Positions 1 through 64,000 of a stretch of DNA of 64,000 nt are shown piece after piece. The position numbers and the translations under genes were made by a program. Positions within the stretch are counted from its first letter, which is position 1. Every line of letters begins with the position of its first letter. The notes under the pieces are model-generated. The model ran no database searches. It was given only the letters and a program-made list of their open reading frames with translations, and had not been told where the DNA came from. Where the stretch lies: the IMG/VR virus record IMGVR_UViG_3300009703_004110, positions 1-64,000 of that record, one strand, 5' to 3'.

Positions 1-19
1 CTTTTACCGACACCCGGGT

Positions 20-54
20 TGGCACAGAGATTGCACTATGCAAGAGTCATGCCA
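20..54. promoter_or_regulatory. Double sigma54 box palindrome, copy 1
   Basis: + strand TGGCAC-AGAGA-TTGCA, 3-nt spacer, - strand TGGCAT-GACTC-TTGCA. Confidence 0.75.
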
Positions 55-96
55 GGATTCCCGGAGCAAGCCAAAGACCGAGCTTTCGCCCAGTCT

Positions 97-414
97 CTAA
101 GCCGCCAGCCTCTCAAGAGCTTGCCAGCCTCTCAGCACCTCTACCTCGGTGAAGGTGTCATCTGCCCAGCGTCCCTCGTTACAGTCCGTCAGGAAGCCCT
201 CCCAGGACTGGAGGATACCACACTCGATCCCTTCCTCCATCTGGCAGACGATCGCCTCACAGTTGACGTCCAGATCGAACGCAGCGTGGATCCAATCGTG
301 TTGGGTCGAGACGTCGTAGCTCTCATCCGTCTCGTAACCTCGGGCTGCCGCCCAAGCCTCGGAGATCGCCACCCGCTCAGCGACGGGCGGCAGCTTGAAG
401 GTTACTTCCCGCAT
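97..414 (-). CDS. Hypothetical acidic protein
   Basis: 105-aa ORF, GC-biased codons, TGATG coupling with a small upstream ORF. Confidence 0.7.
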   Translation of the reverse strand: MREVTFKLPPVAERVAISEAWAAARGYETDESYDVSTQHDWIHAAFDLDVNCEAIVCQMEEGIECGILQSWEGFLTDCNEGRWADDTFTEVEVLRGWQALERLAA

Positions 415-549
415 CAGTAGGGCGCCCCAGCCTTCTCAGCCTTGAGGGCTGCCATGTTGGCGTCCATGCTGTGCAGCGCGAGCAGGGTCATTCGGGACTC
501 CGTGGTGTACCAGAGCTTTACTGTCCGAGTTTTCTTTTTGTCCGAATGA

Positions 550-834
550 TTAGGGTCGGTAGACCGGAGAAACCATGATATACCATTCCTGCGTTAGATC
601 GTTCCACACCAGATCGGTGACGTACGAGCCGTCAGCGGTGAGCATCTCAGCGCACCAGCGGTGCCCATTCTCCCAGAACTCCTCTGGAACGATGCAGACC
701 TCTCCGGGGTAGTAGAGCACTTCCGGCCGGATCGGGTCAGCCGCGTTGGACGCATGGCCCTTGGGGACCGTAGCACAAGCGGTAAGCTGCGCCAGGATTG
801 ACAGGAAGAGCAGGAGGGTAGTGATTGTACGCAT
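550..834 (-). CDS. Putative lipoprotein
   Basis: Signal peptide MRTITTLLLFLSILAQ with lipobox LTAC; GAGG RBS upstream. Confidence 0.75.
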   Translation of the reverse strand: MRTITTLLLFLSILAQLTACATVPKGHASNAADPIRPEVLYYPGEVCIVPEEFWENGHRWCAEMLTADGSYVTDLVWNDLTQEWYIMVSPVYRP

Positions 835-991
835 GTGTTCTTATTACCTCGTCCATTTTCTTTCTGCTCAATCGTCCAGACCACGCTCAGCGCGGGTCGG
901 AGGCCAGCCGAAACCGACGATCAGAATCAGAATGAAGATGGTAGTCATACGACAGACTTACTTTCTAATCTTTCTTTCTGCCCGTGCGTGT

Positions 992-1026
992 TGGTACGCC
1001 TCTTGCATAATGCATAAAGCGTGCCA
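992..1026. promoter_or_regulatory. Double sigma54 box palindrome, copy 2
   Basis: + TGGTAC-GCCTC-TTGCA, taa, - TGGCAC-GCTTT-ATGCA. Confidence 0.75.
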
Positions 1027-1086
1027 ACTTTCTGGGGCACGACTAAGGGGAGCCGAAAGGCTCCCCGTGGGCGCACGACCCCTCTC

Positions 1087-1548
1087 TCAGAGGGGCTCGA
1101 TTTCGTAGACCGCGACGGCTTCCCCGTACTCGATGATATCGCGGAGTAGGCGGCGGTACTCTCGGCGTCCGATATCGAGGACCATCTGCATTTTGCGGTC
1201 GGTGACCTCCAACCCAACAGTCTGGCCCATCGCCTGGCACCAGGAGATACTGGCCTTGTGCTGGGAGGTCGCGGTCAGCGCCTCATTGAGCACCAGGGCC
1301 TCTTCCGTCAGGATCGGGCGCGACGGAGCGTTGGGCGTCGGGTCGGTCTTGAAGAAGAACCGGCGCAGGACGGGGCTCCAGCCGAACCGCTCCGCGAACA
1401 GGAAGTGGTAACAGTCGTGGACCTCGAATCCGTCGCCGAAGATCGGCAAGTCATCTGCGAACTGGATCCAGCTCCTGTCGTGCTCGCGAGTCTCGATGAT
1501 GGTCCGGTTACCTCGGTGATACCAGCGGACCTCGATGATACGCGCCAT
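1087..1548 (-). CDS. Stand-alone MazG C-terminal-domain-like protein
   Basis: HDCYHFLFAERFGWSPVLR...RPILTEEAL resembles the HDxxH..GWSPV.R..EE pattern of MazG_C; start moved to the Met at 1548 (GGAG RBS). Confidence 0.6.
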   Translation of the reverse strand: MARIIEVRWYHRGNRTIIETREHDRSWIQFADDLPIFGDGFEVHDCYHFLFAERFGWSPVLRRFFFKTDPTPNAPSRPILTEEALVLNEALTATSQHKASISWCQAMGQTVGLEVTDRKMQMVLDIGRREYRRLLRDIIEYGEAVAVYEIEPL

Positions 1549-1636
1549 GCAGGAAGCTCCATAGGGTGGGTTACACCCTGCACTTACCGTCTCAGTTTTC
1601 TTTTTGCTCCAGCGATTGGTCGCCCTTATCTCACGC

Positions 1637-1671
1637 TGGCATAGCAGGTGCATTATGCAAGTAGCGTGCCA
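1637..1671. promoter_or_regulatory. Double sigma54 box palindrome, copy 3
   Basis: + TGGCAT-AGCAG-GTGCA, tta, - TGGCAC-GCTAC-TTGCA. Confidence 0.75.
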
Positions 1672-1677
1672 GGTTAT

Positions 1678-1812
1678 TCAACACAAACCAATGGCGGGCT
1701 GGCCTTTTACCTGGAACCTATCTTGCACTATGCAAGGACTGTGCCAGGTTTGAAAGGCCACAGCACACCCGGAGAGGAGAACGGAGGAGAGCAGCAGGGT
1801 CAGGACTCGCAC
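1678..1812 (-). pseudogene. Short lipoprotein-like ORF, possibly a truncated remnant
   Basis: GTG start, MRVLTLLLSSVLLSGC lipobox; the frame runs straight into palindrome copy 4 and ends after 44 aa. Confidence 0.4.
1712..1746. promoter_or_regulatory. Double sigma54 box palindrome, copy 4
   Basis: + TGGAAC-CTATC-TTGCA, cta, - TGGCAC-AGTCC-TTGCA. Confidence 0.7.
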
Positions 1813-1861
1813 GATGACTTTCCTATGTAGTATGATGATTGGGCACCCTTTCGTTACCCGT

Positions 1862-2371
1862 CTAGTTTTCTTTCTGAGCGTAGAGGTTGGACACCAGCAC
1901 AAGGATCAGGAAGCAACAGTGCTCCCACAACTCCATCCGCTCCCCGATCAGGATGTCCCCCATGCAGAACATGGCAAAGACCATCGCAGATGCCCTATGG
2001 GCCTTGTCCAGGGCCCCTCGGGTCGGCGGGTAGCCCCGGAAGGTGCGGAGAAGCAGGATCAGGAACCACAGGCCGATCAAACCCTCCATGGAAGCCGCTC
2101 CATAGAGCAGAGCAAGGGAGACGGAGCGCGGGGCCCCGATTCGGGCAAACATTGCCGCCATTTTGTTGTCCCGATTGACCCCATAACCCCCAGTGGTTTC
2201 CATCGGCTGAATCCGCCCGATCTCAGCCCCCTCGGCATCGTAGATCACACCAGACGACGCAAAATCGCCTTGGAGGGGCTGATAGGTCCCGTTAAAGACC
2301 TTGTCACCAGCATTCAGCAGCCAGAATCCCGCCCAAAAGGCGATCAGGAGGGTAATCCAGCTACGGTGCAT
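1862..2371 (-). CDS. Integral membrane protein (DoxX/DUF2165-like, ~4 TM)
   Basis: Four hydrophobic stretches; LLNAGDK and MEGLIG patterns. Confidence 0.6.
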   Translation of the reverse strand: MHRSWITLLIAFWAGFWLLNAGDKVFNGTYQPLQGDFASSGVIYDAEGAEIGRIQPMETTGGYGVNRDNKMAAMFARIGAPRSVSLALLYGAASMEGLIGLWFLILLLRTFRGYPPTRGALDKAHRASAMVFAMFCMGDILIGERMELWEHCCFLILVLVSNLYAQKEN

Positions 2372-2465
2372 TTTACGTCCAGAAAGAGGGTATTAAAGGC
2401 TCATTACGACCCTGTTTTTCTTTTTGAGCGAAATGAGGCTCTTATTTGGGGCTATTATCCGCCCT

Positions 2466-2500
2466 TGGCATAGGCCTTGCATACTGCATAAATCATACCA
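2466..2500. promoter_or_regulatory. Double sigma54 box palindrome, copy 5
   Basis: + TGGCAT-AGGCC-TTGCA, tac, - TGGTAT-GATTT-ATGCA. Confidence 0.75.
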
Positions 2501-2784
2501 ACTTTGGTCGATAATAGGGTCGAACTGAGGGGATGGGAGGCCCTTATCGTGGCTTATAACCCGGTTAGGGTCAGAAGGTGAACAACGTTTTGTAAATAAA
2601 AAAACAATAGTTGTTTTGTTTTGTTCGTTTTGTAACAGTGCAAGTTGTTTTTGTTTTTTACAAATAGTTACTTGACAGCTTGACCCGAGACGCGATTTAT
2701 ACGGCTTATACGGCTCTGGCGCGAGTTGGCGACTGGCGTGGAAGTTGCGCACCGCTGGAGGTATTTTATCTTTTCTGAAAACCC

Positions 2785-2871
2785 ATCCATTGGTTTAAAG
2801 CTTATTCATTAACTCCTCAATCTTATCCATTGGATCTAAAGCAGTTCCATACGAAAAAACTTATCCATTGG
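2785..2871 (+). repeat. Three direct repeats of ATCCATTGG in a non-coding region
   Basis: Copies at 2785, 2825 and 2863 (CTTATCCATTGG at 2822 and 2860); degenerate copies near 2801, 2884 and 2900. Confidence 0.75.
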
Positions 2872-3015
2872 TTCTTCAGGCACATCCATCAGAAAGCATA
2901 TCCCTTGGGTCCACATATGCAAAAGAATGAACATTATCTTTACATATCACAATAGACTTATGGACTTGATAAATGAAGAAAACAAAACCATGGTATACCC
3001 TATGGTTTTTATATT

Positions 3016-3312
3016 TCACTTCTTCTTTTTACCCCTCGCCTTTAGCAGGGACCATGACTCAATGAATTGCGCTTTCTCTCGTGGACTCAGACTGTTTAAC
3101 ACCTTATCGGTTTTAACTTGCATCAGATAAGCTTTAGACCCTTTAGTCACATACTCAGTCCACATCCTTACGGGGGACTCTTGATATACTACAAGGGCAA
3201 AATCTTTTACCTTATAAACCCTTACTTCTACATCCTGTGCTATTAGGAATTCTAGATCTAGTTCTGGTGCATGTTTTAGGAATGGAATTCTATTATACTT
3301 ATCAACTACCAT
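3016..3312 (-). CDS. Hypothetical protein
   Basis: 98-aa ORF in a run of minus-strand genes. Confidence 0.65.
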   Translation of the reverse strand: MVVDKYNRIPFLKHAPELDLEFLIAQDVEVRVYKVKDFALVVYQESPVRMWTEYVTKGSKAYLMQVKTDKVLNSLSPREKAQFIESWSLLKARGKKKK

Positions 3313-3335
3313 ATCAAATTCTCTCAGAAATAATA

Positions 3336-3653
3336 TTAGCCGGCTTCGTTCTTAATCAGCAGATCAAGATGGTAAAGCAGCGGCTCCTTTTGTTCATTTG
3401 GGAGGGACTCAAACACTTCCTCAAAAGAAACTTGGGTGTGAGGATCCGCTTGCTCCATATTCTTATCTTGAAATATGGCTTCGCGGCGGAACCATCTTGG
3501 GCCTTCGGAAGTGGAAAATAACCTATAATTTGGTGAGCCCTTTATGGTCATCAGCCCGGGGATTATGCCTTGATTCATTAAAACATTAACCAATGTGTCC
3601 AAATGTCCTGGATATGTCATATCAAACTCGGTTAATGCAAACGTTCTTGTCAT
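3336..3653 (-). CDS. Hypothetical protein with FEEV..LxYHLD motif
   Basis: C-terminal SFEEVFESLPNEQKEPLLYHLDLL shared with other ORFs in the window. Confidence 0.75.
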   Translation of the reverse strand: MTRTFALTEFDMTYPGHLDTLVNVLMNQGIIPGLMTIKGSPNYRLFSTSEGPRWFRREAIFQDKNMEQADPHTQVSFEEVFESLPNEQKEPLLYHLDLLIKNEAG

Positions 3654-3674
3654 GGTTGAATTGTACCTTGGAAG

Positions 3675-4070
3675 TTATCTTTGGTTCAAGAAAAAGATTA
3701 AATTAACTTGCTCCTCTTTGGTGCAACGCTCAAATAGCGTCTTCATCAAGAGTGGCTGATAGATCCTTCCATCGCGTTCCTTTAGCGCACCGGACGCTAT
3801 CTCTGCTTCCTCAAGAAGGCTTTTATTCCCCTCGGTATCAATAAACATAAGATATTGTCCTTGGGCCGCATGGTTTGCTTTCAGCTCTATGTAAGCTCCC
3901 TCCGGTTCCTTTAAAGCATGCCGTCTTCTCTTTGGCGCCATTAAACATTCCGGCCAGTCCATATAATTCGATAACCAAAGATCTTCCATTGCATTAAAGT
4001 CGTTTAAATTAACTTTGCTTAATAACTCCGCGCCCATCACCAAGTGCATGTGACTCCAGGCGTTCATCAT
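3675..4070 (-). CDS. Hypothetical protein
   Basis: Start moved to MMNAWS at 4070 (GGAG RBS, ATGA overlap with the upstream frame). Confidence 0.65.
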   Translation of the reverse strand: MMNAWSHMHLVMGAELLSKVNLNDFNAMEDLWLSNYMDWPECLMAPKRRRHALKEPEGAYIELKANHAAQGQYLMFIDTEGNKSLLEEAEIASGALKERDGRIYQPLLMKTLFERCTKEEQVNLIFFLNQR

Positions 4071-4420
4071 GGTGGAAGCTCCAACCCCTCTTGGCTTGAA
4101 ACGGTAATGGTTCCCACCGGATAATTTAGAGATTTTCCTCCTGGGATAGCCCGGATATTTCGTTTCAGCTTTGCCATCTTTTGCTCCCCGGCGTACATCC
4201 ATCTGATAGCCTTATAAATATAGTACCCTCGACTCCAAACCCGGTCATAAAAACCTTCGAAATTTCTTTCACGATGACAATTATGGTTGTTTAGCCGATA
4301 TCTAAATTCGGCGTCATAAATTTTAGTGCTTTGTCGTTGATAATCAAGTAGAATATAAAGATAAGTTGATGAGCCATCTAAGTGTCCTGTTTTATATATA
4401 AAACTATCAACTGCATTTAT
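4067..4420 (-). pseudogene. 118-codon open frame without a canonical start at its 5' end
   Basis: Stop-free frame (INAVDSFIYKTGHLDG...GLELPP*) whose TGA overlaps the next ATG; not in the ORF track. Confidence 0.45.
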
Positions 4421-4496
4421 TCATGATTATCAATAATTTATAAGATTTATTTATACGTGATACCTGATAAATTTAGATCGTAATTTATACGGTCGT

Positions 4497-4859
4497 TTGA
4501 CCCTTCGGATTTATATGACCAAGTCTTGTCCAATATCTATAGCTGAATTACCGGAACCTAACCAGGTTTTTGAGGCTATAGACGGCAATATTGTGGTAGT
4601 TTATCGACCTGATTTATTCTACATGATGTCCGCCAGAATGGAACTCGCTCCGGCCTTTAGCTTTCATGAGAAGCCGATTATTGAGGACCAAGAGTCTGAC
4701 AGGTATTTAATGCATGTTGCTACCGCTGATTTCGTAGAGGGTCGCTTCTATATCTTACTAACGGTTGGCTTTGGTCATATAGAGGTCGTATTAGATGCAA
4801 CTACTGTTAAGATGCATTTAGAAAAGGAGTTTGTAAGTAACTATGATATTCAAAAATAA
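4497..4859 (+). CDS. Hypothetical protein
   Basis: 120-aa ORF overlapping the next gene; start may be the Met at 4515. Confidence 0.6.
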   Translation: MTLRIYMTKSCPISIAELPEPNQVFEAIDGNIVVVYRPDLFYMMSARMELAPAFSFHEKPIIEDQESDRYLMHVATADFVEGRFYILLTVGFGHIEVVLDATTVKMHLEKEFVSNYDIQK

Positions 4860-5730
4860 AAAACTAACTCCCGAACATTTAATGGTTTATAATCAGATGC
4901 CTGAGCGAGCGCAGATGGCAATGAATAATATACGGCCCGGATGGTCGTATCGCGGACCTATACGTAACGGATTGATATCTATCAACTTCTATGAGTGGGA
5001 GCAGATCAAGCGTAATGAGTCTAGTGGCCGCTGGGCTTCCAAGCCCAAGTCTCATCTGTCAAAAGAACTTGACTTTATTGATGTTAGTGAAAAGAATAAG
5101 CTTGATAATTGGATGTATTGCATTGAATATAATAATGAAATTCATCATCATTTCAATACCGCAGATTCCACAAATACTTATCAGTCCGGAGATATGCAGT
5201 TACCAAGGCATGCTATGTTTATCAGTGATAATATCAAACGCTTACTAGAGTTATCCAATGAGAACCTTCTTGCCAGTAGCACTAAGATAATGGATGTTAA
5301 TCTGATTAGAAATGCCCCAGAAAAGTCTATAACTTTTATTACCGAAGATGATGAGGAGTTCGTTGGCACAGGTTCCACTTTAAATATAGCCGCCATTATG
5401 CTCTTTGGTAAGACCTTTAAATACAAGTATATGATGGAGCGTCCTTCTATATCTCAATTCAAATGTGACGATATTTCTTTTGATACTTTAATTAGAGGGC
5501 AGAATACTGTTGTTATGAAAGGCATAAAATCTTGGTATGCGCACATTAGAAATATGAATCTTGATAACTATACTGTTTTTATGTCAAGAAAGATATTTCA
5601 AGAAATACAGGATGAGATAGGGGATAACTTTAATTATCTTGGATGTTATAGCTTCGAAGAGGGCGAATATCATGCAGTAGAAGAGGATAATGGTCTCGGA
5701 ATAATCAACGGACTGTTCGATAGCTTTTAA
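4843..5730 (+). CDS. Hypothetical protein
   Basis: 295-aa ORF with AAGGAG upstream. Confidence 0.75.
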   Translation: MIFKNKKLTPEHLMVYNQMPERAQMAMNNIRPGWSYRGPIRNGLISINFYEWEQIKRNESSGRWASKPKSHLSKELDFIDVSEKNKLDNWMYCIEYNNEIHHHFNTADSTNTYQSGDMQLPRHAMFISDNIKRLLELSNENLLASSTKIMDVNLIRNAPEKSITFITEDDEEFVGTGSTLNIAAIMLFGKTFKYKYMMERPSISQFKCDDISFDTLIRGQNTVVMKGIKSWYAHIRNMNLDNYTVFMSRKIFQEIQDEIGDNFNYLGCYSFEEGEYHAVEEDNGLGIINGLFDSF

Positions 5731-5784
5731 TGATGATTATCATCATTAAAAAAGGCCCCGCAGGAGAAATCCCGTGAGGCCTTT
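5725..5784. terminator. Bidirectional terminator region between convergent genes
   Basis: Perfect 13-bp inverted repeat 5725-5751 followed by an AAAGGCC...GGCCTTT stem 5751-5784. Confidence 0.7.
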
Positions 5785-5801
5785 GTTCCAGCTTATTTGG
5801 C

Positions 5802-6749
5802 TTATACGTCGAAGTCGATTTCTCCACCAGTATAAGCTATCTCTCCCTGCCACTCAAATGGCCCAAGACTTAATGCGCTGTATTGACCGGCATATTGAGA
5901 GATGCCTGGATACTGAGACGGCCAGTCAATGCCGGCGACAATCTCTTCCAGAGACTCTTTGTGCTTGGCCGTTAGACCGGGGTTCTCTTGCTTCCCACCT
6001 GATGGCTCCGCAACTACTGAGCCAGGAACAGGCTTAGCATTGGTGTCCAACTTAAAGGCAAACTGATAGTTCTTAGCCTGACCTTCAGTTACTTCGTATG
6101 GTAAGCCGAAGCCTTCCGCATTATCATAAAACGGAGACTGCTCGCCAAGCGCTATATATCTCTTATAGAAGTCTTGCTGCTCTCTTGCTGGGTCAGCTGC
6201 TGCAACTACAGTTTTTTTTTCAGCCGATTTGAGAAGTTCATCTATAGTGAGCATGGCTTCAGCCACCGGAGAGCTTCCAGGCTCGCCAGAGAGTCCCTCT
6301 ACACCCCAAGCTGTATATGGCTTAGGCTCCTCTCCTCTCATTTCAGAATAGACGTCTCCACCCAAGTGTAACTGCTGAAGACTTTGTACAATCGGTTCTA
6401 ATTGAGCCAACTGAGCCTTTTCTTCTGGTCCGCCCCATCCCTCATCGATCATATCCTTAAGAGCCTGAACACCCGCCAAAAGATCTTTAACCTTTTCAGT
6501 CGCTTCTGCCTCTAGGTCTCCGCCGCTTTCGCCAGCTAACGGCTCTTCGCCCGGAAGCCCCTCTTCAAGAGGCTCCTCTCCGAATGCTTCTACGGCTGCT
6601 TCGTCCATGCTATCAAAAGGCGTCTGTGAGGCTGTATCGTCCCACTCATCTAGCGCCTTCTTAGCTAACCGATCTGCTATATCCGCTTCTTTGGTAAGTC
6701 CTGCGGCATCCAGATCGTTAGCCAACTTTAATAATTTAACGTGAATCAT
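5802..6749 (-). CDS. Acidic protein with the shared N-terminal leader; putative virion protein
   Basis: KLLKLANDLDAAGLTKEADIADRLAKKA leader; GGAG RBS. Confidence 0.75.
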   Translation of the reverse strand: MIHVKLLKLANDLDAAGLTKEADIADRLAKKALDEWDDTASQTPFDSMDEAAVEAFGEEPLEEGLPGEEPLAGESGGDLEAEATEKVKDLLAGVQALKDMIDEGWGGPEEKAQLAQLEPIVQSLQQLHLGGDVYSEMRGEEPKPYTAWGVEGLSGEPGSSPVAEAMLTIDELLKSAEKKTVVAAADPAREQQDFYKRYIALGEQSPFYDNAEGFGLPYEVTEGQAKNYQFAFKLDTNAKPVPGSVVAEPSGGKQENPGLTAKHKESLEEIVAGIDWPSQYPGISQYAGQYSALSLGPFEWQGEIAYTGGEIDFDV

Positions 6750-6759
6750 TATATCTCCA

Positions 6760-7458
6760 TCACTTTAATCTAGTTAGATTTTTTAGTCGTTTATCTGGAT
6801 TACGCCAGTCCATTCTGGACAGCCACCATTCAACATAAGCCTCTTTATCGAGACCAAAATCAGCAAAGTAAGCGTGCTCCCACATATCAAGTGCCGCAAT
6901 AGGGACACTGAAGATTGGAACACCAATTTCGTGCAGGTCAATGACGTCGATGTAAATCATCTTTGTCTTAATGCAATAGTTAACCAGTACCCAACCATTA
7001 CGAGTAAGCTTAGCTGCTCGGGTCAAATCTTTGGTAAAGTCTTTGGCACTTCTAATATATAAGTCACCAAGGTTACCGCTAAGAAACTTAGCTTTTTCCA
7101 TTGGCGTTGGTCTGCTATCATAAACATCTTCAAAATACATTTCATGAAGAAAAACTGCGTTCTCTGCATTGGAGGTACCACGTTGTACTTCGCGAAGCTT
7201 GCCGTAGGCTGGAGTATCTTTCTCATTAGAAGAAAGCAGAGTTTTCTTCTTTTCTTTGGTCAAAGACTCTAGTGCTTTCTGGTACATCTCTGCTAATTCA
7301 TGATGAGCATTGACTGTACTTTGTTGTACACCGCTCTTATGCATTTCAACCTTGGCAGTTTTACGCATATATGTATCAAGAATGTCCACCTCGCTGGACA
7401 TTCCTTGCTCGTCAATACGTGCCAAAGCGTGCAATACTTCTTTAAGATTTTCGCTCAT
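6760..7458 (-). CDS. Fe/Mn superoxide dismutase family protein with leader
   Basis: LDMWEHAY (DxWEHAY) and NAVFLHEMYF motifs; start moved to MSENLK at 7458 (GAGG RBS). Confidence 0.85.
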   Translation of the reverse strand: MSENLKEVLHALARIDEQGMSSEVDILDTYMRKTAKVEMHKSGVQQSTVNAHHELAEMYQKALESLTKEKKKTLLSSNEKDTPAYGKLREVQRGTSNAENAVFLHEMYFEDVYDSRPTPMEKAKFLSGNLGDLYIRSAKDFTKDLTRAAKLTRNGWVLVNYCIKTKMIYIDVIDLHEIGVPIFSVPIAALDMWEHAYFADFGLDKEAYVEWWLSRMDWRNPDKRLKNLTRLK

Positions 7459-7693
7459 ATTTGAACCTCTACTATGTTTATCTTTATTAGTAAAACCAAT
7501 CAAACCATTTATACTTGACGGAACATCCCTTTGCTGGTTAAAAGCCTGGGACGCGATAGGCTTCCCCCGCCCGTTAAAGGCTCCTGGGGCCCCTCAGCAC
7601 TCCCGTATAATAAAACTAAGGCCCTCGTACTGGAGCGGGATACAAGTCACAGTCAGCGGACCTTACAGGGCCTGCATATCAATGCCAAATTGA

Positions 7694-10567
7694 TTACTCC
7701 TCTTCTTCATTGTAAACCCAGGTCTCTTCGGGCAGGTAGATTGTTTCCGATGGATCTTCATCTTCATCACTTGGTAGGAATTCGGATGGAGTTATCCCCT
7801 TCGGATGTCTATTTGAAGGATCAAAGTATACTGGTGTATCACCTCTGTATCCCAGGTTTCCACTGTGAACATCTGTATTATCGGAGATTAACTGAAATAT
7901 CATTGATCGAACAATATCTGGCAACCAGCCCTTGGGAAGAGAAAGTCTTCTTTCTGCTTCTTTAAATACAGGCATAACTTCACCGTATAGACTTGAGCCA
8001 ATAAACTCGCCCACTAAGCCGTTAGTAAAAGTTTCTATATCTTTCATATCAGAATCAGGACCTGGTTTATTAGGTGCCCTCTGGAATGCACCACTGACAA
8101 CAACCTCATTTTGAGAATTTCTTTTGCCACCAAAATATACATTTAGCTTTCCAAAGGCTTTCTTAAATTCTCTCAATAATGACTTAGTTATATTAGACTC
8201 TTCTTTGTCTTCTATGTTCAGATATTTAGCCAAGTCTTTTAGCTGGTCATCATAAGATTTAACCATACTTCTGATTGGATTTAATTTCTCGATTACAACC
8301 CACGACATATTTCTTAGCTTCTTAACATCATATGGCTTCTTAGCTAATGGCACATCGAATATGCCATAGTCGAAAACCATTAGATTGTACTTGCTTCCCT
8401 TCTCTGGATCATGAACAGCTGCCGCCTGTTCTTTGTAATAGTCTAGGTCTTTATCATTAGACATAAGCTTAATCACACGATCATCTTCTGTAGTCCAAGC
8501 ATCGGCATAGCTACCAGATCCAAGAAAGTTTGTAGGCTTGTATCGTTCTAAGACGTCGGCGTTTCTGTTTAAGAAGTCCTTTACCCAGATCTCTTTACTT
8601 TCCCTGCTCTTCTCACCCTTAAACGAAGAAAACATTTCGCCTACTAAATTACCTATCACGGTTTCAGCGGAAAATATCTTACCGTACTCGCCAAACTCTC
8701 CCACTCTTTGTGGAAGTAAGTGCTCTAATCCGTATTGCTTGGCAAGCTCGGGAGTTAATATAGTCTCATCATAAGCGAAGTTTTCTCTGGCTCCATAATC
8801 TAGGTTTCTTCTGATTGGGCCAAGGGCGCTAGATAGAATAGTTTTAAGTCTATTTAGCTTCGCAGTCTTATCCCAGTCTCTAATTTCTGTATATTCTTCT
8901 GGTGCCTCATAAGCTGGAGACGGATTGTATGCATCAAAGAAGACCGGTGTAGTTCCGCGATAGCCCATGTTTTCTGGCTTAGTATCTCGGTGACCTCTAG
9001 TTAGAGACTTGAAGTTAGAAATCATAAAATCTTCAATCCATGATTTTTCTAGGCCATAGTGCTCTATGCCAGCGACTCTTAGTCTTTCTACTGAAAAATA
9101 CTGCTTGCGTCTCGAAGGCCTCTTCATCCATCTTTCGAAATGATGATTAATTCTCTTATCAACTAAGAATTTCGCAATATCTTCGTCAGATGTACTTCTC
9201 GGGATCTCGTCAGAGCCAGAAAGTATTTTGCTCATTGCTCTGGCAAAATCTGATACATAGCCAAGAAGATGATCAAGCGTAGGCTTACCTTGATAGGGAC
9301 TAAATCCAGGCTCTAAGAACTTCCTTGGTGTCTTAAGCTCTTCTGTAACTACCCATCCAAGATCAAAATGCTCTTTCATGTTTTCTTTAATTTCGCGCCC
9401 ATCTAAGCTTAATGGAAGATCTGGCATCCTAAATGGACCAGAATCATAAACTCTAAGGTCTCTCTTATCTCCAGTCTCAGGGTCAAAGGGCACGTCCTCA
9501 AGTCTTTTATATTCTTCCAAGGCTCCGAGCCCACCAAAGATCTTAAAGACTCGTCCATCCTCTAGCTTATAAGCGTGACCATGGGCTCCTGCACCAATGC
9601 TTTCTACTGGCATATACTCTGTAAATATGTCTGAATTAATATCTATGAACCTTTCGATAAAGGCTGCCGGGTTAGTATAGTTTTGTGACAGTTTTAACAA
9701 TGGCTCGGACTGCTCGATTAAATCAAATTGTGGCATTTCACCAAATAAATCATCAGCGTCATTTTGGCCAGGACTAAACGGATCAAAAAATACGGGAGTC
9801 TCGTTTCGATATCCGAGATTCTTAGAACCCAGGGTATCTACTCGTCCTTGTAACATAGAGTACAATAAAGCAATAATGTAGTTCTTTACAGTCTTCGAGC
9901 CCTCTGGAGAATCGTAGCCTTCCGGCTGGACTTCTTCTAATGGATAGAAGGCAATGAATCCTTGGTAAATTATATCTGCTGCTTTAGCCAGATTATCGGA
10001 AGTTATTTCCTTGATAGAGTCTGGATCAAAATTATAAGTGATATAATCATAGATGTTTCGATAGAATTCATCTTCACCAATCCCACCTTGATTCGGTAAG
10101 TATTCCGTTAGAGCCCATCCTAAGAAATCCACTCCTTTTTGCTCTGGAAGCTCGAATTTACCAAAGTCATAAATCTGAATGGTAGATTGTGTAGCGGCTC
10201 CCTGATAAAGCTTGTCAGTTTCTTCCTGATAGAAGCTCATTAGTTTTGGCTCATTAAAGAGCTTCAAGACCCTGCTGTCATCAGTGAGGTAAGCTTCGCC
10301 ATCCGCACCACCTCCAAGTCGTTTAACTGGGGTATGGATAGAGAAGATGGCAGAGTTCAGATCTAGAAATTTTCCAACCCATTGTTCTGCGATATTTTCA
10401 TCCATACCCTGAAGCATACTACCGAATAAGGGCGAATTCTGCACGAGATCAAGTCCAGGCATAATGCCCGAAGATAACTTATATAATGAAACAAGCTCCT
10501 CATCAAGGGACTCTTCTGTTAAGAGCTTTCCAAGATTATATAGTTTATTTGCTATCCTCGTCTTCAC
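7694..10567 (-). CDS. Protein with three tandem protein-kinase-like domains
   Basis: Three sets of G-loop + VxK (LGGGADG/VLK, IGAGAHG/VFK, LGSGSYA/VIK), catalytic loops (VDTLGSKN, HRDTKPEN, TDVHSGN) and (F/Y)FD. Confidence 0.85.
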   Translation of the reverse strand: MKTRIANKLYNLGKLLTEESLDEELVSLYKLSSGIMPGLDLVQNSPLFGSMLQGMDENIAEQWVGKFLDLNSAIFSIHTPVKRLGGGADGEAYLTDDSRVLKLFNEPKLMSFYQEETDKLYQGAATQSTIQIYDFGKFELPEQKGVDFLGWALTEYLPNQGGIGEDEFYRNIYDYITYNFDPDSIKEITSDNLAKAADIIYQGFIAFYPLEEVQPEGYDSPEGSKTVKNYIIALLYSMLQGRVDTLGSKNLGYRNETPVFFDPFSPGQNDADDLFGEMPQFDLIEQSEPLLKLSQNYTNPAAFIERFIDINSDIFTEYMPVESIGAGAHGHAYKLEDGRVFKIFGGLGALEEYKRLEDVPFDPETGDKRDLRVYDSGPFRMPDLPLSLDGREIKENMKEHFDLGWVVTEELKTPRKFLEPGFSPYQGKPTLDHLLGYVSDFARAMSKILSGSDEIPRSTSDEDIAKFLVDKRINHHFERWMKRPSRRKQYFSVERLRVAGIEHYGLEKSWIEDFMISNFKSLTRGHRDTKPENMGYRGTTPVFFDAYNPSPAYEAPEEYTEIRDWDKTAKLNRLKTILSSALGPIRRNLDYGARENFAYDETILTPELAKQYGLEHLLPQRVGEFGEYGKIFSAETVIGNLVGEMFSSFKGEKSRESKEIWVKDFLNRNADVLERYKPTNFLGSGSYADAWTTEDDRVIKLMSNDKDLDYYKEQAAAVHDPEKGSKYNLMVFDYGIFDVPLAKKPYDVKKLRNMSWVVIEKLNPIRSMVKSYDDQLKDLAKYLNIEDKEESNITKSLLREFKKAFGKLNVYFGGKRNSQNEVVVSGAFQRAPNKPGPDSDMKDIETFTNGLVGEFIGSSLYGEVMPVFKEAERRLSLPKGWLPDIVRSMIFQLISDNTDVHSGNLGYRGDTPVYFDPSNRHPKGITPSEFLPSDEDEDPSETIYLPEETWVYNEEEE

Positions 10568-10836
10568 CTACCTGCTCTCCAGTGTCTTTTGTACCAACGT
10601 TCCATAACTATTATCGCATCTTCAATCTCAGACTCTTGCTCTTTTACTTTTTTCATGATAATCAAGACAGATTCGACTTCCTTAATTATTCGCAAGATTT
10701 GTTTGCACCGCTCCCTTTTACCCGGTATAGCCATAATGTGCGCCCACCGCGTATCCAGATTGCGCGCATAACGCATTGCGTCTGCTCGGTTTATCGGGTA
10801 TTTTATCTGATGAAGGTTCTTCATGTTGCTGGTCAC
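10564..10836 (-). CDS. Hypothetical protein
   Basis: 90-aa ORF with GTGA overlap to the kinase gene; start uncertain. Confidence 0.55.
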   Translation of the reverse strand: MTSNMKNLHQIKYPINRADAMRYARNLDTRWAHIMAIPGKRERCKQILRIIKEVESVLIIMKKVKEQESEIEDAIIVMERWYKRHWRAGR

Positions 10837-10938
10837 CAGTAAGATGTTGCGTGTTCATTTGGGCGCATCCTTTGTAATTAAATAGTACCTATCTTGCTAT
10901 CAAATATTAATAGTAATTGTTTATTAGGGAGAATATGT

Positions 10939-11451
10939 ATGTCAGAATGGCAAACATCGAAATTAAAATCGCACACAATACGAGATTTAAGTCAAAACGT
11001 ATATTCGTTTGACGAATTTATTGAATCATTAAAAGAGCACAACGAACAAGGTTATGATACCTTCGTTGGTACCGACTCACAAATTCATAAGGGCCAGATC
11101 CACATTGCAACTTGTGTAGCCTTTGTACGTAGAGATAAGCCAGACATAGGCGGAGACAGATCCGGTCAGGTATTCTACATTAAGGAGAAAATCTCGCGTA
11201 GAGATTATCCAAATCTACGCATGAGAATGATGCTAGAGGCATACAGGTCTTTAGAGGTTGCAATGGAGATAGAACAATATGTTACTGAAACTCTTAGTGT
11301 TCACCTTGATATTGGGCCTAATCCTAGGAAGTCTAAGACCTCCGCATTTAAGGTAGAGCTAACCGGCATGATCAAGGGTCAGGGCTATGAAGTAGCTATC
11401 AAGCCTGACGCTTGGTGTGCTTCCGGTGTAGCCGATCGAGTATGTCGTTAG
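10939..11451 (+). CDS. RNase H-like YkuK (DUF458) family protein
   Basis: VGTDSQ, EAYRS, VHLDIG, IKPDAWCASGVAD motifs; start at MSEWQ. Confidence 0.85.
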   Translation: MSEWQTSKLKSHTIRDLSQNVYSFDEFIESLKEHNEQGYDTFVGTDSQIHKGQIHIATCVAFVRRDKPDIGGDRSGQVFYIKEKISRRDYPNLRMRMMLEAYRSLEVAMEIEQYVTETLSVHLDIGPNPRKSKTSAFKVELTGMIKGQGYEVAIKPDAWCASGVADRVCR

Positions 11452-11474
11452 AACTGAAGTAAAATAGGTACTAA

Positions 11475-11510
11475 AAAAGGGGAAGAGAGTTTAAACTCTC
11501 TTCCCCTTTT
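11475..11510. terminator. Bidirectional rho-independent terminator
   Basis: Perfect 36-bp palindrome AAAAGGGGAAGAGAGTTTAAACTCTCTTCCCCTTTT between convergent genes. Confidence 0.9.
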
Positions 11511-11521
11511 GCTTTGTCTGA

Positions 11522-12094
11522 TTATTTCTCTTGAGATGTTTCTAATAGCTTTACCAACTCAATATAAGATGGATAGTGTGCCTTCTTAAGAAAGGATGCC
11601 AAGTGGCTCAATTTCTCCATCTTCCATGAATCAGGAAGTAGACCATGAAGTTCGCCTGGAGTCTCTGTGTGCTGTAATTGAACAAATTGAATTTTATTAT
11701 CCGGGTATTGTTCCTGAAGATAAGTAAACTCAAAGTTGTCATCATCGAAATGAAGTTCTGAGCCAATCTCTTGTAGCTTATGTGCCTTGTCATTACCTAC
11801 AAAAATTAGCTCTTTAAAGTGTTATAGCATACCATTCGCTTGTAGAAATTCGATAACTTCGACACGATTTTCTGGTGAGTCCTTTCTGCTGGTAACCATG
11901 TATAATGTAGTGCCAGCTGCAGACAAGCGTGTGATAATATCTTTGATAATCGGAGACATTCTATGTCCAGTTACTTCATAATTAGCCCAGTCTTCTGGCA
12001 CTCGATAGATGTTAAATTGCAGAGTATCATCGAAATCAAAGCTCGCCATAGCGGGCGGGCTGGCCATAATTGATTCGATTAACTCTGCGCTCAT
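11522..12094 (-). pseudogene. HAD-superfamily phosphatase interrupted by an in-frame TAA at 11822-11824
   Basis: FDFDDTL (motif I) and VTSR (II) precede the stop; the same frame continues with NDK (III) and LHFDDD (IV) to a TAA at 11522. Confidence 0.75.
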
Positions 12095-12096
12095 TT

Positions 12097-12432
12097 TTAC
12101 TTTCCTGGCGCGAAGCTCATACCGCACCCACAGGATTTAGAGCCTGGAACATTAAACTTAAATCCACCATTAACAATATCGTCTGAAAAATCTATCTCCA
12201 TTCCATTTAGATAAAGATATGATTTTCTATCAACTACAATTGACTCTTCTGTCTCTTGATCTACGACAACCAGTCTATCTCCTTCTGAAATCTGGCTGGT
12301 TATTTCTACTTCATACATAAATCCAGAGCAACCTCCTCCACGTAAGGCAACCTTTAAGTGGCCGTCCGGCATTTGAAGTTGATTTCTGAGGCTAGCGATT
12401 TTTGCTAGCGCATTAGCTGTAGCTGTGATCAT
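12097..12432 (-). CDS. iscA: A-type Fe-S cluster carrier (IscA/HesB family)
   Basis: GGGCSGF and SCGCGMSF motifs. Confidence 0.92.
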   Translation of the reverse strand: MITATANALAKIASLRNQLQMPDGHLKVALRGGGCSGFMYEVEITSQISEGDRLVVVDQETEESIVVDRKSYLYLNGMEIDFSDDIVNGGFKFNVPGSKSCGCGMSFAPGK

Positions 12433-12734
12433 TATTCTATTCCGTGTAGTCTCTCCGCCACTCTAAGTAAAATTAGGTAGCCTAGAAGATCTTTTGTTAT
12501 ATCCTCACTGTTTATAGCATTATTATTAGATACATGGTCATTTGCCATACGAGATAATTTATCATCAATTCGACATTTTATTTGTTCTACTGGAGACGCT
12601 TTTGAAAAGATTCTTTTCGGATTAATTGCCGAGTTTCCATAAGCTTGATTCTTCTCGATTAACAAATCTTTAACACCATCGCATTCTTCCGCAATTAGTG
12701 CCTGCACCTCATCTAATGTAAACTTTTTACTCAT
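12432..12734 (-). CDS. Nucleotide-modification-associated domain protein (DUF1599-like)
   Basis: KNQAYGNSA, RIDDKLSR, DLLGYLIL. Confidence 0.75.
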   Translation of the reverse strand: MSKKFTLDEVQALIAEECDGVKDLLIEKNQAYGNSAINPKRIFSKASPVEQIKCRIDDKLSRMANDHVSNNNAINSEDITKDLLGYLILLRVAERLHGIE

Positions 12735-13230
12735 CCGTTTCCTCCATTATTTCTTTCATCATTTGGCCTTTGTAATTTTCAGAATATAAAACTGAATATA
12801 CAAAGTTTTTAACTCTTTCATCTCCAATGTCAATTACCTCAGAATTATATATTTCGTCTATATGTAATAAGGAAAGATGCTTGTTTTTCTGAATTATCGG
12901 ACCGTAAGCCTGAACAGCCTTTGGCGATAGCTTTACCAAGATGTGCTTTACTCTATCATAATCCTTTTCATCTTCATTAAACTCAAAGTCGGGATCATCT
13001 GTTTTGAGATCTACCAGGGCCAAGCTCCCATATTCATTGGGAGGGAGTTTGATATAATTGTATATTGTCCTTCCAAGATATTCATCATACTTCATATTAG
13101 AGGTTTTTGAAAACCTTGGTATATCAAAGGAGGGCGTCGCCTCTCCTTTGTTTATTGTTAATATGTATTCACCAAATATAAAGTAAATATATGTCAGCTC
13201 TGCGCCGAACAGTATAATCAGCTCGTCCAT
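12727..13230 (-). CDS. Hypothetical protein
   Basis: 167-aa ORF in an operon-like run. Confidence 0.7.
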   Translation of the reverse strand: MDELIILFGAELTYIYFIFGEYILTINKGEATPSFDIPRFSKTSNMKYDEYLGRTIYNYIKLPPNEYGSLALVDLKTDDPDFEFNEDEKDYDRVKHILVKLSPKAVQAYGPIIQKNKHLSLLHIDEIYNSEVIDIGDERVKNFVYSVLYSENYKGQMMKEIMEETDE

Positions 13231-13233
13231 ATT

Positions 13234-13629
13234 TTATCCTTTAGCTATGTATTCTTTTAATGTGCTTACCAACCATTTTCCTAGAGGAATGAAGTCATAA
13301 TTATCAAGCTCTTCTATCGTAATCCAGGCCATATCAGAACTCTCATTATTAATTTTAGCTTCTCCTTCGGATTTTTTTGTTCCATAAAAGTAAAGAATTT
13401 TATCTGACTGCTCAATTTGTCCGAAATAATCAAGCTTATTTTCATTAGCCCATAGGTTAGCTTCTTCTTCTAACTCTCTTGCGGCAGCTTGAAAAGGATA
13501 TTCGTACTTATCTACTTCTCCACCTGGAAAGTTCCATAGTCCTGGCGCGGTTGTCCAATCAGCTCTTTTTAATATCAGAAATTTATCATTACGTACTGGT
13601 ATCAGTATCGCCACTTTTCTTTTGGTCAT
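13234..13629 (-). CDS. NUDIX hydrolase
   Basis: Nudix box GGEVDKYEYPFQAAARELEEEANL. Confidence 0.92.
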   Translation of the reverse strand: MTKRKVAILIPVRNDKFLILKRADWTTAPGLWNFPGGEVDKYEYPFQAAARELEEEANLWANENKLDYFGQIEQSDKILYFYGTKKSEGEAKINNESSDMAWITIEELDNYDFIPLGKWLVSTLKEYIAKG

Positions 13630-13852
13630 ATGCTAACCTCTTTTGCATTGTTTCGTAAAGCTCTGTTATAACAGAGCTTCCTGTCGTGGTGAATAAAAAC
13701 GGAAAAACGCCGTGAACTAATAGAACAACGGCGGTTGATGCTAATATGAATGAAGTTCTGACGCAACACCATAAATGTTCCAGATATGTTTCTCCGACAG
13801 ATTCTGGATGTTTATTAAAGTCTTCTTTTATTTTCTTGCAACAGCCTTTCAT
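13589..13852 (-). CDS. DUF6356-like small membrane protein
   Basis: HPESVGETYLEH and VHGVFPFLFTTTGS. Confidence 0.75.
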   Translation of the reverse strand: MKGCCKKIKEDFNKHPESVGETYLEHLWCCVRTSFILASTAVVLLVHGVFPFLFTTTGSSVITELYETMQKRLAYDQKKSGDTDTST

Positions 13853-14385
13853 CCTATGGCTCCTTCTAAGTTTACTACTCCAAGTCTATACAACTTTCTT
13901 TTTAAGGTAGGGCTCTTTGTATCTGTATATATTTGATACATAGATCCTACTTCTTCAAACTTATATAGTTTATTAACCAAAGATAAATGCGTTAAAGCAG
14001 AGACGCAATCTTGATATCTCGTAGCCAACTCAACATATGGCATTGGCCTTTTTCCAAGCTTAGCTACTTGATAATATGCTGCCGAGCCCATATCTGTATA
14101 ATATGAATGATTGTTTATGCTATCTGGAAAGTATCCTGAAATAAACAAACTGTAATCTCCAAGCTGCCTTAGTCTTTGCATCCTCTCTATTCTACCAGGT
14201 GCTCCTTTTGCTTCTAGATATAAATCTACCAAATAGGTCTTTTCTCCTGCCGCCCATACCGCTTCTGAGGTTATAGAATTGGTCATTAAGTCAACAAGGT
14301 AAGATAATGATCTTGGGGCTATTGGCCCTCGCCTGTCTAGAATATGAGACAGTTCTTCTCTAAAAGAAGAAGCTGGTTCTTGCAT
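13849..14385 (-). CDS. Conserved uncharacterised bacterial-type protein
   Basis: LGDYSLFISGYFPDS...YYTDMGSAAY pattern recalls a conserved bacterial hypothetical family. Confidence 0.65.
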   Translation of the reverse strand: MQEPASSFREELSHILDRRGPIAPRSLSYLVDLMTNSITSEAVWAAGEKTYLVDLYLEAKGAPGRIERMQRLRQLGDYSLFISGYFPDSINNHSYYTDMGSAAYYQVAKLGKRPMPYVELATRYQDCVSALTHLSLVNKLYKFEEVGSMYQIYTDTKSPTLKRKLYRLGVVNLEGAIG

Positions 14386-14387
14386 GG

Positions 14388-14633
14388 TTACTCCGCAAAT
14401 TCGGCATTCTCCACAACTAATTCATCATTTTGAAAATGTTCTATCATGTAATTTTGAATCTGAAACAGCGTTGCTCCTAAAGATGAGGGACAGCCTGCGC
14501 AGCCCCCGTGAAAAGAAAGTATTACCCTATTCTCTTCAACTCTTGATAGTGACACAAATCCATTATGAATGGCCAAAGAAGGATTGATTTCTTCTTGCAA
14601 TAATTCATTTACATTTTTGTTATTTAATTCCAT
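14388..14633 (-). CDS. NifU/NfuA C-terminal (Nfu) Fe-S carrier domain
   Basis: INPSLAIHNG and GGCAGCPSS (CxxC). Confidence 0.9.
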   Translation of the reverse strand: MELNNKNVNELLQEEINPSLAIHNGFVSLSRVEENRVILSFHGGCAGCPSSLGATLFQIQNYMIEHFQNDELVVENAEFAE

Positions 14634-14657
14634 ATTCTGCTTCCTCTTATAAACCTA

Positions 14658-15236
14658 TTATAGATAGGACTTATTAAGTTCGTCGCTAAATATTTCAAAT
14701 AAAGAGCGAGACTCTCTGTCTTTTTCGCTCAACCTCAAGTCTTTCATCCAGCTATTGATAATCTCAGTTCCTTCTTCTAAGTTAGAATAAGCCTCTGGCC
14801 TAGCCTCGATTTCTATAACGTCCCTGCCATCTTCTAACGTATAAAATGATACATCGCAATCTTCAAAGTGATAGATCCAAGCCTTCTTGGTAACTGTGAA
14901 TTGGAATTCATAATTTGCTAGCTTTAAGAAATCTACTACATTCTCTTCAGGATTGCCCAAGACGTTGATATCAACTTCTTTTCTGCATGAATTACCATTT
15001 ATCTTTCTCTTAATGGTTATTTCAGCGTATGGGTTTCCACTTCTTAAAGAGACGCCTTTTCTGTGCCTCAGGAAGCCCTGATGCCCGCTACTGGTGTAAT
15101 AGTCATCTTCTGATATTACAACCTTTGGAACCAAGGTTTCTTCAGCAAGGTTCTCTACGATCTCATGAAACTGGCGTCTATTGACGTGAGCCCAGAACTT
15201 ATATTCGATCTCAGTATTTATTTTAGTATTAAACAT
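14658..15236 (-). CDS. CYTH domain protein (class IV adenylate cyclase / triphosphate tunnel metalloenzyme)
   Basis: EIEYKF (ExExK), DDYY, LRHR, IEIE; start moved to MFNTK. Confidence 0.8.
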   Translation of the reverse strand: MFNTKINTEIEYKFWAHVNRRQFHEIVENLAEETLVPKVVISEDDYYTSSGHQGFLRHRKGVSLRSGNPYAEITIKRKINGNSCRKEVDINVLGNPEENVVDFLKLANYEFQFTVTKKAWIYHFEDCDVSFYTLEDGRDVIEIEARPEAYSNLEEGTEIINSWMKDLRLSEKDRESRSLFEIFSDELNKSYL

Positions 15237-15246
15237 AATCATCCTT

Positions 15247-15807
15247 TTATAACATGGAGGCTTGAGGGTGGTGCTTATAACACCTTGGCTCATACATTTC
15301 TGAGCCTCCCACCTCAATTTCTCCGGACGCCTTTTCGCCTGCACCTTCGAACTTGAAGGTGAAGTGTGCGTCTTCATAACACTCAGTTACGCCACATATA
15401 GAGCTACATTTATAAATCTCTGTGGCATAAGGCATTATGAGTGCAATGTCTGGAAATGGTTCCAGGCTTGATGAGAGATCAAGAGAGGAAACCAAAACAA
15501 TCTTATCTTGAGCATATAGGCTTAGAATTTCTGAGCCAATATTCTTAATCATGAATGCTTCGTCAATTGCTATGACATCATAAAGTTCAGGATTGAGCTT
15601 TCTAATATCAAAAAGATTCTTTACGCTTACAGCTTCCAGGGATATTCCTGTATGTGTACATACGTGTGTCTCTGAGAATCTACCATCTACCTTGGGTTTG
15701 AGTAGAAGGATTTTCTTGTTCTTATATCTATATCTATCTAATTCTGCTAAAACGCTTGTTGTCTTTCCCGAGAACATCGGGCCAACATAAAGAGCTAATC
15801 TTGCCAT
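15247..15807 (-). CDS. tdk: Thymidine kinase
   Basis: GPMFSGKTT, IDEAFM, VGGSEMYEPRC. Confidence 0.95.
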   Translation of the reverse strand: MARLALYVGPMFSGKTTSVLAELDRYRYKNKKILLLKPKVDGRFSETHVCTHTGISLEAVSVKNLFDIRKLNPELYDVIAIDEAFMIKNIGSEILSLYAQDKIVLVSSLDLSSSLEPFPDIALIMPYATEIYKCSSICGVTECYEDAHFTFKFEGAGEKASGEIEVGGSEMYEPRCYKHHPQASML

Positions 15808-16022
15808 TGTTCGTCACCTAACTGAATATCTTCCTCTCGTTCGATATTTATAAAATTCCATCCAGTTTGATAAGCGGCTCTCCCACCGTTACTAAAATAA
15901 AGCATGTACTGAATAGTTTGGTCAGATAAAATGGCCGTATCTACGTCTTGAAAAGTTCCGTAATGTGGATAAACTTCTGTGACTCGCTTAATTATTTGTT
16001 TTTCTAATTCATTAAGTGTCAT
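15795..16022 (-). CDS. Hypothetical protein
   Basis: 75-aa ORF overlapping both neighbours. Confidence 0.6.
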   Translation of the reverse strand: MTLNELEKQIIKRVTEVYPHYGTFQDVDTAILSDQTIQYMLYFSNGGRAAYQTGWNFINIEREEDIQLGDEQWQD

Positions 16023-16788
16023 TTAATTTCCTGTATATCTTCTCTATATGTTTCTTAAAATCATTCAAACTAGCTGTTTTCTTCATCGAGTTACAAGTAA
16101 AGCAGCAAGGTACGATGTTGTCTAATTGATATCCAATAGTGCTATCTATTCTATCTAGACCTATTGTCTTTATTTTATCATCACAATATGTACAATTTGA
16201 TTGCCAATATTTATAAAACTCTTTATCAGACAAAGACCATTCAATATTTCTTTTTTTTGCTCCTATCTTATAAGTTGCCAATCTTCCTTTTTTTGTATTT
16301 TTATATAACTTATTCTTCTTATTAGAACAATCTTTGCATATATTAGATATTCCATCTTTAGAACGAGATTCTTTTATAAAGAATTTAAGTAATTTTTCTA
16401 TGTTGCACGAAGAGCAGGTTTTAATTATTGTATCAAGCTCCTCTTCTGTTCGATAATTATCTCTATAATCATATTTTCTATCGCGCGCATATCTGGCATC
16501 ACAAGTTTTACAATAACAACTTAATCCATCTGTTCTTTCCAGTACTTTATAAAAAAATTTTCCAAGTTTTAACTTGTGACATTTCATACATTCTTTTCTT
16601 TTTTTAAAAATTTGACTATAATTATGTCCACCGCTTTGAATTATTTTATTAACTCTTTTTTCTTTAATCTTTCTTGTCTGAGCTGATCTACATTTTTTAC
16701 ATACATTCCTATATGAATCAGAGTCTTTTCTAAAAGAAAACTTCTCTATATTTTTATCTGTATTGCACTCTTTGCATATCTTTTTCAT
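16012..16788 (-). CDS. HNH homing endonuclease with three N-terminal Zn-ribbon repeats
   Basis: Repeated CxxC...CKxC units; C-terminal CTYC...GLDRIDS..GY..DNIVPCCFTCN. Confidence 0.85.
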   Translation of the reverse strand: MKKICKECNTDKNIEKFSFRKDSDSYRNVCKKCRSAQTRKIKEKRVNKIIQSGGHNYSQIFKKRKECMKCHKLKLGKFFYKVLERTDGLSCYCKTCDARYARDRKYDYRDNYRTEEELDTIIKTCSSCNIEKLLKFFIKESRSKDGISNICKDCSNKKNKLYKNTKKGRLATYKIGAKKRNIEWSLSDKEFYKYWQSNCTYCDDKIKTIGLDRIDSTIGYQLDNIVPCCFTCNSMKKTASLNDFKKHIEKIYRKLNDT

Positions 16789-16804
16789 TATATAATAATT
16801 CTCC

Positions 16805-16845
16805 GGGCAGTATGGTGCTTTTTACTTTAAATTACCATACTGCCC
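16805..16845. promoter_or_regulatory. 12-bp inverted repeat between topA and the HNH gene
   Basis: GGGCAGTATGGT ... ACCATACTGCCC, immediately upstream of the HNH RBS. Confidence 0.6.
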
Positions 16846-16850
16846 TACTT

Positions 16851-19088
16851 CTATTTATTAGTATAACGACACTTGGGAAAGGAACTGCATCCTCGCCAAT
16901 TTCCAGATCCAAATTTTGACTTTCGTTCGATTAATGTTCCTATCTTACATTTAGGGCAAGAAACTCCAGTGTCTTTGCCTCCCGCTCCTTTCTTCTTCTT
17001 AATAATAAAATTATCGTTTTCATCCAAGCTTACGCTATTTTTGCACTTGGGATACTGATCGCATGCAGCGAAACTTCCGAACTTGCCACTTCTCTTTAGC
17101 ATCTTTCCTTTTTTGCATTTAGAACACTTGATACCCATGTCTTTTGCTGCAGATTTACCTGATGCAATCACCTTACCTTCTACTTCTTTTCCGGTAAAGG
17201 TGCATGCAGATCCTTGACATCTGAGGTACGATCCATATTGTCCGTTTTTAGCTTCCAGCATGTTACCGCATACTGGACACGGATGACCTGTTTCGACTTC
17301 TACATCAACAGGGTTACCATCGGTATCAAAGTTAACGGTATGACCACATTCCGGCCATTTATCGCAGCCCATAAAGACACCAAGCGATGATATCTTTTTA
17401 ATCATCTTGGTACCGTCTTTGCAAGCCTTGCAATCTATGTCAGTTTTAAATATTTGATTTTTTGCCTTCTTTGCTACATCTACTTCGCTCATCAACTGTG
17501 CAAAGAAAGCAGTCATAGATGGCTTTAAAGCTTTTTTACCAGCAGCTATCTCATCAAGTTCAAGCTCCATCTTCGCTGTAAACGCGGAACTAGTGACGTT
17601 ACCAAAGAAGTGAGTTAGATAGTCAGATACCATAATTCCAACCTCAGTTGCCTTAATGGTTTGCTTTTGACGCTCTACGTAATTTCGATTAATCAAAGTA
17701 TCCATAGTGGCAGCATAGGTCGCTGGTCTACCAATTCCTTCCTTCTCCATCTTATCGGTGAAAGTTCCGGGATCGGTATATCGTGGCGGAGCCTTGGTGA
17801 AATGCTGAGCCGGATTAAACTTCTTTATCTTAATTAATTGCCCATTTTTTAGGACAGGAAGAGCACTATCTTTCGTAGCAGAACCGTAAATCTTCAAGAA
17901 GCCATCGAATCTCTGAATAGAGCCTGATGTTCTGAAGTTATATACGTCTTTCTTACCCTTGACACTAAGTTTGATTGAGGCCTGATCGAAAACGGCTTCC
18001 GCCATTTGCGACGCCATAAATCTATTTGAGATTAACTTAAGAAGCTTTCTTTCATCAGTACCTAAACTCGCAGGGGTTGGATCAAAGGTGGGTCTAATTG
18101 CTTCGTGAGCATCTTGAGAGCCGCCCTTAGACTTATAAGCCCTGGTCTTAAGTGACAAATACTGCTTACCGTGAGCTTTTTCGATTCTATCTCTGATGTC
18201 TATAATCTTTGTCGGATCCGATCTAACGCTGTCAGTACGATGGTATGTAATCAGTCCCTGTGAGAACAAGCTTTGTGCTGTATTCATGACTCTCTTACCA
18301 GTCCATCCAAACCTGGTACCTGCGTCTTTTTGCATAGACGCGGTAACGAATGGTGGAGCAGGCTTACGAGTTCTCTTCTTTTTGGTATATGAATCTACAG
18401 TTACCTGTTTGACCATATCAGCCAGTATTTCGTCAGCTTTCTTCTTAGTTCTGGGAACATACTTTTTGTCGTTAATTCCATAAAAATCGGCTTGGAATCC
18501 TAGTTCTGTTAAAGCTTTGATGGTCCAGTATTCTTCTGGAACAAAGGCTCTAATCTCTCGCTCTCTATCTACGATAAACTTTAAAGCAGCAGATTGTACG
18601 CGCCCAGCACTAGTATTCTTAAGGCCCTTGGTCCACATAATAGGGCTAACTTTAAAACCAACCAGCCTATCAGTGATTCGTCTAGCTTGCTGTGCTGCAA
18701 AAAGATCATCATTAAACGGAATTGGTTTTTTAATACCAGCTAATACATCCTTCTTAGTAATGGTCTTAAACAAGACACGATGAACATTCTTACCCCTTTT
18801 AGGCAGAATTTCTCTTAAATTAAAGGCGATCGCAGATCCTTCTCTGTCTCCATCTGTTGCGATATAAATATCTGTATGATTTTTAGCCGCCAACTTAAGG
18901 CCTTTAACTACATCTTTCTTACCCGGACTAACTACATATGTAGTATCCCATGTAGTAAGATCAATACCCATTTTTTTCTTTTCCAAATCCATAATGTGAC
19001 CCACTGAGGCCATCACTACATAACCGTTACCAAGGATTTTTTTAATCTTTGCACACTTATTTGGTGATTCAACTATTACTAACGCCAT
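16851..19088 (-). CDS. topA: DNA topoisomerase I (type IA) with C-terminal Zn ribbons
   Basis: IVESPNK, ATDGDREG, SAGRVQS, ITYHRTDS, DAHEAIRPT, GIGRPATY. Confidence 0.97.
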   Translation of the reverse strand: MALVIVESPNKCAKIKKILGNGYVVMASVGHIMDLEKKKMGIDLTTWDTTYVVSPGKKDVVKGLKLAAKNHTDIYIATDGDREGSAIAFNLREILPKRGKNVHRVLFKTITKKDVLAGIKKPIPFNDDLFAAQQARRITDRLVGFKVSPIMWTKGLKNTSAGRVQSAALKFIVDREREIRAFVPEEYWTIKALTELGFQADFYGINDKKYVPRTKKKADEILADMVKQVTVDSYTKKKRTRKPAPPFVTASMQKDAGTRFGWTGKRVMNTAQSLFSQGLITYHRTDSVRSDPTKIIDIRDRIEKAHGKQYLSLKTRAYKSKGGSQDAHEAIRPTFDPTPASLGTDERKLLKLISNRFMASQMAEAVFDQASIKLSVKGKKDVYNFRTSGSIQRFDGFLKIYGSATKDSALPVLKNGQLIKIKKFNPAQHFTKAPPRYTDPGTFTDKMEKEGIGRPATYAATMDTLINRNYVERQKQTIKATEVGIMVSDYLTHFFGNVTSSAFTAKMELELDEIAAGKKALKPSMTAFFAQLMSEVDVAKKAKNQIFKTDIDCKACKDGTKMIKKISSLGVFMGCDKWPECGHTVNFDTDGNPVDVEVETGHPCPVCGNMLEAKNGQYGSYLRCQGSACTFTGKEVEGKVIASGKSAAKDMGIKCSKCKKGKMLKRSGKFGSFAACDQYPKCKNSVSLDENDNFIIKKKKGAGGKDTGVSCPKCKIGTLIERKSKFGSGNWRGCSSFPKCRYTNK

Positions 19089-19187
19089 AGAGGTTCCTTA
19101 CAAAAATAGCAGAAGAAGATTTATTCTCCCTCTTCTATATATGATACCGGCGTAGGTATAGCCGGTCTCGAAAATGTATGTACTTTG

Positions 19188-19430
19188 TTATTCCGGAGCT
19201 TCTCCCAGGCTGTCACCCAGCGCGGTAAAAACCTCTCTCAGGATCTTCAATTCTTCTTCCGGTATTTCTATCGAATCCGGCAGACCTGTTGCTCCCTCTA
19301 AGTTAATATCATCAAGAGCGCCTACTTCTGCTTTTTTATAAGCGATAATTAAATTGGTTACAAAATCTGCATCCTCGGCCAATCCCGCCCTGTCTAAATT
19401 ATCTGCAATCTTTACTAATCTTTTAATCAT
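19188..19430 (-). CDS. Small protein consisting largely of the shared leader
   Basis: MIKRLVKIADNLDRAGLAEDADFVTNLIIAYKKA; GGAG RBS before 19430. Confidence 0.7.
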   Translation of the reverse strand: MIKRLVKIADNLDRAGLAEDADFVTNLIIAYKKAEVGALDDINLEGATGLPDSIEIPEEELKILREVFTALGDSLGEAPE

Positions 19431-19449
19431 AACTTTAAACTCCAAATAA

Positions 19450-19854
19450 TTATTTTAATACTTCTTGCTTTCCAAAAGCAATGCATTCGAAAAAGTCTAA
19501 AGAAGTTAGATCATCCTGTATAGTAACTTCGATCTTATCTGTTGTACCTGGAAATAGAACTACCGGAAAGGTTAATTGATATACTGCCATAAAATAATCA
19601 ACATTGGCACTTATAGCGCCTACGTCAGAAATAATTGATGTATTGATTCTGACTCCACCCCCGCTTTGTCCTGCGTAATTATAAAAATCGCCCAGAACCG
19701 TCATAGGATCAACAAATAAGTTTACAATTTCAGAATTAATAAACTGAAATTTAATTCCATTTGTAAGCGGAGTATTATTAGATGTGGCGGTACCAAACCT
19801 TCTACTATCCGCACTAAATATATTTAGATTATTACTATGAATAATAAATCTCAT
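19450..19854 (-). CDS. Hypothetical, probably structural protein
   Basis: Beta-rich composition; ATGA-coupled to the upstream fibre-like gene. Confidence 0.6.
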   Translation of the reverse strand: MRFIIHSNNLNIFSADSRRFGTATSNNTPLTNGIKFQFINSEIVNLFVDPMTVLGDFYNYAGQSGGGVRINTSIISDVGAISANVDYFMAVYQLTFPVVLFPGTTDKIEVTIQDDLTSLDFFECIAFGKQEVLK

Positions 19855-20492
19855 TTCATTATTGGGCCGGTAACAACCTCTGGTTCATCAGGGATCGGGG
19901 CGTCAGCTATTTCCGCTAGTAAGGCTATGATCCTATCTAATTGCACACCAACATCAGATGCATTATCTTTTGCGGTCTCAAGTATGACGTCTAAATCTTC
20001 AAGCTGATTGTCAACTCCTATTAACTGCCCCTCAATCTTTTCATTTGAAACAGAATAATTAGTAGGTGAGTAATCGATAAATAAGTTACCTCCTATTATT
20101 TCATCTGAACCACCAGCAATATGAGTAGAGGCATGTACTTTTGGCATTCTGGTTTTAGAAGTGTCATCTAATGTCGCATCAGAAATAATATCATTAAGTT
20201 CAGATAAAGTTGCTAGACCAAGATCTTTAAAATTAAGATTTTCTATTCTAAGCCTTAAACCCTCTAGTTCTTGGTCTAATTTATTTAACTCATCATTAAA
20301 GTCATCTAGCCTAGCCCTTACTGTAAAAAAACTACTCGAAGACGGAAGGACTCCTAGTTCTGCTTCTATATTTGCAATAGCTGAACGAAGAGTGTTAACA
20401 CTAAAAGCATTAATTTCAGTTGACCCATCTACTGCAATGGGCAACTGAGCGTAGCCATCGATCGCGTTAGGATATATACTGAAATCTGACAT
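19851..20492 (-). CDS. Tail-fibre-like protein with shared N-terminal anchor domain
   Basis: YPNAIDGYAQLP...LRSAIANIEAELG paralogous to 23233-24477; HASTHIAGGSDEI fibre motif. Confidence 0.65.
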   Translation of the reverse strand: MSDFSIYPNAIDGYAQLPIAVDGSTEINAFSVNTLRSAIANIEAELGVLPSSSSFFTVRARLDDFNDELNKLDQELEGLRLRIENLNFKDLGLATLSELNDIISDATLDDTSKTRMPKVHASTHIAGGSDEIIGGNLFIDYSPTNYSVSNEKIEGQLIGVDNQLEDLDVILETAKDNASDVGVQLDRIIALLAEIADAPIPDEPEVVTGPIMK

Positions 20493-20527
20493 TTATTCTC
20501 CTAAAAAGAGTTAAATAATTAATATGC

Positions 20528-21091
20528 TTATTCTTCCTCTATTTTAGTCAGAACTTCTTTTCTAGCAGAGGCCGTGGTCATGCTCTCTGTAGAGCCAAAT
20601 CCGCCGATACCTCTTTCGGTAGTGGGAAGTTCACTTACTACATTAAACTTAGAATCATATCTTTTTCGAAGAATTAGCTGAGTTAGAACAGGCTTCAATC
20701 TTAAGACCCCATCAGCCAGAGCTGACATGTTTCTATATCTCTTTCCTTCAAAAGAAATGATGCCATTTGCAAATTGCTGGCTTTTACCAACGCCTTCTCC
20801 GGCATAAGCGTGATGAACTCTTATTGCCACCAAAACTTCTCCGCGATAATCTTCGTCAATAATTCCAATAGAATTAGCCAATGACAGACCCTGTTTGGAT
20901 ATACGACTGCACGGTGCAATCTCCCAATAGAATCCTTCTGGTGATGCGACAGATATCCCGGTCTTAAAGAATATCACGTCTCCAACAATTTTATGTACTC
21001 CGATAAAGGTTAGGTCATAACCCGTATCAGCGTCATGTGCTCTTGATGGCACTACGGCCTTTTCATCTAACAGCTTAATATCAGTAATCAT
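20528..21091 (-). CDS. dut: Trimeric dUTPase
   Basis: TGYDL, GIIDEDYRGEV, ERGIGGFGST; ~45-aa insertion; start at MITDIK. Confidence 0.9.
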   Translation of the reverse strand: MITDIKLLDEKAVVPSRAHDADTGYDLTFIGVHKIVGDVIFFKTGISVASPEGFYWEIAPCSRISKQGLSLANSIGIIDEDYRGEVLVAIRVHHAYAGEGVGKSQQFANGIISFEGKRYRNMSALADGVLRLKPVLTQLILRKRYDSKFNVVSELPTTERGIGGFGSTESMTTASARKEVLTKIEEE

Positions 21092-21519
21092 TTGTTCTCC
21101 ATAAGTGCCCACTCCATATATTTGGTTAAGGCGTCAGCTCGTTCAATTTCCCACTTTATATCATCAATAGGAATCTTTAATTTTTTTCCAAGTTTATAGC
21201 CGCGCTTCCAAGCTTCGGCTTCTTCTAATATTACTAAAACCCTCTCTTCTTTGGTTAAGGCTTTCTCTTCTCGTTTTGATGCCGGAAGCAGCTTTATATT
21301 TCCTGGCGCACGATGAATTAAAATATGGCCTGCTTCATGCAAAGCAATATATGTTTTATTTTCTAAATCAAGATTATCTGCTCTAAGTTCTATTATTTTA
21401 GATTCAGCACACATACAATTATCATTTCCATCTAAATCTACATAATATCCCTTGTCCTCCGCCCAATCAGATACTATATATAAGCAAGCTTCCCATAGCA
21501 TAGAGTTATCCTCCTTCAT
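21088..21519 (-). CDS. Zincin-like metallopeptidase (ImmA/IrrE-like)
   Basis: ALHEAGH (HExxH) with downstream EEAEAW. Confidence 0.7.
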   Translation of the reverse strand: MKEDNSMLWEACLYIVSDWAEDKGYYVDLDGNDNCMCAESKIIELRADNLDLENKTYIALHEAGHILIHRAPGNIKLLPASKREEKALTKEERVLVILEEAEAWKRGYKLGKKLKIPIDDIKWEIERADALTKYMEWALMENK

Positions 21520-21569
21520 ATATCATACCTCGGAGAGCAACAAACTACATTTTGAGGTATAAAAAATTA

Positions 21570-22526
21570 TTATGGCAAGTTGTAGAAAAGTACCGAATCT
21601 TCATTATCTCCATTTAAACGTGAGCCGACTAAAAATCCACGATCTGTAGAGTCACTATTTTGTATAATAGTGCGAGCGCGATACTCCTGATAATATCCAG
21701 CCTGCCTTAGGTGTCCGGCGTAATTATTTGGAGTGCCTTCCTGAATAAATAATATTGGACAAAACACACTTGAGCCACCATTAGTATTCATACGTGGTGA
21801 GCCATTACCACTAGCTAATAAACTATGTTTGTCTACATCATCAAAAGTTGCCGGAACTGACGGTCTAAAGGCACCATGAGATACACTAGTATTGCTGGCA
21901 CTTGAGCCAAAAAATGTATTGACATTTGAACACGTATCACTGCTTATGAGGGCCGTTCCAGACCATGCGATAGCATAGACGCGTCCTGGCGTACCTTCAC
22001 CATCAGCATCGTCTGGTGGTGCTATAGATGCACCGCCATAAAACCCCCTAATATCGTCCGGACCTGATTCGTGAAACCAGATGGAAAAAGTTTCTTGGCT
22101 TTCTAAAATCCAAAATGAAGCAACTGCATCTGTGGTCGGCAAAAGAACTTTTCCATATTCAGAAAATCTTTGCGCTCCAAACGGATTAGACGCACTATTC
22201 CATACATTTGGTAGGACGGTTATATCAGAATCAGGCGACATTCCTACGTATAGGCAGTTTGCTATTTTATTATAAGGAGTTCTTATTTGAGCGGCATCCG
22301 GGCCTGTTCCGTCACCAGCGATTAAAAATCTTAATGCTGGCACATTTGAGCCTGACTTAGGACCTATCATAATAAAGTCCGCTCCAGATGATCCTTTGAT
22401 TTCCCAATAAGTTGAGTTTGCCATTTCAGCATTAATTGCAGCTATAACTCCAGCAATGGTATTCCCAGTCGCCGGTACTACTAATGGCCTCTGAAGAAAA
22501 GTTAAGTTTGGTAATGTACTCGCCAT
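21570..22526 (-). CDS. Putative virion structural/tail protein
   Basis: G/S/T/N-rich, lies after the fibre genes. Confidence 0.55.
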   Translation of the reverse strand: MASTLPNLTFLQRPLVVPATGNTIAGVIAAINAEMANSTYWEIKGSSGADFIMIGPKSGSNVPALRFLIAGDGTGPDAAQIRTPYNKIANCLYVGMSPDSDITVLPNVWNSASNPFGAQRFSEYGKVLLPTTDAVASFWILESQETFSIWFHESGPDDIRGFYGGASIAPPDDADGEGTPGRVYAIAWSGTALISSDTCSNVNTFFGSSASNTSVSHGAFRPSVPATFDDVDKHSLLASGNGSPRMNTNGGSSVFCPILFIQEGTPNNYAGHLRQAGYYQEYRARTIIQNSDSTDRGFLVGSRLNGDNEDSVLFYNLP

Positions 22527-22540
22527 AATATACTCCTAAT

Positions 22541-23233
22541 TTATGCTAGTATGAATCCAGGAACTGCATAAGGCGTCAGCTGTTCCGTCAGAATGTCCAC
22601 CCTATTGAGATGTCTGTAACCTGCGACCGCTAGAACATTGGCACCAGCGGCGGCAGTATCACCCTCCTGCTTTGAAAAAAAAAGATCATTGGTTCCGACC
22701 ACATCTGAGCCAGGATCGCTGGAGCAAACCCAGATAGCATCTCCGTTATCAGTGCCTCTTGTGGCTACTACACTAGCTCCAGACGCACCTTGAGCTGCCA
22801 ACATATCATATGGCCTAGTCCAAGCTCCTGACTTAACCTGATAAACTCCATTATCTTTACTGTCGGTTTGCGCAGTTAAAAGAACTCTAAATCCGGCAGT
22901 TGCTGTAGTTCCATCTATCGAAGTAGAGGTTCCAGACAAAGTTGCAATATTAACAGTTGCAACCAAATCTACTTTGTTTCGCCCACCTTGATCTAAAAAT
23001 TCTAGAAAAAAGGCTAGAGACTCTGCTTTTGTTACAGCACCATTACCTCTTCCAATTAGCAAAGAATTATCATCGATCAGACCATGCAGCGATAGTGAAC
23101 CTCTAATTTCTGCCATAGTGGCATAATCTGTTAAGGTAACAGTAGCACTAGCTGCTATCGGTATACCTAGATCTTCAATGTCGACCTGGCTTGCAAGCTG
23201 GTTAATTACCTGTAATGTATTTGGTAGAGCCAT
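22541..23233 (-). CDS. Tail-fibre-associated protein
   Basis: RVLLTAQTDSKDNGVY..W.R..D motif common in phage fibre proteins; start at MALPN. Confidence 0.7.
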   Translation of the reverse strand: MALPNTLQVINQLASQVDIEDLGIPIAASATVTLTDYATMAEIRGSLSLHGLIDDNSLLIGRGNGAVTKAESLAFFLEFLDQGGRNKVDLVATVNIATLSGTSTSIDGTTATAGFRVLLTAQTDSKDNGVYQVKSGAWTRPYDMLAAQGASGASVVATRGTDNGDAIWVCSSDPGSDVVGTNDLFFSKQEGDTAAAGANVLAVAGYRHLNRVDILTEQLTPYAVPGFILA

Positions 23234-24477
23234 TATCTCCTCCACTTATAGTATATCTTACCCATAGTACCTGTTGTGGAATCATCAGTCGAAGCACTGT
23301 TTATCCCTACTGATAGAATATCATTAGCATTAAAGTCACTATTGGTGGCAAAAACAGTACTTGTTGCGGCAGTGGTCAGCGTAGTTTCAACTAGTACAGT
23401 TCCGCCTTTGAAAACAGTATATCTAATACTGCTAGGAAGAGACGCTGGTGCATCTCTAGTTAATGTAATATGAACAACAGTACCGTCACGTATAGCTACT
23501 TCGCCTATAGTTGAGGACATAGCCTTGCCATCTATTCCTCTAAAGAATCCGCCTTTAGCAACTGTATTATTTCTTCCAAATGGGATGGAATATGTGGCTA
23601 CAGATAGCCACTTACTTTTTGCATTATCATAATACATCTCTTCCATAATAGTGGTGTCAAAGTAAGTATCACCATTTGATGCGGCAGGATATGGAGAAGT
23701 AGGTGCTGCAGTTTGCCCACCATAATTTCTTCGTCCTGTCATGGCAAAAGTTCCGCCATTTAGGAAGAAGGATTTGTCATTTGTTGCTAAGTTGGCAGTT
23801 ATACTGTCACTAAATGTAGATGTACCTGTAACACTGATAGTAGAGTCAAAGGTAGCAGCCGCTGTAGAAGTGAAAGATGTACCAACTGTGGCTCCACCAT
23901 TAAACGTTGCAAGGCCACCCACTGTTAATGCTCCACTGGCAGTGATATCAACGAATGTAACGGCGCCAAGGATGCTTAATGCTCCAGTAATGGTTGTGGT
24001 AGATAAGGTGGAAGCCCCACGTACAATTAGGTCCGACTTTAAAGTGGTCGTACTATCTACTTCAAGCTCCTCTTCTATTCTTAAGTTTTTAACTATAGAT
24101 GGATTACCTTGAGCAACAATACCTCCCTGTACAATAATATTGTCAGGAAAGGTTGTCTTACCGTTGTTATCAACTATAATATTTGTTCCGGTAACTAGCT
24201 TTCCAGATGTATCTGTTGCTTTAATTAAACCATTAGCCATTGGAGATGTTATTTTTTGGACATCTTCTTCGACTGCGTTTAATAAGCTATCTAGCTCATC
24301 AAGCCTATCTTTAACGCTGCCAAATTCTCCACGAGGTGTGGTCCCAAGCTCACTTTCTATATTAACAATGGCTGAACGCATGGCATTTATATTGCCCGCG
24401 TCGATAGTAGTGACGCCATCGACAATCAATGGCAACTGAGAATATCCATCTATTGCATTGGGATAAAGACTATCCAT
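23233..24477 (-). CDS. Tail fibre protein
   Basis: Shared N-terminal anchor domain, T/G/V-rich beta-repeat shaft, NGDTYFDT motif. Confidence 0.7.
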   Translation of the reverse strand: MDSLYPNAIDGYSQLPLIVDGVTTIDAGNINAMRSAIVNIESELGTTPRGEFGSVKDRLDELDSLLNAVEEDVQKITSPMANGLIKATDTSGKLVTGTNIIVDNNGKTTFPDNIIVQGGIVAQGNPSIVKNLRIEEELEVDSTTTLKSDLIVRGASTLSTTTITGALSILGAVTFVDITASGALTVGGLATFNGGATVGTSFTSTAAATFDSTISVTGTSTFSDSITANLATNDKSFFLNGGTFAMTGRRNYGGQTAAPTSPYPAASNGDTYFDTTIMEEMYYDNAKSKWLSVATYSIPFGRNNTVAKGGFFRGIDGKAMSSTIGEVAIRDGTVVHITLTRDAPASLPSSIRYTVFKGGTVLVETTLTTAATSTVFATNSDFNANDILSVGINSASTDDSTTGTMGKIYYKWRR

Positions 24478-24487
24478 GTTCTCCTTC

Positions 24488-24622
24488 CTACTTTCGTTTC
24501 TTCAACCTTATTATACTCTTTGTCTGAATTTTAGGCTTACGGCCGCCAGCAACGCGCCTTCTCTTCTTGCCTGACTTGGAGTATTTTGCATTCTTCTTTT
24601 TTTTATTGCATCCGCAACCCAT
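24488..24622 (-). CDS. 44-aa highly basic protein (MGCGC...)
   Basis: MGCGCNKKKKNAKYSKSGKKRRRVAGGRKPKIQTKSIIRLKKRK; AAGGGA RBS; below the ORF track cutoff. Confidence 0.75.
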   Translation of the reverse strand: MGCGCNKKKKNAKYSKSGKKRRRVAGGRKPKIQTKSIIRLKKRK

Positions 24623-24700
24623 AAGACATCCCTTCTTTTCAAATTTAACAGGAATATTAGCAGCTTAATTTCTTTCTGTATTAATAATATAACATATAAA

Positions 24701-25564
24701 ATGTGGGAATACGTTTGTTCTCACTTAATGACCAAGGAGATTAATTTGAAAAGAAAGCTATTTAAGTTTACTGTTTACTTATACGCTTTTGTTCTCGCCA
24801 TTTTAGTCGCTATCAATATTCCGCTTTCATTCACTGAAGAACCTGTTCACGTCGATATTCCTGTTACTATGGAAGGAACTTATTTAGAATTATCTAATAA
24901 GGACGCAGATAATTACTTGAAACCCGTTGTTCTGCTACAATTAACCGTTGATAACGGCTCAGGACCACGACTTTACGGATCTGCAACAGGATTCTCTGTT
25001 TCTGGTTCAAAAAAAGATAACGAAAGCTACTTATTAACAAACGACCATTTTTGTTCTGATGCTTTGACGATTGGCATTAGTCCATTTAAAACAGCCTCTA
25101 TTATATATAACCAAGGAGACGAAAGATCTCCGATTCTTTACAATCCATCTGGTGTTGCATATATTGTTTATACAGATCCTTCTCAAGACTTATGTCTTTT
25201 AAAGATTAATGAATATATAAAGCCTGTTATATTTGATAAAAAACAGGTTGAGCCAGTTACACCGGTTAAAATTGTAGGAGCCCCACAGGGTATTTTTCCT
25301 GTTATTTTTGATACCTATATTTCTAGCACAATTTTAAGGACCGAACTACCGTTCGAAAATCTTGTTGGAAATGGAAGAGATTTCCTATTTATTTCAGGAA
25401 GAGTGGTACCAGGAGGTTCTGGCAGTCCGATCTTCAATGAAGAAGGCAGGGTTGTAGGAATCATTTTCGCATCTCCAATGGCGGCGTATGGTGGCATTGG
25501 AATACAAGCAAAAGATATTACTGATTGGCTTGATGAACTAGATTATAATTACAAAGAACGTTAA
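24701..25564 (+). CDS. Membrane-anchored trypsin-like (S1) serine protease
   Basis: N-terminal TM; ATGF, LTNDHFC, DL, PGGSGSPIF catalytic-triad motifs; start uncertain. Confidence 0.88.
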   Translation: MWEYVCSHLMTKEINLKRKLFKFTVYLYAFVLAILVAINIPLSFTEEPVHVDIPVTMEGTYLELSNKDADNYLKPVVLLQLTVDNGSGPRLYGSATGFSVSGSKKDNESYLLTNDHFCSDALTIGISPFKTASIIYNQGDERSPILYNPSGVAYIVYTDPSQDLCLLKINEYIKPVIFDKKQVEPVTPVKIVGAPQGIFPVIFDTYISSTILRTELPFENLVGNGRDFLFISGRVVPGGSGSPIFNEEGRVVGIIFASPMAAYGGIGIQAKDITDWLDELDYNYKER

Positions 25565-25866
25565 TCATTCGTATCTTCTAATCTAGATTTTATAGTCCTT
25601 TTAACGCCTTTGCGTTTATCTATTCTTCGTAGATTCGCAATAGCGTTTTTTGTATATAGCTTATAAAATGCTAAATCTAGTTGCCTTCCATTTAGTAAAG
25701 AGTCCATGAGATTACTTGCAAATTCTACCGAGCGCATTGCTTCTACTGTATATTCATCAAGTCTTTCTCCGGCATCTTTCTTTTTTTGTACATCCTGCAT
25801 TATATCAAAAGCAGACGTCTCCACAATAATTTGATCAGGTATTGACTTATCAATCTTCTTCGACAT
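25561..25866 (-). CDS. Hypothetical protein
   Basis: 101-aa ORF. Confidence 0.65.
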   Translation of the reverse strand: MSKKIDKSIPDQIIVETSAFDIMQDVQKKKDAGERLDEYTVEAMRSVEFASNLMDSLLNGRQLDLAFYKLYTKNAIANLRRIDKRKGVKRTIKSRLEDTND

Positions 25867-26044
25867 TATTTAACCTCGTTCGTAAAGAAATTAATTGCGT
25901 TATTATGGTATCTAGATGTTCTTTCTTCAAAGTTACAGATATTAAATAACTTTCTTTACCTTGCTTTGTTTTAATACCCATTCGGATGGCATTGCCATCT
26001 TTTTCGATAATCATATAACTATCTGAATTAAGTGTTATTTTCAT
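25850..26044 (-). CDS. Hypothetical protein
   Basis: Start at MKITLN, ATGA-coupled to the lysozyme stop. Confidence 0.6.
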   Translation of the reverse strand: MKITLNSDSYMIIEKDGNAIRMGIKTKQGKESYLISVTLKKEHLDTIITQLISLRTRLNNVEED

Positions 26045-26712
26045 CCGGTCCCGCCCTTCCACATTGCCGCCTCTGCGGCTCTCCTTTTTTGGTGACCAGG
26101 AGAAGAAACAAATGCCACTGGTATTAGATTTCCAGCACCAGTTAAATCGCCTGAATTAATTAACTTCAGAAGTTTTGACCTGGAGATTGTTCCAACTCCA
26201 GTGTTGTATATTATACTAACTAATGCATTAACTTGATTGGTATTTAATGGCGTTGTCACATTTCTCTTAATAAAGCCGAGAACTTTATCCATGTCTTTAG
26301 TCAGATACTGATCGGCCTGTGATTTGGTAATTCTCATTGGACTAGTTTGCCCAACTTTACCGTGCCTATGACCATATCCAATTGCCCACCAACCACCATC
26401 ATCATATGATTCCAATCGAAGGCCTTCAAATTTCTTAATCATATTAGCGCCCTCCTGATCATAAGCGGCTTCCGCATTAGGATCTGGAACTTCTATTATT
26501 TGGCCGATCTGTAATTTAGTCCAATCAAGATCAGGGTTTGCATTCTCAATCATTCTTTGATAAACTGGATTACCACCAGAGATACTCCAGGCCGTATCTC
26601 CCGATTTGATTGTATATGTTTTTGCTGTTTTCAAAAAAGAAAAGAGAAGACGGGCCTCTTTATGAAGCCCCTCTTCTCTTAAATATTGGTATAAACCTTC
26701 TAGCTTTTTCAT
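26041..26712 (-). CDS. Leader + LysM + GH24 lysozyme
   Basis: YTIKSGDT...LQIGQIIEVP (LysM); IKKFEG...YDD...IGYGH and RRAAE (GH24). Confidence 0.92.
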   Translation of the reverse strand: MKKLEGLYQYLREEGLHKEARLLFSFLKTAKTYTIKSGDTAWSISGGNPVYQRMIENANPDLDWTKLQIGQIIEVPDPNAEAAYDQEGANMIKKFEGLRLESYDDGGWWAIGYGHRHGKVGQTSPMRITKSQADQYLTKDMDKVLGFIKRNVTTPLNTNQVNALVSIIYNTGVGTISRSKLLKLINSGDLTGAGNLIPVAFVSSPGHQKRRAAEAAMWKGGTG

Positions 26713-26746
26713 TCAGCCCTCACATATAGAGGGTGTAAATTAGTAT

Positions 26747-29125
26747 TTACATCACTTTTGCAGCAAAAGTTGCTAACTTACTCCTTTCTCCCCTAACTAG
26801 GGTTATATGCCCAGAGCCTTCAAATTCTTTAAATTTGTCAACTACGACGCCCAAGCCAGATGTTTTTATGTTTAATTTATCAGAATCTATCTGGTCCAAA
26901 TCTCCAAGTAATACAATCTTTGAGTTATTGCCCATTCTTGTAATTAAAGCTTTGGCTTCTTTCATATTGATATTCTGAGATTCATCAATAATAAAATAAG
27001 TATTAGGAAGCGTTCGTCCCCTAATATAAGATAATGCTTCGATTTCAATCTGACCTTTCTCGAACATCAGATTGATATAACCACCGCCATGTTTTCCTAA
27101 TAGAACTTTAATATTGTCCATCACAGGCTGTAACCAAGGCAACATCTTTTCTTCTTTGGTTCCAGGCAAAAAGCCGATCTCCTTAGAAGTACTTTCTGCG
27201 GGACGAGATATGATTATCTTTTCATAAGTACCAGCTTGAAGCTCCTGCAAACCTGCAGCAATAGCAAGCAAAGTATTATGTGTTACAATATAATCATCTG
27301 TAATATACAGATGATCTTTGCTGTCGATCATGATGCATTGAGTCTCTTTCTTTGAAAGCTTATCGATTTTATCAATATATTTTCTAAGATTAACAGAACT
27401 CGTTGGACGCCACCTATTAGCCTTTCTTGATAATAAAAATGGACAAAATTCTTTAGAAAGTGAAATGGTTACTCTAAAAGACTCTTTACCTATTTTGGTT
27501 CTTCCTTTGTATTTATAAGTAGTAAATCTACTATTTACAGTTGCTTTGCCACCTAACGAACGAACAATTTCTGCCAAGTCATTTGCAAGCTTGGCAGATG
27601 TACTAGTAAATGTTGATTTTAAACCAGATTTGGTCACTGTGCCGTCTGTATCCATCAAGCCTCTGATTATAGACAATCTATCTCCTACGGATGATAGCTT
27701 ATAATCCTTTGGAATAAACTTATCTTCAGAACCTAAGCCCTGTAATTTAAGCTCAGATAAAAACTCTTTTAGTGGATTTGCAAAATTATTTCTTTTGTTT
27801 CCATCTTTAGTAATCCTATAATCATATTTCGAACCATTTATTTTTGAAATCTTACACCCAATTGACGGTAAGTAATCTGCAAAAAAATCTAAAATTTCAT
27901 TATCTGCCGATGATAAACATGGTGAACCAGATTTTATATATCCGTCTCCAAGTAAACATCCTAATATATATGGATCAATTTTTAACTCTTTAAAATCAAA
28001 CTCTATAGGAGATACAATTGGAATTGAGTGATTTCTTTTTCCATTTTTATTTCTCAAGGATTTTGAAATCTCTTCTAAAGATTTAACTTCACCTTTTCTA
28101 TTATAATCACGATCTCTCTGAGTTCTTGTTAGCCATAAATGTTCTATACATGACTCTGCAGATGTACCATCAGAAAATGTTATCTTATAGACATCCTTTT
28201 TTCCCTGCGGAAATACCCCAATAACATTAGCCATAGATCCGTCCGGTGTTAATACTTTACTTCCAAGCTTAATATCGCCCATTTTAACCCAACCATCTGG
28301 TGTTAAAATTCTCGAATAAAGAGGCTGCGCTTTTCCGCACCCCGCCATGCCAGTTAAGGTCACCATTGAAATACCGGGATCTAATAGCAATTCTAAAGCA
28401 AGAGTTTGCTCTTTATTTCTCGGTCTAATACCCTGAACTTTAAACTTTTTAGTAGAGCCGGCATAATGTAGCTTTCTCCAAATGCCATCTGTCCAGACCC
28501 TTGCTAGAGCGCTTTGCTGCCCTGACTTTAAAATTAAGAATTCATTTGAATAGTAGACGTCATCTAGATCAAATTCTTTCGGATCTATTTCTCCTTCTGC
28601 ATAAAAAGTATCTATAATTGACTCTTCAACCGCTAAGGTATGGACTCCGGTGAACTCACCTTCTTCTCTTTGCGCGATTAAATCTGATATACAGCAACAA
28701 TCAATCTTAAGCGCATCACACTTAACTCGTAAAGCAATATCCTCACTGACCAAGGTTACATTATCAAATACAGCCTTTGACTGCTTGGCTACTGCAATAA
28801 TTCTATTATCGACTATATCCTTCATATTTGGCGGAAGGACTGATAAATCTGATGTTGATATAACAAAGATTCTTGAATTATTTTGGGTAATGACACCCTT
28901 AAAAATACTTCCAGTCTTTCTTAGCGCATCAAGCCTTCTATTTACCTGCCTCGCTGAGGCGCCAGTGACATCTCTATATGTTTTAAGTTTGTCAAGCTCC
29001 TCCAAGACTTCTAGTGGAATATAGATGTCGTGGTCTTGTATGACATCTGTTAGTTCTGGAAACGCTATAAGTGATGAGGTATCAACTACTAAAATAGCCC
29101 TTCCTAATGCTGAGCTTTTACTCAT
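26747..29125 (-). CDS. phoH: PIN-PhoH (PhoH2/YlaK-type) protein, intein-containing
   Basis: PIN VVDTS/VLEELD/DNRI; Walker A GMAGCGK|T; IGFLPG, IRGRT, IIDESQN, TRMG. Confidence 0.93.
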   Translation of the reverse strand: MSKSSALGRAILVVDTSSLIAFPELTDVIQDHDIYIPLEVLEELDKLKTYRDVTGASARQVNRRLDALRKTGSIFKGVITQNNSRIFVISTSDLSVLPPNMKDIVDNRIIAVAKQSKAVFDNVTLVSEDIALRVKCDALKIDCCCISDLIAQREEGEFTGVHTLAVEESIIDTFYAEGEIDPKEFDLDDVYYSNEFLILKSGQQSALARVWTDGIWRKLHYAGSTKKFKVQGIRPRNKEQTLALELLLDPGISMVTLTGMAGCGKAQPLYSRILTPDGWVKMGDIKLGSKVLTPDGSMANVIGVFPQGKKDVYKITFSDGTSAESCIEHLWLTRTQRDRDYNRKGEVKSLEEISKSLRNKNGKRNHSIPIVSPIEFDFKELKIDPYILGCLLGDGYIKSGSPCLSSADNEILDFFADYLPSIGCKISKINGSKYDYRITKDGNKRNNFANPLKEFLSELKLQGLGSEDKFIPKDYKLSSVGDRLSIIRGLMDTDGTVTKSGLKSTFTSTSAKLANDLAEIVRSLGGKATVNSRFTTYKYKGRTKIGKESFRVTISLSKEFCPFLLSRKANRWRPTSSVNLRKYIDKIDKLSKKETQCIMIDSKDHLYITDDYIVTHNTLLAIAAGLQELQAGTYEKIIISRPAESTSKEIGFLPGTKEEKMLPWLQPVMDNIKVLLGKHGGGYINLMFEKGQIEIEALSYIRGRTLPNTYFIIDESQNINMKEAKALITRMGNNSKIVLLGDLDQIDSDKLNIKTSGLGVVVDKFKEFEGSGHITLVRGERSKLATFAAKVM
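27275..28330 (-). mobile_element. Class 3 intein (Ala1) with LAGLIDADG endonuclease, in PhoH Walker A
   Basis: AQPLYS...HLW...GLMDTDG...TQCI...VTHN|T; 352 aa. Confidence 0.9.
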
Positions 29126-29165
29126 GAATGTTATCTCCTAAGGATAGTTTGAATACTTTAACTGG

Positions 29166-29510
29166 TTACTCCATATCAATTTCTTCTTCTATGAAGGTCC
29201 ATGCCTCTATTACTATTTCATAGTATTTTTCGCCTGTTTCTTCCTCTGTTTTTAAAATAAAATCCGGGCCGGCCCATTCGCCTACAGTCTCTTCTTCAAG
29301 ATCTATCCGAAGTGCACTAACGCCCGGATATGTAATGATTTCTATTTTGTACTGCTCTATTAAAAGCTCCACTTGCTCTGGCTGCTCTAGACTAGCTAGC
29401 TCACCCATATCTACGCCAAGAGCTGTCAGAAGGTCATTAAGCCACTCGTGCTTGACCTCCTCAACATCTTGCAGATAACCTGTTCGATTGGCGAGCAGTC
29501 TAATCTCCAT
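29166..29510 (-). CDS. Hypothetical acidic protein
   Basis: 114-aa ORF abutting the RNR stop. Confidence 0.7.
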   Translation of the reverse strand: MEIRLLANRTGYLQDVEEVKHEWLNDLLTALGVDMGELASLEQPEQVELLIEQYKIEIITYPGVSALRIDLEEETVGEWAGPDFILKTEEETGEKYYEIVIEAWTFIEEEIDME

Positions 29511-32500
29511 TTAAAACTCTATAGTGCATGTGGCCCCATCACAAAACTTGTCCTCTTTCTCGTGGACGCTAAAGCTTAAATCAATATCTTTTAGATTGCT
29601 AGATAGTTTCAAGTATTCTTCTCTAGAAATAGTCTCGTAAGGTGCCAATTTATATCCGTGGTCATTCAATGGTAGGAAACTTATGGACTTTAGTCTGGTC
29701 TCATACATAGAAAGTGCTGTAGAAATTTGCTTAGCCTCAGTCTCGTTGAATGTAATTGTGGCAGAAACTTGATTATCAGCCCAGTATCTTTGCATCTGAG
29801 CTACTAACTCTAATTGCTCCCACATACTAGCATCATACTTAGACTTAACAAAATTCTCTATGTAAATAGGAAAGTCAACGACCATAGAGTCTGGTTGATA
29901 AGGGCATGGGTTTACCTGATGTCCTGCCTCAATACATGCCGGAATAATAGGAGAGTCTTTCTGAATTCTAATTCTTCTAATATAGTATTCGCTATGATCA
30001 AAATGAACACCAGGAGAAACACCTGGCAAGAGAGAGACTGTACCACTCGGCTTAACAGATGTCATTTTAATAGAGCGAGGTACGCAAAGCCAGTCGCTAT
30101 ATTTCTTGTCCAATCCTCTAATTCTATCGTATCCACTATCACACCATTCCATATGAGCACGGTACCCAACTTTTGCAATATTATTTTGGATACCAGACTG
30201 AGAGCAACCAATTCTTCTATTACGCATCATTACCGCATTAGTACGTGGGTCGTGCGTTGGAAGTAGTGTGACCGTTTTGGCATATAAATATGCGTACTTA
30301 AGGGTCGCCAGATAATCCTCAAGGCTTTCGTGATTAACAGGGAAGGTCTCGACTAGACAGCATAACTCAAAGCTCTCTAGCGTTTGCTCAGAACAGTTGT
30401 GAACAATAATTCCATTTGCCCCAAATCTATGTACTTCATCAATAGTACAATCATATACCTTTTCAATACCAATATAAGTAACCGACTCTACTTCTGCAAC
30501 AAATCTTTCTCTATTTAGAGTTCGTCTATAATCATTCATTCTAAGTCGTAATTTATCATTTCTTTCCATTTCATCAAAATTAATCTGTAATAAAAAGTGT
30601 GATAAATTATCATTACTAATTACTAATTCATGCATAGCATTACATTCATATAGTTTATATCCACTTTTTCCATCTGGTAGCAACCGCTTTCCAGCTTCGC
30701 GCCTATTTCTATAAACTGTTGAATTAACTCCAAAATTAAGTAACATTTTTTGAATAATTAATAAATGCTGCTCGTTTGCTAATCCTATTCTAACCGAAAG
30801 TCCCTTGGTTTGAGTGCCCTGAACTGAGCCATCTGCATCAAAAAAGCCACGTAAAAACCCTGCTTGAAATTTAGATGATGTACATAATAAGGTGCTTTCA
30901 TTTATTATATTTTTTTCATGATCAATTCCATAATCTATTGCTTTTTCCCAAAGTTGCCGACTTTTAATTGAGACCATATCTTTTGAATCTATATTACACC
31001 CATTTCTATTAGAGTGATACCTAGGATCTCCCCCCAAGGTCTTTGTTCTTTCTATAGCAAGATTAAGCATATCATTTTTTGTAGATCCCCAATATTGCAA
31101 AATTCCTGATTTTTGCTCTTTATGAAAATATCCATCTCCTAGCAAGCCACCCAATAACCATCCTTCATTAAATGAGCCATCGCCTTCCCAGCTAATAAGA
31201 TTATTTTCATTATATCTTGTGTCATTTAATATCAACTTATCACCAGCATCTAAATCACCAGCTTCTACCCATAATTCATATCGCTTTTTTCTTGTAATTT
31301 TTGGAGCAGTTAATATCTTGTGATCTTCGGTTACTTTAATAGAATGTCCTTCTTTTGTTTTAACCAAATATACTGGCTTTGTTCCTGTTTCAAAAACACC
31401 GGTTTTACAGTTATATTTTTTTCCATTGACTATAGCTATAAATGGTTTATCAAGCATTTCATCTGCTCTAACAGGTCCTTCTTCTGTAAAAATTAAGGTA
31501 TCTCCGGTAATACATGGGTTGGCACCCTCTGCTCTCCTATCTTTCCAGTTAGGTGGCTCCATCATACGACCGTAAGCTCTAGCGTTATGAAGCCACATAA
31601 ATCCAGGCTCGCCATTTACTTTGATCATATCAGCAAACTTAGAATAATCTATCCCAATTTCTGCAAAAATAGAATTATTAGAGGCCCAACGACGATCTTC
31701 TAAGGCTTCTTTGTTAAGTTTTAAAGATCTAAACTCTTTATCTTCGGGAGATCCGAACATAATTTCGGCAATTCTGCGCACATTACCTGCAACAACACAT
31801 TTGCCGACATAATTAAAGATGTCCACAATTTGTGTTGAATTAATCTCATAAGGTGTGAACTCTTGTATCTCAATAGAAAAAGATAAAGGCTCTGGGCGTT
31901 CTGTTTCTGACATAACTGTAGTAGGTGTAATTTTAGTATCGTTTGGTACCAAAACAGAGATTATATTCTCATGCAAATTTCTTAATGGGCCGGCACCAGA
32001 CGCAGTTCCACCGAATCCTCTAATTGGGGCTCCGTATGGTCTAATTTTAGAATAATTAAAAACTGGAATAGAGCCTCTTCCGACAAAGGCATCCAATAGA
32101 ACTCTAACAGATTCTACCCAGCCTTCTCTTGTGTCAGGGATTACCCATTCCGCCTGTGCCATTTTCGGTGTTTTAATAGTAACAAGGCCGGCACCTTTTA
32201 CATCTCCACCGACACCAACTCCAAGCATTGACATATCCATAAGAAACGTAAATGGTGAGGCAAAGTCTGATGAAATATCCTTAGTACTTGTGAAAGCGCA
32301 ATTATTTAAAGCAGCACTTCCCATTTTCCATATTTGAGGAACCCCCATCATCCAAAGTCCGCGTCCTGGTGGAAGAAATTTAAACTCCCACATTCTAGTA
32401 AACATTTCTTGAGCACTTCTTTGTGATTTATGAGCATTCCAAGGCAGCCTTAGTCTTTCACAGTGTGACCTCTGAATATTATAAACACCTTCAACAACTC

Positions 32501-32675
32501 TTTGGCAAGTTTGCCAAAATTCTTCGGTTCTCCCGGACTCTTCATCAATTACTCTAGCGTAAGTTCGCTTATAAGTAACATATCCGAGCGGGCCCCACTT
32601 CGGTTGCTGGTCTATAAAGTTCGACATGAACTTGGTAGACAGCTTAAACGGGTTCGCTGGAAAAGACAGCATCAT
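29511..32675 (-). CDS. nrdJ: Class II (AdoCbl-dependent, monomeric RTPR-type) ribonucleotide reductase, intein-containing
   Basis: PPGRGLW, ALNNC, GNVRR, GANP|C.E, VKPSGT, C-terminal CDGATC. Confidence 0.93.
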   Translation of the reverse strand: MMLSFPANPFKLSTKFMSNFIDQQPKWGPLGYVTYKRTYARVIDEESGRTEEFWQTCQRVVEGVYNIQRSHCERLRLPWNAHKSQRSAQEMFTRMWEFKFLPPGRGLWMMGVPQIWKMGSAALNNCAFTSTKDISSDFASPFTFLMDMSMLGVGVGGDVKGAGLVTIKTPKMAQAEWVIPDTREGWVESVRVLLDAFVGRGSIPVFNYSKIRPYGAPIRGFGGTASGAGPLRNLHENIISVLVPNDTKITPTTVMSETERPEPLSFSIEIQEFTPYEINSTQIVDIFNYVGKCVVAGNVRRIAEIMFGSPEDKEFRSLKLNKEALEDRRWASNNSIFAEIGIDYSKFADMIKVNGEPGFMWLHNARAYGRMMEPPNWKDRRAEGANPCITGDTLIFTEEGPVRADEMLDKPFIAIVNGKKYNCKTGVFETGTKPVYLVKTKEGHSIKVTEDHKILTAPKITRKKRYELWVEAGDLDAGDKLILNDTRYNENNLISWEGDGSFNEGWLLGGLLGDGYFHKEQKSGILQYWGSTKNDMLNLAIERTKTLGGDPRYHSNRNGCNIDSKDMVSIKSRQLWEKAIDYGIDHEKNIINESTLLCTSSKFQAGFLRGFFDADGSVQGTQTKGLSVRIGLANEQHLLIIQKMLLNFGVNSTVYRNRREAGKRLLPDGKSGYKLYECNAMHELVISNDNLSHFLLQINFDEMERNDKLRLRMNDYRRTLNRERFVAEVESVTYIGIEKVYDCTIDEVHRFGANGIIVHNCSEQTLESFELCCLVETFPVNHESLEDYLATLKYAYLYAKTVTLLPTHDPRTNAVMMRNRRIGCSQSGIQNNIAKVGYRAHMEWCDSGYDRIRGLDKKYSDWLCVPRSIKMTSVKPSGTVSLLPGVSPGVHFDHSEYYIRRIRIQKDSPIIPACIEAGHQVNPCPYQPDSMVVDFPIYIENFVKSKYDASMWEQLELVAQMQRYWADNQVSATITFNETEAKQISTALSMYETRLKSISFLPLNDHGYKLAPYETISREEYLKLSSNLKDIDLSFSVHEKEDKFCDGATCTIEF
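30396..31514 (-). mobile_element. Intein with LAGLIDADG endonuclease, directly before the RNR catalytic Cys
   Basis: NP|CITGDT...GFFDADG...IIVHN|CSEQ; 373 aa. Confidence 0.93.
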
Positions 32676-33198
32676 TAGCCTCCATATAATCTTTTACTTT
32701 TTGTATTGATCTCTTTTTTAGAATACGCACACGCTCGACAGACACGTTCAGCTCTTGGCTTATTGAGGTTAGAGTGTGCTCTTCGAGTAAAGACATGTAT
32801 AATATTTTTTGTTCTCTATTCGAAAGCATTTTGCAACTTAAAACCTCTTTTACCAGCACAACATTTTCCTGCCATTTTACATTCAAACCGCTAAGATTAA
32901 TAGACTTCAGTGGTCTGTATTTTTTCTGAAAGTCTCTACTTGCATTAGCAAAATGCCAGTTGGACCATCGGTAAAAGTCAAAATGTCTATGGCAGTCAAA
33001 AGTTTTAATGGAGGTCCAGAGGGCCAAGTTAAATTCCTGCTCCAAATCCTCCACATGAGAAAAACTTCTAAATTTTTTTATTCTACTAATAACAAGTGGA
33101 CGCAGTTTCAAAAACAGATCTGCCTGCCATTTACTAGAAGTACCGTTAGCGTTGTCTGAGAATATGCTATGAACCTCATGATTACTCAAGAGAGACAT
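32644..33198 (-). CDS. Sigma70-family sigma factor (regions 2 and 4)
   Basis: EDLEQE..LALW.SIKTFD (region 2); LSNREQKIL...TLTSISQELNVSVERVR (region 4); start at MSLLSN. Confidence 0.85.
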   Translation of the reverse strand: MSLLSNHEVHSIFSDNANGTSSKWQADLFLKLRPLVISRIKKFRSFSHVEDLEQEFNLALWTSIKTFDCHRHFDFYRWSNWHFANASRDFQKKYRPLKSINLSGLNVKWQENVVLVKEVLSCKMLSNREQKILYMSLLEEHTLTSISQELNVSVERVRILKKRSIQKVKDYMEANDAVFSSEPV

Positions 33199-33199
33199 T

Positions 33200-33751
33200 T
33201 TATTCCTTATCTTCGCCTTGTCTGTATTGCTCAGTGAACGCGCCATCCTTCCACATTCGGACAGTTAGTGTTTCTTCTGACAATGTAAATGTCGCAACCA
33301 CATCATCCCGTACAGAGAATGAGGCCGCAGATATATGTCTCGTGCCGCTTCCTTCCGGTATTTCTAAGGATGGCTCTTCAACGGTTAGATATATTCCAGT
33401 GCCAAGAATTTGGCCATTATGATTAATTACAATGGCACCGTCATCTCCGCTTTCAAAAATCTTATCCACCTCTTGATCAAATTGTCCAAAAGCAACATTC
33501 ATATACTTTTGAATTAGATTCTTGCCAAGCTGGCGCATACCAGGTACGGCGTGATCATGATATCTATCAAAGGCTCCTAGGACCACTAAAACCCCGATGC
33601 GCTTTCCTTTCTTTTGCAAATTATCAGCTAGAGAGCACATCAAGGAATATATTTTCTTTTCCGATCGCTCTCTTGCCATGTTAAATTGATATGAGTAATC
33701 TACGTGTGGTTCTTTACGAACTGTTACATTTGTTTCAGCAGATTCAGCCAT
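33200..33751 (-). CDS. Stand-alone diadenylate cyclase (DAC/DisA_N) domain protein
   Basis: DGA motif (DDGAIVI), GTRHISAA, LSEET. Confidence 0.85.
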   Translation of the reverse strand: MAESAETNVTVRKEPHVDYSYQFNMARERSEKKIYSLMCSLADNLQKKGKRIGVLVVLGAFDRYHDHAVPGMRQLGKNLIQKYMNVAFGQFDQEVDKIFESGDDGAIVINHNGQILGTGIYLTVEEPSLEIPEGSGTRHISAASFSVRDDVVATFTLSEETLTVRMWKDGAFTEQYRQGEDKE

Positions 33752-33762
33752 GATATCTCCAA

Positions 33763-35205
33763 TTACTTTTTAAAGGTTACGTTATACTTTTCGTCCTCTT
33801 CATCATCTTGTATGCTGAGACCAAGCTCATCATAAGTATAATGAATTGTCTCACCTTCATTATCGACAGTTTCTAGGTTTATAATCCCTGGCCAGATATC
33901 ATGTATATACTCTAATACATTTTCAACGTGCTTAGGATCTAACGTACCAATTTGTCCACTCTTGTGCTCTAGCTCGATGCCCATAGCGGAGGCCTTACTT
34001 ATTGCGATAATGGGGGCACGGTAGTTGTAAATACCCCTTGCTATATATTCTACCACGTCCTCTACATCCGTACTTTTAATTTGTATGATTTTCTCTTTTG
34101 CTCGGTTGTAACCCTGCTTATAGACGAACATCTTAAGCTTGTCGACAATGGCCTGTGTCAGATAATTTCTCAAGAAGGAAATATCGTCTTCATCTTCTAC
34201 TATCTGAAGTATTTTTTGCAGCCCCGTTACGTCTGAGCTGCCTGCTTTATACATTCTATCCCATCGCTCTCTAACGTCATTTAAGATGGTGAAGCCCAAA
34301 AAGTATGGATTTATATTAAGCTTATTGCTACCTGGTTGAACAACACGTTCATGAATCTTGACAAACTCAAGATACTCGTGTGGAGATAATTCATCATCAG
34401 AAAGCAGATACATTAATTCTGCATGAATGAAGCTGGCAAAACCTTCATTCACAATCTTAGTGCAGTACTGAGGATAGAAGTAAAAGGACTCTTCTCTGAT
34501 GATCTCAAATATATCTCTTTCCCATGGTTCTAAATTGGCATAATTGGCGAAGAACCAAAGAAGGTCCTCTTCTGGTCGCGGAGGAAACTGGTCATTCTCA
34601 ACCACCTGCTTAAAAGAAGGCTCCTTGTCAAGCCCGAACATATCGTCAAACTCGTTCTCTTTTCTTTTTTTCCAGACTTTCTTTCGACCCTCATATGGCT
34701 TTCTATGTATATCTCTCTTCCAGTTAATATTTTTGTCCATAGCAAATGCTGTGTCCATAATTCTTTCAACTGTATCAAGACCATACTTTGTAATATATTC
34801 CTCTACTCTGGCTGCTCGCTCTGCTGCATGATAGACCATCTTGCGATCTGTTTTCTTAAACAAATAGTTGTTCTTAAAGAAGTGCACGTGCCCTATGACG
34901 TGAGCAATAACCATTGTATTTGCGATGTTACTGTTAGATTCGAGCAAGAATGCATAGGAAGGGTCATTGTTGAGCACAAGCTCATAAACCTTAGACATGC
35001 CCATCTCACCCTGAGTCTTCTGATACTCATAACTTTGACCATAAGACCAGTGACGAGCCCTAGTGGGAAGACCATAGCTCATAATTTCTAGCATTACTTC
35101 TTCCGGTACAACTTCCCACATAATCGGGAAGAAATCTAACCCAAGATCCTTCTCGGCCGTTTCTTCGAACATTTTGGTTCGTCTGGCTAAAACTTCATTC
35201 ATCAT
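33763..35205 (-). CDS. spoVR: SpoVR/YcgB family protein
   Basis: HWSYG, YELVLNNDP, AHVIGHVHFFKNN, TKIVNEG, NPYFLG. Confidence 0.93.
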   Translation of the reverse strand: MMNEVLARRTKMFEETAEKDLGLDFFPIMWEVVPEEVMLEIMSYGLPTRARHWSYGQSYEYQKTQGEMGMSKVYELVLNNDPSYAFLLESNSNIANTMVIAHVIGHVHFFKNNYLFKKTDRKMVYHAAERAARVEEYITKYGLDTVERIMDTAFAMDKNINWKRDIHRKPYEGRKKVWKKRKENEFDDMFGLDKEPSFKQVVENDQFPPRPEEDLLWFFANYANLEPWERDIFEIIREESFYFYPQYCTKIVNEGFASFIHAELMYLLSDDELSPHEYLEFVKIHERVVQPGSNKLNINPYFLGFTILNDVRERWDRMYKAGSSDVTGLQKILQIVEDEDDISFLRNYLTQAIVDKLKMFVYKQGYNRAKEKIIQIKSTDVEDVVEYIARGIYNYRAPIIAISKASAMGIELEHKSGQIGTLDPKHVENVLEYIHDIWPGIINLETVDNEGETIHYTYDELGLSIQDDEEDEKYNVTFKK

Positions 35206-35704
35206 CTAGCTCCTCATCAAATAGGTCAAGGAAGTCCTTGGTTGACATATTTCTTGTCTCATCTAAAAATGTATCAAAATCTGCACCGCCACGTATCTTG
35301 GTACCACTATATATAATCCTATCTAAAGATTTTGGTACTGGTACGCCATTAGAGTTGGGACTTAATGACGTGTATTGCATCTTCTTATTAAAGACATCCA
35401 TGTGGTAGATCAATTCATTACGAATATAATCTGGGCACTCATCAAAAACCTCTTCAAATGGTATAGTGACATATCTTATCGACGCTCTTGCACTATTTCT
35501 CAAAGCTTTTCTGCCAACAGCGGTAGATTTATCTACCTTATGAGGCCCAGGCGCCCTTCCAACGACCTTTTTCTTCCATATAGCTCCATCTCTTCTGATG
35601 GTTACAATGAAACCTGTATGCTTTAAGGTGAATTCTCCTCTTTCCAGAGAGATTGGAGTTAATAGCCCTGTTTTAAAAGCCTTTTTAACTGCCTCAGACA
35701 TCAT
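35195..35704 (-). CDS. Hypothetical protein with FEEV..LxYHMD motif
   Basis: IPFEEVFDECPDYIRNELIYHMDVF; lies between yeaH-like and spoVR. Confidence 0.7.
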   Translation of the reverse strand: MMSEAVKKAFKTGLLTPISLERGEFTLKHTGFIVTIRRDGAIWKKKVVGRAPGPHKVDKSTAVGRKALRNSARASIRYVTIPFEEVFDECPDYIRNELIYHMDVFNKKMQYTSLSPNSNGVPVPKSLDRIIYSGTKIRGGADFDTFLDETRNMSTKDFLDLFDEELDDE

Positions 35705-36915
35705 GACTTTACTTTTCTTCTTCGCTTCCTAACAACTCGTTTCTTTTTATTAGAAACATCATCTATATTGAAGAACTTTTTAAGAGCGTCAAAAACATCA
35801 TCACGTTCTTGAAGTCTAAGTGTAACATACCTAGTTCTGGTGATGCCTTTATCTAAGATATCTGATAGTCTATCATGATTATTAAACCATGCACTTTCTC
35901 GTTCTACATTTGGAATTATCTCTCCGTATCCTATTGCCCTACACATAGGAAGAAGTCTTTTGACATATTCTAGGCAAATATTATTATCATTTCCCCAGTT
36001 ATCACCATCACTGAACTCAATTAAATAGTTATTCCATCTATCTGGCGGATGATGTGATGACATATGTTCATAAGCAAGCTTAAAGGCTGAGCTGCACTGA
36101 GTTCCCCCCGAAGAGTTAATGGAGAAGAACCTTTGCTCGGTTTCAATCCAGGCCTTAGAATCATGGGCTATAAAGACTATATCTATTTTTTTGTATCGTC
36201 TTCTTAAGAATTGAACCATCCAAAAGAAAAAGCTTTTTGCGATGTGCGTCTTCTCTTCACCCATAGATCCTGAACGATCCATTAGAAGATAAACAGCGGC
36301 ATTAGAATGGTATTCTTTAGTAACGTCCCACTCTCTGTACCTAAAGTCATCTTGGTGAAACTCACCTACTTTGGCATCGCCTTTAGCGGCGTTTCTAATC
36401 AGGTTCTGTATTAGAGTTCTTTTGATATCAAGATTTGGCATAATGCCTTTTTTCTCAATAGAGGAAAACTCTTCTAATTCTGACTCAATCTGGGTCGCAC
36501 CTTTTGGCTCCATCCACGGTAAATCTAATTCTTCCAGGAGAATATCGACCACTTCGTTGATTGACACTTCTGCATCGTAATACTTTTCCCCATCTTCATT
36601 ACCGGCGCCTTGGCCCTTACCTTGTTGACTCGGACCTTTGCCTATCTTATATTTATCGCCCTTTTTGCCATCAAGACCTTGTCCAACCTCCTGGTTGTCT
36701 TTAATTCTGCCATATTTAAACCTATATCTGTCAAGATACTTTACCGGTACTTTAATTTTCTTATCGCCATCGGATCGTATGACATCATATTCTGTGATCA
36801 GGTCTTTACCATTTTTACGAATAGCGCGCTTAACCAGCTCTTTATGTCGAGCTGAGTCTCGCTTACCTCGTCTTTTCAACTTCCATATATCAGAAAGGCT
36901 ATCATACTTTGGCAT
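35701..36915 (-). CDS. yeaH: YeaH/YhbH (DUF444) vWA-domain protein
   Basis: D..RH, LELP-like LDLP, MDRSGSM (MIDAS), SGGTQCSSA, SDGDNW. Confidence 0.92.
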   Translation of the reverse strand: MPKYDSLSDIWKLKRRGKRDSARHKELVKRAIRKNGKDLITEYDVIRSDGDKKIKVPVKYLDRYRFKYGRIKDNQEVGQGLDGKKGDKYKIGKGPSQQGKGQGAGNEDGEKYYDAEVSINEVVDILLEELDLPWMEPKGATQIESELEEFSSIEKKGIMPNLDIKRTLIQNLIRNAAKGDAKVGEFHQDDFRYREWDVTKEYHSNAAVYLLMDRSGSMGEEKTHIAKSFFFWMVQFLRRRYKKIDIVFIAHDSKAWIETEQRFFSINSSGGTQCSSAFKLAYEHMSSHHPPDRWNNYLIEFSDGDNWGNDNNICLEYVKRLLPMCRAIGYGEIIPNVERESAWFNNHDRLSDILDKGITRTRYVTLRLQERDDVFDALKKFFNIDDVSNKKKRVVRKRRRKVKS

Positions 36916-36917
36916 TA

Positions 36918-38822
36918 TTAGTTCCGTGCCATTAGAGAGCTAACGTAACGTAGAAGCTGGTTGGCGCTTGCCGCTGTGTATCCATGCTTTTCGCATAAGA
37001 CTTCTACTACTCCATTAACTCTTTTTAGCTCATTAGCATCAGGGTTTCTAGAACTTACGGTCAATCTAATTACATCCTGTCTCTCATCAAAAAGCTGCTT
37101 CTCTAAAGCCTCACGGAGATGTGGGTGATCTTGGTAGCGATATTCGCCATGATTTTTGAGGGAGCGAAGCATTTTTCTATAGATCTCTTGGCGGAAAGAG
37201 GTTTTGCCATTTTCAGATATCTGAATCTTCTCCTCAACGGAGCGCATTAGTCTCTCATCTGGCTCAGCAGGATTGCCCCACTCATCTTCTAGCTCAGTTC
37301 CATCTAGGAAAGCCTCCACTTGCTCTAGGTAATTCTTCAGAAGATTGCCGATTTCCTGTTCGAAGTTAACAAAGAAAGCCTTCTGAACGTCGTTACGGGC
37401 CATCTTGTTGTACTCTTCAATAATTAGAACCAATAAGGCCTCCAGCCTTTCAGTTTCAGCTCTGTCAATCTTGGGATTAGATTCAAACCCGTCCCTCAAT
37501 GATCTTACGATATCGATTGGAGTAACGAAGGTCTTGCCGTTAGCCAGTTCGGATGAGATACGATTGATTACATATCTCGGTGAAATACCTGACATTCCTT
37601 CGCTAGCGAATTCGCCCTTGAACTTACCGCTCTCTGAAACAGTAAAGCCTTCTACTTCCTCACCGTTGTAAAGCCTCATTTTGTTCAGTAGGGTTAGTCC
37701 TTGATTTGAAGATGTCTTTAGGCGAGATAGAACCGCCAACATTGCGGCACACTTTAGGGTATGCGGTGCAAGATGCCTCTCTCCAAAGTTTGCCTGCGAG
37801 ATTAGCTTCTCATAAATCTTGACCTCTTCGTCAACCTGAAGATTATATGGAACTCTTACCACGATTGTTCTGTCATGAAGCGCTTCCATTTCATCTTTTG
37901 CCAAGAATCGGTTATATTCTGTCTCATTAGTGTGAGCTAAAATGAACTCGTCTGCATAAATTAATGGAAATCTTCCAGTCTTAATGTTCTTTTCTTGTGC
38001 TAAGGTTAGAAGAACATACAAGAACTTCTGATCAACCTTTAGCATCTCTACGAACTCCATCATTCCTCGGTTGGCTACATTTAACTCTCCGTCAAATCTG
38101 TAGGCTCTAGGGTCTGATTCTGCTCCATAAGTCCCAATAGTACTCAGATCTAATGAGCCAACTAATTCGGAGATATCTTGGCTCTTCTTATCTGATGGTA
38201 CAAAGGTTCCGATGCAAGCTCGGTCTAATTCTGAAATAAAGACTCTGCGCACTGGCATAGAGAGGAAGTCACCGTCATATTTCTCTTTCAGGTGCAATGC
38301 CATGAGCGGGCTCAATTGGCCTTGTATATTTACGCCGTATCGGTCTTTGAAAGTTTGTCGTAACTCGACTGGGATGGCCGTTAACGGATCTTCGTACATT
38401 GGTGAATCTTCTAAGGCGTAAAGTGCGCCGGCGTCTGTTTTGGAGTAGGCCTCCAATCCTCTTTTTAGCAAAATAGCCAACTGTGATTTACCCGATGATG
38501 TTGGTCCGTAAAGTAGTAATATTCTTCGGCCAACTTCACTCCCAGCCGCGGCAGCTCTAAGATAAGACATAATATGTTCAATTGGAACATCAATACCAAA
38601 CAAATCTTCTTCAAAGAAATTATAGCTGGTTATATTACCATCATCATCTTTTTCAACACCATGAGATTCAATCATCTCTAAAACTCTCTGGTGTGCGTTT
38701 TTATGAAGGCCTGGATTTTCAGTAATTAACTGAACATAATCCTTTAAAGTTCCTTCCCATGCTGTTACGTCGTTATGTTCGACGTGACTTTGCAATAATT
38801 CAAATAGTTCAGTCTCAGCCAT
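36918..38822 (-). CDS. prkA: PrkA/YeaG AAA+ serine kinase family protein
   Basis: LLYGPTSSGKS, SDPRAYRFDGELNVANRGMMEFVEMLK, GISPRYV; start at MAETE. Confidence 0.95.
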   Translation of the reverse strand: MAETELFELLQSHVEHNDVTAWEGTLKDYVQLITENPGLHKNAHQRVLEMIESHGVEKDDDGNITSYNFFEEDLFGIDVPIEHIMSYLRAAAAGSEVGRRILLLYGPTSSGKSQLAILLKRGLEAYSKTDAGALYALEDSPMYEDPLTAIPVELRQTFKDRYGVNIQGQLSPLMALHLKEKYDGDFLSMPVRRVFISELDRACIGTFVPSDKKSQDISELVGSLDLSTIGTYGAESDPRAYRFDGELNVANRGMMEFVEMLKVDQKFLYVLLTLAQEKNIKTGRFPLIYADEFILAHTNETEYNRFLAKDEMEALHDRTIVVRVPYNLQVDEEVKIYEKLISQANFGERHLAPHTLKCAAMLAVLSRLKTSSNQGLTLLNKMRLYNGEEVEGFTVSESGKFKGEFASEGMSGISPRYVINRISSELANGKTFVTPIDIVRSLRDGFESNPKIDRAETERLEALLVLIIEEYNKMARNDVQKAFFVNFEQEIGNLLKNYLEQVEAFLDGTELEDEWGNPAEPDERLMRSVEEKIQISENGKTSFRQEIYRKMLRSLKNHGEYRYQDHPHLREALEKQLFDERQDVIRLTVSSRNPDANELKRVNGVVEVLCEKHGYTAASANQLLRYVSSLMARN

Positions 38823-38823
38823 T

Positions 38824-39120
38824 CTATCTCCGATATTTGTATGGATTTGGCGTATCGCCATATATAGAGTCTATAGTGTTTTGGTTGCCAGCCTTTATTT
38901 TGTCTACAGTTTTTCTAACGCCTTCTTTGATTTCGTCGATTATCTCGGAAGAATCTTTGTCGACTTTATTGGAAATACTGCCTAGCTTATGAAATAGTAC
39001 CCCGTTCTCGCACTGCGAACACTCTTTTTTTTCTTTCTTCTTTTTCACGAACTCAGATATGGTCATGTTCTGAGTGCCTATAAAATCACATTCTGAGCAT
39101 CCAAAAGTATATTTAGGCAT
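38824..39120 (-). CDS. FmdB-like zinc ribbon protein
   Basis: MPKYTFGCSEC...CSQC. Confidence 0.8.
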   Translation of the reverse strand: MPKYTFGCSECDFIGTQNMTISEFVKKKKEKKECSQCENGVLFHKLGSISNKVDKDSSEIIDEIKEGVRKTVDKIKAGNQNTIDSIYGDTPNPYKYRR

Positions 39121-39301
39121 CGTCTTCTTCGTCCACAAAGATCATATCCGTACCCTCAACTTTTAGATTGCCAGATAGTGATAAATCCCTAAGTAATTGC
39201 TTTTTAAACTTTGGATCAGTAATTAAAATTGTTACCTCTAAATCCTTAGTATCAGGACGAAAAGATAAATTTTTAATTTTCCCAATAACTTTCTTCTTCA
39301 T
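39113..39301 (-). CDS. Hypothetical protein
   Basis: 62-aa ORF overlapping both neighbours. Confidence 0.65.
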   Translation of the reverse strand: MKKKVIGKIKNLSFRPDTKDLEVTILITDPKFKKQLLRDLSLSGNLKVEGTDMIFVDEEDDA

Positions 39302-39575
39302 TAAAAGCCTTCTCCAATGCTGCGATTATATCTTTGTGTTTTAGTCCAACTAAATACATTAAGTTATCGACTTCGTTCTTTGTTATCCTATTATACCCAA
39401 TTATTTTTGTTCTTGGTATGGAAATTCTTCCGATCAATTCAGTAATAAGCTCGGGTTGATCAAATTTAAACAGAGGCAATACCTCAACGTGACTTTTCTT
39501 ATTGGACAAAACGATTGCGATGAACTTAGTATCTTCAAGTTCGATGCTGACAAATTCGTGTTTATCAAACGTCAT
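39273..39575 (-). CDS. Hypothetical protein
   Basis: Start probably MTFDKH, overlapping the DnaB stop. Confidence 0.6.
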   Translation of the reverse strand: MTFDKHEFVSIELEDTKFIAIVLSNKKSHVEVLPLFKFDQPELITELIGRISIPRTKIIGYNRITKNEVDNLMYLVGLKHKDIIAALEKAFNEEESYWEN

Positions 39576-40923
39576 TTTCATCACCAATTTCTTCTGCCCA
39601 GTCATCAGGCACACTCAAAATTCTGGATTTTGTAAAGTCTTTAAGCAAAGAGAGCTTGCCCTTTTTGCCGTCCCTATTTTTAACAACATGGACCGCCATA
39701 TCCTCCCTAAGGTGCTCTTCATCTCGTTTTTCGATTAGCAAAACAATGTTGGCATTATCACCAATCATCTTAGAACGAGCCAAATCCTCCAGATCGTTGC
39801 CAGGGTCTTTTGCGTTCTTATTTCTTGCCTTCCTCTGTGATGCAGTAATTACTGGAACATCTTTTGCTCTCGCAAACTCAGCCATATTTTCAGCAATATA
39901 CCCTAGATCCAGCCAGTCAGAATTATTTATGCTGTTTGGCTTCATAATTCCAAGATAGTCTATGCACACTAGGTCTGGCTTGAATTCTGCTATAATAGTA
40001 TCATACCTGGCCTCTATATCTGTCATCTTTGAGCCACGAGGCATGTCACAGATGTATAGGGTCTTATCGTATTTACTCTGAAAGGTAAGCGTGCTTCTCC
40101 ATCTTTCTTTCTCTTGAGCAGTAAGCATTCCTCTAACAAGATGCTTATGTTCCATTCCAGATATGCAAGCGTCTATTCTCTGCTCGGTCTGTGCTTTGGA
40201 CATCTCTAAAGTGAAGTAAAGAATATTGGCGCCATCCTTTTTGACTGGGGCGCCATGCAGAGGGTTGTTAGTTCCCAGCCAAGCATTTATTCCTATATTT
40301 AGCATCAGCATTGACTTACCAGATGACGATGGTCCTGCAATAATCATTAGCTCTTGCTTTTTGATACCCCAAATATATTCGTCAACTTCGCGATAGCCTG
40401 TCAAGACACCAGAGACTTCTCCCGGATTTGCCTCAACATACTTATAAGCTTCCAGCCTATCTTTTGCGGAATCTGCGAAGTTTCCTTCTGCAAATACTGC
40501 GCTTCTTTTCATTCTTTCAATTTTGGCACCGATTCTCAAAACTTCAGTTTCAAAATCTTCAGCGTCAAATTCGTCTTCATCGACTGAAACAGATTCTGCC
40601 AAAGCTCTAGCTAAGAACGCTTGGTATCTTTTTTTGATTTCATCGACGTGAAATCCGACCTCTGCCTCTACACACGTAGATTCTCTAATGACTCCTATAA
40701 GTTCAATGTGATCAATATCATCTAATAAACTTTCTTCCATTAATTCGAAAGTAGGAGGAGACCTGTATCTTTTAAAATAATCTCTTACGGTCCTAGCAAT
40801 GGGCTTATAATTTGGCAACATTGCTTCGATCAATAAATTAGTATCGATCATTCTTGAGACTTGATTGAACTCAATCGGACCCTTCATCATATAATTGATG
40901 ACCTTTCTTTCTCTCAAGGACAT
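39565..40923 (-). CDS. dnaB: Replicative DnaB-like helicase
   Basis: GPSSSGKS, FTLEM, CIDYLGIM, TASQ, KNRDG. Confidence 0.93.
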   Translation of the reverse strand: MSLRERKVINYMMKGPIEFNQVSRMIDTNLLIEAMLPNYKPIARTVRDYFKRYRSPPTFELMEESLLDDIDHIELIGVIRESTCVEAEVGFHVDEIKKRYQAFLARALAESVSVDEDEFDAEDFETEVLRIGAKIERMKRSAVFAEGNFADSAKDRLEAYKYVEANPGEVSGVLTGYREVDEYIWGIKKQELMIIAGPSSSGKSMLMLNIGINAWLGTNNPLHGAPVKKDGANILYFTLEMSKAQTEQRIDACISGMEHKHLVRGMLTAQEKERWRSTLTFQSKYDKTLYICDMPRGSKMTDIEARYDTIIAEFKPDLVCIDYLGIMKPNSINNSDWLDLGYIAENMAEFARAKDVPVITASQRKARNKNAKDPGNDLEDLARSKMIGDNANIVLLIEKRDEEHLREDMAVHVVKNRDGKKGKLSLLKDFTKSRILSVPDDWAEEIGDENDV

Positions 40924-42401
40924 TTACTTTCTCCAGTTACATATGTGTACGGTTTATTTTTTATCCATAATCTCTGCCCGGCATCATAAATTTTTACCAG
41001 TCCCAACTCCTTAGCGTGCTCCTTTTGAGATATTTTTCTAATATCCATGTTTGCTCTACAGTGTAGCCTATTATATGTTTTATTTAAATCTGTCCACTTC
41101 CATCCTAATATATCATGAGAATGAATAAATCCAATTTGTTTCAAGAAGTTTCCAGTTCCGTATCTTAAATCAACCCAATAGTGTATTTCATTTATAGATT
41201 CCAAAGAACCCTCTAAATGTTTCAATAATTTAGAAAAACCGCCCATAACAATGTGATTATTTTTTGAGACCGTTCTTTCTATTTTTAAAATATTATTTGA
41301 GACTTTATAAGAAATCATCATAATTAACTTATCATTAATTTTAAGACCAATATGCCTCGCCTTAATCCTACCCATTAAATGATTTTCTGTTAGAAATTGA
41401 TCTGCATCTTTTTGATTTATAGTGCAAATATTAGTTTTTCTTCCGTGTATTTTTTTTGACTTAAATAACTGGTTGTTTATCATTGATTCTAAAATATCAA
41501 GTTTGTAATTTACTTCATCTTCTCTAAACTGTAATATTTTAAGACCAAGATCTTCATATGCTTTTCTCATATGAAAATGATAATATTTGTCATCTTTTAC
41601 TAACTCTGAATGCCAATATAGCCCATCAACATTTATTGCGAGTTTATTATTTAATTTAAAATCAGGTTTGTATCTAAGATTTGGATACCTCTCTAAATCA
41701 AAATATTTATTATGCAACTCTATAGATAACTTGTTTTTTAAAATATTTTCAATATTTGTAATACCTGGCTCATAAGTCTTTAAAAAATTAACAAACTCTT
41801 CTTTTGTATGATTCTTATGTGAATATATCCATCTATATACTATAATGTTTGTAATATTATATTCTTGCGCCCATTCATATGCAGTTTTTCCATACAATAT
41901 TGTATTTTTTCTGTCCTCTCTTTCTTTATAGGCCTTGCTTCTGAAATAACTTTTATGTCCATATTTATTTAATATAGTCTTATTTTTTTTATCTATAACT
42001 TCTTTTGTAGAATTAAAGTGCACTCCGCCATATTTTAAATTAGATATTTCAGCAATTCTCGATATTCTTGCTTCTTTTTCATCAGCTTGACTTCTTACAA
42101 TATTCCATTTCGATAATTTTTCGAATATCAAAGATCTATTTACGCCATATTCTTCCGCTATTTTAATAGGTAATTTCTTTAAAACTACGTATTCTTTATA
42201 AAGCTGCTTTTTTGTAATTTTAGATTTAGACGAACGCTTTTTATACTTAGTCAGCATAAACCTATCTTTATATCTAGACAATGTTGTTTTGCTATATCCA
42301 AACTCATCAGATATTTGCTTTATAGTTTTATTTTTTATTATATACTGTTCAAATAACCAATCTTTATTTTTGTATTTTTCTAAAGTCTTTTCCTGCGACA
42401 T
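40914..42401 (-). CDS. Free-standing homing endonuclease (HTH repeats + PD-(D/E)XK/Vsr-like nuclease + C-terminal domain)
   Basis: KPDF..LAINVDGLYWHSE, QFREDE, VDLRYGTG, IYDAGQ; wedged between the loader and helicase genes. Confidence 0.8.
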   Translation of the reverse strand: MSQEKTLEKYKNKDWLFEQYIIKNKTIKQISDEFGYSKTTLSRYKDRFMLTKYKKRSSKSKITKKQLYKEYVVLKKLPIKIAEEYGVNRSLIFEKLSKWNIVRSQADEKEARISRIAEISNLKYGGVHFNSTKEVIDKKNKTILNKYGHKSYFRSKAYKEREDRKNTILYGKTAYEWAQEYNITNIIVYRWIYSHKNHTKEEFVNFLKTYEPGITNIENILKNKLSIELHNKYFDLERYPNLRYKPDFKLNNKLAINVDGLYWHSELVKDDKYYHFHMRKAYEDLGLKILQFREDEVNYKLDILESMINNQLFKSKKIHGRKTNICTINQKDADQFLTENHLMGRIKARHIGLKINDKLIMMISYKVSNNILKIERTVSKNNHIVMGGFSKLLKHLEGSLESINEIHYWVDLRYGTGNFLKQIGFIHSHDILGWKWTDLNKTYNRLHCRANMDIRKISQKEHAKELGLVKIYDAGQRLWIKNKPYTYVTGESKCP

Positions 42402-43035
42402 ATAGCACCTTCATATATTTTGAGAATAATGACTCAGTAGTTCTAGAGAAGTCACCAGATAAAACTTTCGTAATATCTGGTGTATTAGAACAAATTATTG
42501 TAGGCATTCCATTTTGAAATCTATGTCTTAAAATAGACTCCATTGTTTGTCCAAATAAAGTTTCCGACCTCTCTGATGGAAATACCCATCGGGAATCATA
42601 TTCATCAATACATATAAAATCAATATTAGTAATTTCTTCAAAAAAATTCTTATGGTCATTTGATATGCTTAATCTTATTACTTCGTCCATATTGTAATAA
42701 TGTCCAGAAAAGCCACTCACGAGCGCTTTTTTAAGCATACAAGATGCGGCGTAAGTTTTTCCAGTACCAAGGTTTCCTACAAATGCAAAGGACTCTCCTC
42801 GTTCGTAAACTCCTTCTATATCTCGGATCTGGTCAACAACAAAGTTTCCAAAGTTTTTATCTCCTTGAAAGTCTTTAAACGCAAGCATCCAATAGTCGAC
42901 AGGTATGCCCGCCGTTGCGTACGCAGAAACTCTGCTTACTTTTCCGTGACACTTTCCGCACCCAGCGCCAGAGCAAGGACACTTTTCCTTGATCTTTTTC
43001 TTTATGAATTCAAGTTTATTCTTCGGAATCAACAC
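42364..43035 (-). CDS. DnaC/IstB-like AAA+ helicase loader
   Basis: CPC..GCGKC, GNLGTGKT, ICIDE, R..N..PTIICSN, GKDFR. Confidence 0.85.
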   Translation of the reverse strand: MLIPKNKLEFIKKKIKEKCPCSGAGCGKCHGKVSRVSAYATAGIPVDYWMLAFKDFQGDKNFGNFVVDQIRDIEGVYERGESFAFVGNLGTGKTYAASCMLKKALVSGFSGHYYNMDEVIRLSISNDHKNFFEEITNIDFICIDEYDSRWVFPSERSETLFGQTMESILRHRFQNGMPTIICSNTPDITKVLSGDFSRTTESLFSKYMKVLYVAGKDFRKIQK

Positions 43036-43459
43036 TCACCTCTATTTTTCCTGCGGGAGCGGCAAAAGAGACTGCAAACTCATCTACTGCATCACCTACG
43101 GAATCTCCATCCAATAAGTCTGCCGGAAGGATGCTGCCGTATTGATTGTCAGTACCAATGTCATTTGACTCTGTTGGCTCATAATCGCCGCGCTTCACAC
43201 TAACTCCAGAAGCCAATCTGCTTCTAGGAAAATGGTACGAGGGCGAGTCTTCGGTATCTCGTTGGGCTTCTGAATCTCTTACTGAAGGATCTATTCGAAT
43301 CATAGAAATTTTAGATTTCAGGACTATGAACACCGAGTTGTCCTTAGTGATTAGTCCCATTCTATCCTGCCTATCTAACTCTACTTTTCCATGAGCACTC
43401 CAGCCACCATCCGTATATACGGTGATAGTTTTTCCTTCTAAGTTTTTGATATCATTCAT
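43016..43459 (-). CDS. Sm/Hfq-like domain protein with acidic tail
   Basis: ITVYTDGG..HGKV (Sm1-like) and IVLKSKISMI (Sm2-like, cf. Hfq MVYKHAISTV). Confidence 0.5.
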   Translation of the reverse strand: MNDIKNLEGKTITVYTDGGWSAHGKVELDRQDRMGLITKDNSVFIVLKSKISMIRIDPSVRDSEAQRDTEDSPSYHFPRSRLASGVSVKRGDYEPTESNDIGTDNQYGSILPADLLDGDSVGDAVDEFAVSFAAPAGKIEVSVDSEE

Positions 43460-44055
43460 ATTAATTTAAGCTCCTGCGCTTTCGCAATTAATTTAGTTTC
43501 CGGAGCCGAGGCATCGAGTTTATACATTTCTATATATTTAGATATCATACCGAGATCGTTAATTCTTTCCAACTGGTGGCTATCTAGAACTTCTGGTATC
43601 TCGGTTTTGACCCACTCTAGAAGAGTCTCGATACCTGCTTTTTCATCGCTCTTTTTCTTATGTAGATCATACATAACTTCAAACTCGTTGAGCATATTGT
43701 GATTTAGAAAAATTCCAGTACCAGTTACGGTCTTGTTTCCATATCTAAACTTATAATCAAACATCCAGTTGACATAGTTATATATCTTCTGATTTACAAC
43801 ATGCCTTACTTCTTTCTTTCTGTCTGAATTAAGATTCTTGTAATCATCTGGTGCAAATAACTTAAATAATTTTGCAAAATCTTTACTTTCCTTGGTTAAG
43901 GCCGGATTGCTCTTCCAGCTTGCAGGAATAAAATTGACACCTGATCTTTTCTTGTACTTGTGAAAGAAATAAGCCATCAAAGTGAGGTGGTTCCACCTGG
44001 ACTTTTCTTGTGAGATCCAGTACTCTATTTGTTGGTAAAATTCATTTCTTGTCAT
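43456..44055 (-). CDS. Hypothetical protein at the head of the replication operon
   Basis: 199-aa ORF downstream of a TATAAT box. Confidence 0.75.
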   Translation of the reverse strand: MTRNEFYQQIEYWISQEKSRWNHLTLMAYFFHKYKKRSGVNFIPASWKSNPALTKESKDFAKLFKLFAPDDYKNLNSDRKKEVRHVVNQKIYNYVNWMFDYKFRYGNKTVTGTGIFLNHNMLNEFEVMYDLHKKKSDEKAGIETLLEWVKTEIPEVLDSHQLERINDLGMISKYIEMYKLDASAPETKLIAKAQELKLI

Positions 44056-44072
44056 GATTTCTCTCTTATACT

Positions 44073-44090
44073 ATTATACTGTAGTATAAT
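44073..44090. promoter_or_regulatory. Back-to-back TATAAT boxes between divergent genes
   Basis: ATTATACT-GT-AGTATAAT inverted repeat. Confidence 0.6.
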
Positions 44091-44114
44091 GATAGGTTCC
44101 AATAGGAGTTATAT

Positions 44115-45523
44115 ATGTTTGGACAACTTGATGCCCTATATTCTATATTGATAATCGAAGGCTTATATTCTGAAGCTTTAGATCTTTTATGCTTAGTCAA
44201 GGAAGCAGGAAGTTCAAAGATAATAAGTGATTATGAAGAAGGCGAAAGTATGGGGCGTAGTGGAGAAGGTCGTCAAAGTATGTCTCCGGAAAAAAGAGAG
44301 TTTCTTTGGGACCTAATAGAAGCTATTTTAACACATCTTGGAAAATCTCTCGATACAGTTAATGGTACTGACTTTGTTCCTTCTGGCCTTAAAGCTACTA
44401 GATATACTGCCATAGCAATAGACTTACTTCGTAACCCTGATATTAAAGCAGTCGCTGATCAATATAATTTTAATATGAATATAAAAATCATGTACATAAT
44501 GAAGGCTATTAGTTTTATTGCAATGGACATTGTTAAAAAAATGTATTTGAAAAATCCATCTATACCGCTTAAAGAGGCCAAAGAGAGACTTGCAGAGCGC
44601 GGATTTTTATACAGCACAATTACAGCTGTTCGTTTTCTTAAACTCGCGCCCGATTATCAAAATATATATTTGGTAGAACGTGACTTTGAAGATGCTTCAG
44701 AATCATTCTTACTTAGATATGCAGAGAAGCTTGCTGAGCAAGACCCAGAAGCTCCCGTAACAGCAAAAGAATAATTGATAGCTTTATTACTGAATTTCCA
44801 GAGCAACCAATAGATCCTGCAAATGCAATTCGTGCAGCAATTGTATATAAAAATAAGGCGAGTCAAAACTATGAGCCAATGATTTTATCGATTATTATGG
44901 AATCTCTAATTGGCGGCGATGGAAAAATAACTGCCGACAAACTAATGGAGCAATTTTATAAAAAGTATCCTAATGCCATTAAGAGACCAAAGACCTGGTT
45001 CAATGCATTTTTATCCGATCTTAAAAAACATTTTAAAACCTTTATTGCCGATATTATTATGCAGTTAATAGAAGAGGGCGTTTCAACTACCTCTATATCT
45101 TTATATTTATCTACCGCTTTAAACTATAATATTACACAAGCAAATGTTAGTCAAATATCTAAAAAGTTACTATCTGGTACGCCTCTTCATAAAAAGCCTC
45201 CAAAAACTGAGTTGCAAGATACAGTTAATTTTGAAAAAAGAAGAACCATGGAAGATGTGGATGCAAAACGAAATATTCTAAATCAAAGATTAAATAACTT
45301 ATACAATAATATGATTAATGAATATCAATCACCAACTACAAACCAGCCTAAAGACTTTGTTGAGATCTGGATAAAACGATATCAATATTACATTAATGAA
45401 GCAATAACTAATGTTGGATTACTTCCAGAACAAGCTGATGATTTGGTTTTAGAAATCATTGACAAAATTCGTGCTAAATTGCAAGCTATTGAATCGGCTC
45501 ATAGCCAATCTCAGGATGTTTAA
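44115..45523 (+). pseudogene. Leader-bearing protein split by an apparent -1 frameshift (ORFs 44115-44774 and 44879-45523)
   Basis: The second ORF's frame is open from 44738; adding one A at GCAAAAGA joins the two ORFs. Confidence 0.6.
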
Positions 45524-45548
45524 GCTCTGCATTTCATCTTACCTCACA

Positions 45549-45854
45549 TTATATCAGTCCAAGCTTCTTGATTAATTTCTGAGCGTCTTTTGAAACTTTT
45601 GCGTGTACTTTTGCCGGATCAAGAAACGGACCCTTAGAGCCCTCTCTGATGCGTATAACGTCCATCGCTAAAACATAAAATATATAATCAGTTCCAAGCA
45701 ATTTATACCTGCCTTTCCACTTTGGAGCCGCTCCATATCCGGCAGTTACATCTTTTAACCTAGTAAATAACTTCGAATCATTAATTGCTCTTTGAGCAAT
45801 GGATACTGAAGGCTTTCTTTGTCTGCGTCTCGCACCTGCGCCAAAAATACTCAT
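45549..45854 (-). CDS. Hypothetical basic protein
   Basis: 101-aa ORF ATGA-coupled to the helicase. Confidence 0.65.
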   Translation of the reverse strand: MSIFGAGARRRQRKPSVSIAQRAINDSKLFTRLKDVTAGYGAAPKWKGRYKLLGTDYIFYVLAMDVIRIREGSKGPFLDPAKVHAKVSKDAQKLIKKLGLI

Positions 45855-48316
45855 TTCTCGTTCCTCTTGATTTTGAAACCAGGCTCTGATGAATATATTC
45901 TGTATCTAGCCTGACTATGTTCTCTTAGATATTTACAGTTATCATAGAAGTCTACAACTGCTGCATTGATCTTTCCTTCATTACGTCTGATAACTCTTCC
46001 AATTCTTTGAAGAGCCCTGGCCGTCGACTTACCGGAGCCGGCCAAAATAAGAGCGTCTAACTCAGGTATGTCAATGCCTTGGTCAAAAATACGAGAAGCA
46101 ATCATGACATCTAAATCCCCGTCTCTCATCTGGCGGATAGCCTTCATGCGGTCCGCTGTGGAATTCATACCGTTGAGACTATTGACCTTCAAATTGGGAT
46201 CCAAAAAATCTTGAATCACTTTTCCGTGGTCAACCTTCGTCACCAGAATCAAAACCTTTCTTCCGGCATCTGACATTTTTTTAGCAACTTCTGCAATTTT
46301 GAAATTTCTATAATCATTGTTAACAATAAAGTTATTGTATACTTCTGGATAAGTTTTGCCAACGCCCCTGATTGTTGGAATGTTTATAAATGTAATGTAC
46401 GGCCTTACTAACCAGTTGGTGTCTATTAGTTCGGTCGCAGTAATGTCACAAAATTTTGGCCCGCTAACAGCTTCTATCAGAATGTCGTCGCCATTTTCTC
46501 GCCACGGCGTACCCGAAAGCAAGAACCTATGTCTAGCGGAAGCTGACTCTTTATGAAGAAACTGCACTGTCTCGGCCGCTGCATATTGGCATTCATCAAG
46601 AAAGAAAAGCTCTGCAGATCGGACAAGGTCTTTGACCGCCTCTCTCTTTTGCATATTCTTTGTAAGTGCCTTGCCCTTCGTACTATCTGAATCTAAGAGC
46701 TTAACTTTCTTGTTGAATGCCGAAGCAGCAGACCATATGGTTACAATGTTAATCCCATCCACTATGTCACATTGTCCATCGCCTACGATTCCACACTTTA
46801 CGCCAAGTGATTCTTCTATGGTTGACTTCATTTGATACAGTAATTCTTTTCCAATAACATAAACCACTGTTTTGACATTGTAATGTCCGGCGATCATCGC
46901 AATGACCAGAGATTTACCAGAATTATGTGTTACTGTAAAGTCGTCTAATAAATATCTATTATCTCCATCTACTTGGAATCCAAAATACTCTTGAACCCCG
47001 GCTTCCTCATAGGAAAAGTCGGTCCTTAGTACGCTCTTCTTCTGAAGTCGCTTCTTAGCACGCTTTCTTGCTAGTTTTGTTGGAATAATACTGCAGTCTC
47101 CAGATATGCTAACTCTAAAATATGTTCCAGTAAATCCAGTCGTTCTAATGCTCTTTTCGCATTTTTTTATATAAGCGGCTAGGCCGATACTTCTGGATAA
47201 GAAGCATACATCTTCAGCTAATTTTTTTGATTTTGATATATAATCAAATCCACCGTGCGACAAAGATCCATCTGAATCTAATAATCCTGCCAATATAGCG
47301 AGCCTATCTATTTTAGAGGCTGTTTTGTATTTTGCCGGAATATACTTATTTTTAGAGCCTAACCCAAGAAGTTTTAAATCTCGTAACTCATTTCTAAGTT
47401 TATTTTTATACTTACCACTTCCTTTAAAATAGTAAGTTATCCCGTTCTTTCTTATTTCTAAATTATATTTTTTTGCTATAGTGTGTATATAATTTGATAT
47501 AACCTCATCTGCTGTCGTTATTCCAACCTGACCTTTTAAGCTTCCATCACCAAGCAAAAGACCTAAAAAATATGGATCGGTAGCCAACTCTTCCCTTGCT
47601 TTAAAATCAATTGGTACCCTGAATAATTTATGAATATGCTTAAATGTCTTACTTTTATTCTCCCAATCAGAAAACTTTATATCTATTACATCGCCATTAA
47701 ACTTATTATTTATAGTTTTGTTTGTTCTTTGTAACGACAAAACATGTTCTTGGTTTATAATAAAACTATCGCCCTTTACAGGGTTTATTTTAACCATTCT
47801 GTCAGTTCCGGCACAAAGCTTTAGAACCATTCTAGGGGCACTATCCGGTCCCATTAGGCGATCACCAACCATGATATTTTCTACGGCTTTAATAGAGCCG
47901 TCATACATTAAAATCCCTTGGCCTTTAGCATGGCACCCGGTAGCTGCACGTAGGATTCCGCTTTCGGCTTTGATTGCCGCTTCCACAGCAGATATCTGAT
48001 AGTCTCTCGGAATAAAAACACTGCTTGGGTCAATAGCTATCGAGCTTCCATATTGTAAAGGATCACGCTGATCCACTATCTTATATTTGTACTTATTAAC
48101 TTTTAGGATGTTCTCAACCACATGAAGCATACCGATTGGGAATACACCATTTCTCTTGTTAAAGAGGCGGTATCTTCCGTCCCATCCAGTATGCTTTTTC
48201 ATGAACTGATAACTCTGCACCATATAACTAAGGTGCTTGTCAAGCTCACGCAGGACCTTCCCATCAGACAGGCCTGTTAGCTGACACTTTGAGTTATTTA
48301 CATAAATAGTGAGCAT
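45851..48316 (-). CDS. SF2 DExD/H-type helicase (UvsW-like), intein-containing
   Basis: PRDYQ, AATG|SGKS, DECQ, SGTP, QGIDIP, QRIGRVIR; start at MLTIY. Confidence 0.92.
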   Translation of the reverse strand: MLTIYVNNSKCQLTGLSDGKVLRELDKHLSYMVQSYQFMKKHTGWDGRYRLFNKRNGVFPIGMLHVVENILKVNKYKYKIVDQRDPLQYGSSIAIDPSSVFIPRDYQISAVEAAIKAESGILRAATGCHAKGQGILMYDGSIKAVENIMVGDRLMGPDSAPRMVLKLCAGTDRMVKINPVKGDSFIINQEHVLSLQRTNKTINNKFNGDVIDIKFSDWENKSKTFKHIHKLFRVPIDFKAREELATDPYFLGLLLGDGSLKGQVGITTADEVISNYIHTIAKKYNLEIRKNGITYYFKGSGKYKNKLRNELRDLKLLGLGSKNKYIPAKYKTASKIDRLAILAGLLDSDGSLSHGGFDYISKSKKLAEDVCFLSRSIGLAAYIKKCEKSIRTTGFTGTYFRVSISGDCSIIPTKLARKRAKKRLQKKSVLRTDFSYEEAGVQEYFGFQVDGDNRYLLDDFTVTHNSGKSLVIAMIAGHYNVKTVVYVIGKELLYQMKSTIEESLGVKCGIVGDGQCDIVDGINIVTIWSAASAFNKKVKLLDSDSTKGKALTKNMQKREAVKDLVRSAELFFLDECQYAAAETVQFLHKESASARHRFLLSGTPWRENGDDILIEAVSGPKFCDITATELIDTNWLVRPYITFINIPTIRGVGKTYPEVYNNFIVNNDYRNFKIAEVAKKMSDAGRKVLILVTKVDHGKVIQDFLDPNLKVNSLNGMNSTADRMKAIRQMRDGDLDVMIASRIFDQGIDIPELDALILAGSGKSTARALQRIGRVIRRNEGKINAAVVDFYDNCKYLREHSQARYRIYSSEPGFKIKRNEK
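46922..47935 (-). mobile_element. Intein with LAGLIDADG endonuclease in helicase Walker A
   Basis: G|CHAKGQ...LAGLLDSDG...VTHN|S; 338 aa. Confidence 0.93.
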
Positions 48317-48376
48317 GCGTTCTCCATACCTAGATTTTACTCTAGGCACGAAGAAATGCTTGAATTTATATGTAAA

Positions 48377-48910
48377 TCATTGAGATTTTCGTTTCGCCCG
48401 TCTCTTGATATCCCTTAGTTCTCTCTCGGTATCAACATAATATTCCCTAGTACCAAGTAACTTATCGATCCAGTCAAAACGTACTCCCCAATTCGATTCT
48501 TGGTTTGGCGCCATGTGATGAGCATAATGCCAAGGAAAATTGCGCCTTCCCCATTCTGGAAATTTATGGCAAAAAGTATGTGCCACAAAATAATGAACAG
48601 AGCATGCAAACAAGGCAAGAAATGCCCACGGTGCCAATAACAACAATGGCGTGTGCAGCAAAATTAACATTGTCAAAACTGCAATTTCTTTTCCGGAACC
48701 ATTTTTAAGTGTAAAGTTTGTTAATCTTTCATAGGCCGGATCTCTAAAGTCATTGGTTCTCGTATTTCTATGGTGATCGTGGTAATGAAAAGAAAGAACG
48801 CTTCGTTTGTTCTTTCCTAATCCATGAAGAATATATTTATGTAAAAACCATTCTAATCCAATGCTATATATAAACGCTAGAACTATCTGTGCTATAATGA
48901 ATGCCACCAC
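48377..48910 (-). CDS. Fatty acid hydroxylase / sterol desaturase family membrane protein
   Basis: His boxes HKYILH, HDHH, HTFCH, HYAHH; NWGV..DKLLGT. Confidence 0.85.
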   Translation of the reverse strand: MVAFIIAQIVLAFIYSIGLEWFLHKYILHGLGKNKRSVLSFHYHDHHRNTRTNDFRDPAYERLTNFTLKNGSGKEIAVLTMLILLHTPLLLLAPWAFLALFACSVHYFVAHTFCHKFPEWGRRNFPWHYAHHMAPNQESNWGVRFDWIDKLLGTREYYVDTERELRDIKRRAKRKSQ

Positions 48911-48937
48911 TTTCTGAACCTCCTTCTTTTAAAACGC

Positions 48938-48972
48938 AAAAAGTCCAACCACCAAACAGGTGATTAGACTTT
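48938..48972 (-). terminator. Rho-independent terminator after the tubulin-like gene
   Basis: Minus-strand AAAGTCTAATCACC-loop-GGTGGTTGGACTTTTT. Confidence 0.75.
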
Positions 48973-49002
48973 AAGTATTGGCATCGTGAATTTTCATTCC
49001 GA

Positions 49003-50424
49003 TTATCTTCTTCTCCTTCTCTTATCAATTATAGACTTTCTAGCTCCGCCCTGTAGACGATTAAATCCAGACTTCTTTTTCTTGATCTTTTGGTGGACTT
49101 TGTCTGCCATACTGGCAACCTTATCTTCCTCAAGGTCTAGCGTCATTTGTGAAGCCCTTGCCTTATCCTTGCCAGCAGCCACAGAATCTTGTGCTCTGCT
49201 TTCTTTGCGAAGATTTTCAATTCGATCCTGTGGTAGGCCGAGACCCGCGAACCACGTATAAATACGAATCTTATCTTCTGTCATATCAGGATCAGAGTAG
49301 ATACCCTGAAAGACGTTTGCCCCATTTGTTTCTTGCGAAATCATATGGAAACAATAGTCTATATTGACCGCAGGAAGTTCGTTTAATGCCTCCTCTGGCC
49401 CAACAATTATTACTCCGCCGGTACGTGTCTGAGTAAGATTGAATCCTTCTGCTAACATATTCCCGCTTAAACTTTCAATTACTGCTTCAGCTAAAGCTGT
49501 TTCTTCTAAGTAATCAGCTACTTCAATCATTCCGTATACAGAGCAGTCACCGCATGAAATTATTTTACCAAAATCAGATGGGTCCAACGATGTGTGACGT
49601 GATGCTTGAGCAGTTTTAGTATTGAATAGATGCAGTGGCTCTACAATTGCTGCGTTAGCAGTAGTCCAAAACTGAGCCTGTCCTAATCCTCCGTAGATAT
49701 TTTCAATTCTTGCATTATCTACGACGACAAGTGAAGAAATCATATTATCGGTTGTCTGGCGAGCAAGCCTCGCTAGCGTTTCGATTGCATTCTTTTTAGA
49801 TTGCGCATCCTCTGTCGCCTTCGGAAGAACATAAATAACTCCCACCGGCATTCCTAATTCAAATAACATTGGAATCATTGTGCTAACAGAGCTAGAGCCT
49901 GTTCCGCCTCCGCCAGACATGGCCAAGAAAATCATATCATTTCCATCGGCTATTCCGTCTACGAAGTCTCTCACAATATTTTCGCTTGCTTCAAATATTT
50001 CTCGTCCAAGATCTAGATCCTTACCTGTTCCGCCTAAACTTCCTTCCAAAAGAAGCTTTTGCGACGGTAGGACGTCAATAAACTTTAAGTCCTGAGCTGA
50101 CGTATTAATTACGCCCGCATCATAACCACATCTATGAAACTCTTCTGCGATCCTTGATCCGGCTTGGCCTACACCAACAATGCCTAAATTAATGCTAACT
50201 TCTTGGCTGGCAACTACGTCCATCATTGGTTCCTCCTTTGCTGCGCTAGGTTCATCAGTTCCTTCTTTTTTTGCTTTAAGTTTTGCTAAGATATCTGGAT
50301 TCATACCAGTACTCTCCTTTTCTTCGCTTGCGAAAGCTGCAAATAGATCCTGGTTATCTCGTGATACCTTGTCTTGTGATTTATTGCTTTCAATACGTTC
50401 TTTGGTTATTTTTACTTCTGACAT
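49003..50424 (-). CDS. Tubulin/FtsZ-family GTPase
   Basis: VGVGQAGSRIA, GGTGKD, GGGTGSS, VVDN, LDPSDF. Confidence 0.9.
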   Translation of the reverse strand: MSEVKITKERIESNKSQDKVSRDNQDLFAAFASEEKESTGMNPDILAKLKAKKEGTDEPSAAKEEPMMDVVASQEVSINLGIVGVGQAGSRIAEEFHRCGYDAGVINTSAQDLKFIDVLPSQKLLLEGSLGGTGKDLDLGREIFEASENIVRDFVDGIADGNDMIFLAMSGGGGTGSSSVSTMIPMLFELGMPVGVIYVLPKATEDAQSKKNAIETLARLARQTTDNMISSLVVVDNARIENIYGGLGQAQFWTTANAAIVEPLHLFNTKTAQASRHTSLDPSDFGKIISCGDCSVYGMIEVADYLEETALAEAVIESLSGNMLAEGFNLTQTRTGGVIIVGPEEALNELPAVNIDYCFHMISQETNGANVFQGIYSDPDMTEDKIRIYTWFAGLGLPQDRIENLRKESRAQDSVAAGKDKARASQMTLDLEEDKVASMADKVHQKIKKKKSGFNRLQGGARKSIIDKRRRRR

Positions 50425-51446
50425 TTTATATCTCCATATGCACGCTTAATTTGCTCATAGATTTTTGATGTACTTAAGACGGCTAACGGAACCAGCCTTT
50501 GGTCTTTACGTGTCGATTCTACGGAACACAAATATTGGGTGCCACACTTATTCATTGGTTGTAAATTAGTTGTTATAATCAAACAGTTGCAAGCCTGAGC
50601 CTCATAAAGACTCAAGCCCAATCCCTCTCGGGATGAGGGTGCTAAAACGCAATGACTTTCTTTATACAAATCAGCAATGGCACTACGATCTAATACCCCA
50701 TCTATAGTATGAATATTATCATGTTTTTCAATTATTCTCTGACTTTTTAAATTTTTAATTACACCAGATATTGTAAGTGTGGCGTCCGGATTATCTCTTT
50801 TTAGAAATCTATCGAATGCTTGGATCACCAAATCAGTATTTTTTGTTGAATATTCTGGATTTAAGCTGGCGGCATGGAAATACCTCACCGGGCCATCTTC
50901 CTTTTCTACCGGGGCGAATAAATCTCGGTCAACCAAATCCCACTCGACTCTTTGTGTGGCCTTATAATCTGAAAAATAATTGTGACATTGCTCGGTAAGA
51001 CACCATATCTGATCAAACATGATATAAGAATTTCCCTTTAATAAGTTAGGGCTAACCCACTCAATCATAGGAACGTCAATCATGTGTACATGATGCTTTC
51101 TTTTAACTTTATATATCCATTGAGATTTTTCCATTAAAGTTTCGAAAGAAATAATTGTATCAGAGTCATATTTAATAATAGCATTAGAAACCTGATTCTC
51201 TACTGTCTTTCTTTCGTCAAACCAATGAACAATTTCGCCATCTAATAGAGTCTCGTCGTTTGGCTTTAAATAATTACGATAAAAAATACTTCCGTCTAAT
51301 AAGTACTTAGACTTTGGAATATATATTACAGTGTGTCCTTGGCTCTTTAAAAGGTCTCCAAGTGACTTTGCTAAATAAAATAATCCAGACTCATGTAAGT
51401 ATGTTTTAATCAATATCGGTTTCGATGTTTCCAACTTTGGCAGCAT
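50412..51446 (-). CDS. GT-B (GT4-like) glycosyltransferase
   Basis: KNTD, PSSREGLGLSLYEAQAC (Ex7E). Confidence 0.85.
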   Translation of the reverse strand: MLPKLETSKPILIKTYLHESGLFYLAKSLGDLLKSQGHTVIYIPKSKYLLDGSIFYRNYLKPNDETLLDGEIVHWFDERKTVENQVSNAIIKYDSDTIISFETLMEKSQWIYKVKRKHHVHMIDVPMIEWVSPNLLKGNSYIMFDQIWCLTEQCHNYFSDYKATQRVEWDLVDRDLFAPVEKEDGPVRYFHAASLNPEYSTKNTDLVIQAFDRFLKRDNPDATLTISGVIKNLKSQRIIEKHDNIHTIDGVLDRSAIADLYKESHCVLAPSSREGLGLSLYEAQACNCLIITTNLQPMNKCGTQYLCSVESTRKDQRLVPLAVLSTSKIYEQIKRAYGDIKCQK

Positions 51447-52137
51447 TCATTCTCTCCAATGATTCTTCTTTCACAATATCTAAAGATCCGCGATGTTTGG
51501 CTTGTAACTCAGCTCTATTGGTTAGGGAATTTCCGTCCTTAACAACTGAGTACTGGTATAATACGCGATGGATATACTTTATTTTATATCGCTCCGAACA
51601 TCTTAACCACAGCTTATAATCCTCTCCAATCCACAGATCTTCATCAAATCCGTTAAGCTCCTCAAAGACATAGCGCCTCATAGTCACGCTACCCGAGGCA
51701 ACGTAATTTTGCCTCATTAGAGAGTCCCACGTTATATTAAGTGGGTGACGATAAAATGGGTGACACAATTTTGCTCTATCTACAAGTCTTCGATAATTTC
51801 CGCAGGTCATTCCGATTTCCGGATCTCTTTTGAATTCTGCAACACTCATATCTAGCTTGTGCGGCTCCCATATATCGTCATGATCTAAGAAGCTAATTAG
51901 CTCCCCGTTTCCAAACCTGGCCCCGTAATTTCTAGCTGCTGCAGGGCCTCTATTCTTGTCCAGTCTTACATACAAAGTTTTGCGATATTTTCTGACCAAA
52001 GGCTCAAAATCTTCTGTAGAACCATCGTCAACCACAATTACATTGAAATTTTTATAGGTTTGGGCCATACAACTATTTAGGGCTTCACGCAAATATGGGC
52101 CTGGATTGTGTACGGGTATGATAACATCAACCTTCAT
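51406..52137 (-). CDS. GT2 glycosyltransferase
   Basis: VIIPVHN, VVDDGS, GPAAARN, FLDHDD, GEDY. Confidence 0.93.
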   Translation of the reverse strand: MKVDVIIPVHNPGPYLREALNSCMAQTYKNFNVIVVDDGSTEDFEPLVRKYRKTLYVRLDKNRGPAAARNYGARFGNGELISFLDHDDIWEPHKLDMSVAEFKRDPEIGMTCGNYRRLVDRAKLCHPFYRHPLNITWDSLMRQNYVASGSVTMRRYVFEELNGFDEDLWIGEDYKLWLRCSERYKIKYIHRVLYQYSVVKDGNSLTNRAELQAKHRGSLDIVKEESLERMNAAKVGNIETDID

Positions 52138-52156
52138 CTTTATTTTTCCGTGAGAA

Positions 52157-55100
52157 TTATAGCGTTATACCAAGCATATTATTGTCAACAATAACAGATA
52201 ATCTATATATCCTTTCTGAGCGAGATATTTTTGCCTTTTTCTTTTTGATTTTAATTTTTTGCTTGAATTTTGGTGTAGTTAAATCTATACTACTGCGCGG
52301 AGACCAATCTGTTCGGCCTTGATATTTATATTCATATACAAAATCTCGTGGATCGCATCTGAGACTTTTTTTCTTAAATCTGTCTGGATCCAACTTGGTA
52401 AATCTCTTTCCACAGAGCACATATTTTGCTCTAAGTTTCGATTCTACGTGGGTCGCCCAAGCCGCATACATGTCGTCCATAGAATACCCAATGTGATATT
52501 CTGCGCCTCGTCCATATAAAGATGCCTCAACATTATCTAAAATATATCCATGATCTGATTGTACATAATGAAAATAACTTTGAGAGGCTATTTTCCAGCC
52601 AACTTCGGTATTGATCTCTAAGATTAACACTCCAGCTAGCGGATTCACATAAGAATCGATAGCCGCATTTTTGCCGACACCATTAATATGCTGGCAACAA
52701 CTTGTTTCTAGACCAATACTGAAGTGCAATGAATCATAAGTTCTAAGGGTTCTAAATCTAAATTTCTGTCCAATGGGCGCCCAATCAATCTTGTGAATAT
52801 CTGGCGATTTAATTTCTGTTTCTTCGTTATACTCAGAATACTCTCCAAACTCCTGAACACTCTTGAGGTCTGATAGGGCCGTTTCAATGAACCGCTTGTT
52901 TTCTTCAAAGTCTGGTTGCCCTGGCACTAACTTTGGTGGATTATTGCACAAAGTTATTAGCTTCTTAACTCTAGCGCCAAAACCTCTCTTAATATATCCC
53001 TGTTCTACCATAATTTTAGCCACAGGATATATTGTTTCCATTATTTTTCTATATCCACCAAGCCTCTTTAGTTGAGCACATGCTTCAAAGTATCGTCCGA
53101 CCAAGTGAATCTTTCCCCAGTTTTTAAAGTTCTGGCTCTTGAGCATATTTGCAAAGAAAGACTTTGGAAGACCTTCACCGCGATTATGGACAAAAGCGGC
53201 CATTCTAATAGCGGCACTTATCTTCTTTTTAAAGTTTCCCGGCACGCTTATTAGCGTATCTGGGAAATAAGTTTTAACCTCTTCGTACCCTATATTTCCT
53301 TCTGCGGCTCTCCAAGTTTGGTCCAAAACATTTCCCATTTCGATAAAATTATTATAGCTTGTAATACCAAGTACTTTGGCAGTTACTAATTTTGCATAGA
53401 ACATCGGAGGCATATCTCTAGGTTTTTTAGAGACCTCCCTATAAAACTCACTAACATCATCAATTGGATAAAGCTCGGTCATATCTGAAATTTTAGACGG
53501 ATACTCCATTTCTTTTGCCTTACCTTTTATCATTTCTTTGGCCCATACACTTATAGGGATGCCTTCGAGCCACGGCTTACCTTCGAGCGCTTTAAACTTT
53601 TTGAGGATTGTTCTTGGACCTACCGCTTTAAAAATCTGCCCTCTTTTTTTAGCTAATAACCTGTAGTTAACTTCTGCATGCATGAGTCTAAGCTCTTGGG
53701 CCAGATTTGGCAACGAATTTTTAATAAATGTTAGTTCTTTATTAAATCGAATGTTTCGTTCTATTTCTTGTCTAACTTTACCTAATATCTCATTAGTTCT
53801 TCGTTTTTTATCTTCTTCTCCGAAGGCGTACTCTAACTCTTTGTCTATAACGGCTTGAATGCTTTCATCAGGATATTGCTCAGGTAGTAATTCAAGTTCC
53901 GATGTTGTCTTAATAAGCCCTTCTAAATCTTCGCCTCTAAAAGGCTGTCTTGAGAAATAATCTTTATTAAAAATACTAGTCCCTCTATTTTCATTTCTTT
54001 TATTTATAATATTGACTAAGGAGCTTTTTATATTTTTATGGATCTTTTCTAAATGTCTCGGCTTATCATATCTTCTTACATTTCTAAATCCAGATGCCAT
54101 CCATCTATCAAAATCTTTTATCTCATTATTGAATCTGTTATAGCGAGTTTCTTCTTCTTCATTTATATTTCCATCTAAAAAGTCAGAAATTAACCTTTCT
54201 TTAGAAAAATAATTGTGACTGACTAAATTTGTAACACTGGAATATCTCTCTTCTAGTGCAGTAACCTGATTCATTTCTTCTTTGGAATCTCTATATGGAA
54301 GTTCTCTAACTGAGGCAAAGACCATTTTCTTTTTTAAAACAGTAATTAATCTTGGTTTTAAAAACTTCTTCTTACTCAGAATATGCGTGGTGATATCTGC
54401 GATGTCTCTGCTTTTTATAGTTATATATCCTCTTTTGATTAACTTTTCTAATTCAATATTGAAATTATCATCTAAAGAACTTAATGATCCGGTAATTGTA
54501 TCTACAATTTTTTCTCCAAGAATTTGTGAGCTAGTAGACATCATATCGCCCGAAAGAGTTTTATCTTTAAACAAGAATTTTGGATAATTAAGTGCTGATA
54601 TATACAAAATTCTATTTTCTGGATCAAACTTAGTCCAATTAGATACTAGTGACTTTGCAACTTCAGGAGATATGTTAGACCCCCTTAGGTCCTCTACACT
54701 ATATCCCGTTGCTTCTCTGATAACTTCATCTATTATAATTTTTGAAGCTTGATCTCTAGCAGGTTGAAGAATTCTCTTAGTAACATCACTAACCACACTA
54801 TTAAATATATCAGATATTAAATATGCAAAGTTTTCAATAATGGAGATCTGAGTATGTTTGCCATGTAAAATAGATATCAGATTAAATTTCTTTAAATTTT
54901 CTTCGTCTGATCTTCTGTAACTATCAGTTTTATAAAATCCTGACTGATTATGATAATAAGAATAACCTGTTGCTATATCCTTTTCTTTTTCAATTTCACT
55001 GGCAAATAAAAGATATTTTTCATGTATTTCATCTTGCATATGCTTTATCACGCTATTTGCTATACGCGCTCTAGCTCCGCTTTTACTTTTCAGTACTTTG

Positions 55101-56314
55101 TTAAGTTTCTTTTTAAATCCCTTTAGAAATCTCTGGCCTCTCTTGACCGATGCTAACGTTCTATCTAAAGAATCGTCATAACTGTCCAAGTTATTATATT
55201 TTCTTGAAAACCAATAAGATATAGTAGATTTTTGTGAAATAGAGTAGCTATACACATTAACTGCGACTTCATTTTTAAAGCTCGGAGCCTCTTCCAGATA
55301 TTCTTTCATAAGCGCTGGATTATCAAACCAACCTTCCTCTAGATTGTCAAAAAATCCTTTAAGGCCCAGTCTGCTCCAGTCGTCCCCTCGGCCTGTTGAA
55401 GCGCCAAAGATAGATATGCCAACAGAATCTATAACAATCTTGTATATTTGGTGGTAAAGTCTATTAGATAAATCTTCGACCATTTCATCATAGCCTTTAA
55501 AGTTCATGCTTTCTGGTGGCAGTGGCTCAGATGCTGCTTGTGAAATCTTAATATCATCTAGAATGGTAATTATTTGCGTTCTTTTTTGTGATATAGAGAG
55601 GTACTTAGAGTAAAGCTCTCCAACCATCTTCCTATATTCTTCTCTATCAATATTATAATCGACTTGAATATTTTCTGGCTTTAATTTCTGGCGATATCGA
55701 TAATTACCTTCTTCAACGTAATCATATCCGGGAATATTCATCTTTTCGTAATTACTTGGATTACGCCCTTTCTCTGCAATAAATTCCTCTAGTTTCTCAC
55801 GATATAGTTTTCTTTTTTCGGTCCATTCATCCTCCAAGGCAGCTCTTTCTTCTTCTAACCGTCTAGGATCTGGAAGTATACGAATCTCGGGCGGCATATC
55901 GGGAATTGAAGTCTGTGCCTGCTCCAAGTTATATGAGGGAATTTGTGCTTTTAACTCTGGATATCTATCTCTATATTCTTTTATTGTAACCAAGAATTCT
56001 GTATGATCAGCAGGAATTGACATAACTTCTTGCGCCAACTCTTCTTTACTTCTATCTGGGTGACTTCTCATTAAAACCTGAAGAAGCCTATTCCTCATTT
56101 TTCTCTGATCTTCCGGAATATAAACTTCTTGACTAGTAGGCCGAGGGCCTGCCTCACTCATTTCCGGCACGACCTCTGGCCGACCTTCTTCCGTTTCTTC
56201 ACGCACTTCTTCAAACAACTGAAGCTGCTCTTGAGCAAGCTTAAGAAGATAATTATATTCTGAATAAAAACCATTAGTTTTTAGATATTCTGCAAGTCTG
56301 CGAATATCGGTCAT
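52157..56314 (-). CDS. 1385-aa leader-bearing protein; putative internal virion protein
   Basis: MTDIRRLAEYLKTNGFYSEYNYLLKLAQ leader; C-terminal domain IGLETSCCQH...YILDNVE. Confidence 0.75.
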   Translation of the reverse strand: MTDIRRLAEYLKTNGFYSEYNYLLKLAQEQLQLFEEVREETEEGRPEVVPEMSEAGPRPTSQEVYIPEDQRKMRNRLLQVLMRSHPDRSKEELAQEVMSIPADHTEFLVTIKEYRDRYPELKAQIPSYNLEQAQTSIPDMPPEIRILPDPRRLEEERAALEDEWTEKRKLYREKLEEFIAEKGRNPSNYEKMNIPGYDYVEEGNYRYRQKLKPENIQVDYNIDREEYRKMVGELYSKYLSISQKRTQIITILDDIKISQAASEPLPPESMNFKGYDEMVEDLSNRLYHQIYKIVIDSVGISIFGASTGRGDDWSRLGLKGFFDNLEEGWFDNPALMKEYLEEAPSFKNEVAVNVYSYSISQKSTISYWFSRKYNNLDSYDDSLDRTLASVKRGQRFLKGFKKKLNKVLKSKSGARARIANSVIKHMQDEIHEKYLLFASEIEKEKDIATGYSYYHNQSGFYKTDSYRRSDEENLKKFNLISILHGKHTQISIIENFAYLISDIFNSVVSDVTKRILQPARDQASKIIIDEVIREATGYSVEDLRGSNISPEVAKSLVSNWTKFDPENRILYISALNYPKFLFKDKTLSGDMMSTSSQILGEKIVDTITGSLSSLDDNFNIELEKLIKRGYITIKSRDIADITTHILSKKKFLKPRLITVLKKKMVFASVRELPYRDSKEEMNQVTALEERYSSVTNLVSHNYFSKERLISDFLDGNINEEEETRYNRFNNEIKDFDRWMASGFRNVRRYDKPRHLEKIHKNIKSSLVNIINKRNENRGTSIFNKDYFSRQPFRGEDLEGLIKTTSELELLPEQYPDESIQAVIDKELEYAFGEEDKKRRTNEILGKVRQEIERNIRFNKELTFIKNSLPNLAQELRLMHAEVNYRLLAKKRGQIFKAVGPRTILKKFKALEGKPWLEGIPISVWAKEMIKGKAKEMEYPSKISDMTELYPIDDVSEFYREVSKKPRDMPPMFYAKLVTAKVLGITSYNNFIEMGNVLDQTWRAAEGNIGYEEVKTYFPDTLISVPGNFKKKISAAIRMAAFVHNRGEGLPKSFFANMLKSQNFKNWGKIHLVGRYFEACAQLKRLGGYRKIMETIYPVAKIMVEQGYIKRGFGARVKKLITLCNNPPKLVPGQPDFEENKRFIETALSDLKSVQEFGEYSEYNEETEIKSPDIHKIDWAPIGQKFRFRTLRTYDSLHFSIGLETSCCQHINGVGKNAAIDSYVNPLAGVLILEINTEVGWKIASQSYFHYVQSDHGYILDNVEASLYGRGAEYHIGYSMDDMYAAWATHVESKLRAKYVLCGKRFTKLDPDRFKKKSLRCDPRDFVYEYKYQGRTDWSPRSSIDLTTPKFKQKIKIKKKKAKISRSERIYRLSVIVDNNMLGITL

Positions 56315-56385
56315 ATTAACTCCAGCATTTTAAGAAGATTCTATTTTAGTCAAGTAAATTAGTAGCTGTAAGAGATATAATTACT

Positions 56386-57966
56386 CTAAATATTGACATA
56401 CTCTTTAACCCATAATCTTTGGCCTGCATCGTAAATTTTACACCAACCAAGTTCTTCTGCGTGTTCTTGTTGAGATAGGGATCTATTGTCCATATTTGCT
56501 CGACACTGAAGTCTATTATAGGTATGTCGTAAGTTCGTCCATTTCCACCCAAGAGTTTCTTTTGATTCTATAAATCCCATTTTTTTTAAAAAATTACCAG
56601 TTCCGTATCGTAAATCAACCCAATAATGGACAGATGAGAACTCATTATGTTTCTTCAGAAAACAGAATAATTTAGAGGCCCCGCCTACTACTACTGCACC
56701 ACATTTTGATGATAATCTGTCTATTTTGCATATTGAATTTTTAATCTTGTATGACAGTATCATTACCAATTGATTTTTATATTTAAGTCCAATATGTTTA
56801 GATTTAATATCACCCTTAATATGAGTTTCTTTCAAGAACTTTGAAGCTTCTTTTTGAGATAAAATAATAGGCTTTGTTTTTCTGGCAAAAATTCTATGTG
56901 ATTTTCCTAGATTATTTAAAACCATGGATCTAACTATTGGCATTTTATATAGGACCTCATCCTCTCTAAATTGAAAAATTCTAAGACCTTGTTTTTCATA
57001 TTCCCGTCTCATTTTAAAATGATAGCGCCTATCCGGTTGTTTTAGCTCTGAATGCCAATATAGCCCATCAACATTTACTGCTAACCCACCTTCAAACTTA
57101 AAATCTGGCCGATAACGAAGTCCTGGGAAATTCTTTAGATCATAAAAATTATTATATCGTGATACAGAAAATTCATCAGCAAAAATTCTCTCTATGTTGG
57201 TTATATTATTGTTGTAATCTGAAGCTATTATCTCAAGATCTTTCAAAGATGTTTCGATATTAATTCGTCTAATGAGATAATCATATGGCACCACAAAAGC
57301 TTCTGCTAGCTCTTTAACTGTTTTTCCATCTATAGAAATAGATGTTTGATTTTTAACTCTTGATGCGATTCGTTTTTTGCAGACAATATCAAGTTCTGAT
57401 GGATTCTGAACTCCGTATCTAGATACCATTGTTTCCTTAAATTTAGCAGCACCTATTTCGCTTTGCATAATGTGTCTCACACCATATTTGTTTTCTATTT
57501 TATTATAAATCTTTTTTGATGTTATATGGCTTCCGAAGCCTATACCCCCATATTTATGCTCCAATGATTTGGCCACCTTCTCTGCTATCTTGGCATTTTT
57601 CATTGGATTCTCAATACCATATTTTTTAAGATTAGCTTCCTTTGTTTTCTGTCGTATATCGTCATTTAATAGACAACACTCGTGTCCATATTTTTTTAAA
57701 TTAGTTTCTCTAATTTTTTCTTTTGTAGAATCTAAGGAGAAGGGGTTTTTTACGCCGTATCTGTCTAAATTAGTTTTCTCAAAATTATTGATTCTAGAGG
57801 CTTGTGCTTTATCTTTGTCTTTTTTTATATTAAGCCTTTTTATGGCCCTATAAATCGTAGCCTTAGGAATATCAAGTTCTTTAGATAACTCTGATAAACT
57901 TTTGTTATTTTTAATATAATGTAACTTCAAAAAATCTTCAGTAAGGATGGGGTATTTTTTGCTCAT
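56386..57966 (-). CDS. Free-standing homing endonuclease, paralogue of 40914-42401
   Basis: Repeated N/TL.KYG..NP units; RPDF..AVNVDGLYWHSE; VDLRYGTG; IYDAGQ. Confidence 0.8.
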   Translation of the reverse strand: MSKKYPILTEDFLKLHYIKNNKSLSELSKELDIPKATIYRAIKRLNIKKDKDKAQASRINNFEKTNLDRYGVKNPFSLDSTKEKIRETNLKKYGHECCLLNDDIRQKTKEANLKKYGIENPMKNAKIAEKVAKSLEHKYGGIGFGSHITSKKIYNKIENKYGVRHIMQSEIGAAKFKETMVSRYGVQNPSELDIVCKKRIASRVKNQTSISIDGKTVKELAEAFVVPYDYLIRRINIETSLKDLEIIASDYNNNITNIERIFADEFSVSRYNNFYDLKNFPGLRYRPDFKFEGGLAVNVDGLYWHSELKQPDRRYHFKMRREYEKQGLRIFQFREDEVLYKMPIVRSMVLNNLGKSHRIFARKTKPIILSQKEASKFLKETHIKGDIKSKHIGLKYKNQLVMILSYKIKNSICKIDRLSSKCGAVVVGGASKLFCFLKKHNEFSSVHYWVDLRYGTGNFLKKMGFIESKETLGWKWTNLRHTYNRLQCRANMDNRSLSQQEHAEELGWCKIYDAGQRLWVKEYVNI

Positions 57967-58909
57967 TTAAAATTTCCATATAATTATTTATAATTACTGA
58001 TGGAGAAAAATTATCTTCCATGTATTTTATCGCACCATTAGATAGATGATTATACAGTCTATCATCAGTCATTATTTCATTTATTGCTTGGACATATGAG
58101 TCTACATCATAACTGGTTATAATTCCTGTTTTATAGTTTTCTCCATGCAAGTAAATTTTTGGATGCGAAACACTCGGCACACCGCTCTGCCATGCTTCTG
58201 CCATAGCTAAGCCCATAGTTTCACTAAGAGACGTAACTATTAATAGTTTTGATCTTTTAGCATCTTCAATATGCTCAAAGTAATTATATGGCCTAGGGTA
58301 TCCGATATATTTAAACTCATACTTGCCCTTTAATCTCTGTTCTATTTTTTTAGCAAAATGTATATTCTTAACAAACTGCTTGCTATTGCCTTTCCATAAA
58401 ATAGATCCATCAGTCTCTTCTAACGGGCGCCACAAGTCTGGGTCAGGCCCAACTTGATACACGGATATATCCTTTAGATTGATCTTGTGTTCCTTAGCAA
58501 TCCTAAAAGACAGTCGCTCGTTGACCGCTAGAATTTTGTCGTATCCAATCTTCTTTAGAAAGAAACGTTCCTTTTCTAATTCAACTGTATCTAATACGTT
58601 TGGACCAATAATTATTTTCTTATTTAAGCTATTAGCAAAATTAATCGCCCTTGGTATGCCGTGAGACATTCCGCTCCAAACATGTAAAATATCTGAACTA
58701 AGAATGGCTCTAGATAATGCTTTTGAGTTGCTAATTGATAAGGCCGGAGCCCATTTGTCTCCTGTTGGCTTTAATATTGTAAAAATGTTAACCTTTATTT
58801 CTGGATATATTTTGTTTAAAAACTTTACAAAATTAACCAGACACATTCCCGGCCCATTAACAAAACGCCCGGCATATCCGTAGTTAAAGGCCAGAATGGT
58901 TATTTCCAT
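57938..58909 (-). CDS. GT-B (GT4-like) glycosyltransferase
   Basis: NGPG near the N-terminus; SLSETMGLAMAEAWQSGVP. Confidence 0.85.
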   Translation of the reverse strand: MEITILAFNYGYAGRFVNGPGMCLVNFVKFLNKIYPEIKVNIFTILKPTGDKWAPALSISNSKALSRAILSSDILHVWSGMSHGIPRAINFANSLNKKIIIGPNVLDTVELEKERFFLKKIGYDKILAVNERLSFRIAKEHKINLKDISVYQVGPDPDLWRPLEETDGSILWKGNSKQFVKNIHFAKKIEQRLKGKYEFKYIGYPRPYNYFEHIEDAKRSKLLIVTSLSETMGLAMAEAWQSGVPSVSHPKIYLHGENYKTGIITSYDVDSYVQAINEIMTDDRLYNHLSNGAIKYMEDNFSPSVIINNYMEILNEQKIPHPY

Positions 58910-58917
58910 TTAAACTC

Positions 58918-59124
58918 CTAGTCCTCTGCGTTAGTCTCCTCTATGACTTCTGCTTCGGCATCTTCGTCAGCTTGTGACTGATAAGGATCGACGCCCTTAT
59001 CAGTATCTGACACTAAATCATCAATTCCATATCTCATTAACTTCTTAACCTTAGCCAGTTTCTTAGTAAAACCACCAAGCGGTCTTTTAAACACTTTTGT
59101 TTCGCCATTCTTTTTGAATGCCAT
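58918..59124 (-). CDS. Hypothetical protein
   Basis: 68 aa, GGAG RBS. Confidence 0.6.
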   Translation of the reverse strand: MAFKKNGETKVFKRPLGGFTKKLAKVKKLMRYGIDDLVSDTDKGVDPYQSQADEDAEAEVIEETNAED

Positions 59125-59141
59125 TTTATCTCCACCTATAT

Positions 59142-59528
59142 TTAGGTTGCTTCATCTAGATTATAGATGATTTGCCACTTTAATCTATCAGAAACTTCTT
59201 CGCTCTTTAATATTTCTTCAACTCCGCCGCTAACGCCAAGCTCTTGACATATCTCTGCAACCACTTCTGGCGGTATATCTGCCATCTGTCTACCTAGAGA
59301 GTCTATCTGTCCTTTAAGATTGCCTATTATTTTAACAGCATTTTGAACAGTCGCCTTTTGTAGATCTTTTTTAGTGATCCCGGGGTCCAATTCGGTCGGA
59401 ATAGTGTATGGCACAGACTCTAAAGTCTTCTCCATGCCCCAAACATTTCGCTTGATAATATTTCTTTTATCTGAGCGATTTATTCGGTCCCTTCTATTCT
59501 GTTCTATTTGGTCCTTAGTTAGCTTCAA
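59142..59528 (-). CDS. Hypothetical protein with degenerate EE..IYNLD motif
   Basis: TTG start with GAGG RBS; C-terminal VEEILKS...IIYNLD. Confidence 0.65.
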   Translation of the reverse strand: MKLTKDQIEQNRRDRINRSDKRNIIKRNVWGMEKTLESVPYTIPTELDPGITKKDLQKATVQNAVKIIGNLKGQIDSLGRQMADIPPEVVAEICQELGVSGGVEEILKSEEVSDRLKWQIIYNLDEAT

Positions 59529-60420
59529 GCAGCCTCCTCATACCATCCTCAAATGATATATTCGGATTATACCCAATTGCTTTTAATTTTGAGATACTTG
59601 CCTGAGATCTCATAACGTCACCCGGTCTTTTATCTGCGTATATGGCCGGCGGTGCACCAGATAATTTATGAACTTTATTTATAGTTATCCTATCTTCGCA
59701 CCCTACATTGAACGCCTCACCATCAAACCTACCTTGATGTATTGCCACCAAAATGTTCGCTTGGACCACGTTGTCTACGTAACAAAAGTCTCTGTATTGT
59801 TCACCGTTCCCATATATCGTTGGCCTTCTGTCGGTCTTGGCACAATTTATAAATGCCGGAATAACCGCAGCATATGGGGAGTCGTGTCTCTGTCTCGGCC
59901 CAAAGACATTAAAGTATCTTAGGGACACCGTATCTAATCCGTAAATCTTAGAGTATAGCTTGCAGTATTGCTCTCCCATAGTCTTGTGCATAGCGTAAGG
60001 AGATTTCGGATTACAGTCCTTGCTCTCTGGCGTTGGTTGAACTAGTGTACCACCATAGATAGATGATGAGGATGAGAATACCACCCTCTTTACTCCATTC
60101 TGCCGAGCAGCCTCTAAGATGTTAATAGTGCCTGTAACGTTTACATCATGTGTGCCTACCGGATTCTCTATTGACTTAGGAACTCCCGGGTGAGCAGCTA
60201 AGTGAAAGACAATGTCCGGCTTCTCCATTGAGAATATTTGATACATCCTCGGTAAGTTTTCGATACTAACTTTTAAAACATTGATGTCGAAATAATTCAG
60301 ATTTGATTCCAAGCCTGTGGATAAGTTGTCGACAACTACGACTTCATGCCCTTTATCCACAAGTTTATCCACAAGGTGGCTGCCAATAAAGCCCGCTCCG
60401 CCCGTAACTAACGCTTTCAT
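59515..60420 (-). CDS. NAD-dependent nucleotide-sugar epimerase (extended SDR)
   Basis: TGGAGFIG, SSSS, YAMHK (YxxxK), RYFNVFGP. Confidence 0.93.
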   Translation of the reverse strand: MKALVTGGAGFIGSHLVDKLVDKGHEVVVVDNLSTGLESNLNYFDINVLKVSIENLPRMYQIFSMEKPDIVFHLAAHPGVPKSIENPVGTHDVNVTGTINILEAARQNGVKRVVFSSSSSIYGGTLVQPTPESKDCNPKSPYAMHKTMGEQYCKLYSKIYGLDTVSLRYFNVFGPRQRHDSPYAAVIPAFINCAKTDRRPTIYGNGEQYRDFCYVDNVVQANILVAIHQGRFDGEAFNVGCEDRITINKVHKLSGAPPAIYADKRPGDVMRSQASISKLKAIGYNPNISFEDGMRRLLEAN

Positions 60421-60812
60421 CAATAGTCCTTGTTGATAAGTACATCTAAATTGTAAGTTAAAATATTTCTAATGTCTTCATTTTCAGAAGTCAGTAGATC
60501 TTCTAAAGCATTGTTACCATAACAATTCTCATACTCTTTAACTTTGTTTAGAAGAATAAAGACCAGAAAGTCTTCAATTTTAAATTGATACTTAAAATCC
60601 TTTTTCATTTTCATTGCAATAAACTCTTTGATTTCTACTTCTATATTGTGCTCTATAGACGTCTGATCATAAACTGGACTAATGGCTGTATTCATATTTA
60701 CAGAAAATTGATCTGAGAAAAGATTTGGATTTAATATATCATTACATCCTATTAAACTCTCATATATATCTGCACTTTTTATTTCATCACTTATTTTTAT
60801 TCCATTGCTCAT
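60420..60812 (-). CDS. Hypothetical protein with LED..LTYNLD motif
   Basis: C-terminal LEDLLTSENEDIRNILTYNLDVL. Confidence 0.65.
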   Translation of the reverse strand: MSNGIKISDEIKSADIYESLIGCNDILNPNLFSDQFSVNMNTAISPVYDQTSIEHNIEVEIKEFIAMKMKKDFKYQFKIEDFLVFILLNKVKEYENCYGNNALEDLLTSENEDIRNILTYNLDVLINKDY

Positions 60813-61623
60813 CTGACCCTCTCATTTTAATTTGCTCACTAACGCATGCTTCCAATACTTCATGTGGAGAATTGCACCCTTCCATGTATCGTAACAAAGC
60901 CTTGGTATCCTTTGGGAAACATGCGCCACCGTAACTTAGCAGTCCATCATGCCCAGGCACAAGTGTGTGCATTGGATTAATCCAGTTGTTTTGAAGCATG
61001 GCAGATCTTACTTTATCATATTCTGCGTGCGGAGTGGCCTCACACAATGCATATAGCTCATTAAAGAATTGCACCTTTATGGCATAAAAGGCATTACAGG
61101 ATAACTTCATTAATTCTGACTCTTCATAGGAAGGCGTGCTATACTTAGTATTGCTTCTCTTTAAAGTGAAGTGCTTAGTATATAACGACATTAATTCCTT
61201 AACATCACCATATGAACCGTCATCTTGATTTGGATGTCCAATAACAATATGCTTTTGTGTCTCGAAATCTTCTTTAGCTGTCCTTGCAGTTAAGAATTCC
61301 GGATTATGTACAATCCTAAGACCATAAGTATCTCTTAGCATTCTACAGGTTCCAGGTAGCACTGTGCTCTTGATAACTACTACACCACGATAATTCTCTA
61401 TAGACAAGAAGGAGCATACCTCATGTAAAGCGTGTAGGCTGAAGCCTTCAGATTTGTTATATAAGGTGGGAAGACATAGGAATGTTATATCAGTATCTAA
61501 CAATACCCTTGGATTAATGTATGACATTTTATATTTGTCATAGACTCTAATATCTTCTTTTACACTTGAGAAGTAATCAGCAATCGCTCCCCCAACATAT
61601 CCATATCCTGCTACACCTATCAT
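60787..61623 (-). CDS. UDP-glucose/GDP-mannose dehydrogenase (short form)
   Basis: GYGYVG, CLPT, KSTVLPGT, NPEFL, GGACFPKD; lacks the C-terminal domain. Confidence 0.92.
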   Translation of the reverse strand: MIGVAGYGYVGGAIADYFSSVKEDIRVYDKYKMSYINPRVLLDTDITFLCLPTLYNKSEGFSLHALHEVCSFLSIENYRGVVVIKSTVLPGTCRMLRDTYGLRIVHNPEFLTARTAKEDFETQKHIVIGHPNQDDGSYGDVKELMSLYTKHFTLKRSNTKYSTPSYEESELMKLSCNAFYAIKVQFFNELYALCEATPHAEYDKVRSAMLQNNWINPMHTLVPGHDGLLSYGGACFPKDTKALLRYMEGCNSPHEVLEACVSEQIKMRGSDEQWNKNK

Positions 61624-61626
61624 AAG

Positions 61627-62265
61627 TTACCTCAGTAATTCTTTTTTAAAGAATATCTCTTCCATTCTCCAGTCATGTTTTGAGATCAAAAATGTGTTTT
61701 TAATCTTTTCGACCTGACCAGTTCTGGGATTAACTAAGTTGTTTTCATTGTAATAATGAACCTGATTACCACCAAGATCTTTTCTTCTATTTTCTCTACA
61801 AAAGGAAAATCCGTATATTCTACTTGGGTCTAGCTTGCCATGTATACTCTTTAAAATAAATAGAGTTAATAGGCCGGTGCTGGGACAATGACCTAAAATC
61901 TTTGTTAACTCTAGTTCATACTTAATAGGAAAACAATCAAAATTAATGTTTTGCTCTCTAAAGTATTTTCTAGATTTTTCATTACGATCTTTCTTGGCTC
62001 TAATAACCACCATATCAAGGCTATCTAATATTTTCTTTTTTTGCTCAAAAGTATAAACCAGATGGTCATTAGTTCCGCGTATCCAGACATTAGTCTTTCT
62101 TCCATAATCGCGTCTAAATTTTTTATTTAACGAAAAATCATTAAATCTTATTATTAGATCATGACTATCTATTTTGTGCCCATGACGTTGACCAATTTCG
62201 CACGGGCTATTTCCCACGATACAATAATCTTTACGTTTTGAGAATAATTTCTCTATATTTGACAT
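61627..62265 (-). CDS. GT29 (sialyltransferase-like) glycosyltransferase
   Basis: Sialylmotif L (IVGNS..G.KIDSHD.IIRFN..DYG.KT), S (PSTG...YGF), III (HYY), VS (HDWRME); start at MSNIEK. Confidence 0.8.
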   Translation of the reverse strand: MSNIEKLFSKRKDYCIVGNSPCEIGQRHGHKIDSHDLIIRFNDFSLNKKFRRDYGRKTNVWIRGTNDHLVYTFEQKKKILDSLDMVVIRAKKDRNEKSRKYFREQNINFDCFPIKYELELTKILGHCPSTGLLTLFILKSIHGKLDPSRIYGFSFCRENRRKDLGGNQVHYYNENNLVNPRTGQVEKIKNTFLISKHDWRMEEIFFKKELLR

Positions 62266-62322
62266 CCGCGGCCCCCACAAGTATTTTGTACTGCAGACTA
62301 TAATCATGCTCATTTCAAATAC

Positions 62323-62898
62323 TTAATTTTTTGGGACGGCCTCTATTCTAAGCTCTCCCTTTTTTGTAGTCTCTATCCGAACGATATTGAAATATTCAGT
62401 GATAGCTCTAGTCCACCAATCTAAGTCTTTTACTGTGATATGAGAATTTCTACCATTCGGAAGAATCTTCCTAGAAAGCCTGGTGGATATTGTAAAGTAT
62501 GCTGCCATATTAGTTAGATAAGCAATATACTCTAAAGTCGTTTTAACTTTGTCCTCTTCGATATGCTCCATTACATCCATACAAACTACAAGATCTGCTC
62601 TGGATGGAAGACTTGAAAATGATTTAATACACGGATCAAAGTTGGATATCTTTAAATTCAATGGCTCATCTAAAATAAAGTCAGCTATTTCAAAGGCAAT
62701 AGAGAGGGTCGCCTTTCCGCATCCATAATCTAATAGGCTTTCTACATTATATCTGTCTATAATATCATGAACTGCTTTGAAATGCTTATAAGAGTGCCTG
62801 CCGTACGCCAGCCGGTTTATATGAAGGTCTTTATTTAACTGTCGTAACTCATCTGATACTAAAATACCAAGTTCTAGTTTCTGGCCATTTATTATCAC
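62323..62898 (-). CDS. Class I SAM-dependent methyltransferase
   Basis: LLDYGCGK, DLVVCMDVMEHI. Confidence 0.88.
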   Translation of the reverse strand: MIINGQKLELGILVSDELRQLNKDLHINRLAYGRHSYKHFKAVHDIIDRYNVESLLDYGCGKATLSIAFEIADFILDEPLNLKISNFDPCIKSFSSLPSRADLVVCMDVMEHIEEDKVKTTLEYIAYLTNMAAYFTISTRLSRKILPNGRNSHITVKDLDWWTRAITEYFNIVRIETTKKGELRIEAVPKN

Positions 62899-63884
62899 TC
62901 TATCTCCGCAAGATCATTTTCATACATCTCTTTTAATAAGTCTTCACAACTATATGAAGGCTCCCAGCCAAGAACTTTCCTCGCCTTTGTCGCGTCACCC
63001 TTTAGAAAGTTAACCTCTGATGGCCTCATAAATCTTTCATCAACCCTGTAAACATCTTCGACCTTTAATCCGGCCAGATCCTCGCAGACGTACTTGAACA
63101 TTTCCCCAATGGACAGTGGGTTTCCTGTGGCAATTACATAATCATCCGGGACTTCTTGCTGTAACATCATCCATTGGGCCTCAACATAGTCCTTTGCGTG
63201 CCCTTCGTCACGGAAGGCTTCAAGGTTGCCCATTCTAACATGCTCCGCTAGACCACTTTTAACTGCCGCAATACCTTTGGTAATTTTTCTTGTTGCAAAG
63301 TCATGACCACGTCTTGGAGAGCTATGATTAAATAAGATGCCATTTGATGCATGTAATCCATACGCTTCTCTATAGTTAACTACAGCATAAAATGCCGCAG
63401 CCTTTGCTATGGCATATGGTGAACGAGGATGGAATCGGCTGTCTTCATTCAATCCCGCCTCTGGACAGTTAATACCACCAAATAACTCAGAGGTGCTAGC
63501 TTGATAGAACTTTGTGTGCGGTGACAACTGCTTAATCAAATCAAGCTGCATAATTACTGCCTCACCATCAACTCGGAAGGTTGTGATAGGCTCTTTGAAT
63601 GATTGACCAACGTGAGACATTGCGGCCAGATTGTAATATTCATCAGGCTGCCATTCGATCAGCAGCTTTCCAATAAAAGATGAATCTGTTATATCGGAAT
63701 AAAGCAGCTTAAAATTTTCATGCTTCAATATCTTCTCTAGATTCTCTAGTCCATTGTTAACAGACTTTCGCCTGGTTATTCCTATAACCGTGTATCCCTT
63801 CTTTAATAAAAATTCCGATAGGTATGAGCCATCCTGCCCTGCGCATCCGGTCACAATAGCCGTAAGGCTTTTACTTCTTTCCAT
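62895..63884 (-). CDS. gmd: GDP-mannose 4,6-dehydratase
   Basis: TG..GQDGSYL, NLAAMSHV, YQASTSELFG, PRSPY..AK, GILFNH; start at MERSK. Confidence 0.95.
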   Translation of the reverse strand: MERSKSLTAIVTGCAGQDGSYLSEFLLKKGYTVIGITRRKSVNNGLENLEKILKHENFKLLYSDITDSSFIGKLLIEWQPDEYYNLAAMSHVGQSFKEPITTFRVDGEAVIMQLDLIKQLSPHTKFYQASTSELFGGINCPEAGLNEDSRFHPRSPYAIAKAAAFYAVVNYREAYGLHASNGILFNHSSPRRGHDFATRKITKGIAAVKSGLAEHVRMGNLEAFRDEGHAKDYVEAQWMMLQQEVPDDYVIATGNPLSIGEMFKYVCEDLAGLKVEDVYRVDERFMRPSEVNFLKGDATKARKVLGWEPSYSCEDLLKEMYENDLAEIE

Positions 63885-64000
63885 TAATAATCTCCAATAA
63901 TAACTTTTTCCAAATCTCTCTATTAAAATTTGTTTTAGCATGGCAACTTCTACATAAAGTAATTAAATTAAGAACATTGTTATTAAACTTATCATAATCT

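Follow-up and report, generated by a model that had tools for sequence, protein, structure and literature searches.

A 35-bp element of paired, opposed sigma54-type promoter boxes in front of small-gene units in a jumbo phage island and in other uncultured phages

The analyses presented here indicated that a 35-bp element made of two opposed sigma54-type promoter boxes sits in front of the small-gene units of a GC-rich island in a jumbo phage of at least 420 kb. The same paired design recurred in many uncultured phages but was almost never found in bacterial genomes, and hence it looks like an undescribed phage-specific control element, with a reader that can only be inferred on present evidence. 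We started with a 64,000-nucleotide stretch of DNA (here called the window), which is the start of IMG/VR contig 3300009703_004110 (positions 1 to 64,000 of record IMGVR_UViG_3300009703_004110). A preliminary description, made from the sequence alone, had noted five copies of the element in the first 2.5 kb of the window and none in the AT-rich 61 kb, with invariant spacing between the boxes and variable N5 spacers. This observation was confirmed, and it was understated.

The pattern TGGNAY-N5-KTGCA-N3-TGCAW-N5-RTRCCA matched exactly at the five positions listed in Table 1, and the N5 spacers differed between copies. When 2 mismatches were allowed, no match was found elsewhere in the 64 kb, and 100 dinucleotide-preserving shuffles gave 0 matches; thus, chance was rejected. 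Good single half-sites (at most 1 mismatch to TGGCAC-N5-TTGCW) in bases 1 to 2600 were all located inside the five elements, and half-site matches in the AT-rich remainder were few and scattered. The first 2.5 kb was 57-58% GC, compared to about 38% for the rest of the window, and the plausible genes in this segment were on the minus strand. However, five is only the number of copies that fits in the window, which begins 19 nt before a copy. A 420,521-bp ENA assembly of the same phage (ena:ERZ27251152:k141_1786444) continued the island for about 25 kb and carried 22 copies.

Table 1. Features of the GC-rich segment at the start of the 64,000-nucleotide window
Position	Strand	Feature	Supporting observation
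2466..2500	-	Palindrome copy; first unit of the island, directly after the AT-rich non-coding region; gene-facing half reads on the minus strand	Exact pattern match; followed on the minus strand by the leader at 2404-2426 and the ATG at 2371; copy 196574 of the ENA record
1712..1746	-	Palindrome copy; upstream member of a tandem pair 75 bp apart	Exact pattern match
1637..1671	-	Palindrome copy; upstream of the 153-aa gene	Exact pattern match; leader at 1583-1606, ATG at 1548
992..1026	-	Palindrome copy; preceded on the minus strand by a GC-rich hairpin	Exact pattern match; the 60 nt upstream fold at -29 kcal/mol
20..54	-	Palindrome copy at the contig start; its downstream unit lies outside the window	Exact pattern match; two assemblies, the IMG/VR contig and a Logan contig, begin here
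2404..2426	-	Leader motif CAAAAAGAAAAA-N6-CGTAAT	
1853..1876	-	Leader motif with no palindrome of its own	Overlaps the end of gene 1862-2371
1583..1606	-	Leader motif CAAAAAGAAAAC-N6-GGTAAG	
957..980	-	Leader motif variant CAGAAAGAAAGA-N6-AGTAAG	
843..866	-	Leader motif with no palindrome of its own	Before the 94-aa gene
517..540	-	Leader motif	Before the 25-aa and 105-aa coupled ORFs
1047..1066	-	GC-rich hairpin (8-bp stem, 4-nt loop); looks like a terminator but lacks a U-run	Between the stop of gene 1087-1548 and palindrome 992-1026
1862..2371	-	Gene, 169 aa, predicted membrane protein	Weak DoxX_3 match
1087..1548	-	Gene, 153 aa	Weak MazG_C-like match
868..948	-	Short ORF, 26 aa, hydrophobic peptide	Read from the sequence, so uncertain
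550..834	-	Gene, 94 aa	Lipoprotein-like signal sequence
97..414	-	Gene, 105 aa; a 25-aa ORF at 414-491 is coupled to it by an overlapping TGATG	Identical protein on the 420-kb ENA contig

To examine whether the junction between the island and the AT-rich core was an assembly chimera, we compared independent assemblies. One Logan contig spanned window positions 1-6000 at even depth, the ENA contig spanned the junction, and a second sample held both parts; a chimera was therefore rejected. DNA comparisons identified no relatives among GenBank phages, and only distant protein hits, to Thermus phages and huge-phage metagenome records, were found. No RNA family or tRNA was identified. Of the two largest unknown proteins, which were considered as possible polymerase subunits, the 957-aa protein looked kinase-like and the 1385-aa protein gave nothing. 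An L12-like protein was uninformative with regard to the host.

Next, we examined the arrangement of the copies in the 420-kb assembly. All 22 copies had a centre gap of 3 and the same orientation relative to the genes, and both halves were kept, with a gap of 3, in 21 of 21 good pairs. The usual layout was a hairpin (about half of the copies), the palindrome, a leader (CARAAAGAAAAY-N6-RGTAAK) 13-52 nt downstream, a Shine-Dalgarno site, and an ATG, followed by one or a few small genes. Twelve of the 22 copies were preceded by a hairpin of -23 kcal/mol or stronger. A leader followed most of the copies, and the 60 nt after each copy were weakly structured (mean -8.2 kcal/mol, compared to -15.8 kcal/mol for the island background). 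In the window units, the gene-facing half was located about 70-130 nt before the start codon, whereas the opposed half had no gene to drive. Sigma70-type promoters in the island were at chance level (6 found, compared to 3.5 +/- 1.9 expected), as were U-run terminators.

As for the individual halves, the -24 GG and -12 GC dinucleotides were at the canonical spacing within TGGCAC-N5-TTGC(A/T) in both halves of all 5 window copies and all 22 genome copies. Both halves fit YTGGCACR-N4-TTGCA, with 0.95 mismatches for the gene-facing half and 1.27 mismatches for the opposed half. Positions that the search left free also followed the sigma54 consensus: across 68 other viral copies, position 4 was C in 87%, position 7 was a purine in 90%, position 8 was a purine in 69%, and position 0 was T in 48%. 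Only the gene-facing half had the A-rich -31 to -28 stretch (A fraction 0.48 compared to 0.18), which was often AAAGT as at E. coli glnAp2. In addition, the same half-site pattern picked out the E. coli pspA, glnAp2, zraP, and zraS promoters.

To examine how widely the paired form is distributed, we scanned a collection of viral sequences and a collection of bacterial genomes. Facing pairs were found at 69 loci with a gap of 3 and 53 loci with a gap of 5 in the viral collection, compared to 3 loci for a gap-9 control, an over-representation of about 20-fold relative to the spacing control, by which chance was likewise rejected. In contrast, bacterial genomes held 7 loci in 596 Gb. At least 12 other jumbo contigs shared the hairpin-palindrome-leader-gene layout. 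In a syntenic 395-kb relative, the centre gap was 5 (7 pairs) or 4 (1 pair), while half-sites and leader stayed the same; in a 353-kb contig, gaps of 2, 3, and 4 occurred within one genome. The half-site was nearly invariant across unrelated phages spanning 32-65% GC. Lone half-sites at promoter-like positions occurred in other phage contigs, and an abundant group of uncultured phages of about 35 kb had 9-10 half-sites in 250 bp of non-coding DNA. A large terminase subunit gene was located within the flank of 15 of the 69 gap-3 loci, which we estimate is about what chance would give for phage genomes of about 40 kb.

We also looked for a protein that might act on the element, because a search for RpoN or enhancer-binding proteins had been proposed as a check on the preliminary description. 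No RpoN or enhancer-binding homologue was found in the window, in 39 kb of further island, or in about 1.3 Mb of palindrome-bearing loci, and no ELFG-x3-GAFTGA signature was found on any palindrome-bearing contig, including 13 jumbo contigs. An alignment-based scan and the GAFTGA-signature scan of the viral collection found 112-113 loci, none on a palindrome contig. RpoN hits in GenBank "phage" records looked like host DNA filed under phage names. No conserved upstream activator site was seen at the 22 copies. An all-against-all comparison of ORFs around the copies, in which only partial genomes were included, found no shared DNA-binding family.

The interpretation offered in the preliminary description was partly supported by these results. 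It had identified each half as a sigma54 promoter consensus, stated that only the minus-strand box had genes to drive, and placed the element in the GC-rich part only, and these points held. It had also proposed a mutually exclusive sigma54 switch, a decoy array that titrates host RpoN holoenzyme, or an operator for a dimeric phage protein with an RpoN-box-like domain, and none of the three could be confirmed or eliminated.

The explanation that we tentatively favor is that the 35-bp elements are the repeated promoter modules of a variable accessory-gene island. In this view, the hairpin would close the previous unit and the gene-facing half would most likely recruit host RNA polymerase carrying sigma54, so that the island would be transcribed through a holoenzyme separate from the sigma70 form. 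The opposed half places its -12 box 3 bp from the first and overlaps the first half's melting and start region; therefore, a polymerase could sit in only one orientation at a time. The opposed half would either throttle the unit or be needed by a lineage-specific factor that bridges the two halves. The sequence, copy number, geometry, position, orientation, phylogenetic spread, virus specificity, and lack of hairpin covariation were established by our analyses. That sigma54 holoenzyme is the reader, that the element fires as a promoter, and what the second half does are inferences from DNA sequence, as only DNA runs from the subsurface metagenome held the phage and no RNA run was listed. The lone half-sites fit a monomeric asymmetric reader, and viral contigs that encode 235-aa activators with no DNA-binding domain, each followed by an ordinary single sigma54 promoter, show that other phages do use sigma54. 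However, no phage-encoded activator was found on the palindrome-bearing contigs. Moreover, the ordinary sigma54 promoters, including those next to phage activators, were not palindromic, and the paired form was essentially absent from bacteria; thus, sigma54 alone does not explain the second half. The centre gap, which was fixed at 3 here but differed in the syntenic relative, points to a phage-specific partner.

A bolder form of this idea, which we consider unlikely but which remains possible, is that facing pairs of sigma54 elements with -12 boxes 2-5 bp apart are a phage-specific promoter architecture. It would let lytic and jumbo phages that carry no enhancer-binding protein run whole accessory-gene islands through the host's sigma54 polymerase, with the second half, or a small lineage-specific phage factor bridging the halves, replacing or modulating the usual ATP-dependent activator. 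This would be an orthogonal transcription channel unknown in cellular genomes.

A serious rival, although a less likely one, is that the element is an operator for a phage-encoded dimeric or bridging DNA-binding protein. Each subunit would read two major grooves one helical turn apart (outer box TGGCAY, inner box TTGCA), the resemblance to sigma54 promoters would be mimicry or coincidence, and the real promoter would be the lineage-specific leader, read by a phage polymerase or sigma factor. The dyad symmetry, the retention of both halves, the gap that is fixed at 3 in this phage and is 5 or 4 in its syntenic relative while half-sites and leader stay the same, and the lack of an identified sigma54 activator are consistent with this idea. 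In addition, every gene had the leader, including genes without a palindrome, and the leader changed between lineages as a co-evolving promoter would. In contrast, no candidate regulator was shared by palindrome-bearing phages in the loci examined, the near-invariance of the half-site across unrelated phages fits a universal host factor better, and free positions matched the extended sigma54 consensus. Lone half-sites and the mixed gaps of the 353-kb contig argue against a rigid dimer.

It is unlikely that the element is primarily a recombination or shuffling junction with any promoter activity secondary, as in the promoter-early stem-loop (PeSL) cassettes of T4-like phages, in which repeated units bound gene cassettes and promote their gain, loss, and rearrangement (PMC2839356, PMC4122927). 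This idea is compatible with the favored explanation rather than opposed to it. A composite hairpin-promoter-leader repeat bounds small ORFs of unknown function in a compositionally distinct region next to core genes that are syntenic with the 395-kb relative, and assemblies break at the copies. Only 6 of 58 island ORFs had a homologue in about 49 kb of relatives' islands, and two shared genes were in a different order, but the relatives compared were distant (core proteins 28-46% identical) and gene turnover could not be told from divergence. The conserved stretches are short and interrupted (6 + 5 nt per half), which is poor substrate for homologous recombination, and no recombinase was linked to the element. 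The features of an integron attC cassette array were not seen: the boxes are TGGCAY and TTGCA rather than RYYYAAC ... GTTRRRY cores, and no integrase-type Pfam family appeared among the genes called on the ENA loci that carry the island.

It is also unlikely that the element is merely a sink, in which arrays of high-affinity sites on the replicating phage genome would soak up host sigma54 or its holoenzyme and blunt sigma54-dependent host responses without serving as promoters. Site density is high (44 half-sites in 25 kb here, as well as the arrays of the 35-kb group), sigma54 closed complexes are stable and silent without an activator, and no activator was found. In the jumbo phages, however, the sites sit at promoter positions, one per gene unit, with a constant orientation and an A-rich upstream extension on the gene-facing half only, and a sink would need neither. 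Finally, a DNA cruciform, a hairpin promoter of the N4 virion-polymerase type, or an RNA stem-loop such as a processing site is very unlikely: although the inner boxes could form a 5-bp stem with a 3-5 nt loop and the observed gaps of 2-5 resemble hairpin loop sizes, symmetric variable positions in 89 gap-3 and 47 gap-5 copies showed no excess of Watson-Crick pairing (for example, pair 6/30 paired in 46 of 89 copies compared to 44.6 expected, and the N5 positions paired slightly less than expected), the N5 spacers would leave a 5x5 internal loop, and no Rfam family matched.

Sigma54 promoters are regarded as strictly asymmetric, activator-dependent cellular elements, phage use of sigma54 is barely documented, and full-text literature searches found no description of paired sigma54 sites in phages. 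The paired form described here organises a hypervariable island of at least 22 units in a jumbo phage and in its relatives. If sigma54 polymerase is the reader, this is a new way for phages to partition transcription and a natural test bed for how the -12 region controls activator dependence. If the reader is a phage protein, it is an unknown regulator whose specificity copies a host sigma factor. Either way, the motif is a cheap marker for the accessory or host-takeover islands of uncultured jumbo phages.

Each half of the element shares with sigma54-dependent promoters such as E. coli glnAp2, pspA, and zraP, and with the nif consensus CTGGYAYR-N4-TTGCA, the sequence TGG(C/T)A(C/T)R-N4-TTGCA, the exact GG-to-GC spacing, and a pyrimidine before TGG, and the gene-facing half shares the A-rich stretch. 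The elements differ in that they always occur here as two opposed copies with the -12 boxes 3 bp apart, in that position -11 is always A, giving TGCA, and in that neither an enhancer-binding protein gene nor an upstream activator site was found. In the case of the phage-encoded minimal enhancer-binding proteins, seen on other viral contigs such as L131, the promoters are single with TTGCT at -12 and sit right after the activator gene; none is palindromic or shares a contig with the palindromes, but they show that uncultured phages do exploit host sigma54. Palindromic operator arrays of phage repressors, such as the lambda OR/OL triplets, also have dyad symmetry, and in the 35-kb phage group three tandem copies lie between divergent operons. 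The element described here, however, is 35-37 bp with four boxes, its half-site is conserved across unrelated phages, lone halves exist, and no cognate regulator gene was found in the loci compared. Like the PeSL units in the hyperplastic regions of T4-like phages (PMC2839356, PMC4122927), the units described here are short composites of a stem-loop and a putative promoter that are repeated many times and flank small ORFs of unknown function in a variable region set among conserved core genes, although recombination at the units is not shown here. PeSLs carry sigma70 early promoters, whereas the promoter-like part in this island is a sigma54-type palindrome.

Our analysis confirmed the observation made in the preliminary description. 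All five 35-bp elements were present at the stated coordinates, 20-54, 992-1026, 1637-1671, 1712-1746, and 2466-2500, and matched the pattern TGGNAY-N5-KTGCA-N3-TGCAW-N5-RTRCCA exactly, and no further matches were found in the 64 kb even when two mismatches were allowed. Furthermore, 100 shuffles of the sequence yielded no match. Every good sigma54-type half-site in bases 1-2600 belonged to one of the five elements, and the AT-rich remainder contained only a few scattered half-site matches. The segment carrying the elements was 57-58% GC, compared to about 38% for the rest of the window, and its plausible genes, which included some very short ORFs, were all located on the minus strand.

The window showed only the edge of the feature. 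It corresponds to the first 64 kb of IMG/VR contig 3300009703_004110 (332 kb), which begins 19 nt before a copy of the element. A Logan contig begins at the same place, indicating that assemblers break at this repeat. In contrast, a 420,521-bp ENA assembly carries the same genes and continues. Walking along this assembly showed that the GC-rich region runs for about 25 kb, with the GC fraction decaying from about 0.62 to about 0.45, and that it holds 22 copies when at most 3 mismatches are allowed. All 22 copies have a center gap of 3 and the same orientation relative to the genes, and their spacing is 590-970 bp in the dense part and sparser further on. The junction between this island and the AT-rich core is real: one contig spans window positions 1-6000 at even depth, and a second subsurface sample holds identical pieces of both parts. 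The GC contrast might reflect host-derived genes or recombination-linked GC bias. The non-coding stretch between the core genome and the island is AT-rich and contains T-rich runs and four to five iteron-like repeats of (A/C)TCCATTGG; it could be an origin, a packaging site, or a boundary element.

Next, we examined the anatomy of a unit. Read in the direction of the genes, 12 of the 22 copies were preceded by a strong GC-rich hairpin that lacked a U-run. The palindrome came next and, for most copies, was followed 13-52 nt further on by a composite leader, CARAAAGAAAAY-N6-RGTAAK, and then by a Shine-Dalgarno site and the start codon. The 12-nt core of the leader matched only in the island, apart from scattered one-mismatch hits. 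The leader also preceded genes that have no palindrome of their own, and it may be a promoter for a phage-encoded polymerase or sigma factor, or an RNA-level signal. The 60 nt after each palindrome were much less structured than the island background (-8.2 versus -15.8 kcal/mol), and sigma70-type promoters and U-run terminators were at chance level in the island. The island genes are small, and many encode predicted membrane proteins or lipoproteins. The Pfam hits were an L12-like protein, an RF-1 domain protein, a rhomboid, a pilin-like N_methyl protein, a weak OmpA match, and ArdC. A further motif, GGCGGCAAAAG-N-TT(G/T)AC, recurred near distal palindromes of this phage (locus L081, about 5700-14100) and seven times in a 335-kb phage locus (L038), whereas the 395-kb relative discussed below has GGGGAGAAAAGATT instead. 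The coordinates of the island and of other features in the window are listed in the following table.

Coordinates of features in the window and in other loci mentioned in the text
Location	Strand	Feature
Window 1-2530; locus L077, 7900-20318; locus L081		Island, 57-62% GC beside a 38% GC core
Window 97-414	-	Plausible gene
Window 550-834	-	Plausible gene
Window 1087-1548	-	Plausible gene
Window 1862-2371	-	Plausible gene
Window 517-540	-	Leader
Window 843-866	-	Leader; gene without a palindrome of its own
Window 957-980	-	Leader
Window 1583-1606	-	Leader
Window 1853-1876	-	Leader; gene without a palindrome of its own
Window 2404-2426	-	Leader
Window 1678-1812	-	Possible 44-aa lipoprotein-like ORF with a GTG start, which would read through palindrome 1712-1746; uncertain as a gene
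Window 2530-3010		AT-rich non-coding stretch; iteron-like repeats at about 2780-2900
Window 6760-12734		Region syntenic with genes flanking the island of the 395-kb relative
Window 7694-10567		957-aa protein; weak kinase-like signals, including T7-kinase-like clusters in the protein atlas
Window 26747-29125, 29511-32675, 45851-48349		Three genes with intein or LAGLIDADG insertions: a PIN-PhoH ATPase, a B12-type ribonucleotide reductase, and a UvsW-like helicase
Window 33763-38861		SpoVR, DUF444-like, and PrkA (YeaG) gene triad
Window 40914-42401, 56386-57966		Two free-standing HNH-type homing endonuclease genes
Window 49003-50424		473-aa protein; weak PhuZ tubulin match in PHROGs
Locus L131, 3971-4720		235-aa enhancer-binding protein, AAA+ domain only
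Locus L207, 3500-3720		Array of sigma54-type half-sites

To characterize the two halves, we compared them with the sigma54 consensus. Both halves fit YTGGCACR-N4-TTGCA, with an average of 0.95 mismatches for the gene-facing half and 1.27 for the opposed half. Only the gene-facing half has an A-rich stretch at -31 to -28 (A fraction of 0.48 versus 0.18), which is often AAAGT, the sequence found at E. coli glnAp2. The same 16-nt pattern, with at most one mismatch, recovered the E. coli pspA, glnAp2, zraP, and zraS promoters in loci fetched for this purpose. In 68 independent viral copies, the positions left free by the search also followed the sigma54 consensus. The center triplet is directional, as TAG occurred 8 times and its reverse complement CTA once. 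A hairpin was ruled out because symmetric variable positions paired no more often than expected under independence in 89 gap-3 and 47 gap-5 copies, and the N5 spacers paired slightly less than expected. Thus, by this analysis, the halves are two independent duplex recognition sites.

We then determined how the facing pairs are distributed. In viral contigs, facing pairs were found at 69 loci with gap 3 and at 53 loci with gap 5, compared to 3 loci with the control gap of 9. In 596 Gb of bacterial and archaeal genomes, facing pairs with gap 3 were found at 7 loci, and two of these seven hits are short MAG contigs that have many sites and look like phage DNA. At least 12 other jumbo contigs (210-480 kb) carry multiple copies in the same layout of hairpin, palindrome, lineage-specific leader, and gene; in these lineages, the leaders are CTCCCATTCAC, or CCCATC followed by a TAAT-like box. 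In a 480-kb contig (L009) and a 395-kb contig (L294), the copies again sit in a GC-rich island inside an AT-rich genome. The 395-kb contig is a relative of this phage: its flanking genes are syntenic with part of the window, its leader is of the same family, and it has a comparable AT-rich stretch before its first palindrome. However, the pairs at its orthologous island have gap 5 (7 pairs) or gap 4 (1 pair). The gap is nearly uniform within genomes but differs between lineages, although one 353-kb phage mixes gaps 2, 3, and 4.

Similar half-sites were observed in other contexts. An abundant uncultured phage group of about 35 kb, in which more than 600 contigs share the large terminase subunit gene (terL), has a non-coding region 1.1-1.5 kb upstream of terL. 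In L207, a locus from this group, and in several close relatives (L188, L198, L211, and L213), this region lies between divergent operons and holds arrays of 9-10 sigma54-type half-sites, which include three tandem gap-5 pairs (37-bp palindromes) with a 47-bp period, plus lone halves. All of the lone halves point to the leftward small-gene operon, and the terminase operon has its own sigma70-type promoter. Lone halves at promoter-like positions were also frequent on a MAG contig, L074. Thus, as inferred from sequence, the 16-nt half is a functional unit in its own right, as expected for a monomeric, asymmetric reader such as a sigma factor.

To examine which protein might read the element, we searched for RpoN and enhancer-binding homologues. 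None was found in the window, in the further island, or in about 1.3 Mb of palindrome-bearing loci. Several GenBank records filed as phages, such as the Listeria, Enterococcus, and Acinetobacter "phage" fragments, contain full-length host rpoN, but they look like host DNA deposited under phage names. Phages can use sigma54, since 112-113 viral loci encode activators. Among these are 235-aa forms that consist of the AAA+ domain only and lack a DNA-binding domain (L131 and about 20 similar loci, L122-L135 and L155), each of which is followed within about 25 nt by a perfect single sigma54 promoter (TGGCACGAAGGTTGCT), forming a compact phage sigma54 module. However, none of the activator-encoding contigs carries the palindrome, and none of the palindrome contigs, including 13 jumbo ones, carries the GAFTGA signature. 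The closest phage relatives of the SpoVR, DUF444-like, and PrkA (YeaG) triad are in Thermus phages and huge-phage metagenome records; the E. coli homologues belong to the nitrogen-starvation response, which would be a possible thematic link to sigma54.

The position and orientation of the copies, the lack of sigma70-type sites above chance level, and the conservation across unrelated phages make a cis-regulatory element at the promoter position very likely. The exact and extended match to the -24/-12 consensus, together with the lone halves, makes sigma54 holoenzyme the best candidate reader, although we consider this only somewhat more likely than not. Three facts are not explained by sigma54 alone and keep a phage-encoded bridging or dimeric factor as a serious rival: the opposed half is always kept, the gap is fixed within a lineage, and no activator was found in the sequences searched. 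A decoy role fits the dense non-coding arrays of the roughly 35-kb phages better than it fits this island. The interpretation in the preliminary description was partly supported: each half matches the sigma54 -24/-12 consensus, and only the gene-facing half has genes to drive, whereas the three mechanisms that it had proposed, a mutually exclusive sigma54 switch, a decoy for host RpoN holoenzyme, or an operator for a dimeric phage protein, all stay possible. The sequence, geometry, and distribution of the element were established directly by our searches, whereas its regulatory role, its reader, and its mechanism are inferred from sequence alone.

Taken together, these results indicated that the element is real, widespread, and virus-specific, and our literature searches found no description of it. 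The element is built from a known kind of promoter box. The overall layout parallels the PeSL terminator/promoter cassettes of T4-like hyperplastic regions (PMC2839356, PMC4122927), but with a sigma54-type palindrome in place of a sigma70 early promoter.

What the first reader, a model, noticed from the sequence alone, without database searches (positions are those of the whole stretch)
2372..3015. Sharp GC boundary with a T-rich tract and iteron-like repeats: possible origin or genome-end junction
Seen: ~640 bp without a convincing gene, at the switch from GC-rich to AT-rich DNA. It contains a strand-biased T-rich tract (~2587-2670, TTGTTTTGTTTTG...) and ATCCATTGG repeats at 2785, 2825 and 2863 (40 and 38 bp apart), two of which begin TTATCCA like a DnaA box (TTATCCACA). 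Inference: a replication origin, a packaging or terminus site, or the join of the genome ends. The GC-rich, sigma54-marked side may be the first-injected region adapted to a high-GC host. A chimeric assembly is the alternative explanation.
Basis: partly seen in the sequence, partly recalled or inferred. Interest (0 to 1): 0.6.

Follow-up and report, generated by a model that had tools for sequence, protein, structure and literature searches.

The report
Huge phage's GC step and control region
The flagged 640 bases are a real gene-free control region inside a ~420-kb phage genome, at the head of a GC-rich block of tiny genes, and the same sharp GC step followed by a slow decline recurs in five other huge phage records (four independent lineages), so it is a built-in and apparently undescribed feature of these phages, not an assembly error or a prophage edge.

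Summary
Window 2372-3015 is the longest tRNA-free gene-free gap of the record. It has four direct repeats (core ATCCATTGG), a T-rich tract, and a GC change from 0.58 to 0.39.

It is neither a chimera nor a prophage-host junction. Three assemblies cross it, and a second sample holds both sides. A 420.5-kb contig carries the GC-rich DNA with phage DNA on both sides.

There is only one sharp edge. Downstream, GC falls slowly from 0.60 to 0.44 over about 28 kb. Five other ~350-480-kb phage records (four independent lineages), all distant relatives, show the same sawtooth.

The GC-rich block holds about 60 tiny co-oriented genes. It carries 20 dyads, each made of two facing sigma-54-type -24/-12 motifs (22 arms against 0.06 in shuffles). 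It also carries 29 strictly sense-strand promoter-like elements. The first copy of each lies inside the flagged stretch.

Best reading: this is the control region at the functional start of the genome. It ends the AT-rich gene array and opens a host-polymerase-read early block.

Whether the four repeats act in packaging, replication or activation is not resolved. The DnaA-box reading is weak. I found no report of the sawtooth or the virus-enriched dyads in the held library.

The parts
3016..3312 (-). Last gene (98 aa, no known relatives) of the long AT-rich, co-oriented gene array that runs towards the boundary.
   Evidence: ORF list and codon-position GC; no Pfam or PHROG hit.
2984..3009 (-). 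Hairpin of 10 pairs followed by a T run on both strands. It is an intrinsic-terminator-like element just after the stop codon of the 98-aa gene.
   Evidence: Terminator scan; it is the only stable local stem in the fold of the minus strand.
2778..2910 (.). Four direct repeats of about 18 nt at 2778-2795, 2818-2835, 2856-2873 and 2893-2910, spaced 40/38/37 nt. On the gene-sense strand they read AACCAATGGATAAGTTTT, with a CCAWTGG palindromic core. They are candidate protein-binding sites whose role is unresolved.
   Evidence: The spacing is not a multiple of 3, so this is not a protein repeat. An 889-nt contig of the source run carries a 33-nt near-copy of one unit.
2690..2770 (.). Short GC-rich spacer (55% GC) with tandem TTATACGGC x2 at 2697-2714.
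2584..2669 (.). A/T tract (77% A+T; T-rich on the + strand, A-rich on the gene-sense strand) with period-5 TTGTT and an imperfect 21-nt inverted repeat.
   Evidence: As RNA it has no significant fold. A weak CrcZ-like Rfam hit is far below threshold.
2466..2500 (.). First of 20 dyads of 35 bp. Each is two facing sigma-54-type -24/-12 motifs: TGGCAYR-N4-TTGCA, 3 nt, then the inverse. Here the antisense arm is exact and the sense arm is degenerate (TGGTA...ATGCA).
2403..2425 (-). First of 29 sense-strand promoter-like elements (ARAAAGAAA-N8-13-GTAAK), 32 nt before the start codon of the first GC-rich gene.
   Evidence: 0 copies in 200 shuffles of the block.
1862..2371 (-). First gene of the GC-rich block: a 169-aa membrane protein with a weak DoxX-like match and GC3 of 0.75.
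1..1861 (-). Continuation of the GC-rich block inside the window. Genes: 1087-1653, 550-834 (lipoprotein-like) and 97-414. Further dyads: 1712-1746, 1637-1671, 992-1026 and 20-54. Further promoter-like elements: 1583-1605, 957-979, 843-865 and 517-539. The block continues for about 28 kb beyond window position 1 in the ENA contig.

Best explanation
The stretch is the non-coding control region at the functional start of a ~420-kb huge phage genome with a circular map.

Shown:
- About 95% of coding bases lie on one strand.
- The AT-rich gene array ends here with a terminator hairpin.
- Directly after it begins a ~25-30-kb GC-rich block of about 60 tiny genes, all transcribed away from the boundary.
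- Nearly every gene in the block has its own copy of a conserved regulatory module: a 35-bp dyad of sigma-54-type motifs plus a sense-strand AAAAAGAAA-N10-GGTAAT element. The first copy of each lies at 2500-2403.
- The GC step is intrinsic to the phage. It is the sharp edge of a sawtooth whose other side is a slow decline. The same sawtooth occurs in five other distantly related huge phage records (four independent lineages).

Inferred:
- The block is the first-expressed (early, host-takeover and anti-defence) region.
- It is read by the host RNA polymerase before the phage's own sigma factors and tRNAs act.
- The boundary marks the fixed point from which a polar process starts, either DNA entry or packaging.
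- The four ATCCATTGG repeats and the A/T tract are binding and bending sites for a protein that acts at that start point. That protein could be an activator of the first promoters or a packaging or replication factor.
For: - Continuity: a Logan contig of 11,506 nt spans 1-6000. The JGI contig of 391,083 nt starts 2 nt before the window. The ENA contig of 420,521 nt runs through the boundary and through the whole block back into AT-rich phage DNA.
- A second sample from another study holds 100%-identical pieces of both sides at similar low depth.
- There is one sharp edge only. GC3 rises from 0.37-0.42 to 0.72-0.74 and decays to 0.44 over about 28 kb. GC1, GC2 and intergenic GC shift too.
- The same sawtooth, with a cluster of sigma-54-type arms starting at the step, is seen in G001 (circularly closed, 452 kb), G002, G003, G004 and G005. 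These share a protein at 35-38% identity with this phage.
- In every case the block is transcribed away from a 330-650-nt non-coding region.
- Motif statistics: 22 arms against 0.06 in shuffles; 29 sense-only promoter-like elements against 0.
- Gene content fits an early region. There are tiny ORFans plus an ArdC-like anti-restriction protein, an L7/L12 C-terminal-domain protein, an RF-1-domain (ArfB-like) protein, and rhomboid, pilin-like and OmpA-like proteins.
- The phage has two sigma-70-family genes but no RNA polymerase beta subunit. More than 25 tRNA genes lie 90-165 kb downstream of the boundary.
- No integrase was found, and no tRNA lies at the boundary.
Against: - No expression data exist, so 'early' is inferred only from gene content, promoter arrays and analogy.
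- Sigma-54 promoters need an activator ATPase. No enhancer-binding protein or rpoN was found in this phage or in five others.
- The dyads show no strand preference, and in small phages they form tight tandem arrays. That would also fit a plain protein-binding site.
- A purely transcriptional module does not predict a smooth GC decline over 30-85 kb, nor the rise of intergenic GC.
- The four repeats are not found at the steps of the relatives, so their role cannot be argued from conservation.
Confidence: 0.55

Rival explanations
1. Packaging start (pac) site with limited circular permutation. Headful series start at the boundary, so genome ends and terminal redundancy fall in the tens of kb downstream with falling frequency. 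End-driven recombination and GC-biased repair would then leave a GC sawtooth. The four repeats and the A/T tract would be the terminase small-subunit recognition and bending site. This can coexist with the best explanation.
For: - The profile has a sharp edge and a one-sided decay over about 7-20% of the genome.
- All codon positions and intergenic DNA are shifted, as expected of a DNA-level bias and not of codon selection alone.
- Repeats next to a bent A/T tract resemble known pac/cos recognition sites (own knowledge of lambda cosB, SPP1 pac and P1 pac).
- The assemblies close as circles, as expected for permuted genomes.
Against: - No terminase gene was found near the site. One terminase family search was negative and the neighbouring genes are ORFans.
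- No read-level termini or coverage data could be obtained.
- GC-biased conversion in phages is itself hypothetical, and I found no paper on it in the library.
- It does not explain why the promoter and dyad modules start exactly here.
Confidence: 0.2
2. Replication origin. The four repeats are iterons for an initiator, the A/T tract is the unwinding element, and replication runs one way, co-directional with nearly all genes.
For: - Four regularly spaced direct repeats lie about 110 nt from a 77% A+T tract.
- It is the longest non-coding gap.
- All genes are co-oriented away from and towards this point.
Against: - GC skew is monotonic over the whole map and follows transcription, so it gives no origin signal.
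- The skew is near zero in the block.
- No initiator-like gene is adjacent.
- The DnaA-box match is only 7 of 9, and only in two of four copies.
- The repeat spacing of 37-40 nt is not a whole number of helical turns.
- No comparable repeat cluster lies at the steps of the relatives.
Confidence: 0.12
3. Gene-acquisition hot spot. New GC-rich cassettes enter at the boundary and older ones drift away while decaying towards the phage's AT-rich composition, which would give a sharp edge and an age gradient.
For: - The units are cassette-like: one small ORF with its own conserved module.
- Almost no gene homology exists between the blocks of related phages.
- Short repeated intergenic segments lie within the block.
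Against: - The genes are ORFans with phage-type regulatory modules, not recognisable host genes.
- Decay from 0.62 to 0.40 GC while gene order and modules stay intact seems unlikely.
- No recombinase is adjacent.
Confidence: 0.08
4. Prophage-host junction (att site), as the IMG/VR 'provirus' label suggests, with the GC-rich DNA being host chromosome.
For: - IMG/VR labels the record 'provirus'.
- There is a large GC difference.
Against: - The provirus cut is at the other end of the record, and it removed 58.8 kb of AT-rich phage DNA.
- The GC-rich DNA lies between phage DNA on both sides in one contig whose coordinates close into a circle of about 420.1 kb.
- There is no integrase, no tRNA and no second sharp edge.
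- Block genes are tiny ORFans with phage-wide regulatory motifs.
- A circularly closed relative has the same structure.
Confidence: 0.02
5. Chimeric assembly of a GC-rich genome and an AT-rich phage.
For: - The composition change is abrupt.
- Two assemblies break 2.4 kb inside the GC-rich side, at the same base.
Against: - Three assemblers cross the boundary itself.
- The far side is a gradient, not a junction.
- The other break is a (GCT)n repeat inside a gene.
- A second sample carries both sides.
- Independent assemblies of five other phage records from other samples show the same pattern.
Confidence: 0.02

Closest known systems
Early or 'host-takeover' regions at the leading end of large lytic phages: T5 first-step-transfer region, SPO1 host-takeover module, T7 class I genes with tandem host-polymerase promoters (own knowledge, not tested here)
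   Same: A compact block of many very small, mostly unknown genes, each with a strong conserved promoter. It starts at a fixed genome point, is transcribed away from it, contains anti-restriction functions, and is followed by genes read with phage-encoded sigma factors. In T5 the edge of this region is a repeat-rich non-coding stretch.
   Different: There is no evidence here for physical ends or long terminal repeats. The block has a GC content 20 points above the rest of the genome and a slow GC decline. The motifs resemble sigma-54, not sigma-70. None of the genes is homologous to T5, SPO1 or T7 early genes.
Sigma-54 (RpoN) dependent -24/-12 promoters of bacteria
   Same: Each arm fits TGGCAC-N5-TTGCA with the canonical GG-to-GC spacing and the preferred flanking bases.
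   Different: The arms come as facing pairs 3 nt apart, with no strand preference. No enhancer-binding protein or upstream activator site was identified. The paired form is rare in bacterial genomes (12 hits in 596 Gb) but frequent in viral contigs (at least 60 hits).
Iteron-type replication origins (lambda ori, plasmid oriV) and pac/cos recognition sites (lambda cosB, SPP1 pac, P1 pac)
   Same: Three to four short direct repeats lie next to an A/T-rich, possibly bent tract in a non-coding region.
   Different: There is no adjacent initiator or small-terminase gene, no skew switch, and no read-end data. The spacing of 37-40 nt is unlike the 19-24 nt of classical iterons.
Genomic-island or prophage boundaries seen as GC steps
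   Same: An abrupt change of base composition.
   Different: Only one sharp edge, with the other side a gradient. There is no integrase, tRNA or flanking direct repeat. The whole structure lies inside a circular phage map and recurs in related phages.

Membership tests
Iteron-type replication origin | Cluster of three or more direct repeats (iterons) | tested here: met
   Four copies spaced 40/38/37 nt; the cluster is beyond chance.
Iteron-type replication origin | Adjacent A/T-rich unwinding element | tested here: inconclusive
   A 77% A+T tract lies 110 nt from the repeats. Unwinding was not tested.
Iteron-type replication origin | Initiator gene next to or around the iterons | tested here: not met
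   The neighbouring genes have no family hits and no relatives. There is only a weak atlas lead.
Iteron-type replication origin | DnaA boxes (TTATCCACA, at most one mismatch) | tested here: not met
   The best copies match 7 of 9 positions (TTATCCATT) and occur in only two of four repeats.
Iteron-type replication origin | Strand-composition (skew) switch at the site | tested here: not met
   Cumulative skew is monotonic over the record and follows gene orientation.
pac/cos packaging site or physical genome end | Read-start pile-up, coverage step or doubled coverage of a terminal repeat | not testable with these tools
   Only contigs of the runs could be laid, not raw reads.
pac/cos packaging site or physical genome end | Terminase genes adjacent | tested here: not met
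   No terminase hit among the neighbours. The Terminase_6C search of the record was negative.
Prophage attachment junction | Integrase, tRNA or flanking direct repeats, and bacterial genes on the outer side | tested here: not met
   No integrase and no tRNA. No repeat links the two assembly breaks. The outer side consists of phage-like tiny ORFs inside a circular map.
Sigma-54 dependent promoter | GG and GC elements spaced as in TGGCAC-N5-TTGC | tested here: met
   22 exact arms in the block, with a consensus of TGGCACG-N3-CTTGCATA.
Sigma-54 dependent promoter | Enhancer-binding AAA+ activator and its upstream sites | tested here: not met
   Only a Walker-A-level match was found. None in five other phages. 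A host activator cannot be excluded.
Sigma-54 dependent promoter | Transcription start about 12 nt after the GC element | not testable with these tools
   No RNA data were available.
Phage early / host-takeover region | Dense array of small genes, each with a conserved promoter, transcribed from a fixed start | tested here: met
   About 60 called genes, mostly under 150 aa. There are 29 sense-only promoter-like elements, the first at 2403-2425.
Phage early / host-takeover region | Expressed first after infection | not testable with these tools
   No cultured host and no transcriptome.

The most novel reading that the evidence does not exclude
A clade of ~350-480-kb phages has a previously undescribed polar genome layout. 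From one fixed non-coding point the genome starts host-like (GC up to 0.60-0.70) and relaxes over 30-85 kb to the phage's own AT-rich composition. This first stretch is read through virus-specific facing pairs of sigma-54-type promoters. The sawtooth would be the footprint of position-dependent entry or expression timing, or of end-associated GC-biased recombination. The flagged region would be the site where that polar process begins.
Probability: 0.3. Interest if true: 0.85.

Novelty: new variant of a known kind. Interest (0 to 1): 0.7.

Why it matters
- It corrects a database label. The IMG/VR 'provirus' call cut 58.8 kb of true phage DNA from this record. Three of the five comparison records with the same sawtooth (G002, G003, G004) carry the same label; I did not check their cuts.
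- It shows that a 20-point GC step inside a phage contig need not mean a chimera or a host flank.
- It gives a landmark for orienting huge-phage genomes that otherwise have no recognisable start.
- It raises two testable questions. Can phages drive early genes through the host's sigma-54 polymerase without a known activator, using paired promoters that bacteria themselves hardly use? And what polar process writes a GC gradient into a viral genome?

Tried and rejected
- No similarity of 1-6000 to any GenBank phage.
- No tRNA or Rfam family at the site. RNA folds of both strands were not significant, with z of -0.8 and -1.3.
- No terminal repeat between the record's ends.
- Relatives of the flanking proteins were sought in IMG/VR and in JGI metagenomes. 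None was found beyond the own contig.
- The 957-aa neighbour has two homologs at 39-44% identity, on short contigs. The one I fetched stops before the equivalent site; the other contig is too short to reach it.
- The GC-side 188-aa protein has only two short-contig relatives.
- The 175-aa neighbour is an ORFan. Its atlas look-alikes (DNA ligase N-terminal domain, score 0.92, poor model) are too weak to use.
- A two-copy ATCCATTGG pattern scan of IMG/VR gave 108 hits, against about 30 expected by my own rough estimate. It was uninformative.
- A search for the same repeats or T tracts at the steps of the relatives found only a T-rich tract in G001.
- Searches for rpoN, an enhancer-binding protein, an RNA polymerase beta subunit, an integrase and the terminase C-domain were negative or generic.
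- Literature searches on sigma-54 promoters in phages, on GC gradients in huge phages and on GC-biased conversion in phages found nothing relevant. The phage G paper describes no such gradient.
- The ENA record could not be opened as a whole. Circular closure therefore rests on coordinate arithmetic (about 376-391 nt overlap), not on reading both ends.

Full report
**What is at the coordinates**

Window 2372-3015 lies between two real genes on the minus strand. One is a 98-aa gene (3016-3312) with the AT-rich composition of the right side. The other is a 169-aa membrane protein (1862-2371) with GC3 of 0.75. ORFs inside or across the stretch show no coding signature and hit no family. GC is 0.58 for 1-2371 and about 0.39 for the remaining 330 kb of the record.

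The repeats are real. There are four 18-nt units at 2778, 2818, 2856 and 2893, spaced 40/38/37. Three carry the exact core ATCCATTGG. A cluster of this kind occurs twice in 332 kb; 20 shuffles of the whole record gave 0-2 anywhere. The T-rich tract is also real: 2609-2660 is 60% T, inside a 77% A+T stretch with an imperfect inverted repeat. In a crude ORF map this is the longest tRNA-free gap of the record, against a median gap of 34 nt.

**Where the window lies**

The window is the first 64 kb of a 332,270-nt IMG/VR record labelled 'provirus'. PHROG and Pfam hits mark it as a huge lytic-type phage:
- intein-bearing PhoH, ribonucleotide reductase and helicase (the inteins are my reading of the extra PHROG hits inside these proteins);
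- a PhuZ-like tubulin, DNA polymerase III alpha, EF-G and RNA ligases;
- more than 25 tRNA genes.

Looking up its proteins by identity gave three assemblies of the same population.

- JGI contig Ga0114933_10000002 has 391,083 nt and starts 2 nt before window position 1. The left end of the record is therefore a true contig end. The 'provirus' cut is at the right end, at a gene boundary. It removed 58.8 kb of AT-rich phage DNA that carries host-like metabolic genes.
- Logan contigs tile the region. One of 11,506 nt spans 1-6000.
- ENA contig k141_1786444 has 420,521 nt. It runs through the boundary, through all the GC-rich DNA, and back into AT-rich phage DNA.

The two coordinate mappings between this record and the ENA contig differ by about 420.1 kb. 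The contig's ends should therefore overlap by about 376-391 nt, which makes it a closed circular map. This is arithmetic; I did not read both ends.

A second sample from another study holds 100%-identical short contigs from both sides of the boundary at similar low depth.

The other assembly breaks have ordinary causes. One is a (GCT)n run inside a gene. Another is a perfect 32-nt palindrome. No long repeat connects the breaks.

Chimera and prophage junction are therefore rejected. There is also no integrase and no tRNA at the site.

**One sharp edge and a gradient**

Reading in the direction of transcription (window minus strand), GC jumps at the boundary from 0.39 to 0.58-0.62. It then falls slowly: 0.54 after 15 kb, 0.48 after 25 kb and 0.44 after about 28 kb. 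GC3 goes from 0.37-0.42 to 0.72-0.74 and back to 0.44. GC1, GC2 and intergenic GC move the same way, by less. Genes in the block are small, with means of 86-165 aa per 4-kb bin against 250-340 aa elsewhere. Almost all are on the same strand as the rest of the genome, and 95% of ORF bases lie on one strand.

**Regulatory modules of the block**

The motif TGGCA-N6-TTGCA is the sigma-54 -24/-12 consensus with canonical spacing. It occurs 22 times in the block and once in the other 330 kb. Two hundred dinucleotide shuffles of the block give 0.06.

Aligned, the sites are 35-bp dyads: two such arms face each other, 3 nt apart. The variable parts of the two arms are not complementary, so this is a protein site and not a hairpin. 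The dyads show no strand preference. There are 20 in all.

Downstream of most dyads, and strictly on the sense strand, lies ARAAAGAAA-N8-13-GTAAK, about 20-35 nt before the ribosome site. There are 29 copies in the block, none antisense, and 7 elsewhere. Some units also carry CGGCGGCAAAAG followed by a TTGACA-like hexamer.

The first dyad (2466-2500) and the first sense-strand element (2403-2425) lie inside the flagged stretch. Its left quarter is thus the promoter region of the first block gene.

The remaining part, read in the sense direction, holds in order:
- a terminator-like hairpin (3009-2984) after the last AT-rich gene;
- the four repeats;
- a short GC-rich spacer with TTATACGGC x2;
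- the A/T tract.

**Gene content and transcription machinery**

Recognisable block genes are an ArdC-like anti-restriction protein with a zincin domain, an L7/L12 C-terminal-domain protein, an RF-1-domain (ArfB-like) protein, a rhomboid, a pilin-like protein and an OmpA-like protein. The rest are ORFans. The phage has two sigma-70-family genes. It has no RNA polymerase beta subunit, no rpoN and no clear enhancer-binding protein.

**Other phages**

The exact dyad pattern has at least 60 hits in IMG/VR but only 12 in 596 Gb of bacterial and archaeal genomes. The paired form is therefore a viral feature.

In five other huge phage records the arms cluster in one 5-35-kb region. These records share a protein at 35-38% identity with this phage. 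Each cluster starts at a sharp GC step that is followed by a slow decline.

| Record | Size | Background GC | Step | Decline |
|---|---|---|---|---|
| G001 | 452 kb, closed by a 254-nt overlap | 0.33 | to 0.57-0.65 at ~412 kb | over more than 60 kb, across the record end |
| G002 | 481 kb | 0.40 | to 0.61 | to ~0.45 over ~60 kb, across the record end |
| G003 | 447 kb | 0.33 | to 0.70 | over more than 85 kb |
| G004 | 349 kb | as G001 | mirror image of G001 | as G001 |
| G005 | 448 kb | 0.28 | to 0.42 | to ~0.30 over ~30 kb, across the record end |

At every step there is a 330-650-nt non-coding region, and the block is transcribed away from it. The AT-side genes are co-directional in this phage and G001 and divergent in G002 and G003. 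Block genes are almost entirely non-homologous between phages. The four ATCCATTGG repeats are not found at the other steps.

Small complete phages carry tight tandem arrays of the dyad in a single control region without any GC step. None of these phages encodes a recognisable rpoN or activator.

**Interpretation**

Shown:
- The boundary is intrinsic to the phage and is conserved as an architecture.
- It is where the AT-rich gene array ends and a specially regulated block begins.

Inferred:
- The block is the first-used region, comparable to the T5 first-step-transfer region, the SPO1 host-takeover module or the T7 class I genes (own knowledge).
- It is read by host polymerase, possibly its sigma-54 form.
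- The boundary is the fixed point of a polar process.

The smooth GC decline, and the fact that it affects non-coding DNA, are not predicted by a purely transcriptional module. They suggest either position-dependent timing of entry and expression, or end-associated recombination with GC-biased repair downstream of a packaging start. An origin of replication is less likely. There is no skew signal and no initiator gene, the DnaA-box match is weak, and the repeat spacing is odd. An acquisition hot spot with compositional ageing remains possible but less likely.

I found no description of such a sawtooth or of paired sigma-54-type sites in phages in the held library.

**Limits**
- No raw reads, RNA data or cultured host were available.
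- The relatives are too distant, or in the second sample identical, so the repeats could not be tested by sequence conservation.
- Circular closure of the ENA contig is inferred from coordinates.
- No genetic code other than table 11 was used.

Noticed in passing
window 20-54, 992-1026, 1637-1671, 1712-1746, 2466-2500; ENA loci L002/L005/L010/L013 (composite positions 9154-34180): Twenty 35-bp dyads, each made of two facing sigma-54-type -24/-12 motifs, all confined to the GC-rich block. The exact pattern is common in viral contigs (at least 60 hits) and rare in bacterial genomes (12 hits in 596 Gb). In small phages it forms tandem arrays, for example four in a row in G007 at 20,238-20,416.
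   Followed up: partly
window 517-539, 843-865, 957-979, 1583-1605, 2403-2425 (minus strand), and 24 more in L002-L013: A strictly sense-strand element, ARAAAGAAA-N8-13-GTAAK, sits before nearly every small gene of the block (29 copies). Seven more lie elsewhere in the genome, several of them in the tRNA region. It is a candidate phage-specific promoter or leader element.
   Followed up: partly
G001 ~411.8 kb, G002 ~420 kb, G003 ~126 kb, G004 ~39.5 kb, G005 ~433 kb (loci L081-L115): The same GC sawtooth (a sharp step, then a decline over 30-85 kb) occurs in five other huge phage records. The peak GC reaches 0.70 against a background of 0.33.
   Followed up: yes
G000 right end (332,270) and L004/L007/L011: The IMG/VR 'provirus' trimming removed 58.8 kb of AT-rich phage DNA that carries flotillin, NfeD, CoaE, NifU, AhpC, a Dfp-like protein and other host-like genes. 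G002, G003 and G004 carry the same label; I did not examine their cuts.
   Followed up: partly
window position 1 (= JGI contig position 3; the Logan contig starts at the same base): Two independent assemblies end at exactly the same base, 2.4 kb inside the GC-rich block, inside a promoter module and next to a dyad. The ENA assembly reads through. This could be a strain-variant breakpoint or a real DNA end. It is unexplained.
   Followed up: no
window 2818-2850: An 889-nt, low-depth contig of the source run carries a 33-nt near-copy (3 mismatches) of one repeat unit, flanked by unrelated sequence. It hints at a related phage in the sample with the same motif.
   Followed up: no
G000 258,605-331,451 and ENA composite 32,241-33,087: At least 27 tRNA genes, among them one with anticodon CUA (an amber suppressor type) at G000 303,576-303,651. 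No recoding was assumed or tested.
   Followed up: no
window 26747-29125, 29511-32675, 45851-48349: The PhoH-like protein, the ribonucleotide reductase and the helicase carry extra PHROG hits inside them to large terminases, primase and helicase, and in PhoH to an endonuclease family. I read these as shared inteins; inteins were not tested directly.
   Followed up: no
window 60,353-60,375: Two perfect DnaA-box sequences (TTATCCACA) in tandem, 12 nt apart, inside the ORF at 59,515-60,423. This is a better DnaA-box match than anything in the flagged region.
   Followed up: no
window 32,644-33,246 and G000 ~205,780: Two sigma-70-family genes, with no RNA polymerase beta subunit gene found. There is also a weak PhuZ-like tubulin match at window 49,003-50,424.
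   Followed up: partly
ENA composite 34,597-34,662 (L013 ~6,045-6,110) and 34,123-34,240: Four tandem 18-19-nt repeats (TTTTTCTGAGA core), and three copies of CGGCGGCAA followed 2-4 nt later by TTGACA, lie in the lower-GC part of the block. This is a second repeat-rich non-coding spot.
   Followed up: no
L082 9,000-11,800 (G001 409-411.8 kb): Extreme negative GC skew (-0.4 to -0.8) over about 3 kb of plus-strand ORFs just before the GC step of G001. It drops to about zero after the step.
   Followed up: no

What the first reader, a model, noticed from the sequence alone, without database searches (positions are those of the whole stretch)
3016..60812. Second dispersed micro-domain, FEEV-x-LxY(H/N)LD, grafted onto unrelated orphan proteins
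Seen: SFEEVFESLPNEQKEPLLYHLDLL (3336-3653), PFEEVFDECPDYIRNELIYHMDVF (35195-35704), ALEDLLTSENEDIRNILTYNLDVL (60420-60812) and GVEEILKSEEVSDRLKWQIIYNLDE (59142-59528), with weaker matches LMKTLFERCTKEEQVNLIFFLNQ (3675-4070) and TDKVLNSLSPREKAQFIESWSLL (3016-3312). It is mostly C-terminal, and the rest of each protein shares nothing obvious. Carriers are interspersed within conserved operons (between yeaH and spoVR; flanking the epimerase). Inference: a ~25-aa two-helix docking tag that binds one common partner, separate from the N-terminal leader system.
Basis: partly seen in the sequence, partly recalled or inferred. Interest (0 to 1): 0.65.

Follow-up and report, generated by a model that had tools for sequence, protein, structure and literature searches.

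The report
Conserved tail of a phage small-protein family
The repeated FEEV..LxYHLD motif is real, but in most carriers it is the best-conserved C-terminal end of one fast-evolving family of about 90-residue proteins of unknown function, present in 22 or more copies in this huge uncultivated phage and its relatives, and not a tag stuck onto unrelated proteins.

Summary
All six quoted peptides are at the stated coordinates. A pattern built from the four strong copies finds two more copies elsewhere in the 332-kb genome, where shuffled proteomes give none. Profile searches find 22-26 carriers, all on the coding strand and almost all within 7 residues of the C-terminus.

A profile search of 1.84 billion proteins finds about 75 further metagenomic proteins of 49-145 aa. 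These align over their whole length: helix ending in GLF, strand Y.L.GT.Y, a conserved Trp, then FEEVxDxVPxxIQxKLLFHLDLF. AlphaFold places the motif as strand 5 plus helices 2 and 3 of one compact alpha/beta domain (pLDDT 89, pTM 0.73).

The family matches no Pfam or PHROG model and no known fold. The gene between yeaH and spoVR has positional orthologues in four related phage contigs, at 42-45% identity against 77-82% for its flanking genes.

Two things keep some modularity alive. Carrier 59142-59528 shares only the motif. In a sister phage the motif also ends about 11 Imm5-like helical proteins.

No common partner was identified, and the function is unknown.

The parts
3336..3653 (-). Family member, 105 aa. 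Motif at residues 76-99 (nt 3357-3428), close to the C-terminus.
   Evidence: External-only motif profile E 7.7e-12. Full-length profile E 1.1e-13 over residues 37-103. AlphaFold model: pLDDT 73.7, order helix, three strands, two helices.
35195..35704 (-). Family member, 169 aa: whole domain at residues 1-107, motif at residues 82-105 (nt 35390-35461), plus a 64-aa acidic tail. It lies between yeaH (35701-36915) and spoVR (33763-35205) and overlaps both.
   Evidence: Full-length profile E 2.2e-19. 42% identical to P0015, which sits at the same position in L021. Orthologues also in L019 and L032/L033.
60420..60812 (-). Carrier, 130 aa. Motif at residues 102-125 (nt 60438-60509), upstream of the epimerase gene. 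Kinship of the N-terminal part is ambiguous.
   Evidence: Full-length profile E 1.6e-4. External motif profile E 0.078. hhalign aligns only residues 95-128, E 9.6e-5. No other homologue found.
59142..59528 (-). Carrier, 128 aa. Motif at residues 102-126 (nt 59151-59225), downstream of the epimerase gene. The N-terminal part reads as helical (my reading of the sequence; no model made) and shows no similarity to the family.
   Evidence: External motif profile E 6.7e-4. hhalign aligns only residues 97-125, E 2.3e-4. Its N-terminal score is among the lowest of all carriers. No other homologue found.
45549..45854 (-). Probable divergent member, 101 aa. The family's N-terminal hallmarks are kept (SKLF; YKLLGTDYIFYVL), but the C-terminal motif is eroded (ends LIKKLGLI).
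   Evidence: N-terminal-only external profile E 3.7e-4. Full-length profile E 0.011. Sequence.
3016..3312 (-). Possibly a degenerate paralogue (IPFL, a strand-like stretch and a Trp at roughly the expected spacing), but not significant.
   Evidence: Full-length profile E 0.089, rank 26 of 416. hhalign probability 1%.
3675..4202 (-). Its C-terminal end lines up with the motif in register, but the match is not supported statistically.
   Evidence: Full-length profile E 4.9. hhalign E 0.01, probability 4%.

Best explanation
The motif is the C-terminal strand plus helix-turn-helix (beta5-alpha2-alpha3, about 27 residues) of an unnamed alpha/beta domain of about 85-100 residues. That domain defines a fast-evolving multigene family of small proteins. 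So far the family has been seen only in a clade of roughly 330-kb uncultivated phages and in related metagenomic contigs.

This genome holds 22-26 copies. Four are clear in the window and up to three more are degenerate. They occur singly between conserved genes, or in tandem arrays such as 154.2-157.7 kb.

The tail is the most constrained part. It supplies much of the hydrophobic core: F66, V69, F/L70, V73, I77, L81, L82, F83, L85, L87 and F88. It also carries two likely helix N-caps (S/T-F-E-E and D/S-x-P-E-E).

Inferred, not shown:
- These are accessory host-interaction or counter-defence proteins whose variable N-terminal surface gives specificity.
- The conserved polar positions E67, Q/K78, H/N84 and D86 may form a shared interaction site.
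- The tail can occasionally be recombined onto another N-terminal domain.
For: Recurrence:
- 6 copies against 0 expected; 19-23 carriers at E<0.01; 22 by an independent tool.

A family outside this genome:
- 102 proteins at E<=1e-3 among 1.84 billion, of which about 75 are not from this genome. They are 49-145 aa long, with the motif at or near the C-terminal end in most (a few carry an extension after it).
- Metagenomic contigs carry tandem arrays of roughly 8-13 paralogues per locus.

Whole-length kinship:
- Conserved N-terminal columns in the family alignment.
- Full-length profile hits for the carriers.
- The N-terminal-only test gives p = 4e-7.

Structure:
- P0091 model: pLDDT 88.7, pTM 0.73, one compact domain, with the motif at residues 62-88.
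- The window protein 3336-3653 shows the same order of elements.

Selection acts on the protein, not the DNA:
- Pairwise nucleotide identity at codon positions 1/2/3 is 0.42/0.71/0.36.

Fast evolution with a conserved position:
- The orthologue in L021 is 43% identical, against 77-82% for its flanking genes.
- The gene is absent at that junction in more distant relatives.
Against: - 59142-59528 shares only the motif.
- In sister phage G001 about 11 helical Imm5-like proteins of about 190 aa end with the same element, so the tail is not strictly tied to one N-terminal fold.
- The external set was retrieved with a tail profile. Its tail conservation is therefore inflated (2.2 against 0.86 bits per column).
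- No coordinates were available to verify that the helices are buried.
- The function is not shown by any result.
Confidence: 0.65

Rival explanations
1. One reading: the tail is an autonomous docking tag that brings diverse small proteins to one common partner. The most concrete version is that the terminal [H/N]-L-D-L-F works like a bacterial beta-clamp-binding motif. Another version is that it targets cargo to the capsid, as C-terminal cargo peptides do in encapsulins.
For: - The element sits at the extreme C-terminus in 20 of 23 carriers.
- It occurs on at least two N-terminal scaffolds: the alpha/beta domain, and the Imm5-like helical proteins of G001. 59142-59528 may be a third.
- The family consensus at the end is H/N, L, D, L, F (45+32, 69, 74, 58 and 77 of 82 rows).
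- A review defines canonical clamp-binding motifs as Q-phi-x-[L/M]-[F/L], often C-terminal. It names QLDLF as the strongest peptide and reports only a modest effect for Q-to-N (PMC11139829).
Against: - AlphaFold models these residues as helix inside a compact domain at pLDDT above 90, not as a disordered tail.
- Conservation extends 20 residues upstream of the pentapeptide.
- Many of this genome's own copies break positions 4 and 5 (NLDEA, NLDKF, NLEQI, HLNEM).
- No phage clamp was found with PF00712, PF02768 or PF09116.
- No large, replisome-sized protein of the phage ends this way.
- No binding test with a candidate partner could be run.
Confidence: 0.2
2. The tail is an oligomerisation module: helix hairpins of two paralogues would pair into a four-helix bundle, giving homo- or heteromers.
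For: Helix 3 is hydrophobic on more than one face (my helical-wheel reading of the columns). Many paralogues are encoded side by side and could be made together.
Against: The only test, two copies of P0091, gave no verdict (score 0.01 against a mark of 0.42). This counts neither for nor against. A small domain can bury such a helix between its sheet and helix 1.
Confidence: 0.1
3. The similarity reflects a conserved DNA element at the 3' ends of genes (a promoter, a recombination site or a translational-coupling signal), or it is a compositional or chance artefact.
For: Carriers are tightly packed and overlap the start or stop codons of their neighbours.
Against: - Third codon positions are only 36% identical, while second positions are 71% identical.
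- Shuffled and reversed controls give no hit below E 0.27, and there were 0 regex hits in 200 shuffles.
- Relatives exist in other phages with different DNA.
- Promoter-like and terminator-like sites are not enriched.
Confidence: 0.02

Closest known systems
Lineage-specific multigene families of small accessory proteins in large phages, for example host-takeover or internal-protein gene sets (from general knowledge, not tested here)
   Same: Small proteins in many copies per genome, in tandem arrays or as single insertions between conserved genes. They evolve much faster than neighbouring core genes and have no assigned function.
   Different: This family has its own sequence signature and its own predicted fold. 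It matches no Pfam or PHROG model. Its timing of expression and its location in the cell or virion are unknown.
F-box / PRANC-type adaptor motifs
   Same: A short helical element with the pattern L-x-x-[LV]-P-x-E-I-x-x-x-[IL]-[LF]-x-x-L-D, attached to variable recognition parts.
   Different: Only the first half of an F-box could be aligned. The Pfam F-box model scored E 0.16 in 1 of 16 proteins and matched none of 82 at E 0.01. No Skp1-like partner is expected in bacteria.
Bacterial beta-clamp-binding motif Q-phi-x-[L/M][F/L] (PMC11139829)
   Same: A C-terminal pentapeptide [H/N]-L-D-L-F, close to the strongest known binder QLDLF. Many partners share one hub through one short motif.
   Different: Position 1 is H or N, not Q. 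The residues are predicted to be helical and structured. The conserved block is five times longer than the pentapeptide. Binding was not tested.
Imm5 / Imm5_like putative immunity proteins (PF14423, PF21805)
   Same: In sister phage G001 the motif ends proteins of about 190 aa whose N-terminal part is annotated Imm5_like in 7 of 17 paralogues.
   Different: My own scans stayed below the Pfam cut-off (E 0.01-0.03). None of these proteins is in the window's genome. The window's carriers have a different N-terminal part.

Membership tests
Any Pfam-A or PHROG family | Match to a curated profile above its threshold | tested here: not met
   Six window proteins, ten external members and all 82 rows of alignment A4 were scanned. 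No family was hit by more than one member, and none exceeded a Pfam cut-off.
Any solved or predicted fold | A structural match clearly above background | tested here: not met
   Foldseek against PDB: best E 0.14-0.2. Against BFVD: best E 0.028. VIA-align: best Z 4.3 and 5.3 at rmsd 2.8-5.1. ESM Atlas: TM 0.43 or lower. Sequence search of PDB chains: only chance hits.
F-box | Three-helix domain of about 40-48 residues matching PF00646 | tested here: not met
   E 0.16, covering profile positions 1-18 only, in one protein. None of 82 members at E 0.01.
Beta-clamp-binding motif | Pentapeptide Q-phi-x-[L/M]-[F/L] | tested here: inconclusive
   Positions 2-5 fit the family consensus. Position 1 is H (45 of 82) or N (32 of 82), never Q as the commonest residue. 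Several of this genome's own copies break positions 4 and 5.
Beta-clamp-binding motif | Lies in a flexible tail or loop and binds the clamp pocket | not testable with these tools
   AlphaFold predicts helix at pLDDT about 93. The host and its DnaN are unknown, because the genome comes from a subsurface metagenome.
The new alpha/beta family itself (window carriers) | N-terminal hallmarks (helix ending in GLF, strand Y.L.GT.Y, conserved Trp) in addition to the tail | tested here: inconclusive
   Met for 35195-35704 (E 2e-19, full length). Moderately met for 3336-3653. Ambiguous for 60420-60812. Not met for 59142-59528.
PrkA-YeaH-SpoVR operon component (35195-35704 only) | Conserved position between yeaH and spoVR in relatives | tested here: inconclusive
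   Present directly upstream of spoVR in L021, L019 and L032/L033; yeaH itself is seen upstream only in L021 and L032/L033. Absent in L028-L031, L034 and Ralstonia phage RsoM2USA, and not detected in the more distant L035-L042. It is a lineage-specific insertion, not a core part of the operon.

The most novel reading that the evidence does not exclude
The roughly 27-residue tail ending in [H/N]LDLF is a portable docking module. A clade of huge phages would use it to bring dozens of rapidly diversifying small domains (the alpha/beta domain, Imm5-like immunity-type domains and others) to a single hub, such as the host sliding clamp or the capsid interior. That would be a bacterial-virus counterpart of F-box-type adaptor families.
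Probability: 0.15. Interest if true: 0.75.

Novelty: new member of a known kind. Interest (0 to 1): 0.4.

Why it matters
Huge phages carry hundreds of small genes with no annotation. This work groups 22 or more of them in one genome, and about 75 metagenomic proteins, into a single definable family with a confident fold model and a clear signature. That turns scattered orphans into a tractable target for structure determination, virion proteomics and defence or counter-defence screens.

The family inserts at varied places, including inside the prkA-yeaH-spoVR gene string. It evolves about twice as fast as its neighbours, as accessory conflict genes tend to do. If the tail proves to be a shared docking element, it would reveal a hub that these phages exploit.

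Tried and rejected
Searches that found nothing:
- Megablast and tblastn against GenBank phages, using the window, a carrier and two external members: no match.
- ESM Atlas feature search: no usable hit.
- The search for related loci with the family alignments failed: one alignment had no conserved stretch, and in the other scan none of 93 pattern matches was confirmed by tblastn.
- A degenerate DNA pattern for KLLFHLDLF gave 7 chance matches in IMG/VR, all false, because YTN also encodes Phe.

Tests without a verdict:
- The homodimer prediction for P0091 gave no verdict. It is not evidence either way.
- Promoter and terminator scans around the 154-158 kb array and around 2.5-4.7 kb showed no enrichment over shuffles.
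- The search for relatives carrying the epimerase neighbourhood found only the source contig, a 1.4-kb fragment and distant giant-virus contigs. Orthologues of 59142-59528 and 60420-60812 could therefore not be examined.

Leads dismissed:
- The DUF826 and phrog_311 hits of 59142-59528 (E 0.007 and 0.2) were not shared by any other member and are treated as chance.
- The ferredoxin and herpesvirus gB sequence hits in the PDB are chance.

Other points:
- No RNA-seq run holds this DNA.
- No alternative genetic code was used.
Full report
SETTING

The window is the first 64 kb of a 332,270-bp virus record. The record has about 39% G+C and about 90% of its genes on the minus strand. It was cut from a 391,083-bp subsurface-metagenome contig.

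The window encodes typical large-phage functions:
- topoisomerase IA;
- a DnaB-like helicase;
- a B12-dependent ribonucleotide reductase;
- PIN-PhoH;
- a UvsW-like helicase;
- the prkA-yeaH-spoVR gene string.

Three of these genes contain inteins. No close relative is present among GenBank phages.

Yes. All six quoted peptides are present where stated.

A pattern written from the four strong copies finds six copies in the genome's 416 called proteins. Two of them lie outside the window, at 285436-285867 and 294219-294701. In 200 shuffles of the proteome the pattern was never found.

Iterated profiles raise the count:
- 12 carriers at E<1e-8, with about 10 weaker ones.
- 23 carriers at E<0.01 once external relatives are added to the profile, against nothing below E 0.27 in reversed or shuffled ORFs.
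- 19 at E<0.01 with a profile trained only on external sequences.
- 22 by the genome-search tool.

All hits lie on the coding strand, and 20 of the 23 end within 7 residues of the motif. The largest cluster is a tandem array at 154.2-157.7 kb, in which at least 10 of 13 consecutive small genes are carriers.

They do lie in tandem with a true member, and 3016-3312 shows family-like N-terminal features.

WHAT IS IT?

A profile of the 22 in-genome copies was run against 1.84 billion representative proteins. It returned 102 hits at E<=1e-3. About 25 are this genome's own proteins. One (P0057) is an unrelated repetitive protein. The remaining 75 or so are metagenomic proteins of 49-145 aa that carry the motif at or near the C-terminal end, most of them ending in (V/I)(S/T/P)FEEV(F/L)(D/E)xVPxxIQEKLLFHLDLF(R/T).

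These external proteins align over their whole length. The shared elements are an N-terminal helix ending in G-L-F, a strand Y-x-L-x-G-T-x-Y, a Trp present in 66 of 76 rows, and then the motif.

AlphaFold models:
- The canonical member P0091, with an 82-row alignment, gives one compact domain (pLDDT 88.7, pTM 0.73). Its order is helix 1, five strands, helix 2, helix 3. The motif is strand 5 plus helices 2 and 3, residues 62-88.
- The window protein 3336-3653 gives the same order of elements at lower confidence, pLDDT 73.7.

Neither model matches a known fold. No member matches a Pfam or PHROG family.

ARE THE CARRIERS RELATED BEYOND THE MOTIF?

For most of them, yes.
- 35195-35704 matches the external full-length profile at E 2.2e-19 over residues 6-119.
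- 3336-3653 matches it at E 1.1e-13 over residues 37-103.
- An N-terminal-only profile built from external proteins finds 35195-35704 and 251185-251457. It also finds a new window gene, 45549-45854, which keeps the N-terminal hallmarks but has an eroded tail.
- With the motif removed, the carriers as a group outscore other small ORFs (Mann-Whitney p = 4e-7; 13 of 25 above the control 95th percentile).

The exceptions:
- 59142-59528 has no detectable N-terminal kinship.
- 60420-60812 is ambiguous.
- Neither has any other homologue in the 5.8-billion-protein collection.

CONTEXT AND EVOLUTION

Metagenomic contigs from related phages share 40-82% identical core proteins with this genome. They carry arrays of roughly 8-13 paralogues among other small genes.

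The gene between yeaH and spoVR has positional orthologues in four related contigs:
- L021: 42-43% identity, against 77-82% for the flanking genes.
- L019.
- L032 and L033, which belong to the complete 335-kb sister genome G001: 45% identity.

More distant relatives, and Ralstonia phage RsoM2USA, have yeaH abutting spoVR directly, or carry a DUF7487 gene at that junction. The member is therefore a lineage-specific insertion that has since been retained.

G001 holds 13 matches to the family profile.

Codon-position identities of 0.42/0.71/0.36 show that selection acts on the protein and not on a DNA signal.

EVIDENCE FOR SOME MODULARITY

In G001, about 11 of the matches are proteins of about 190 aa with these features:
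- an N-terminal part with no similarity to the alpha/beta domain;
- an Ala/Tyr/Asn-rich centre;
- the ending GDFSEIFEMLTDEQKKxVIYNMDV.

Seven of their 17 paralogues carry a precomputed Imm5_like (PF21805) annotation. My own scans stayed below the cut-off, at E 0.01-0.03. One paralogue matches phrog_38757 at E 3e-9.

These tail matches are modest: 8-18 bits, or E 6e-5 to 8e-3 per genome. They also represent a single evolutionary event, because the proteins are paralogues of one another. I rate this as probable, not proven. Together with 59142-59528, it means the tail is not strictly bound to one N-terminal fold.

HOW IT MOST LIKELY WORKS

Shown:
- The family exists.
- Its copy number, position and fast divergence are as described above.
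- The tail is placed inside a predicted compact domain.

Inferred:
- The tail is conserved mainly because it forms the hydrophobic core and helix caps.
- The proteins are accessory host-interaction or counter-defence factors with a variable recognition surface.
- The conserved polar residues E67, Q/K78, H/N84 and D86 might form a shared site.

A lead from the literature, untested. The terminal [H/N]-L-D-L-F resembles the beta-clamp-binding motif Q-phi-x-[L/M]-[F/L]. Of such peptides QLDLF binds best, and Q-to-N has only a modest effect (PMC11139829).

Points against this lead:
- The residues are predicted to be helical and structured.
- Conservation runs far upstream of the pentapeptide.
- Many of this genome's own copies break the pentapeptide.
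- No phage-encoded clamp was found.
- No replisome protein of the phage ends this way.

VERDICT

- Observation: confirmed.
- Interpretation: partly supported. It is a real, recurrent C-terminal element, but mostly the conserved end of one paralogous family and not a graft on unrelated proteins. A common partner is not shown.
- Novelty: an undescribed protein family of a familiar kind, namely an expanded family of small accessory phage proteins.
- Interest: moderate. It would be higher if the tail proves to be a docking module.

Noticed in passing
window 1-2500: G+C is about 58% here, against about 39% in the rest of the genome. The stretch holds five copies of a roughly 30-nt element, near 28-56, 1003-1033, 1650-1678, 1724-1752 and 2467-2495. 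On the minus strand three of these copies (at 54, 1671 and 1746) fit the sigma-54 -24/-12 promoter pattern TGGCAY-N5-TTGCA exactly, and two plus-strand matches lie at 20 and 2466. The other 330 kb contains only one further match, at 305529. Each element precedes a small GC-rich ORF. IMG/VR classes the record as a provirus cut from a 391-kb contig, so this end may be of different origin.
   Followed up: partly
   Followed up: no
window 26747-29125, 29511-32675, 45851-48349: PIN-PhoH, the ribonucleotide reductase and the UvsW-like helicase contain LAGLIDADG or Hint-type intein segments. The reductase orthologue in L021 is 681 aa and lacks the intein.
   Followed up: partly
window 40914-42401 and 56386-57966; L032 1126-2571; L034 1571-2995: Paralogous proteins of about 500 aa (DUF7487 in 56386-57966) look mobile. 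In two relatives a homologue is inserted between yeaH and spoVR, the same junction that holds the family member in this window.
   Followed up: partly
window 35195-35704, residues 150-169; L019 6-311: The acidic tail of the 169-aa carrier ends in STKDFLDLFDEELDDE. This resembles the start of the motif in a second family gene that lies upstream of the orthologue in L019 (TKDFLDLFDRCPNDVKEELVYHFGLL). It may be a remnant of a fused tandem copy.
   Followed up: no
L043 1-2834, L045, L050, L051 (sister phage G001): G001 holds an array of proteins of about 190 aa with an Ala/Tyr/Asn-rich low-complexity centre, an Imm5_like N-terminal part and the motif at the C-terminus. They are present in about 11 copies there and absent from the window's genome.
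   Followed up: yes

What the first reader, a model, noticed from the sequence alone, without database searches (positions are those of the whole stretch)
5802..56314. Shared ~30-aa N-terminal leader on seven unrelated proteins: candidate virion-cargo sorting and cleavage system
Seen in the sequence: the N-termini align to L-x-x-L-x-x-x-L-x-x-x-G-[LMF]-x-x-E-x(3)-[hydrophobic]-...-K-x-[AS]. The instances are KLLKLANDLDAAGLTKEADIADRLAKKA (6749), EVLHALARIDEQGMSSEVDILDTYMRKTA (SOD, 7458), KLYNLGKLLTEESLDEELVSLYKLS (triple kinase, 10567), RLVKIADNLDRAGLAEDADFVTNLIIAYKKA (19430), KLEGLYQYLREEGLHKEARLLFSFLKTA (lysozyme, 26712), QLDALYSILIIEGLYSEALDLLCLVKEA (44115) and DIRRLAEYLKTNGFYSEYNYLLKLA (1385-aa protein, 56314). 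In the lysozyme the LysM domain starts right after KTA, and in the SOD the recognisable domain follows KTA, so the leader behaves as a detachable module. A similar helix (KLSHLASFLKKAHY...LVKLL) sits at the C-terminus of the interrupted HAD gene. Established: T4 internal proteins use an N-terminal capsid-targeting sequence removed by the prohead protease, and phiKZ-like phages cleave head-protein propeptides at short motifs. Inference: this is a portable address tag that loads enzymes (kinase, SOD, muralytic enzyme) into the head for ejection into the host, with cleavage after K-x-A.
Basis: partly seen in the sequence, partly recalled or inferred. Interest (0 to 1): 0.88.

Follow-up and report, generated by a model that had tools for sequence, protein, structure and literature searches.

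The report
Portable two-helix tag on jumbo-phage proteins
A 32-residue two-helix module starts at least five unrelated proteins in this stretch of an uncultured marine jumbo phage; it belongs to a large, undescribed, virus-only family of end tags, is also built into head-assembly proteins of the same phages, and so most likely docks accessory proteins into the forming capsid.

Summary
All seven N-termini read as quoted and each start has a Shine-Dalgarno motif. Against a profile built only from proteins outside the window, five leaders (6749, 19430, SOD 7458, lysozyme 26712, 56314) score far above every other ORF N-terminus. 44115 is linked through the lysozyme leader. 10567 and the HAD C-terminal helix are at background.

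The leader belongs to a strongly conserved 32-residue helix-turn-helix family (consensus MIKELIKLANHLDKKGLTKEADYLDSLIKKA). A search of 1.84 billion proteins gave 156 hits, about 70% at residue 1. In IMG/VR loci it sits on about 141 unrelated proteins: 78% N-terminal, 15% C-terminal, the rest repeated or internal. It is absent from cultured phages, Pfam, PHROGs and PDB. In 596 Gb of prokaryotic genomes it occurs only on four short MAG contigs.

All carriers share one TerL/portal core, a clade of 220-420 kb marine phages. The same hairpin lies inside a conserved protein between portal and prohead protease. It also ends an 867-aa protein two genes before the capsid gene of this phage.

Best reading: a procapsid-docking tag, analogous to the T4 capsid-targeting sequence and the P22 scaffold hairpin. 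Packaging is inferred, not shown. Cleavage after K-x-A has no support.

The parts
6642..6749 (-). Canonical tag, residues 1-36 of the 315-aa protein 5802-6749; an acidic low-complexity linker follows
   Evidence: External HMM E 5.5e-11; hhalign 98.3%; the ortholog in a 335-kb relative keeps a canonical tag; no Pfam domain in the cargo
19323..19430 (-). Canonical tag, residues 1-36 of the 80-aa protein 19188-19430
   Evidence: External HMM E 1e-11; hhalign 98.2%
7351..7458 (-). Diverged tag at the N-terminus of a Fe/Mn superoxide dismutase (6760-7458, start at the ATG at 7458)
   Evidence: hhalign 94.7%; HMM E 1e-3; the ortholog's tag is closer to consensus, 96%; Sod_Fe_C at residues 137-222; Shine-Dalgarno motif before 7458
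26617..26712 (-). Diverged tag at the N-terminus of a LysM + phage-lysozyme protein (26041-26712)
   Evidence: hhalign 91.6%; LysM begins at residue 33, Phage_lysozyme at 93-214
56213..56314 (-). Diverged tag at the N-terminus of an orphan 1385-aa protein (52157-56314); an acidic linker follows
   Evidence: hhalign 84.9%, score 24.5 against a null maximum of 12.0; no homolog found for the cargo
44115..44216 (+). Probable strongly diverged tag on the 219-aa protein 44115-44774
   Evidence: hhalign score 16.0, full length and in register; BLASTP E 4e-6 to the lysozyme tag; as part of the 4-sequence profile A7, 94% to the family
10460..10567 (-). N-terminal helices of the 957-aa repeat protein 7694-10567: membership not demonstrated
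   Evidence: hhalign 12.5, at null level; the ortholog's N-terminus is conserved but not canonical; a domain homolog, L037:1450-2445, carries a true tag (94%); no direct alignment to that tag
11525..11614 (-). C-terminal helix of the HAD-like fragment: not a member
   Evidence: hhalign score 9.9, probability 1%

Best explanation
The leader is one copy of a 32-residue helix-turn-helix docking module. Helix 1 covers about residues 2-14, the turn is at an invariant Gly16, and helix 2 covers about residues 18-31. L5, A9, L12, D13, G16, E20, A21 and D25 are nearly invariant.

One clade of uncultured marine jumbo phages (220-420 kb) attaches this module to either end of many unrelated accessory proteins, usually through a disordered acidic linker. 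The same hairpin is a fixed part of conserved head-module proteins. I therefore infer that the free tags bind the same partner as those proteins, or bind the hairpins themselves, inside the assembling procapsid. Tagged enzymes would then be incorporated into the head and delivered with the DNA. In this window these are a lysozyme, a superoxide dismutase and proteins of unknown function. In relatives they include cell-wall hydrolases, an ArdC-like protein, a methyltransferase and a lipase.

Shown: the family, its boundaries, its terminal position, its virus restriction, its cargo diversity, and its homology to head-module hairpins.

Inferred: binding to the procapsid, packaging and ejection.

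Not supported: obligatory proteolytic removal.
For: Family and N-terminal position:
- 156 hits with E<=1e-3 in 1.84e9 proteins; 101 of 145 non-window hits start within 12 residues of the N-terminus, at a mean protein length of 234 aa.
- The module boundary at position 32 is sharp and is followed by an E/D/G/P-rich linker.
- In 1.15 Mb of IMG/VR loci, 230 ORFs carry the module: 180 N-terminal, 35 C-terminal, 15 internal. The 180 unique proteins fall into 141 unrelated cargo families.
- Cargo domains include LysM, PG_binding_1, Hydrolase_2, GDSL lipase, a second Fe-SOD, a methyltransferase and ArdC-N.

Virus restriction:
- Only 4 short MAG contigs in 596 Gb of prokaryotic genomes hold real tags.

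Fold:
- AF2 models a natural two-tag protein as four helices, two hairpins, with pLDDT 88 and pTM 0.73.

Link to the head:
- In 79 loci chosen by portal homology alone, tag hits fall at three fixed places, one of them 0.5-2 kb after the portal.
- That protein family (fam13) matches the tag profile at 96%, E 4e-9, with 34 columns in register.
- In this phage fam13 lies in the order TerL, portal, 81 aa, fam13, 95 aa, DUF192, protease-like 1165 aa, then further genes, 867 aa, 220 aa, capsid protein.
- The protease assignment is a lead.
- The 867-aa protein ends in a tag (91.5%, E 9e-7).
- Hypervariable tagged genes sit in a fixed slot before fam8-TerL-portal, and one 223-kb phage has an array of 12 consecutive tagged genes.

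Precedents:
- T4 internal proteins are diverse and share only a capsid-targeting sequence (PMC3012670).
- The N-terminal 30 residues of P1 DarB suffice for packaging (PMC9024508).
- Residues 271-300 of the P22 scaffold form a U-shaped helix-turn-helix bound to the inner procapsid (PMC9965877).
Against: - There are no virion data. The clade has no cultured member (TerL at most 25% identical to any GenBank phage; no tag or DQHG match).
- The function of fam13 and of the 867-aa protein is inferred from gene position only. Pfam, PHROGs, PDB sequence and fold searches gave nothing.
- In this window the tagged genes lie among replication and metabolic genes, not in the head module.
- Some family members contain hydrophobic stretches or Gly/Arg-rich linkers between several tags. 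This fits a membrane or cytoplasmic assembly as well.
- A LysM lysozyme could simply be the endolysin.
- The core DQHG protein carries tags in most relatives but none in this phage, so tagging is not tied to one fixed partner.
Confidence: 0.5

Rival explanations
1. The hairpin is a general self-associating docking module. It gathers tagged 'client' proteins around multi-tag 'scaffold' proteins in an intracellular or membrane-associated viral assembly, such as a factory, a condensate or an envelope complex, not in the virion.
For: Natural proteins carry 2-3 tags separated by Gly/Arg/Pro-rich or hydrophobic linkers (P0001, P0002). The two hairpins of P0038 are modelled as one compact four-helix unit. 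Tagged genes in the window lie among replication and metabolic genes. This phage encodes a tubulin-like protein (weak hit).
Against: The only conserved non-accessory carriers of the hairpin that could be placed lie in the head morphogenesis module. No compartment-forming gene was recognised. Self-association is inferred from an intramolecular model only.
Confidence: 0.25
2. The tag binds a host component, for example to route proteins to the envelope or periplasm or to a host machine. This would explain why several cargos act on peptidoglycan.
For: LysM-lysozyme, LysM-Hydrolase_2 and PG_binding_1 cargos recur. The conserved acidic residues D13, E20, D22 and D25 suggest a specific polar interface.
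Against: The tag is not hydrophobic and resembles no signal peptide. Cargos also include cytoplasmic-type enzymes (SOD, methyltransferase, ArdC-N, PilZ). The hairpin is embedded in conserved head-module proteins that need no routing. No cellular protein carries the module.
Confidence: 0.1
3. The tag is a propeptide removed by the prohead protease after K-x-A.
For: A gene resembling a prohead protease lies in the head module (atlas lead at 0.91 to S78/S77/S80 clusters). Conservation drops right after K-K-x-A. T4 and phiKZ-like phages do this (established knowledge; PMC3012670).
Against: No conserved residue follows position 32. An [AGS]-x-E motif is not enriched by column (E 0.15 at position 34). 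C-terminal, internal and tandem copies exist. The hairpin inside fam13 is modelled as part of a five-helix domain.
Confidence: 0.1
4. The similarity is chance among amphipathic N-terminal helices.
For: Two of the listed instances (10567 and the HAD helix) are at background. Leave-one-out with six sequences is weak for four leaders.
Against: Five leaders score 2-4.7 times the null maximum against an external profile. There are 156 database hits at E<=1e-3, 70% of them exactly N-terminal. Eight positions are 88-97% conserved.
Confidence: 0.02

Closest known systems
T4 capsid-targeting sequence (CTS) of internal proteins IPI-III and Alt
   Same: A short N-terminal element shared by otherwise unrelated, hypervariable accessory proteins. 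The genes cluster in variable arrays. The element is portable in principle (PMC3012670).
   Different: About 10 residues against 32. No sequence similarity. The T4 CTS is always N-terminal and is cut by gp21. Here 15% of copies are C-terminal, some are tandem, and no cleavage motif is conserved.
P22 scaffolding protein C-terminal helix-turn-helix (residues 271-300)
   Same: A helix-turn-helix of about 30 residues at a protein end. It anchors a protein to the inner procapsid surface and is usable as a cargo-loading tag (PMC9965877; PMC9962691 listed). Here an 867-aa head-module protein ends in the tag.
   Different: No detectable sequence or fold-search relationship. In P22 one protein carries it. 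Here well over a hundred protein families do.
P1 DarB N-terminal packaging signal
   Same: An N-terminal signal of about 30 residues is sufficient to direct a protein into the capsid, and the cargo is an anti-restriction enzyme (PMC9024508). An ArdC-N protein and a methyltransferase are tagged in relatives.
   Different: It is known on one protein and is not a shared family. No sequence relation was tested or seen.
Propeptides of phiKZ/SPN3US-type giant phage head proteins
   Same: Jumbo phages that load many proteins into the head and have a prohead protease (PMC5694885, PMC10052503, listed).
   Different: Those propeptides are defined by cleavage motifs and are not a common folded module. 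This clade is unrelated by TerL.
Encapsulin cargo-loading peptides and microcompartment encapsulation peptides
   Same: Short terminal tags joined by flexible linkers to diverse enzymes, directing them into a protein shell (my own knowledge).
   Different: Different sequences, cellular systems, a single short helix or an extended peptide. Not tested here.

Membership tests
New tag family (consensus MIKELIKLANHLDKKGLTKEADYLDSLIKKA) | In-register match to a profile built only from non-window members | tested here: met
   Met for 6749, 19430, 7458, 26712 and 56314 (scores 24.5-56.8 against a null maximum of 12.0). Marginal for 44115 (16.0). Not met for 10567 (12.5) or the HAD helix (9.9).
New tag family | Sits at the extreme end of the protein and is followed by a collapse in conservation or a linker | tested here: met
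   All window copies start at residue 1-5, with a Shine-Dalgarno motif upstream. Family-wide boundary at position 32.
New tag family | Helix-turn-helix fold | tested here: met
   AF2 of the two-tag protein P0038 gives H2-14/H18-30 and H35-48/H52-66, pLDDT 88. The fam13 hairpin is H70-86/H90-106 with pLDDT above 90. No window tag was modelled itself.
T4-type capsid-targeting sequence | About 10-residue N-terminal sequence ending in a gp21 site (L/I-x-E) | tested here: not met
   The module is 32 residues long and no conserved L/I-x-E or other site lies at its end.
T4-type capsid-targeting sequence | Sufficient to load a foreign protein into the prohead; removed on maturation | not testable with these tools
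   Needs a cultured host-phage pair or a reconstituted procapsid.
Scaffold-type coat-binding helix-turn-helix (P22 gp8-like) | Terminal helix-turn-helix of about 30 residues on a protein encoded in the head module | tested here: met
   The 867-aa protein two genes before the capsid gene ends in the tag. fam13, encoded after the portal, holds it internally.
Scaffold-type coat-binding helix-turn-helix (P22 gp8-like) | Sequence or structural homology to solved scaffold domains | tested here: not met
   Profile against PDB sequences: nothing below E 0.03, and no scaffold protein. Foldseek against PDB and BFVD: no hit with E<=1e-3.
Scaffold-type coat-binding helix-turn-helix (P22 gp8-like) | Binds the coat protein inside the procapsid | not testable with these tools
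   No multimer prediction tool is available. Needs an experiment.
phiKZ-type prohead-protease substrates | Conserved [S/A/G]-x-E cleavage motif after the propeptide | tested here: not met
   Position 32 is A/S/G in 65% of copies, but position 34 is E in only 15%.
Any curated family (Pfam, PHROGs) | Significant profile hit over the tag | tested here: not met
   No family covers the tag in any window protein or in 250 tagged proteins.

The most novel reading that the evidence does not exclude
The hairpin is a homotypic 'sticky' unit of a genetically encoded scaffold-client system. Multi-tag proteins and the hairpin-bearing head proteins would form a multivalent core, and dozens of single-tag clients partition into it. 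The phage could then swap its injected proteome simply by moving a 96-nt cassette. On this reading the tag census of a metagenomic genome directly lists the proteins the virus delivers into its host.
Probability: 0.2. Interest if true: 0.85.

Novelty: new variant of a known kind. Interest (0 to 1): 0.72.

Why it matters
If the tag is a procapsid-loading signal, it lets the injected or virion-borne accessory proteome be read straight from sequence for a whole clade of uncultured 220-420 kb marine phages. That is dozens of proteins per genome, most of them of unknown function. The likely first-minute weapons would include wall hydrolases, SOD, an ArdC-like protein and methyltransferases.

It would also be a folded, 32-residue, end-independent cargo tag with a very clear consensus, which is attractive for loading proteins into capsid-based containers.

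Even if the destination is not the capsid, a virus-only docking module shared by more than 140 protein families is undescribed. It has no Pfam, PHROG, PDB or literature match, and it defines an interaction network that can be tested directly.

Tried and rejected
- Megablast of 10 kb of the window against GenBank phages: no match.
- tblastn of a consensus tag and of the DQHG protein against GenBank phages: none.
- Literature search for tag strings: only chance letter matches.
- Cluster names for ten tagged proteins: none informative.
- PHROGs or Pfam on neighbours and on conserved core families 0, 1, 2, 5, 8, 13 and 17: no hits. Family 21 gave only DUF192.
- Homolog searches for the 1385-aa and 957-aa proteins: only themselves.
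- Word-based search with a tag region: only 12 candidates.
- Atlas search on the DQHG protein: uninformative.
- Foldseek of the two-tag model and of the fam13 model: no significant hits.
- PDB profile searches for the tag, fam13 and fam19: nothing.
- The idea that the 95-aa gene after fam13 is a hairpin-less paralog that could receive tags in trans: rejected, no similarity.
- The idea that the tags are a DNA-level repeat or recombination cassette: rejected, DNA identity is low and the Gly codon varies.
- The idea that the DQHG protein is the universal hub: weakened, because it is tagless in this phage.
- tRNA and Rfam scans of the window: empty.
Full report
**Source.** The window is bases 1-64000 of IMG/VR contig IMGVR_UViG_3300009703_004110 (332,270 bp). 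The same phage occurs as a 420,521-bp ENA contig. The window is 37% G+C. It encodes replication and metabolic genes:
- PhoH, ribonucleotide reductase and a helicase, each with intein-like insertions.
- DnaB.
- A PrkA/YeaH/SpoVR-like trio.
- A sigma factor, a diadenylate cyclase and dUTPase.
- Glycosyltransferases and a weak tubulin-like protein.

No head gene lies in the window.

**Observation.** The seven N-termini are as quoted, and each start follows a Shine-Dalgarno motif.
- An HMM of the seven finds nothing else in the six-frame translation.
- Leave-one-out with six sequences is weak for four of them.
- A relaxed regex hits only five of these N-termini, against 0.44 hits in shuffles, but the pattern was made after the fact.

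**The family.** The decisive test was external. The 7-leader profile was searched against 1.84 billion representative proteins and gave 156 hits at E<=1e-3.
- Their sequences show a very tight consensus, MIKELIKLANHLDKKGLTKEADYLDSLIKKA.
- 101 of 145 non-window hits start within 12 residues of the N-terminus, although the proteins average 234 residues.
- Some proteins hold two or three copies.

Column statistics on 237 N-terminal copies give L5, A9, L12, D13, G16, E20, A21 and D25 at 88-97%. Conservation collapses after position 32, and an E/D/G/P-rich stretch follows.

**Membership of the window leaders.** All scores are against a profile made only of non-window members (A6).
- 6749 scores 56.8 and 19430 scores 54.9.
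- The SOD leader scores 31.9, the lysozyme leader 27.8 and 56314 scores 24.5.
- 44115 scores 16.0, full length and in register.
- 10567 scores 12.5.
- The best of 102 other ORF N-termini scores 12.0. The HMM ranking agrees.
- 44115 matches the lysozyme leader directly (E 4e-6).

A 335-kb relative (L018) is syntenic with window 5.8-10.6 kb.
- Its SOD and 6749 orthologs carry more canonical tags (96% and 98%).
- Its 10567 ortholog keeps a similar but non-canonical N-terminus.
- A domain homolog of 10567 in a 232-kb phage carries a true tag (94%), but the two leaders do not align.

The HAD C-terminal helix is at background. Similarity among the window tags is at the protein level only.

**Distribution.** A degenerate DNA pattern for the core motif found 111 stretches in IMG/VR.
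- In the 1.15 Mb fetched, 230 ORFs carry the module: 180 at the N-terminus, 35 at the extreme C-terminus and 15 internal.
- With the tag masked, the 180 unique proteins fall into 141 unrelated groups.
- Recognisable cargos are few and diverse: LysM, PG_binding_1, Hydrolase_2, GDSL lipase, cupin, another Fe-SOD, a methyltransferase, PilZ, EF-hand, ArdC-N and zinc ribbons.
- One 223-kb phage has 12 consecutive tagged genes.
- The same pattern in 596 Gb of prokaryotic genomes gave 55 stretches. Only four short MAG contigs hold real tags. The rest are chance matches, many of them a conserved motif in a roughly 380-aa Bacteroidota protein.
- No cultured phage has the tag. No Pfam, PHROG or PDB sequence covers it. 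No paper quotes it.

**One clade.** Loci with tags share a conserved block: GroEL-like, RecA, primase, two small genes, a 520-aa gene, a 'DQHG' protein, four further genes, a variable slot, fam8, TerL and portal.
- This phage has the same block, with TerL and portal about 69% identical to the others.
- TerL is at most 25% identical to any GenBank phage.
- The DQHG protein carries one to three tags in most relatives but none here.
- The slot just before fam8-TerL holds different tagged genes in different phages.

**Link to head assembly.** In 79 loci chosen by portal homology alone, tag hits fall at only three places. These are the DQHG gene, the variable slot, and 0.5-2 kb after the portal.
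- The third place is fam13, a roughly 180-aa protein whose most conserved segment aligns to the tag over 34 columns (96%, E 4e-9).
- AF2 models this phage's fam13 as a disordered N-terminal 68 residues followed by five helices. The first two helices are the hairpin.
- The ENA contig gives the head module of this phage: TerL, portal, 81 aa, fam13, 95 aa, DUF192 protein, 1165-aa protein, 201 aa, 231 aa, GIY-YIG, 125 aa, 867 aa, 220 aa, and a 337-aa protein with a weak Phage_capsid_4 hit.
- The 1165-aa protein resembles prohead proteases in a language-model search, which is a lead only.
- The 867-aa protein ends in a tag (91.5%, E 9e-7). It shares only that tag with another C-terminally tagged protein.

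**Fold.** A natural 67-residue two-tag protein is modelled as two helix-turn-helix hairpins in one compact unit (pLDDT 88, pTM 0.73). Fold searches return only generic TPR-like or designed bundles.

**Mechanism.** The anatomy is a terminal, sharply bounded, folded hairpin on a flexible linker. It is attached to many unrelated and fast-changing accessory genes, and it is homologous to a fixed hairpin of head-module proteins. This is what a procapsid-docking tag should look like. It parallels three known systems:
- the T4 capsid-targeting sequence;
- the P1 DarB signal;
- structurally, the P22 scaffold hairpin that sits on the inner procapsid wall.

I commit to that reading at about 0.5. Packaging and ejection are inferred. 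The main rival is a self-associating module that builds some other viral assembly. Multi-tag proteins with Gly/Arg-rich or hydrophobic linkers fit that reading equally well. Obligatory cleavage after K-x-A has no support from conservation or from the C-terminal and internal copies.

**Limits.** Only about 110 kb of this genome was read. fam13 and the 867-aa protein are assigned by position only. No multimer prediction or proteome was available.

Noticed in passing
L326:1749-13498 (head module of this phage, outside the window); also L062, L014 and L057: A second, shorter N-terminal motif (MKKISY, MKKESQY, MKKTAL, MRKLSWP, MIKKISxSP) starts several head-module proteins: fam0, fam13, the 95-aa protein, the DUF192 protein and the protease-like protein. 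It is absent from the window's ORFs.
   Followed up: partly
window 26747-29125, 29511-32675, 45851-48349: PhoH (with a PIN domain), ribonucleotide reductase and a helicase each carry large insertions. These hit intein/LAGLIDADG-type profiles that PHROGs labels 'terminase' or 'primase'. Free-standing HNH/homing endonuclease genes lie at 40914-42401 and 56386-57966.
   Followed up: no
window 33763-38861: A three-gene set resembling PrkA serine kinase (36918-38861), a SpoVR-like protein (35701-36915) and a third partner (33763-35205). It is shared with Thermus phages and huge metagenomic phages.
   Followed up: partly
window 1-4000: This stretch is 51% G+C against 37% elsewhere, with overlapping ORFs on both strands and no family hit. 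The same sequence is present in the ENA and Logan contigs, so it is not an assembly chimera. In the ENA contig a Ribosomal_L12 gene lies just beyond the window start.
   Followed up: partly
window 24701-25564 (+): A trypsin-like serine peptidase (Trypsin_2) is encoded on the opposite strand, about 0.5 kb from the tagged lysozyme. No link to the tag was tested.
   Followed up: no
window 7694-10567: The 957-aa 'triple kinase' has no kinase or other Pfam hit. It consists of internally repeated domains, since tblastn to its ortholog gives several offset alignments. A single-domain homolog occurs in a 232-kb phage.
   Followed up: partly
window 32644-33751 and 49003-50424: A sigma-70-type factor and a diadenylate-cyclase (DAC) domain protein lie side by side. 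Further on there is a weak tubulin/PhuZ-like protein.
   Followed up: no
L008:6707-7222, L095: In some relatives a MotA/ExbB-family gene and two small genes are inserted directly after the multi-tag DQHG protein, which there also has a hydrophobic middle segment.
   Followed up: no
L221:9935-10402 compared with L071:7349-8344: The conserved DQHG protein stops exactly where the first tag begins in relatives. Tags have therefore been gained or lost at a fixed junction of a core gene.
   Followed up: partly
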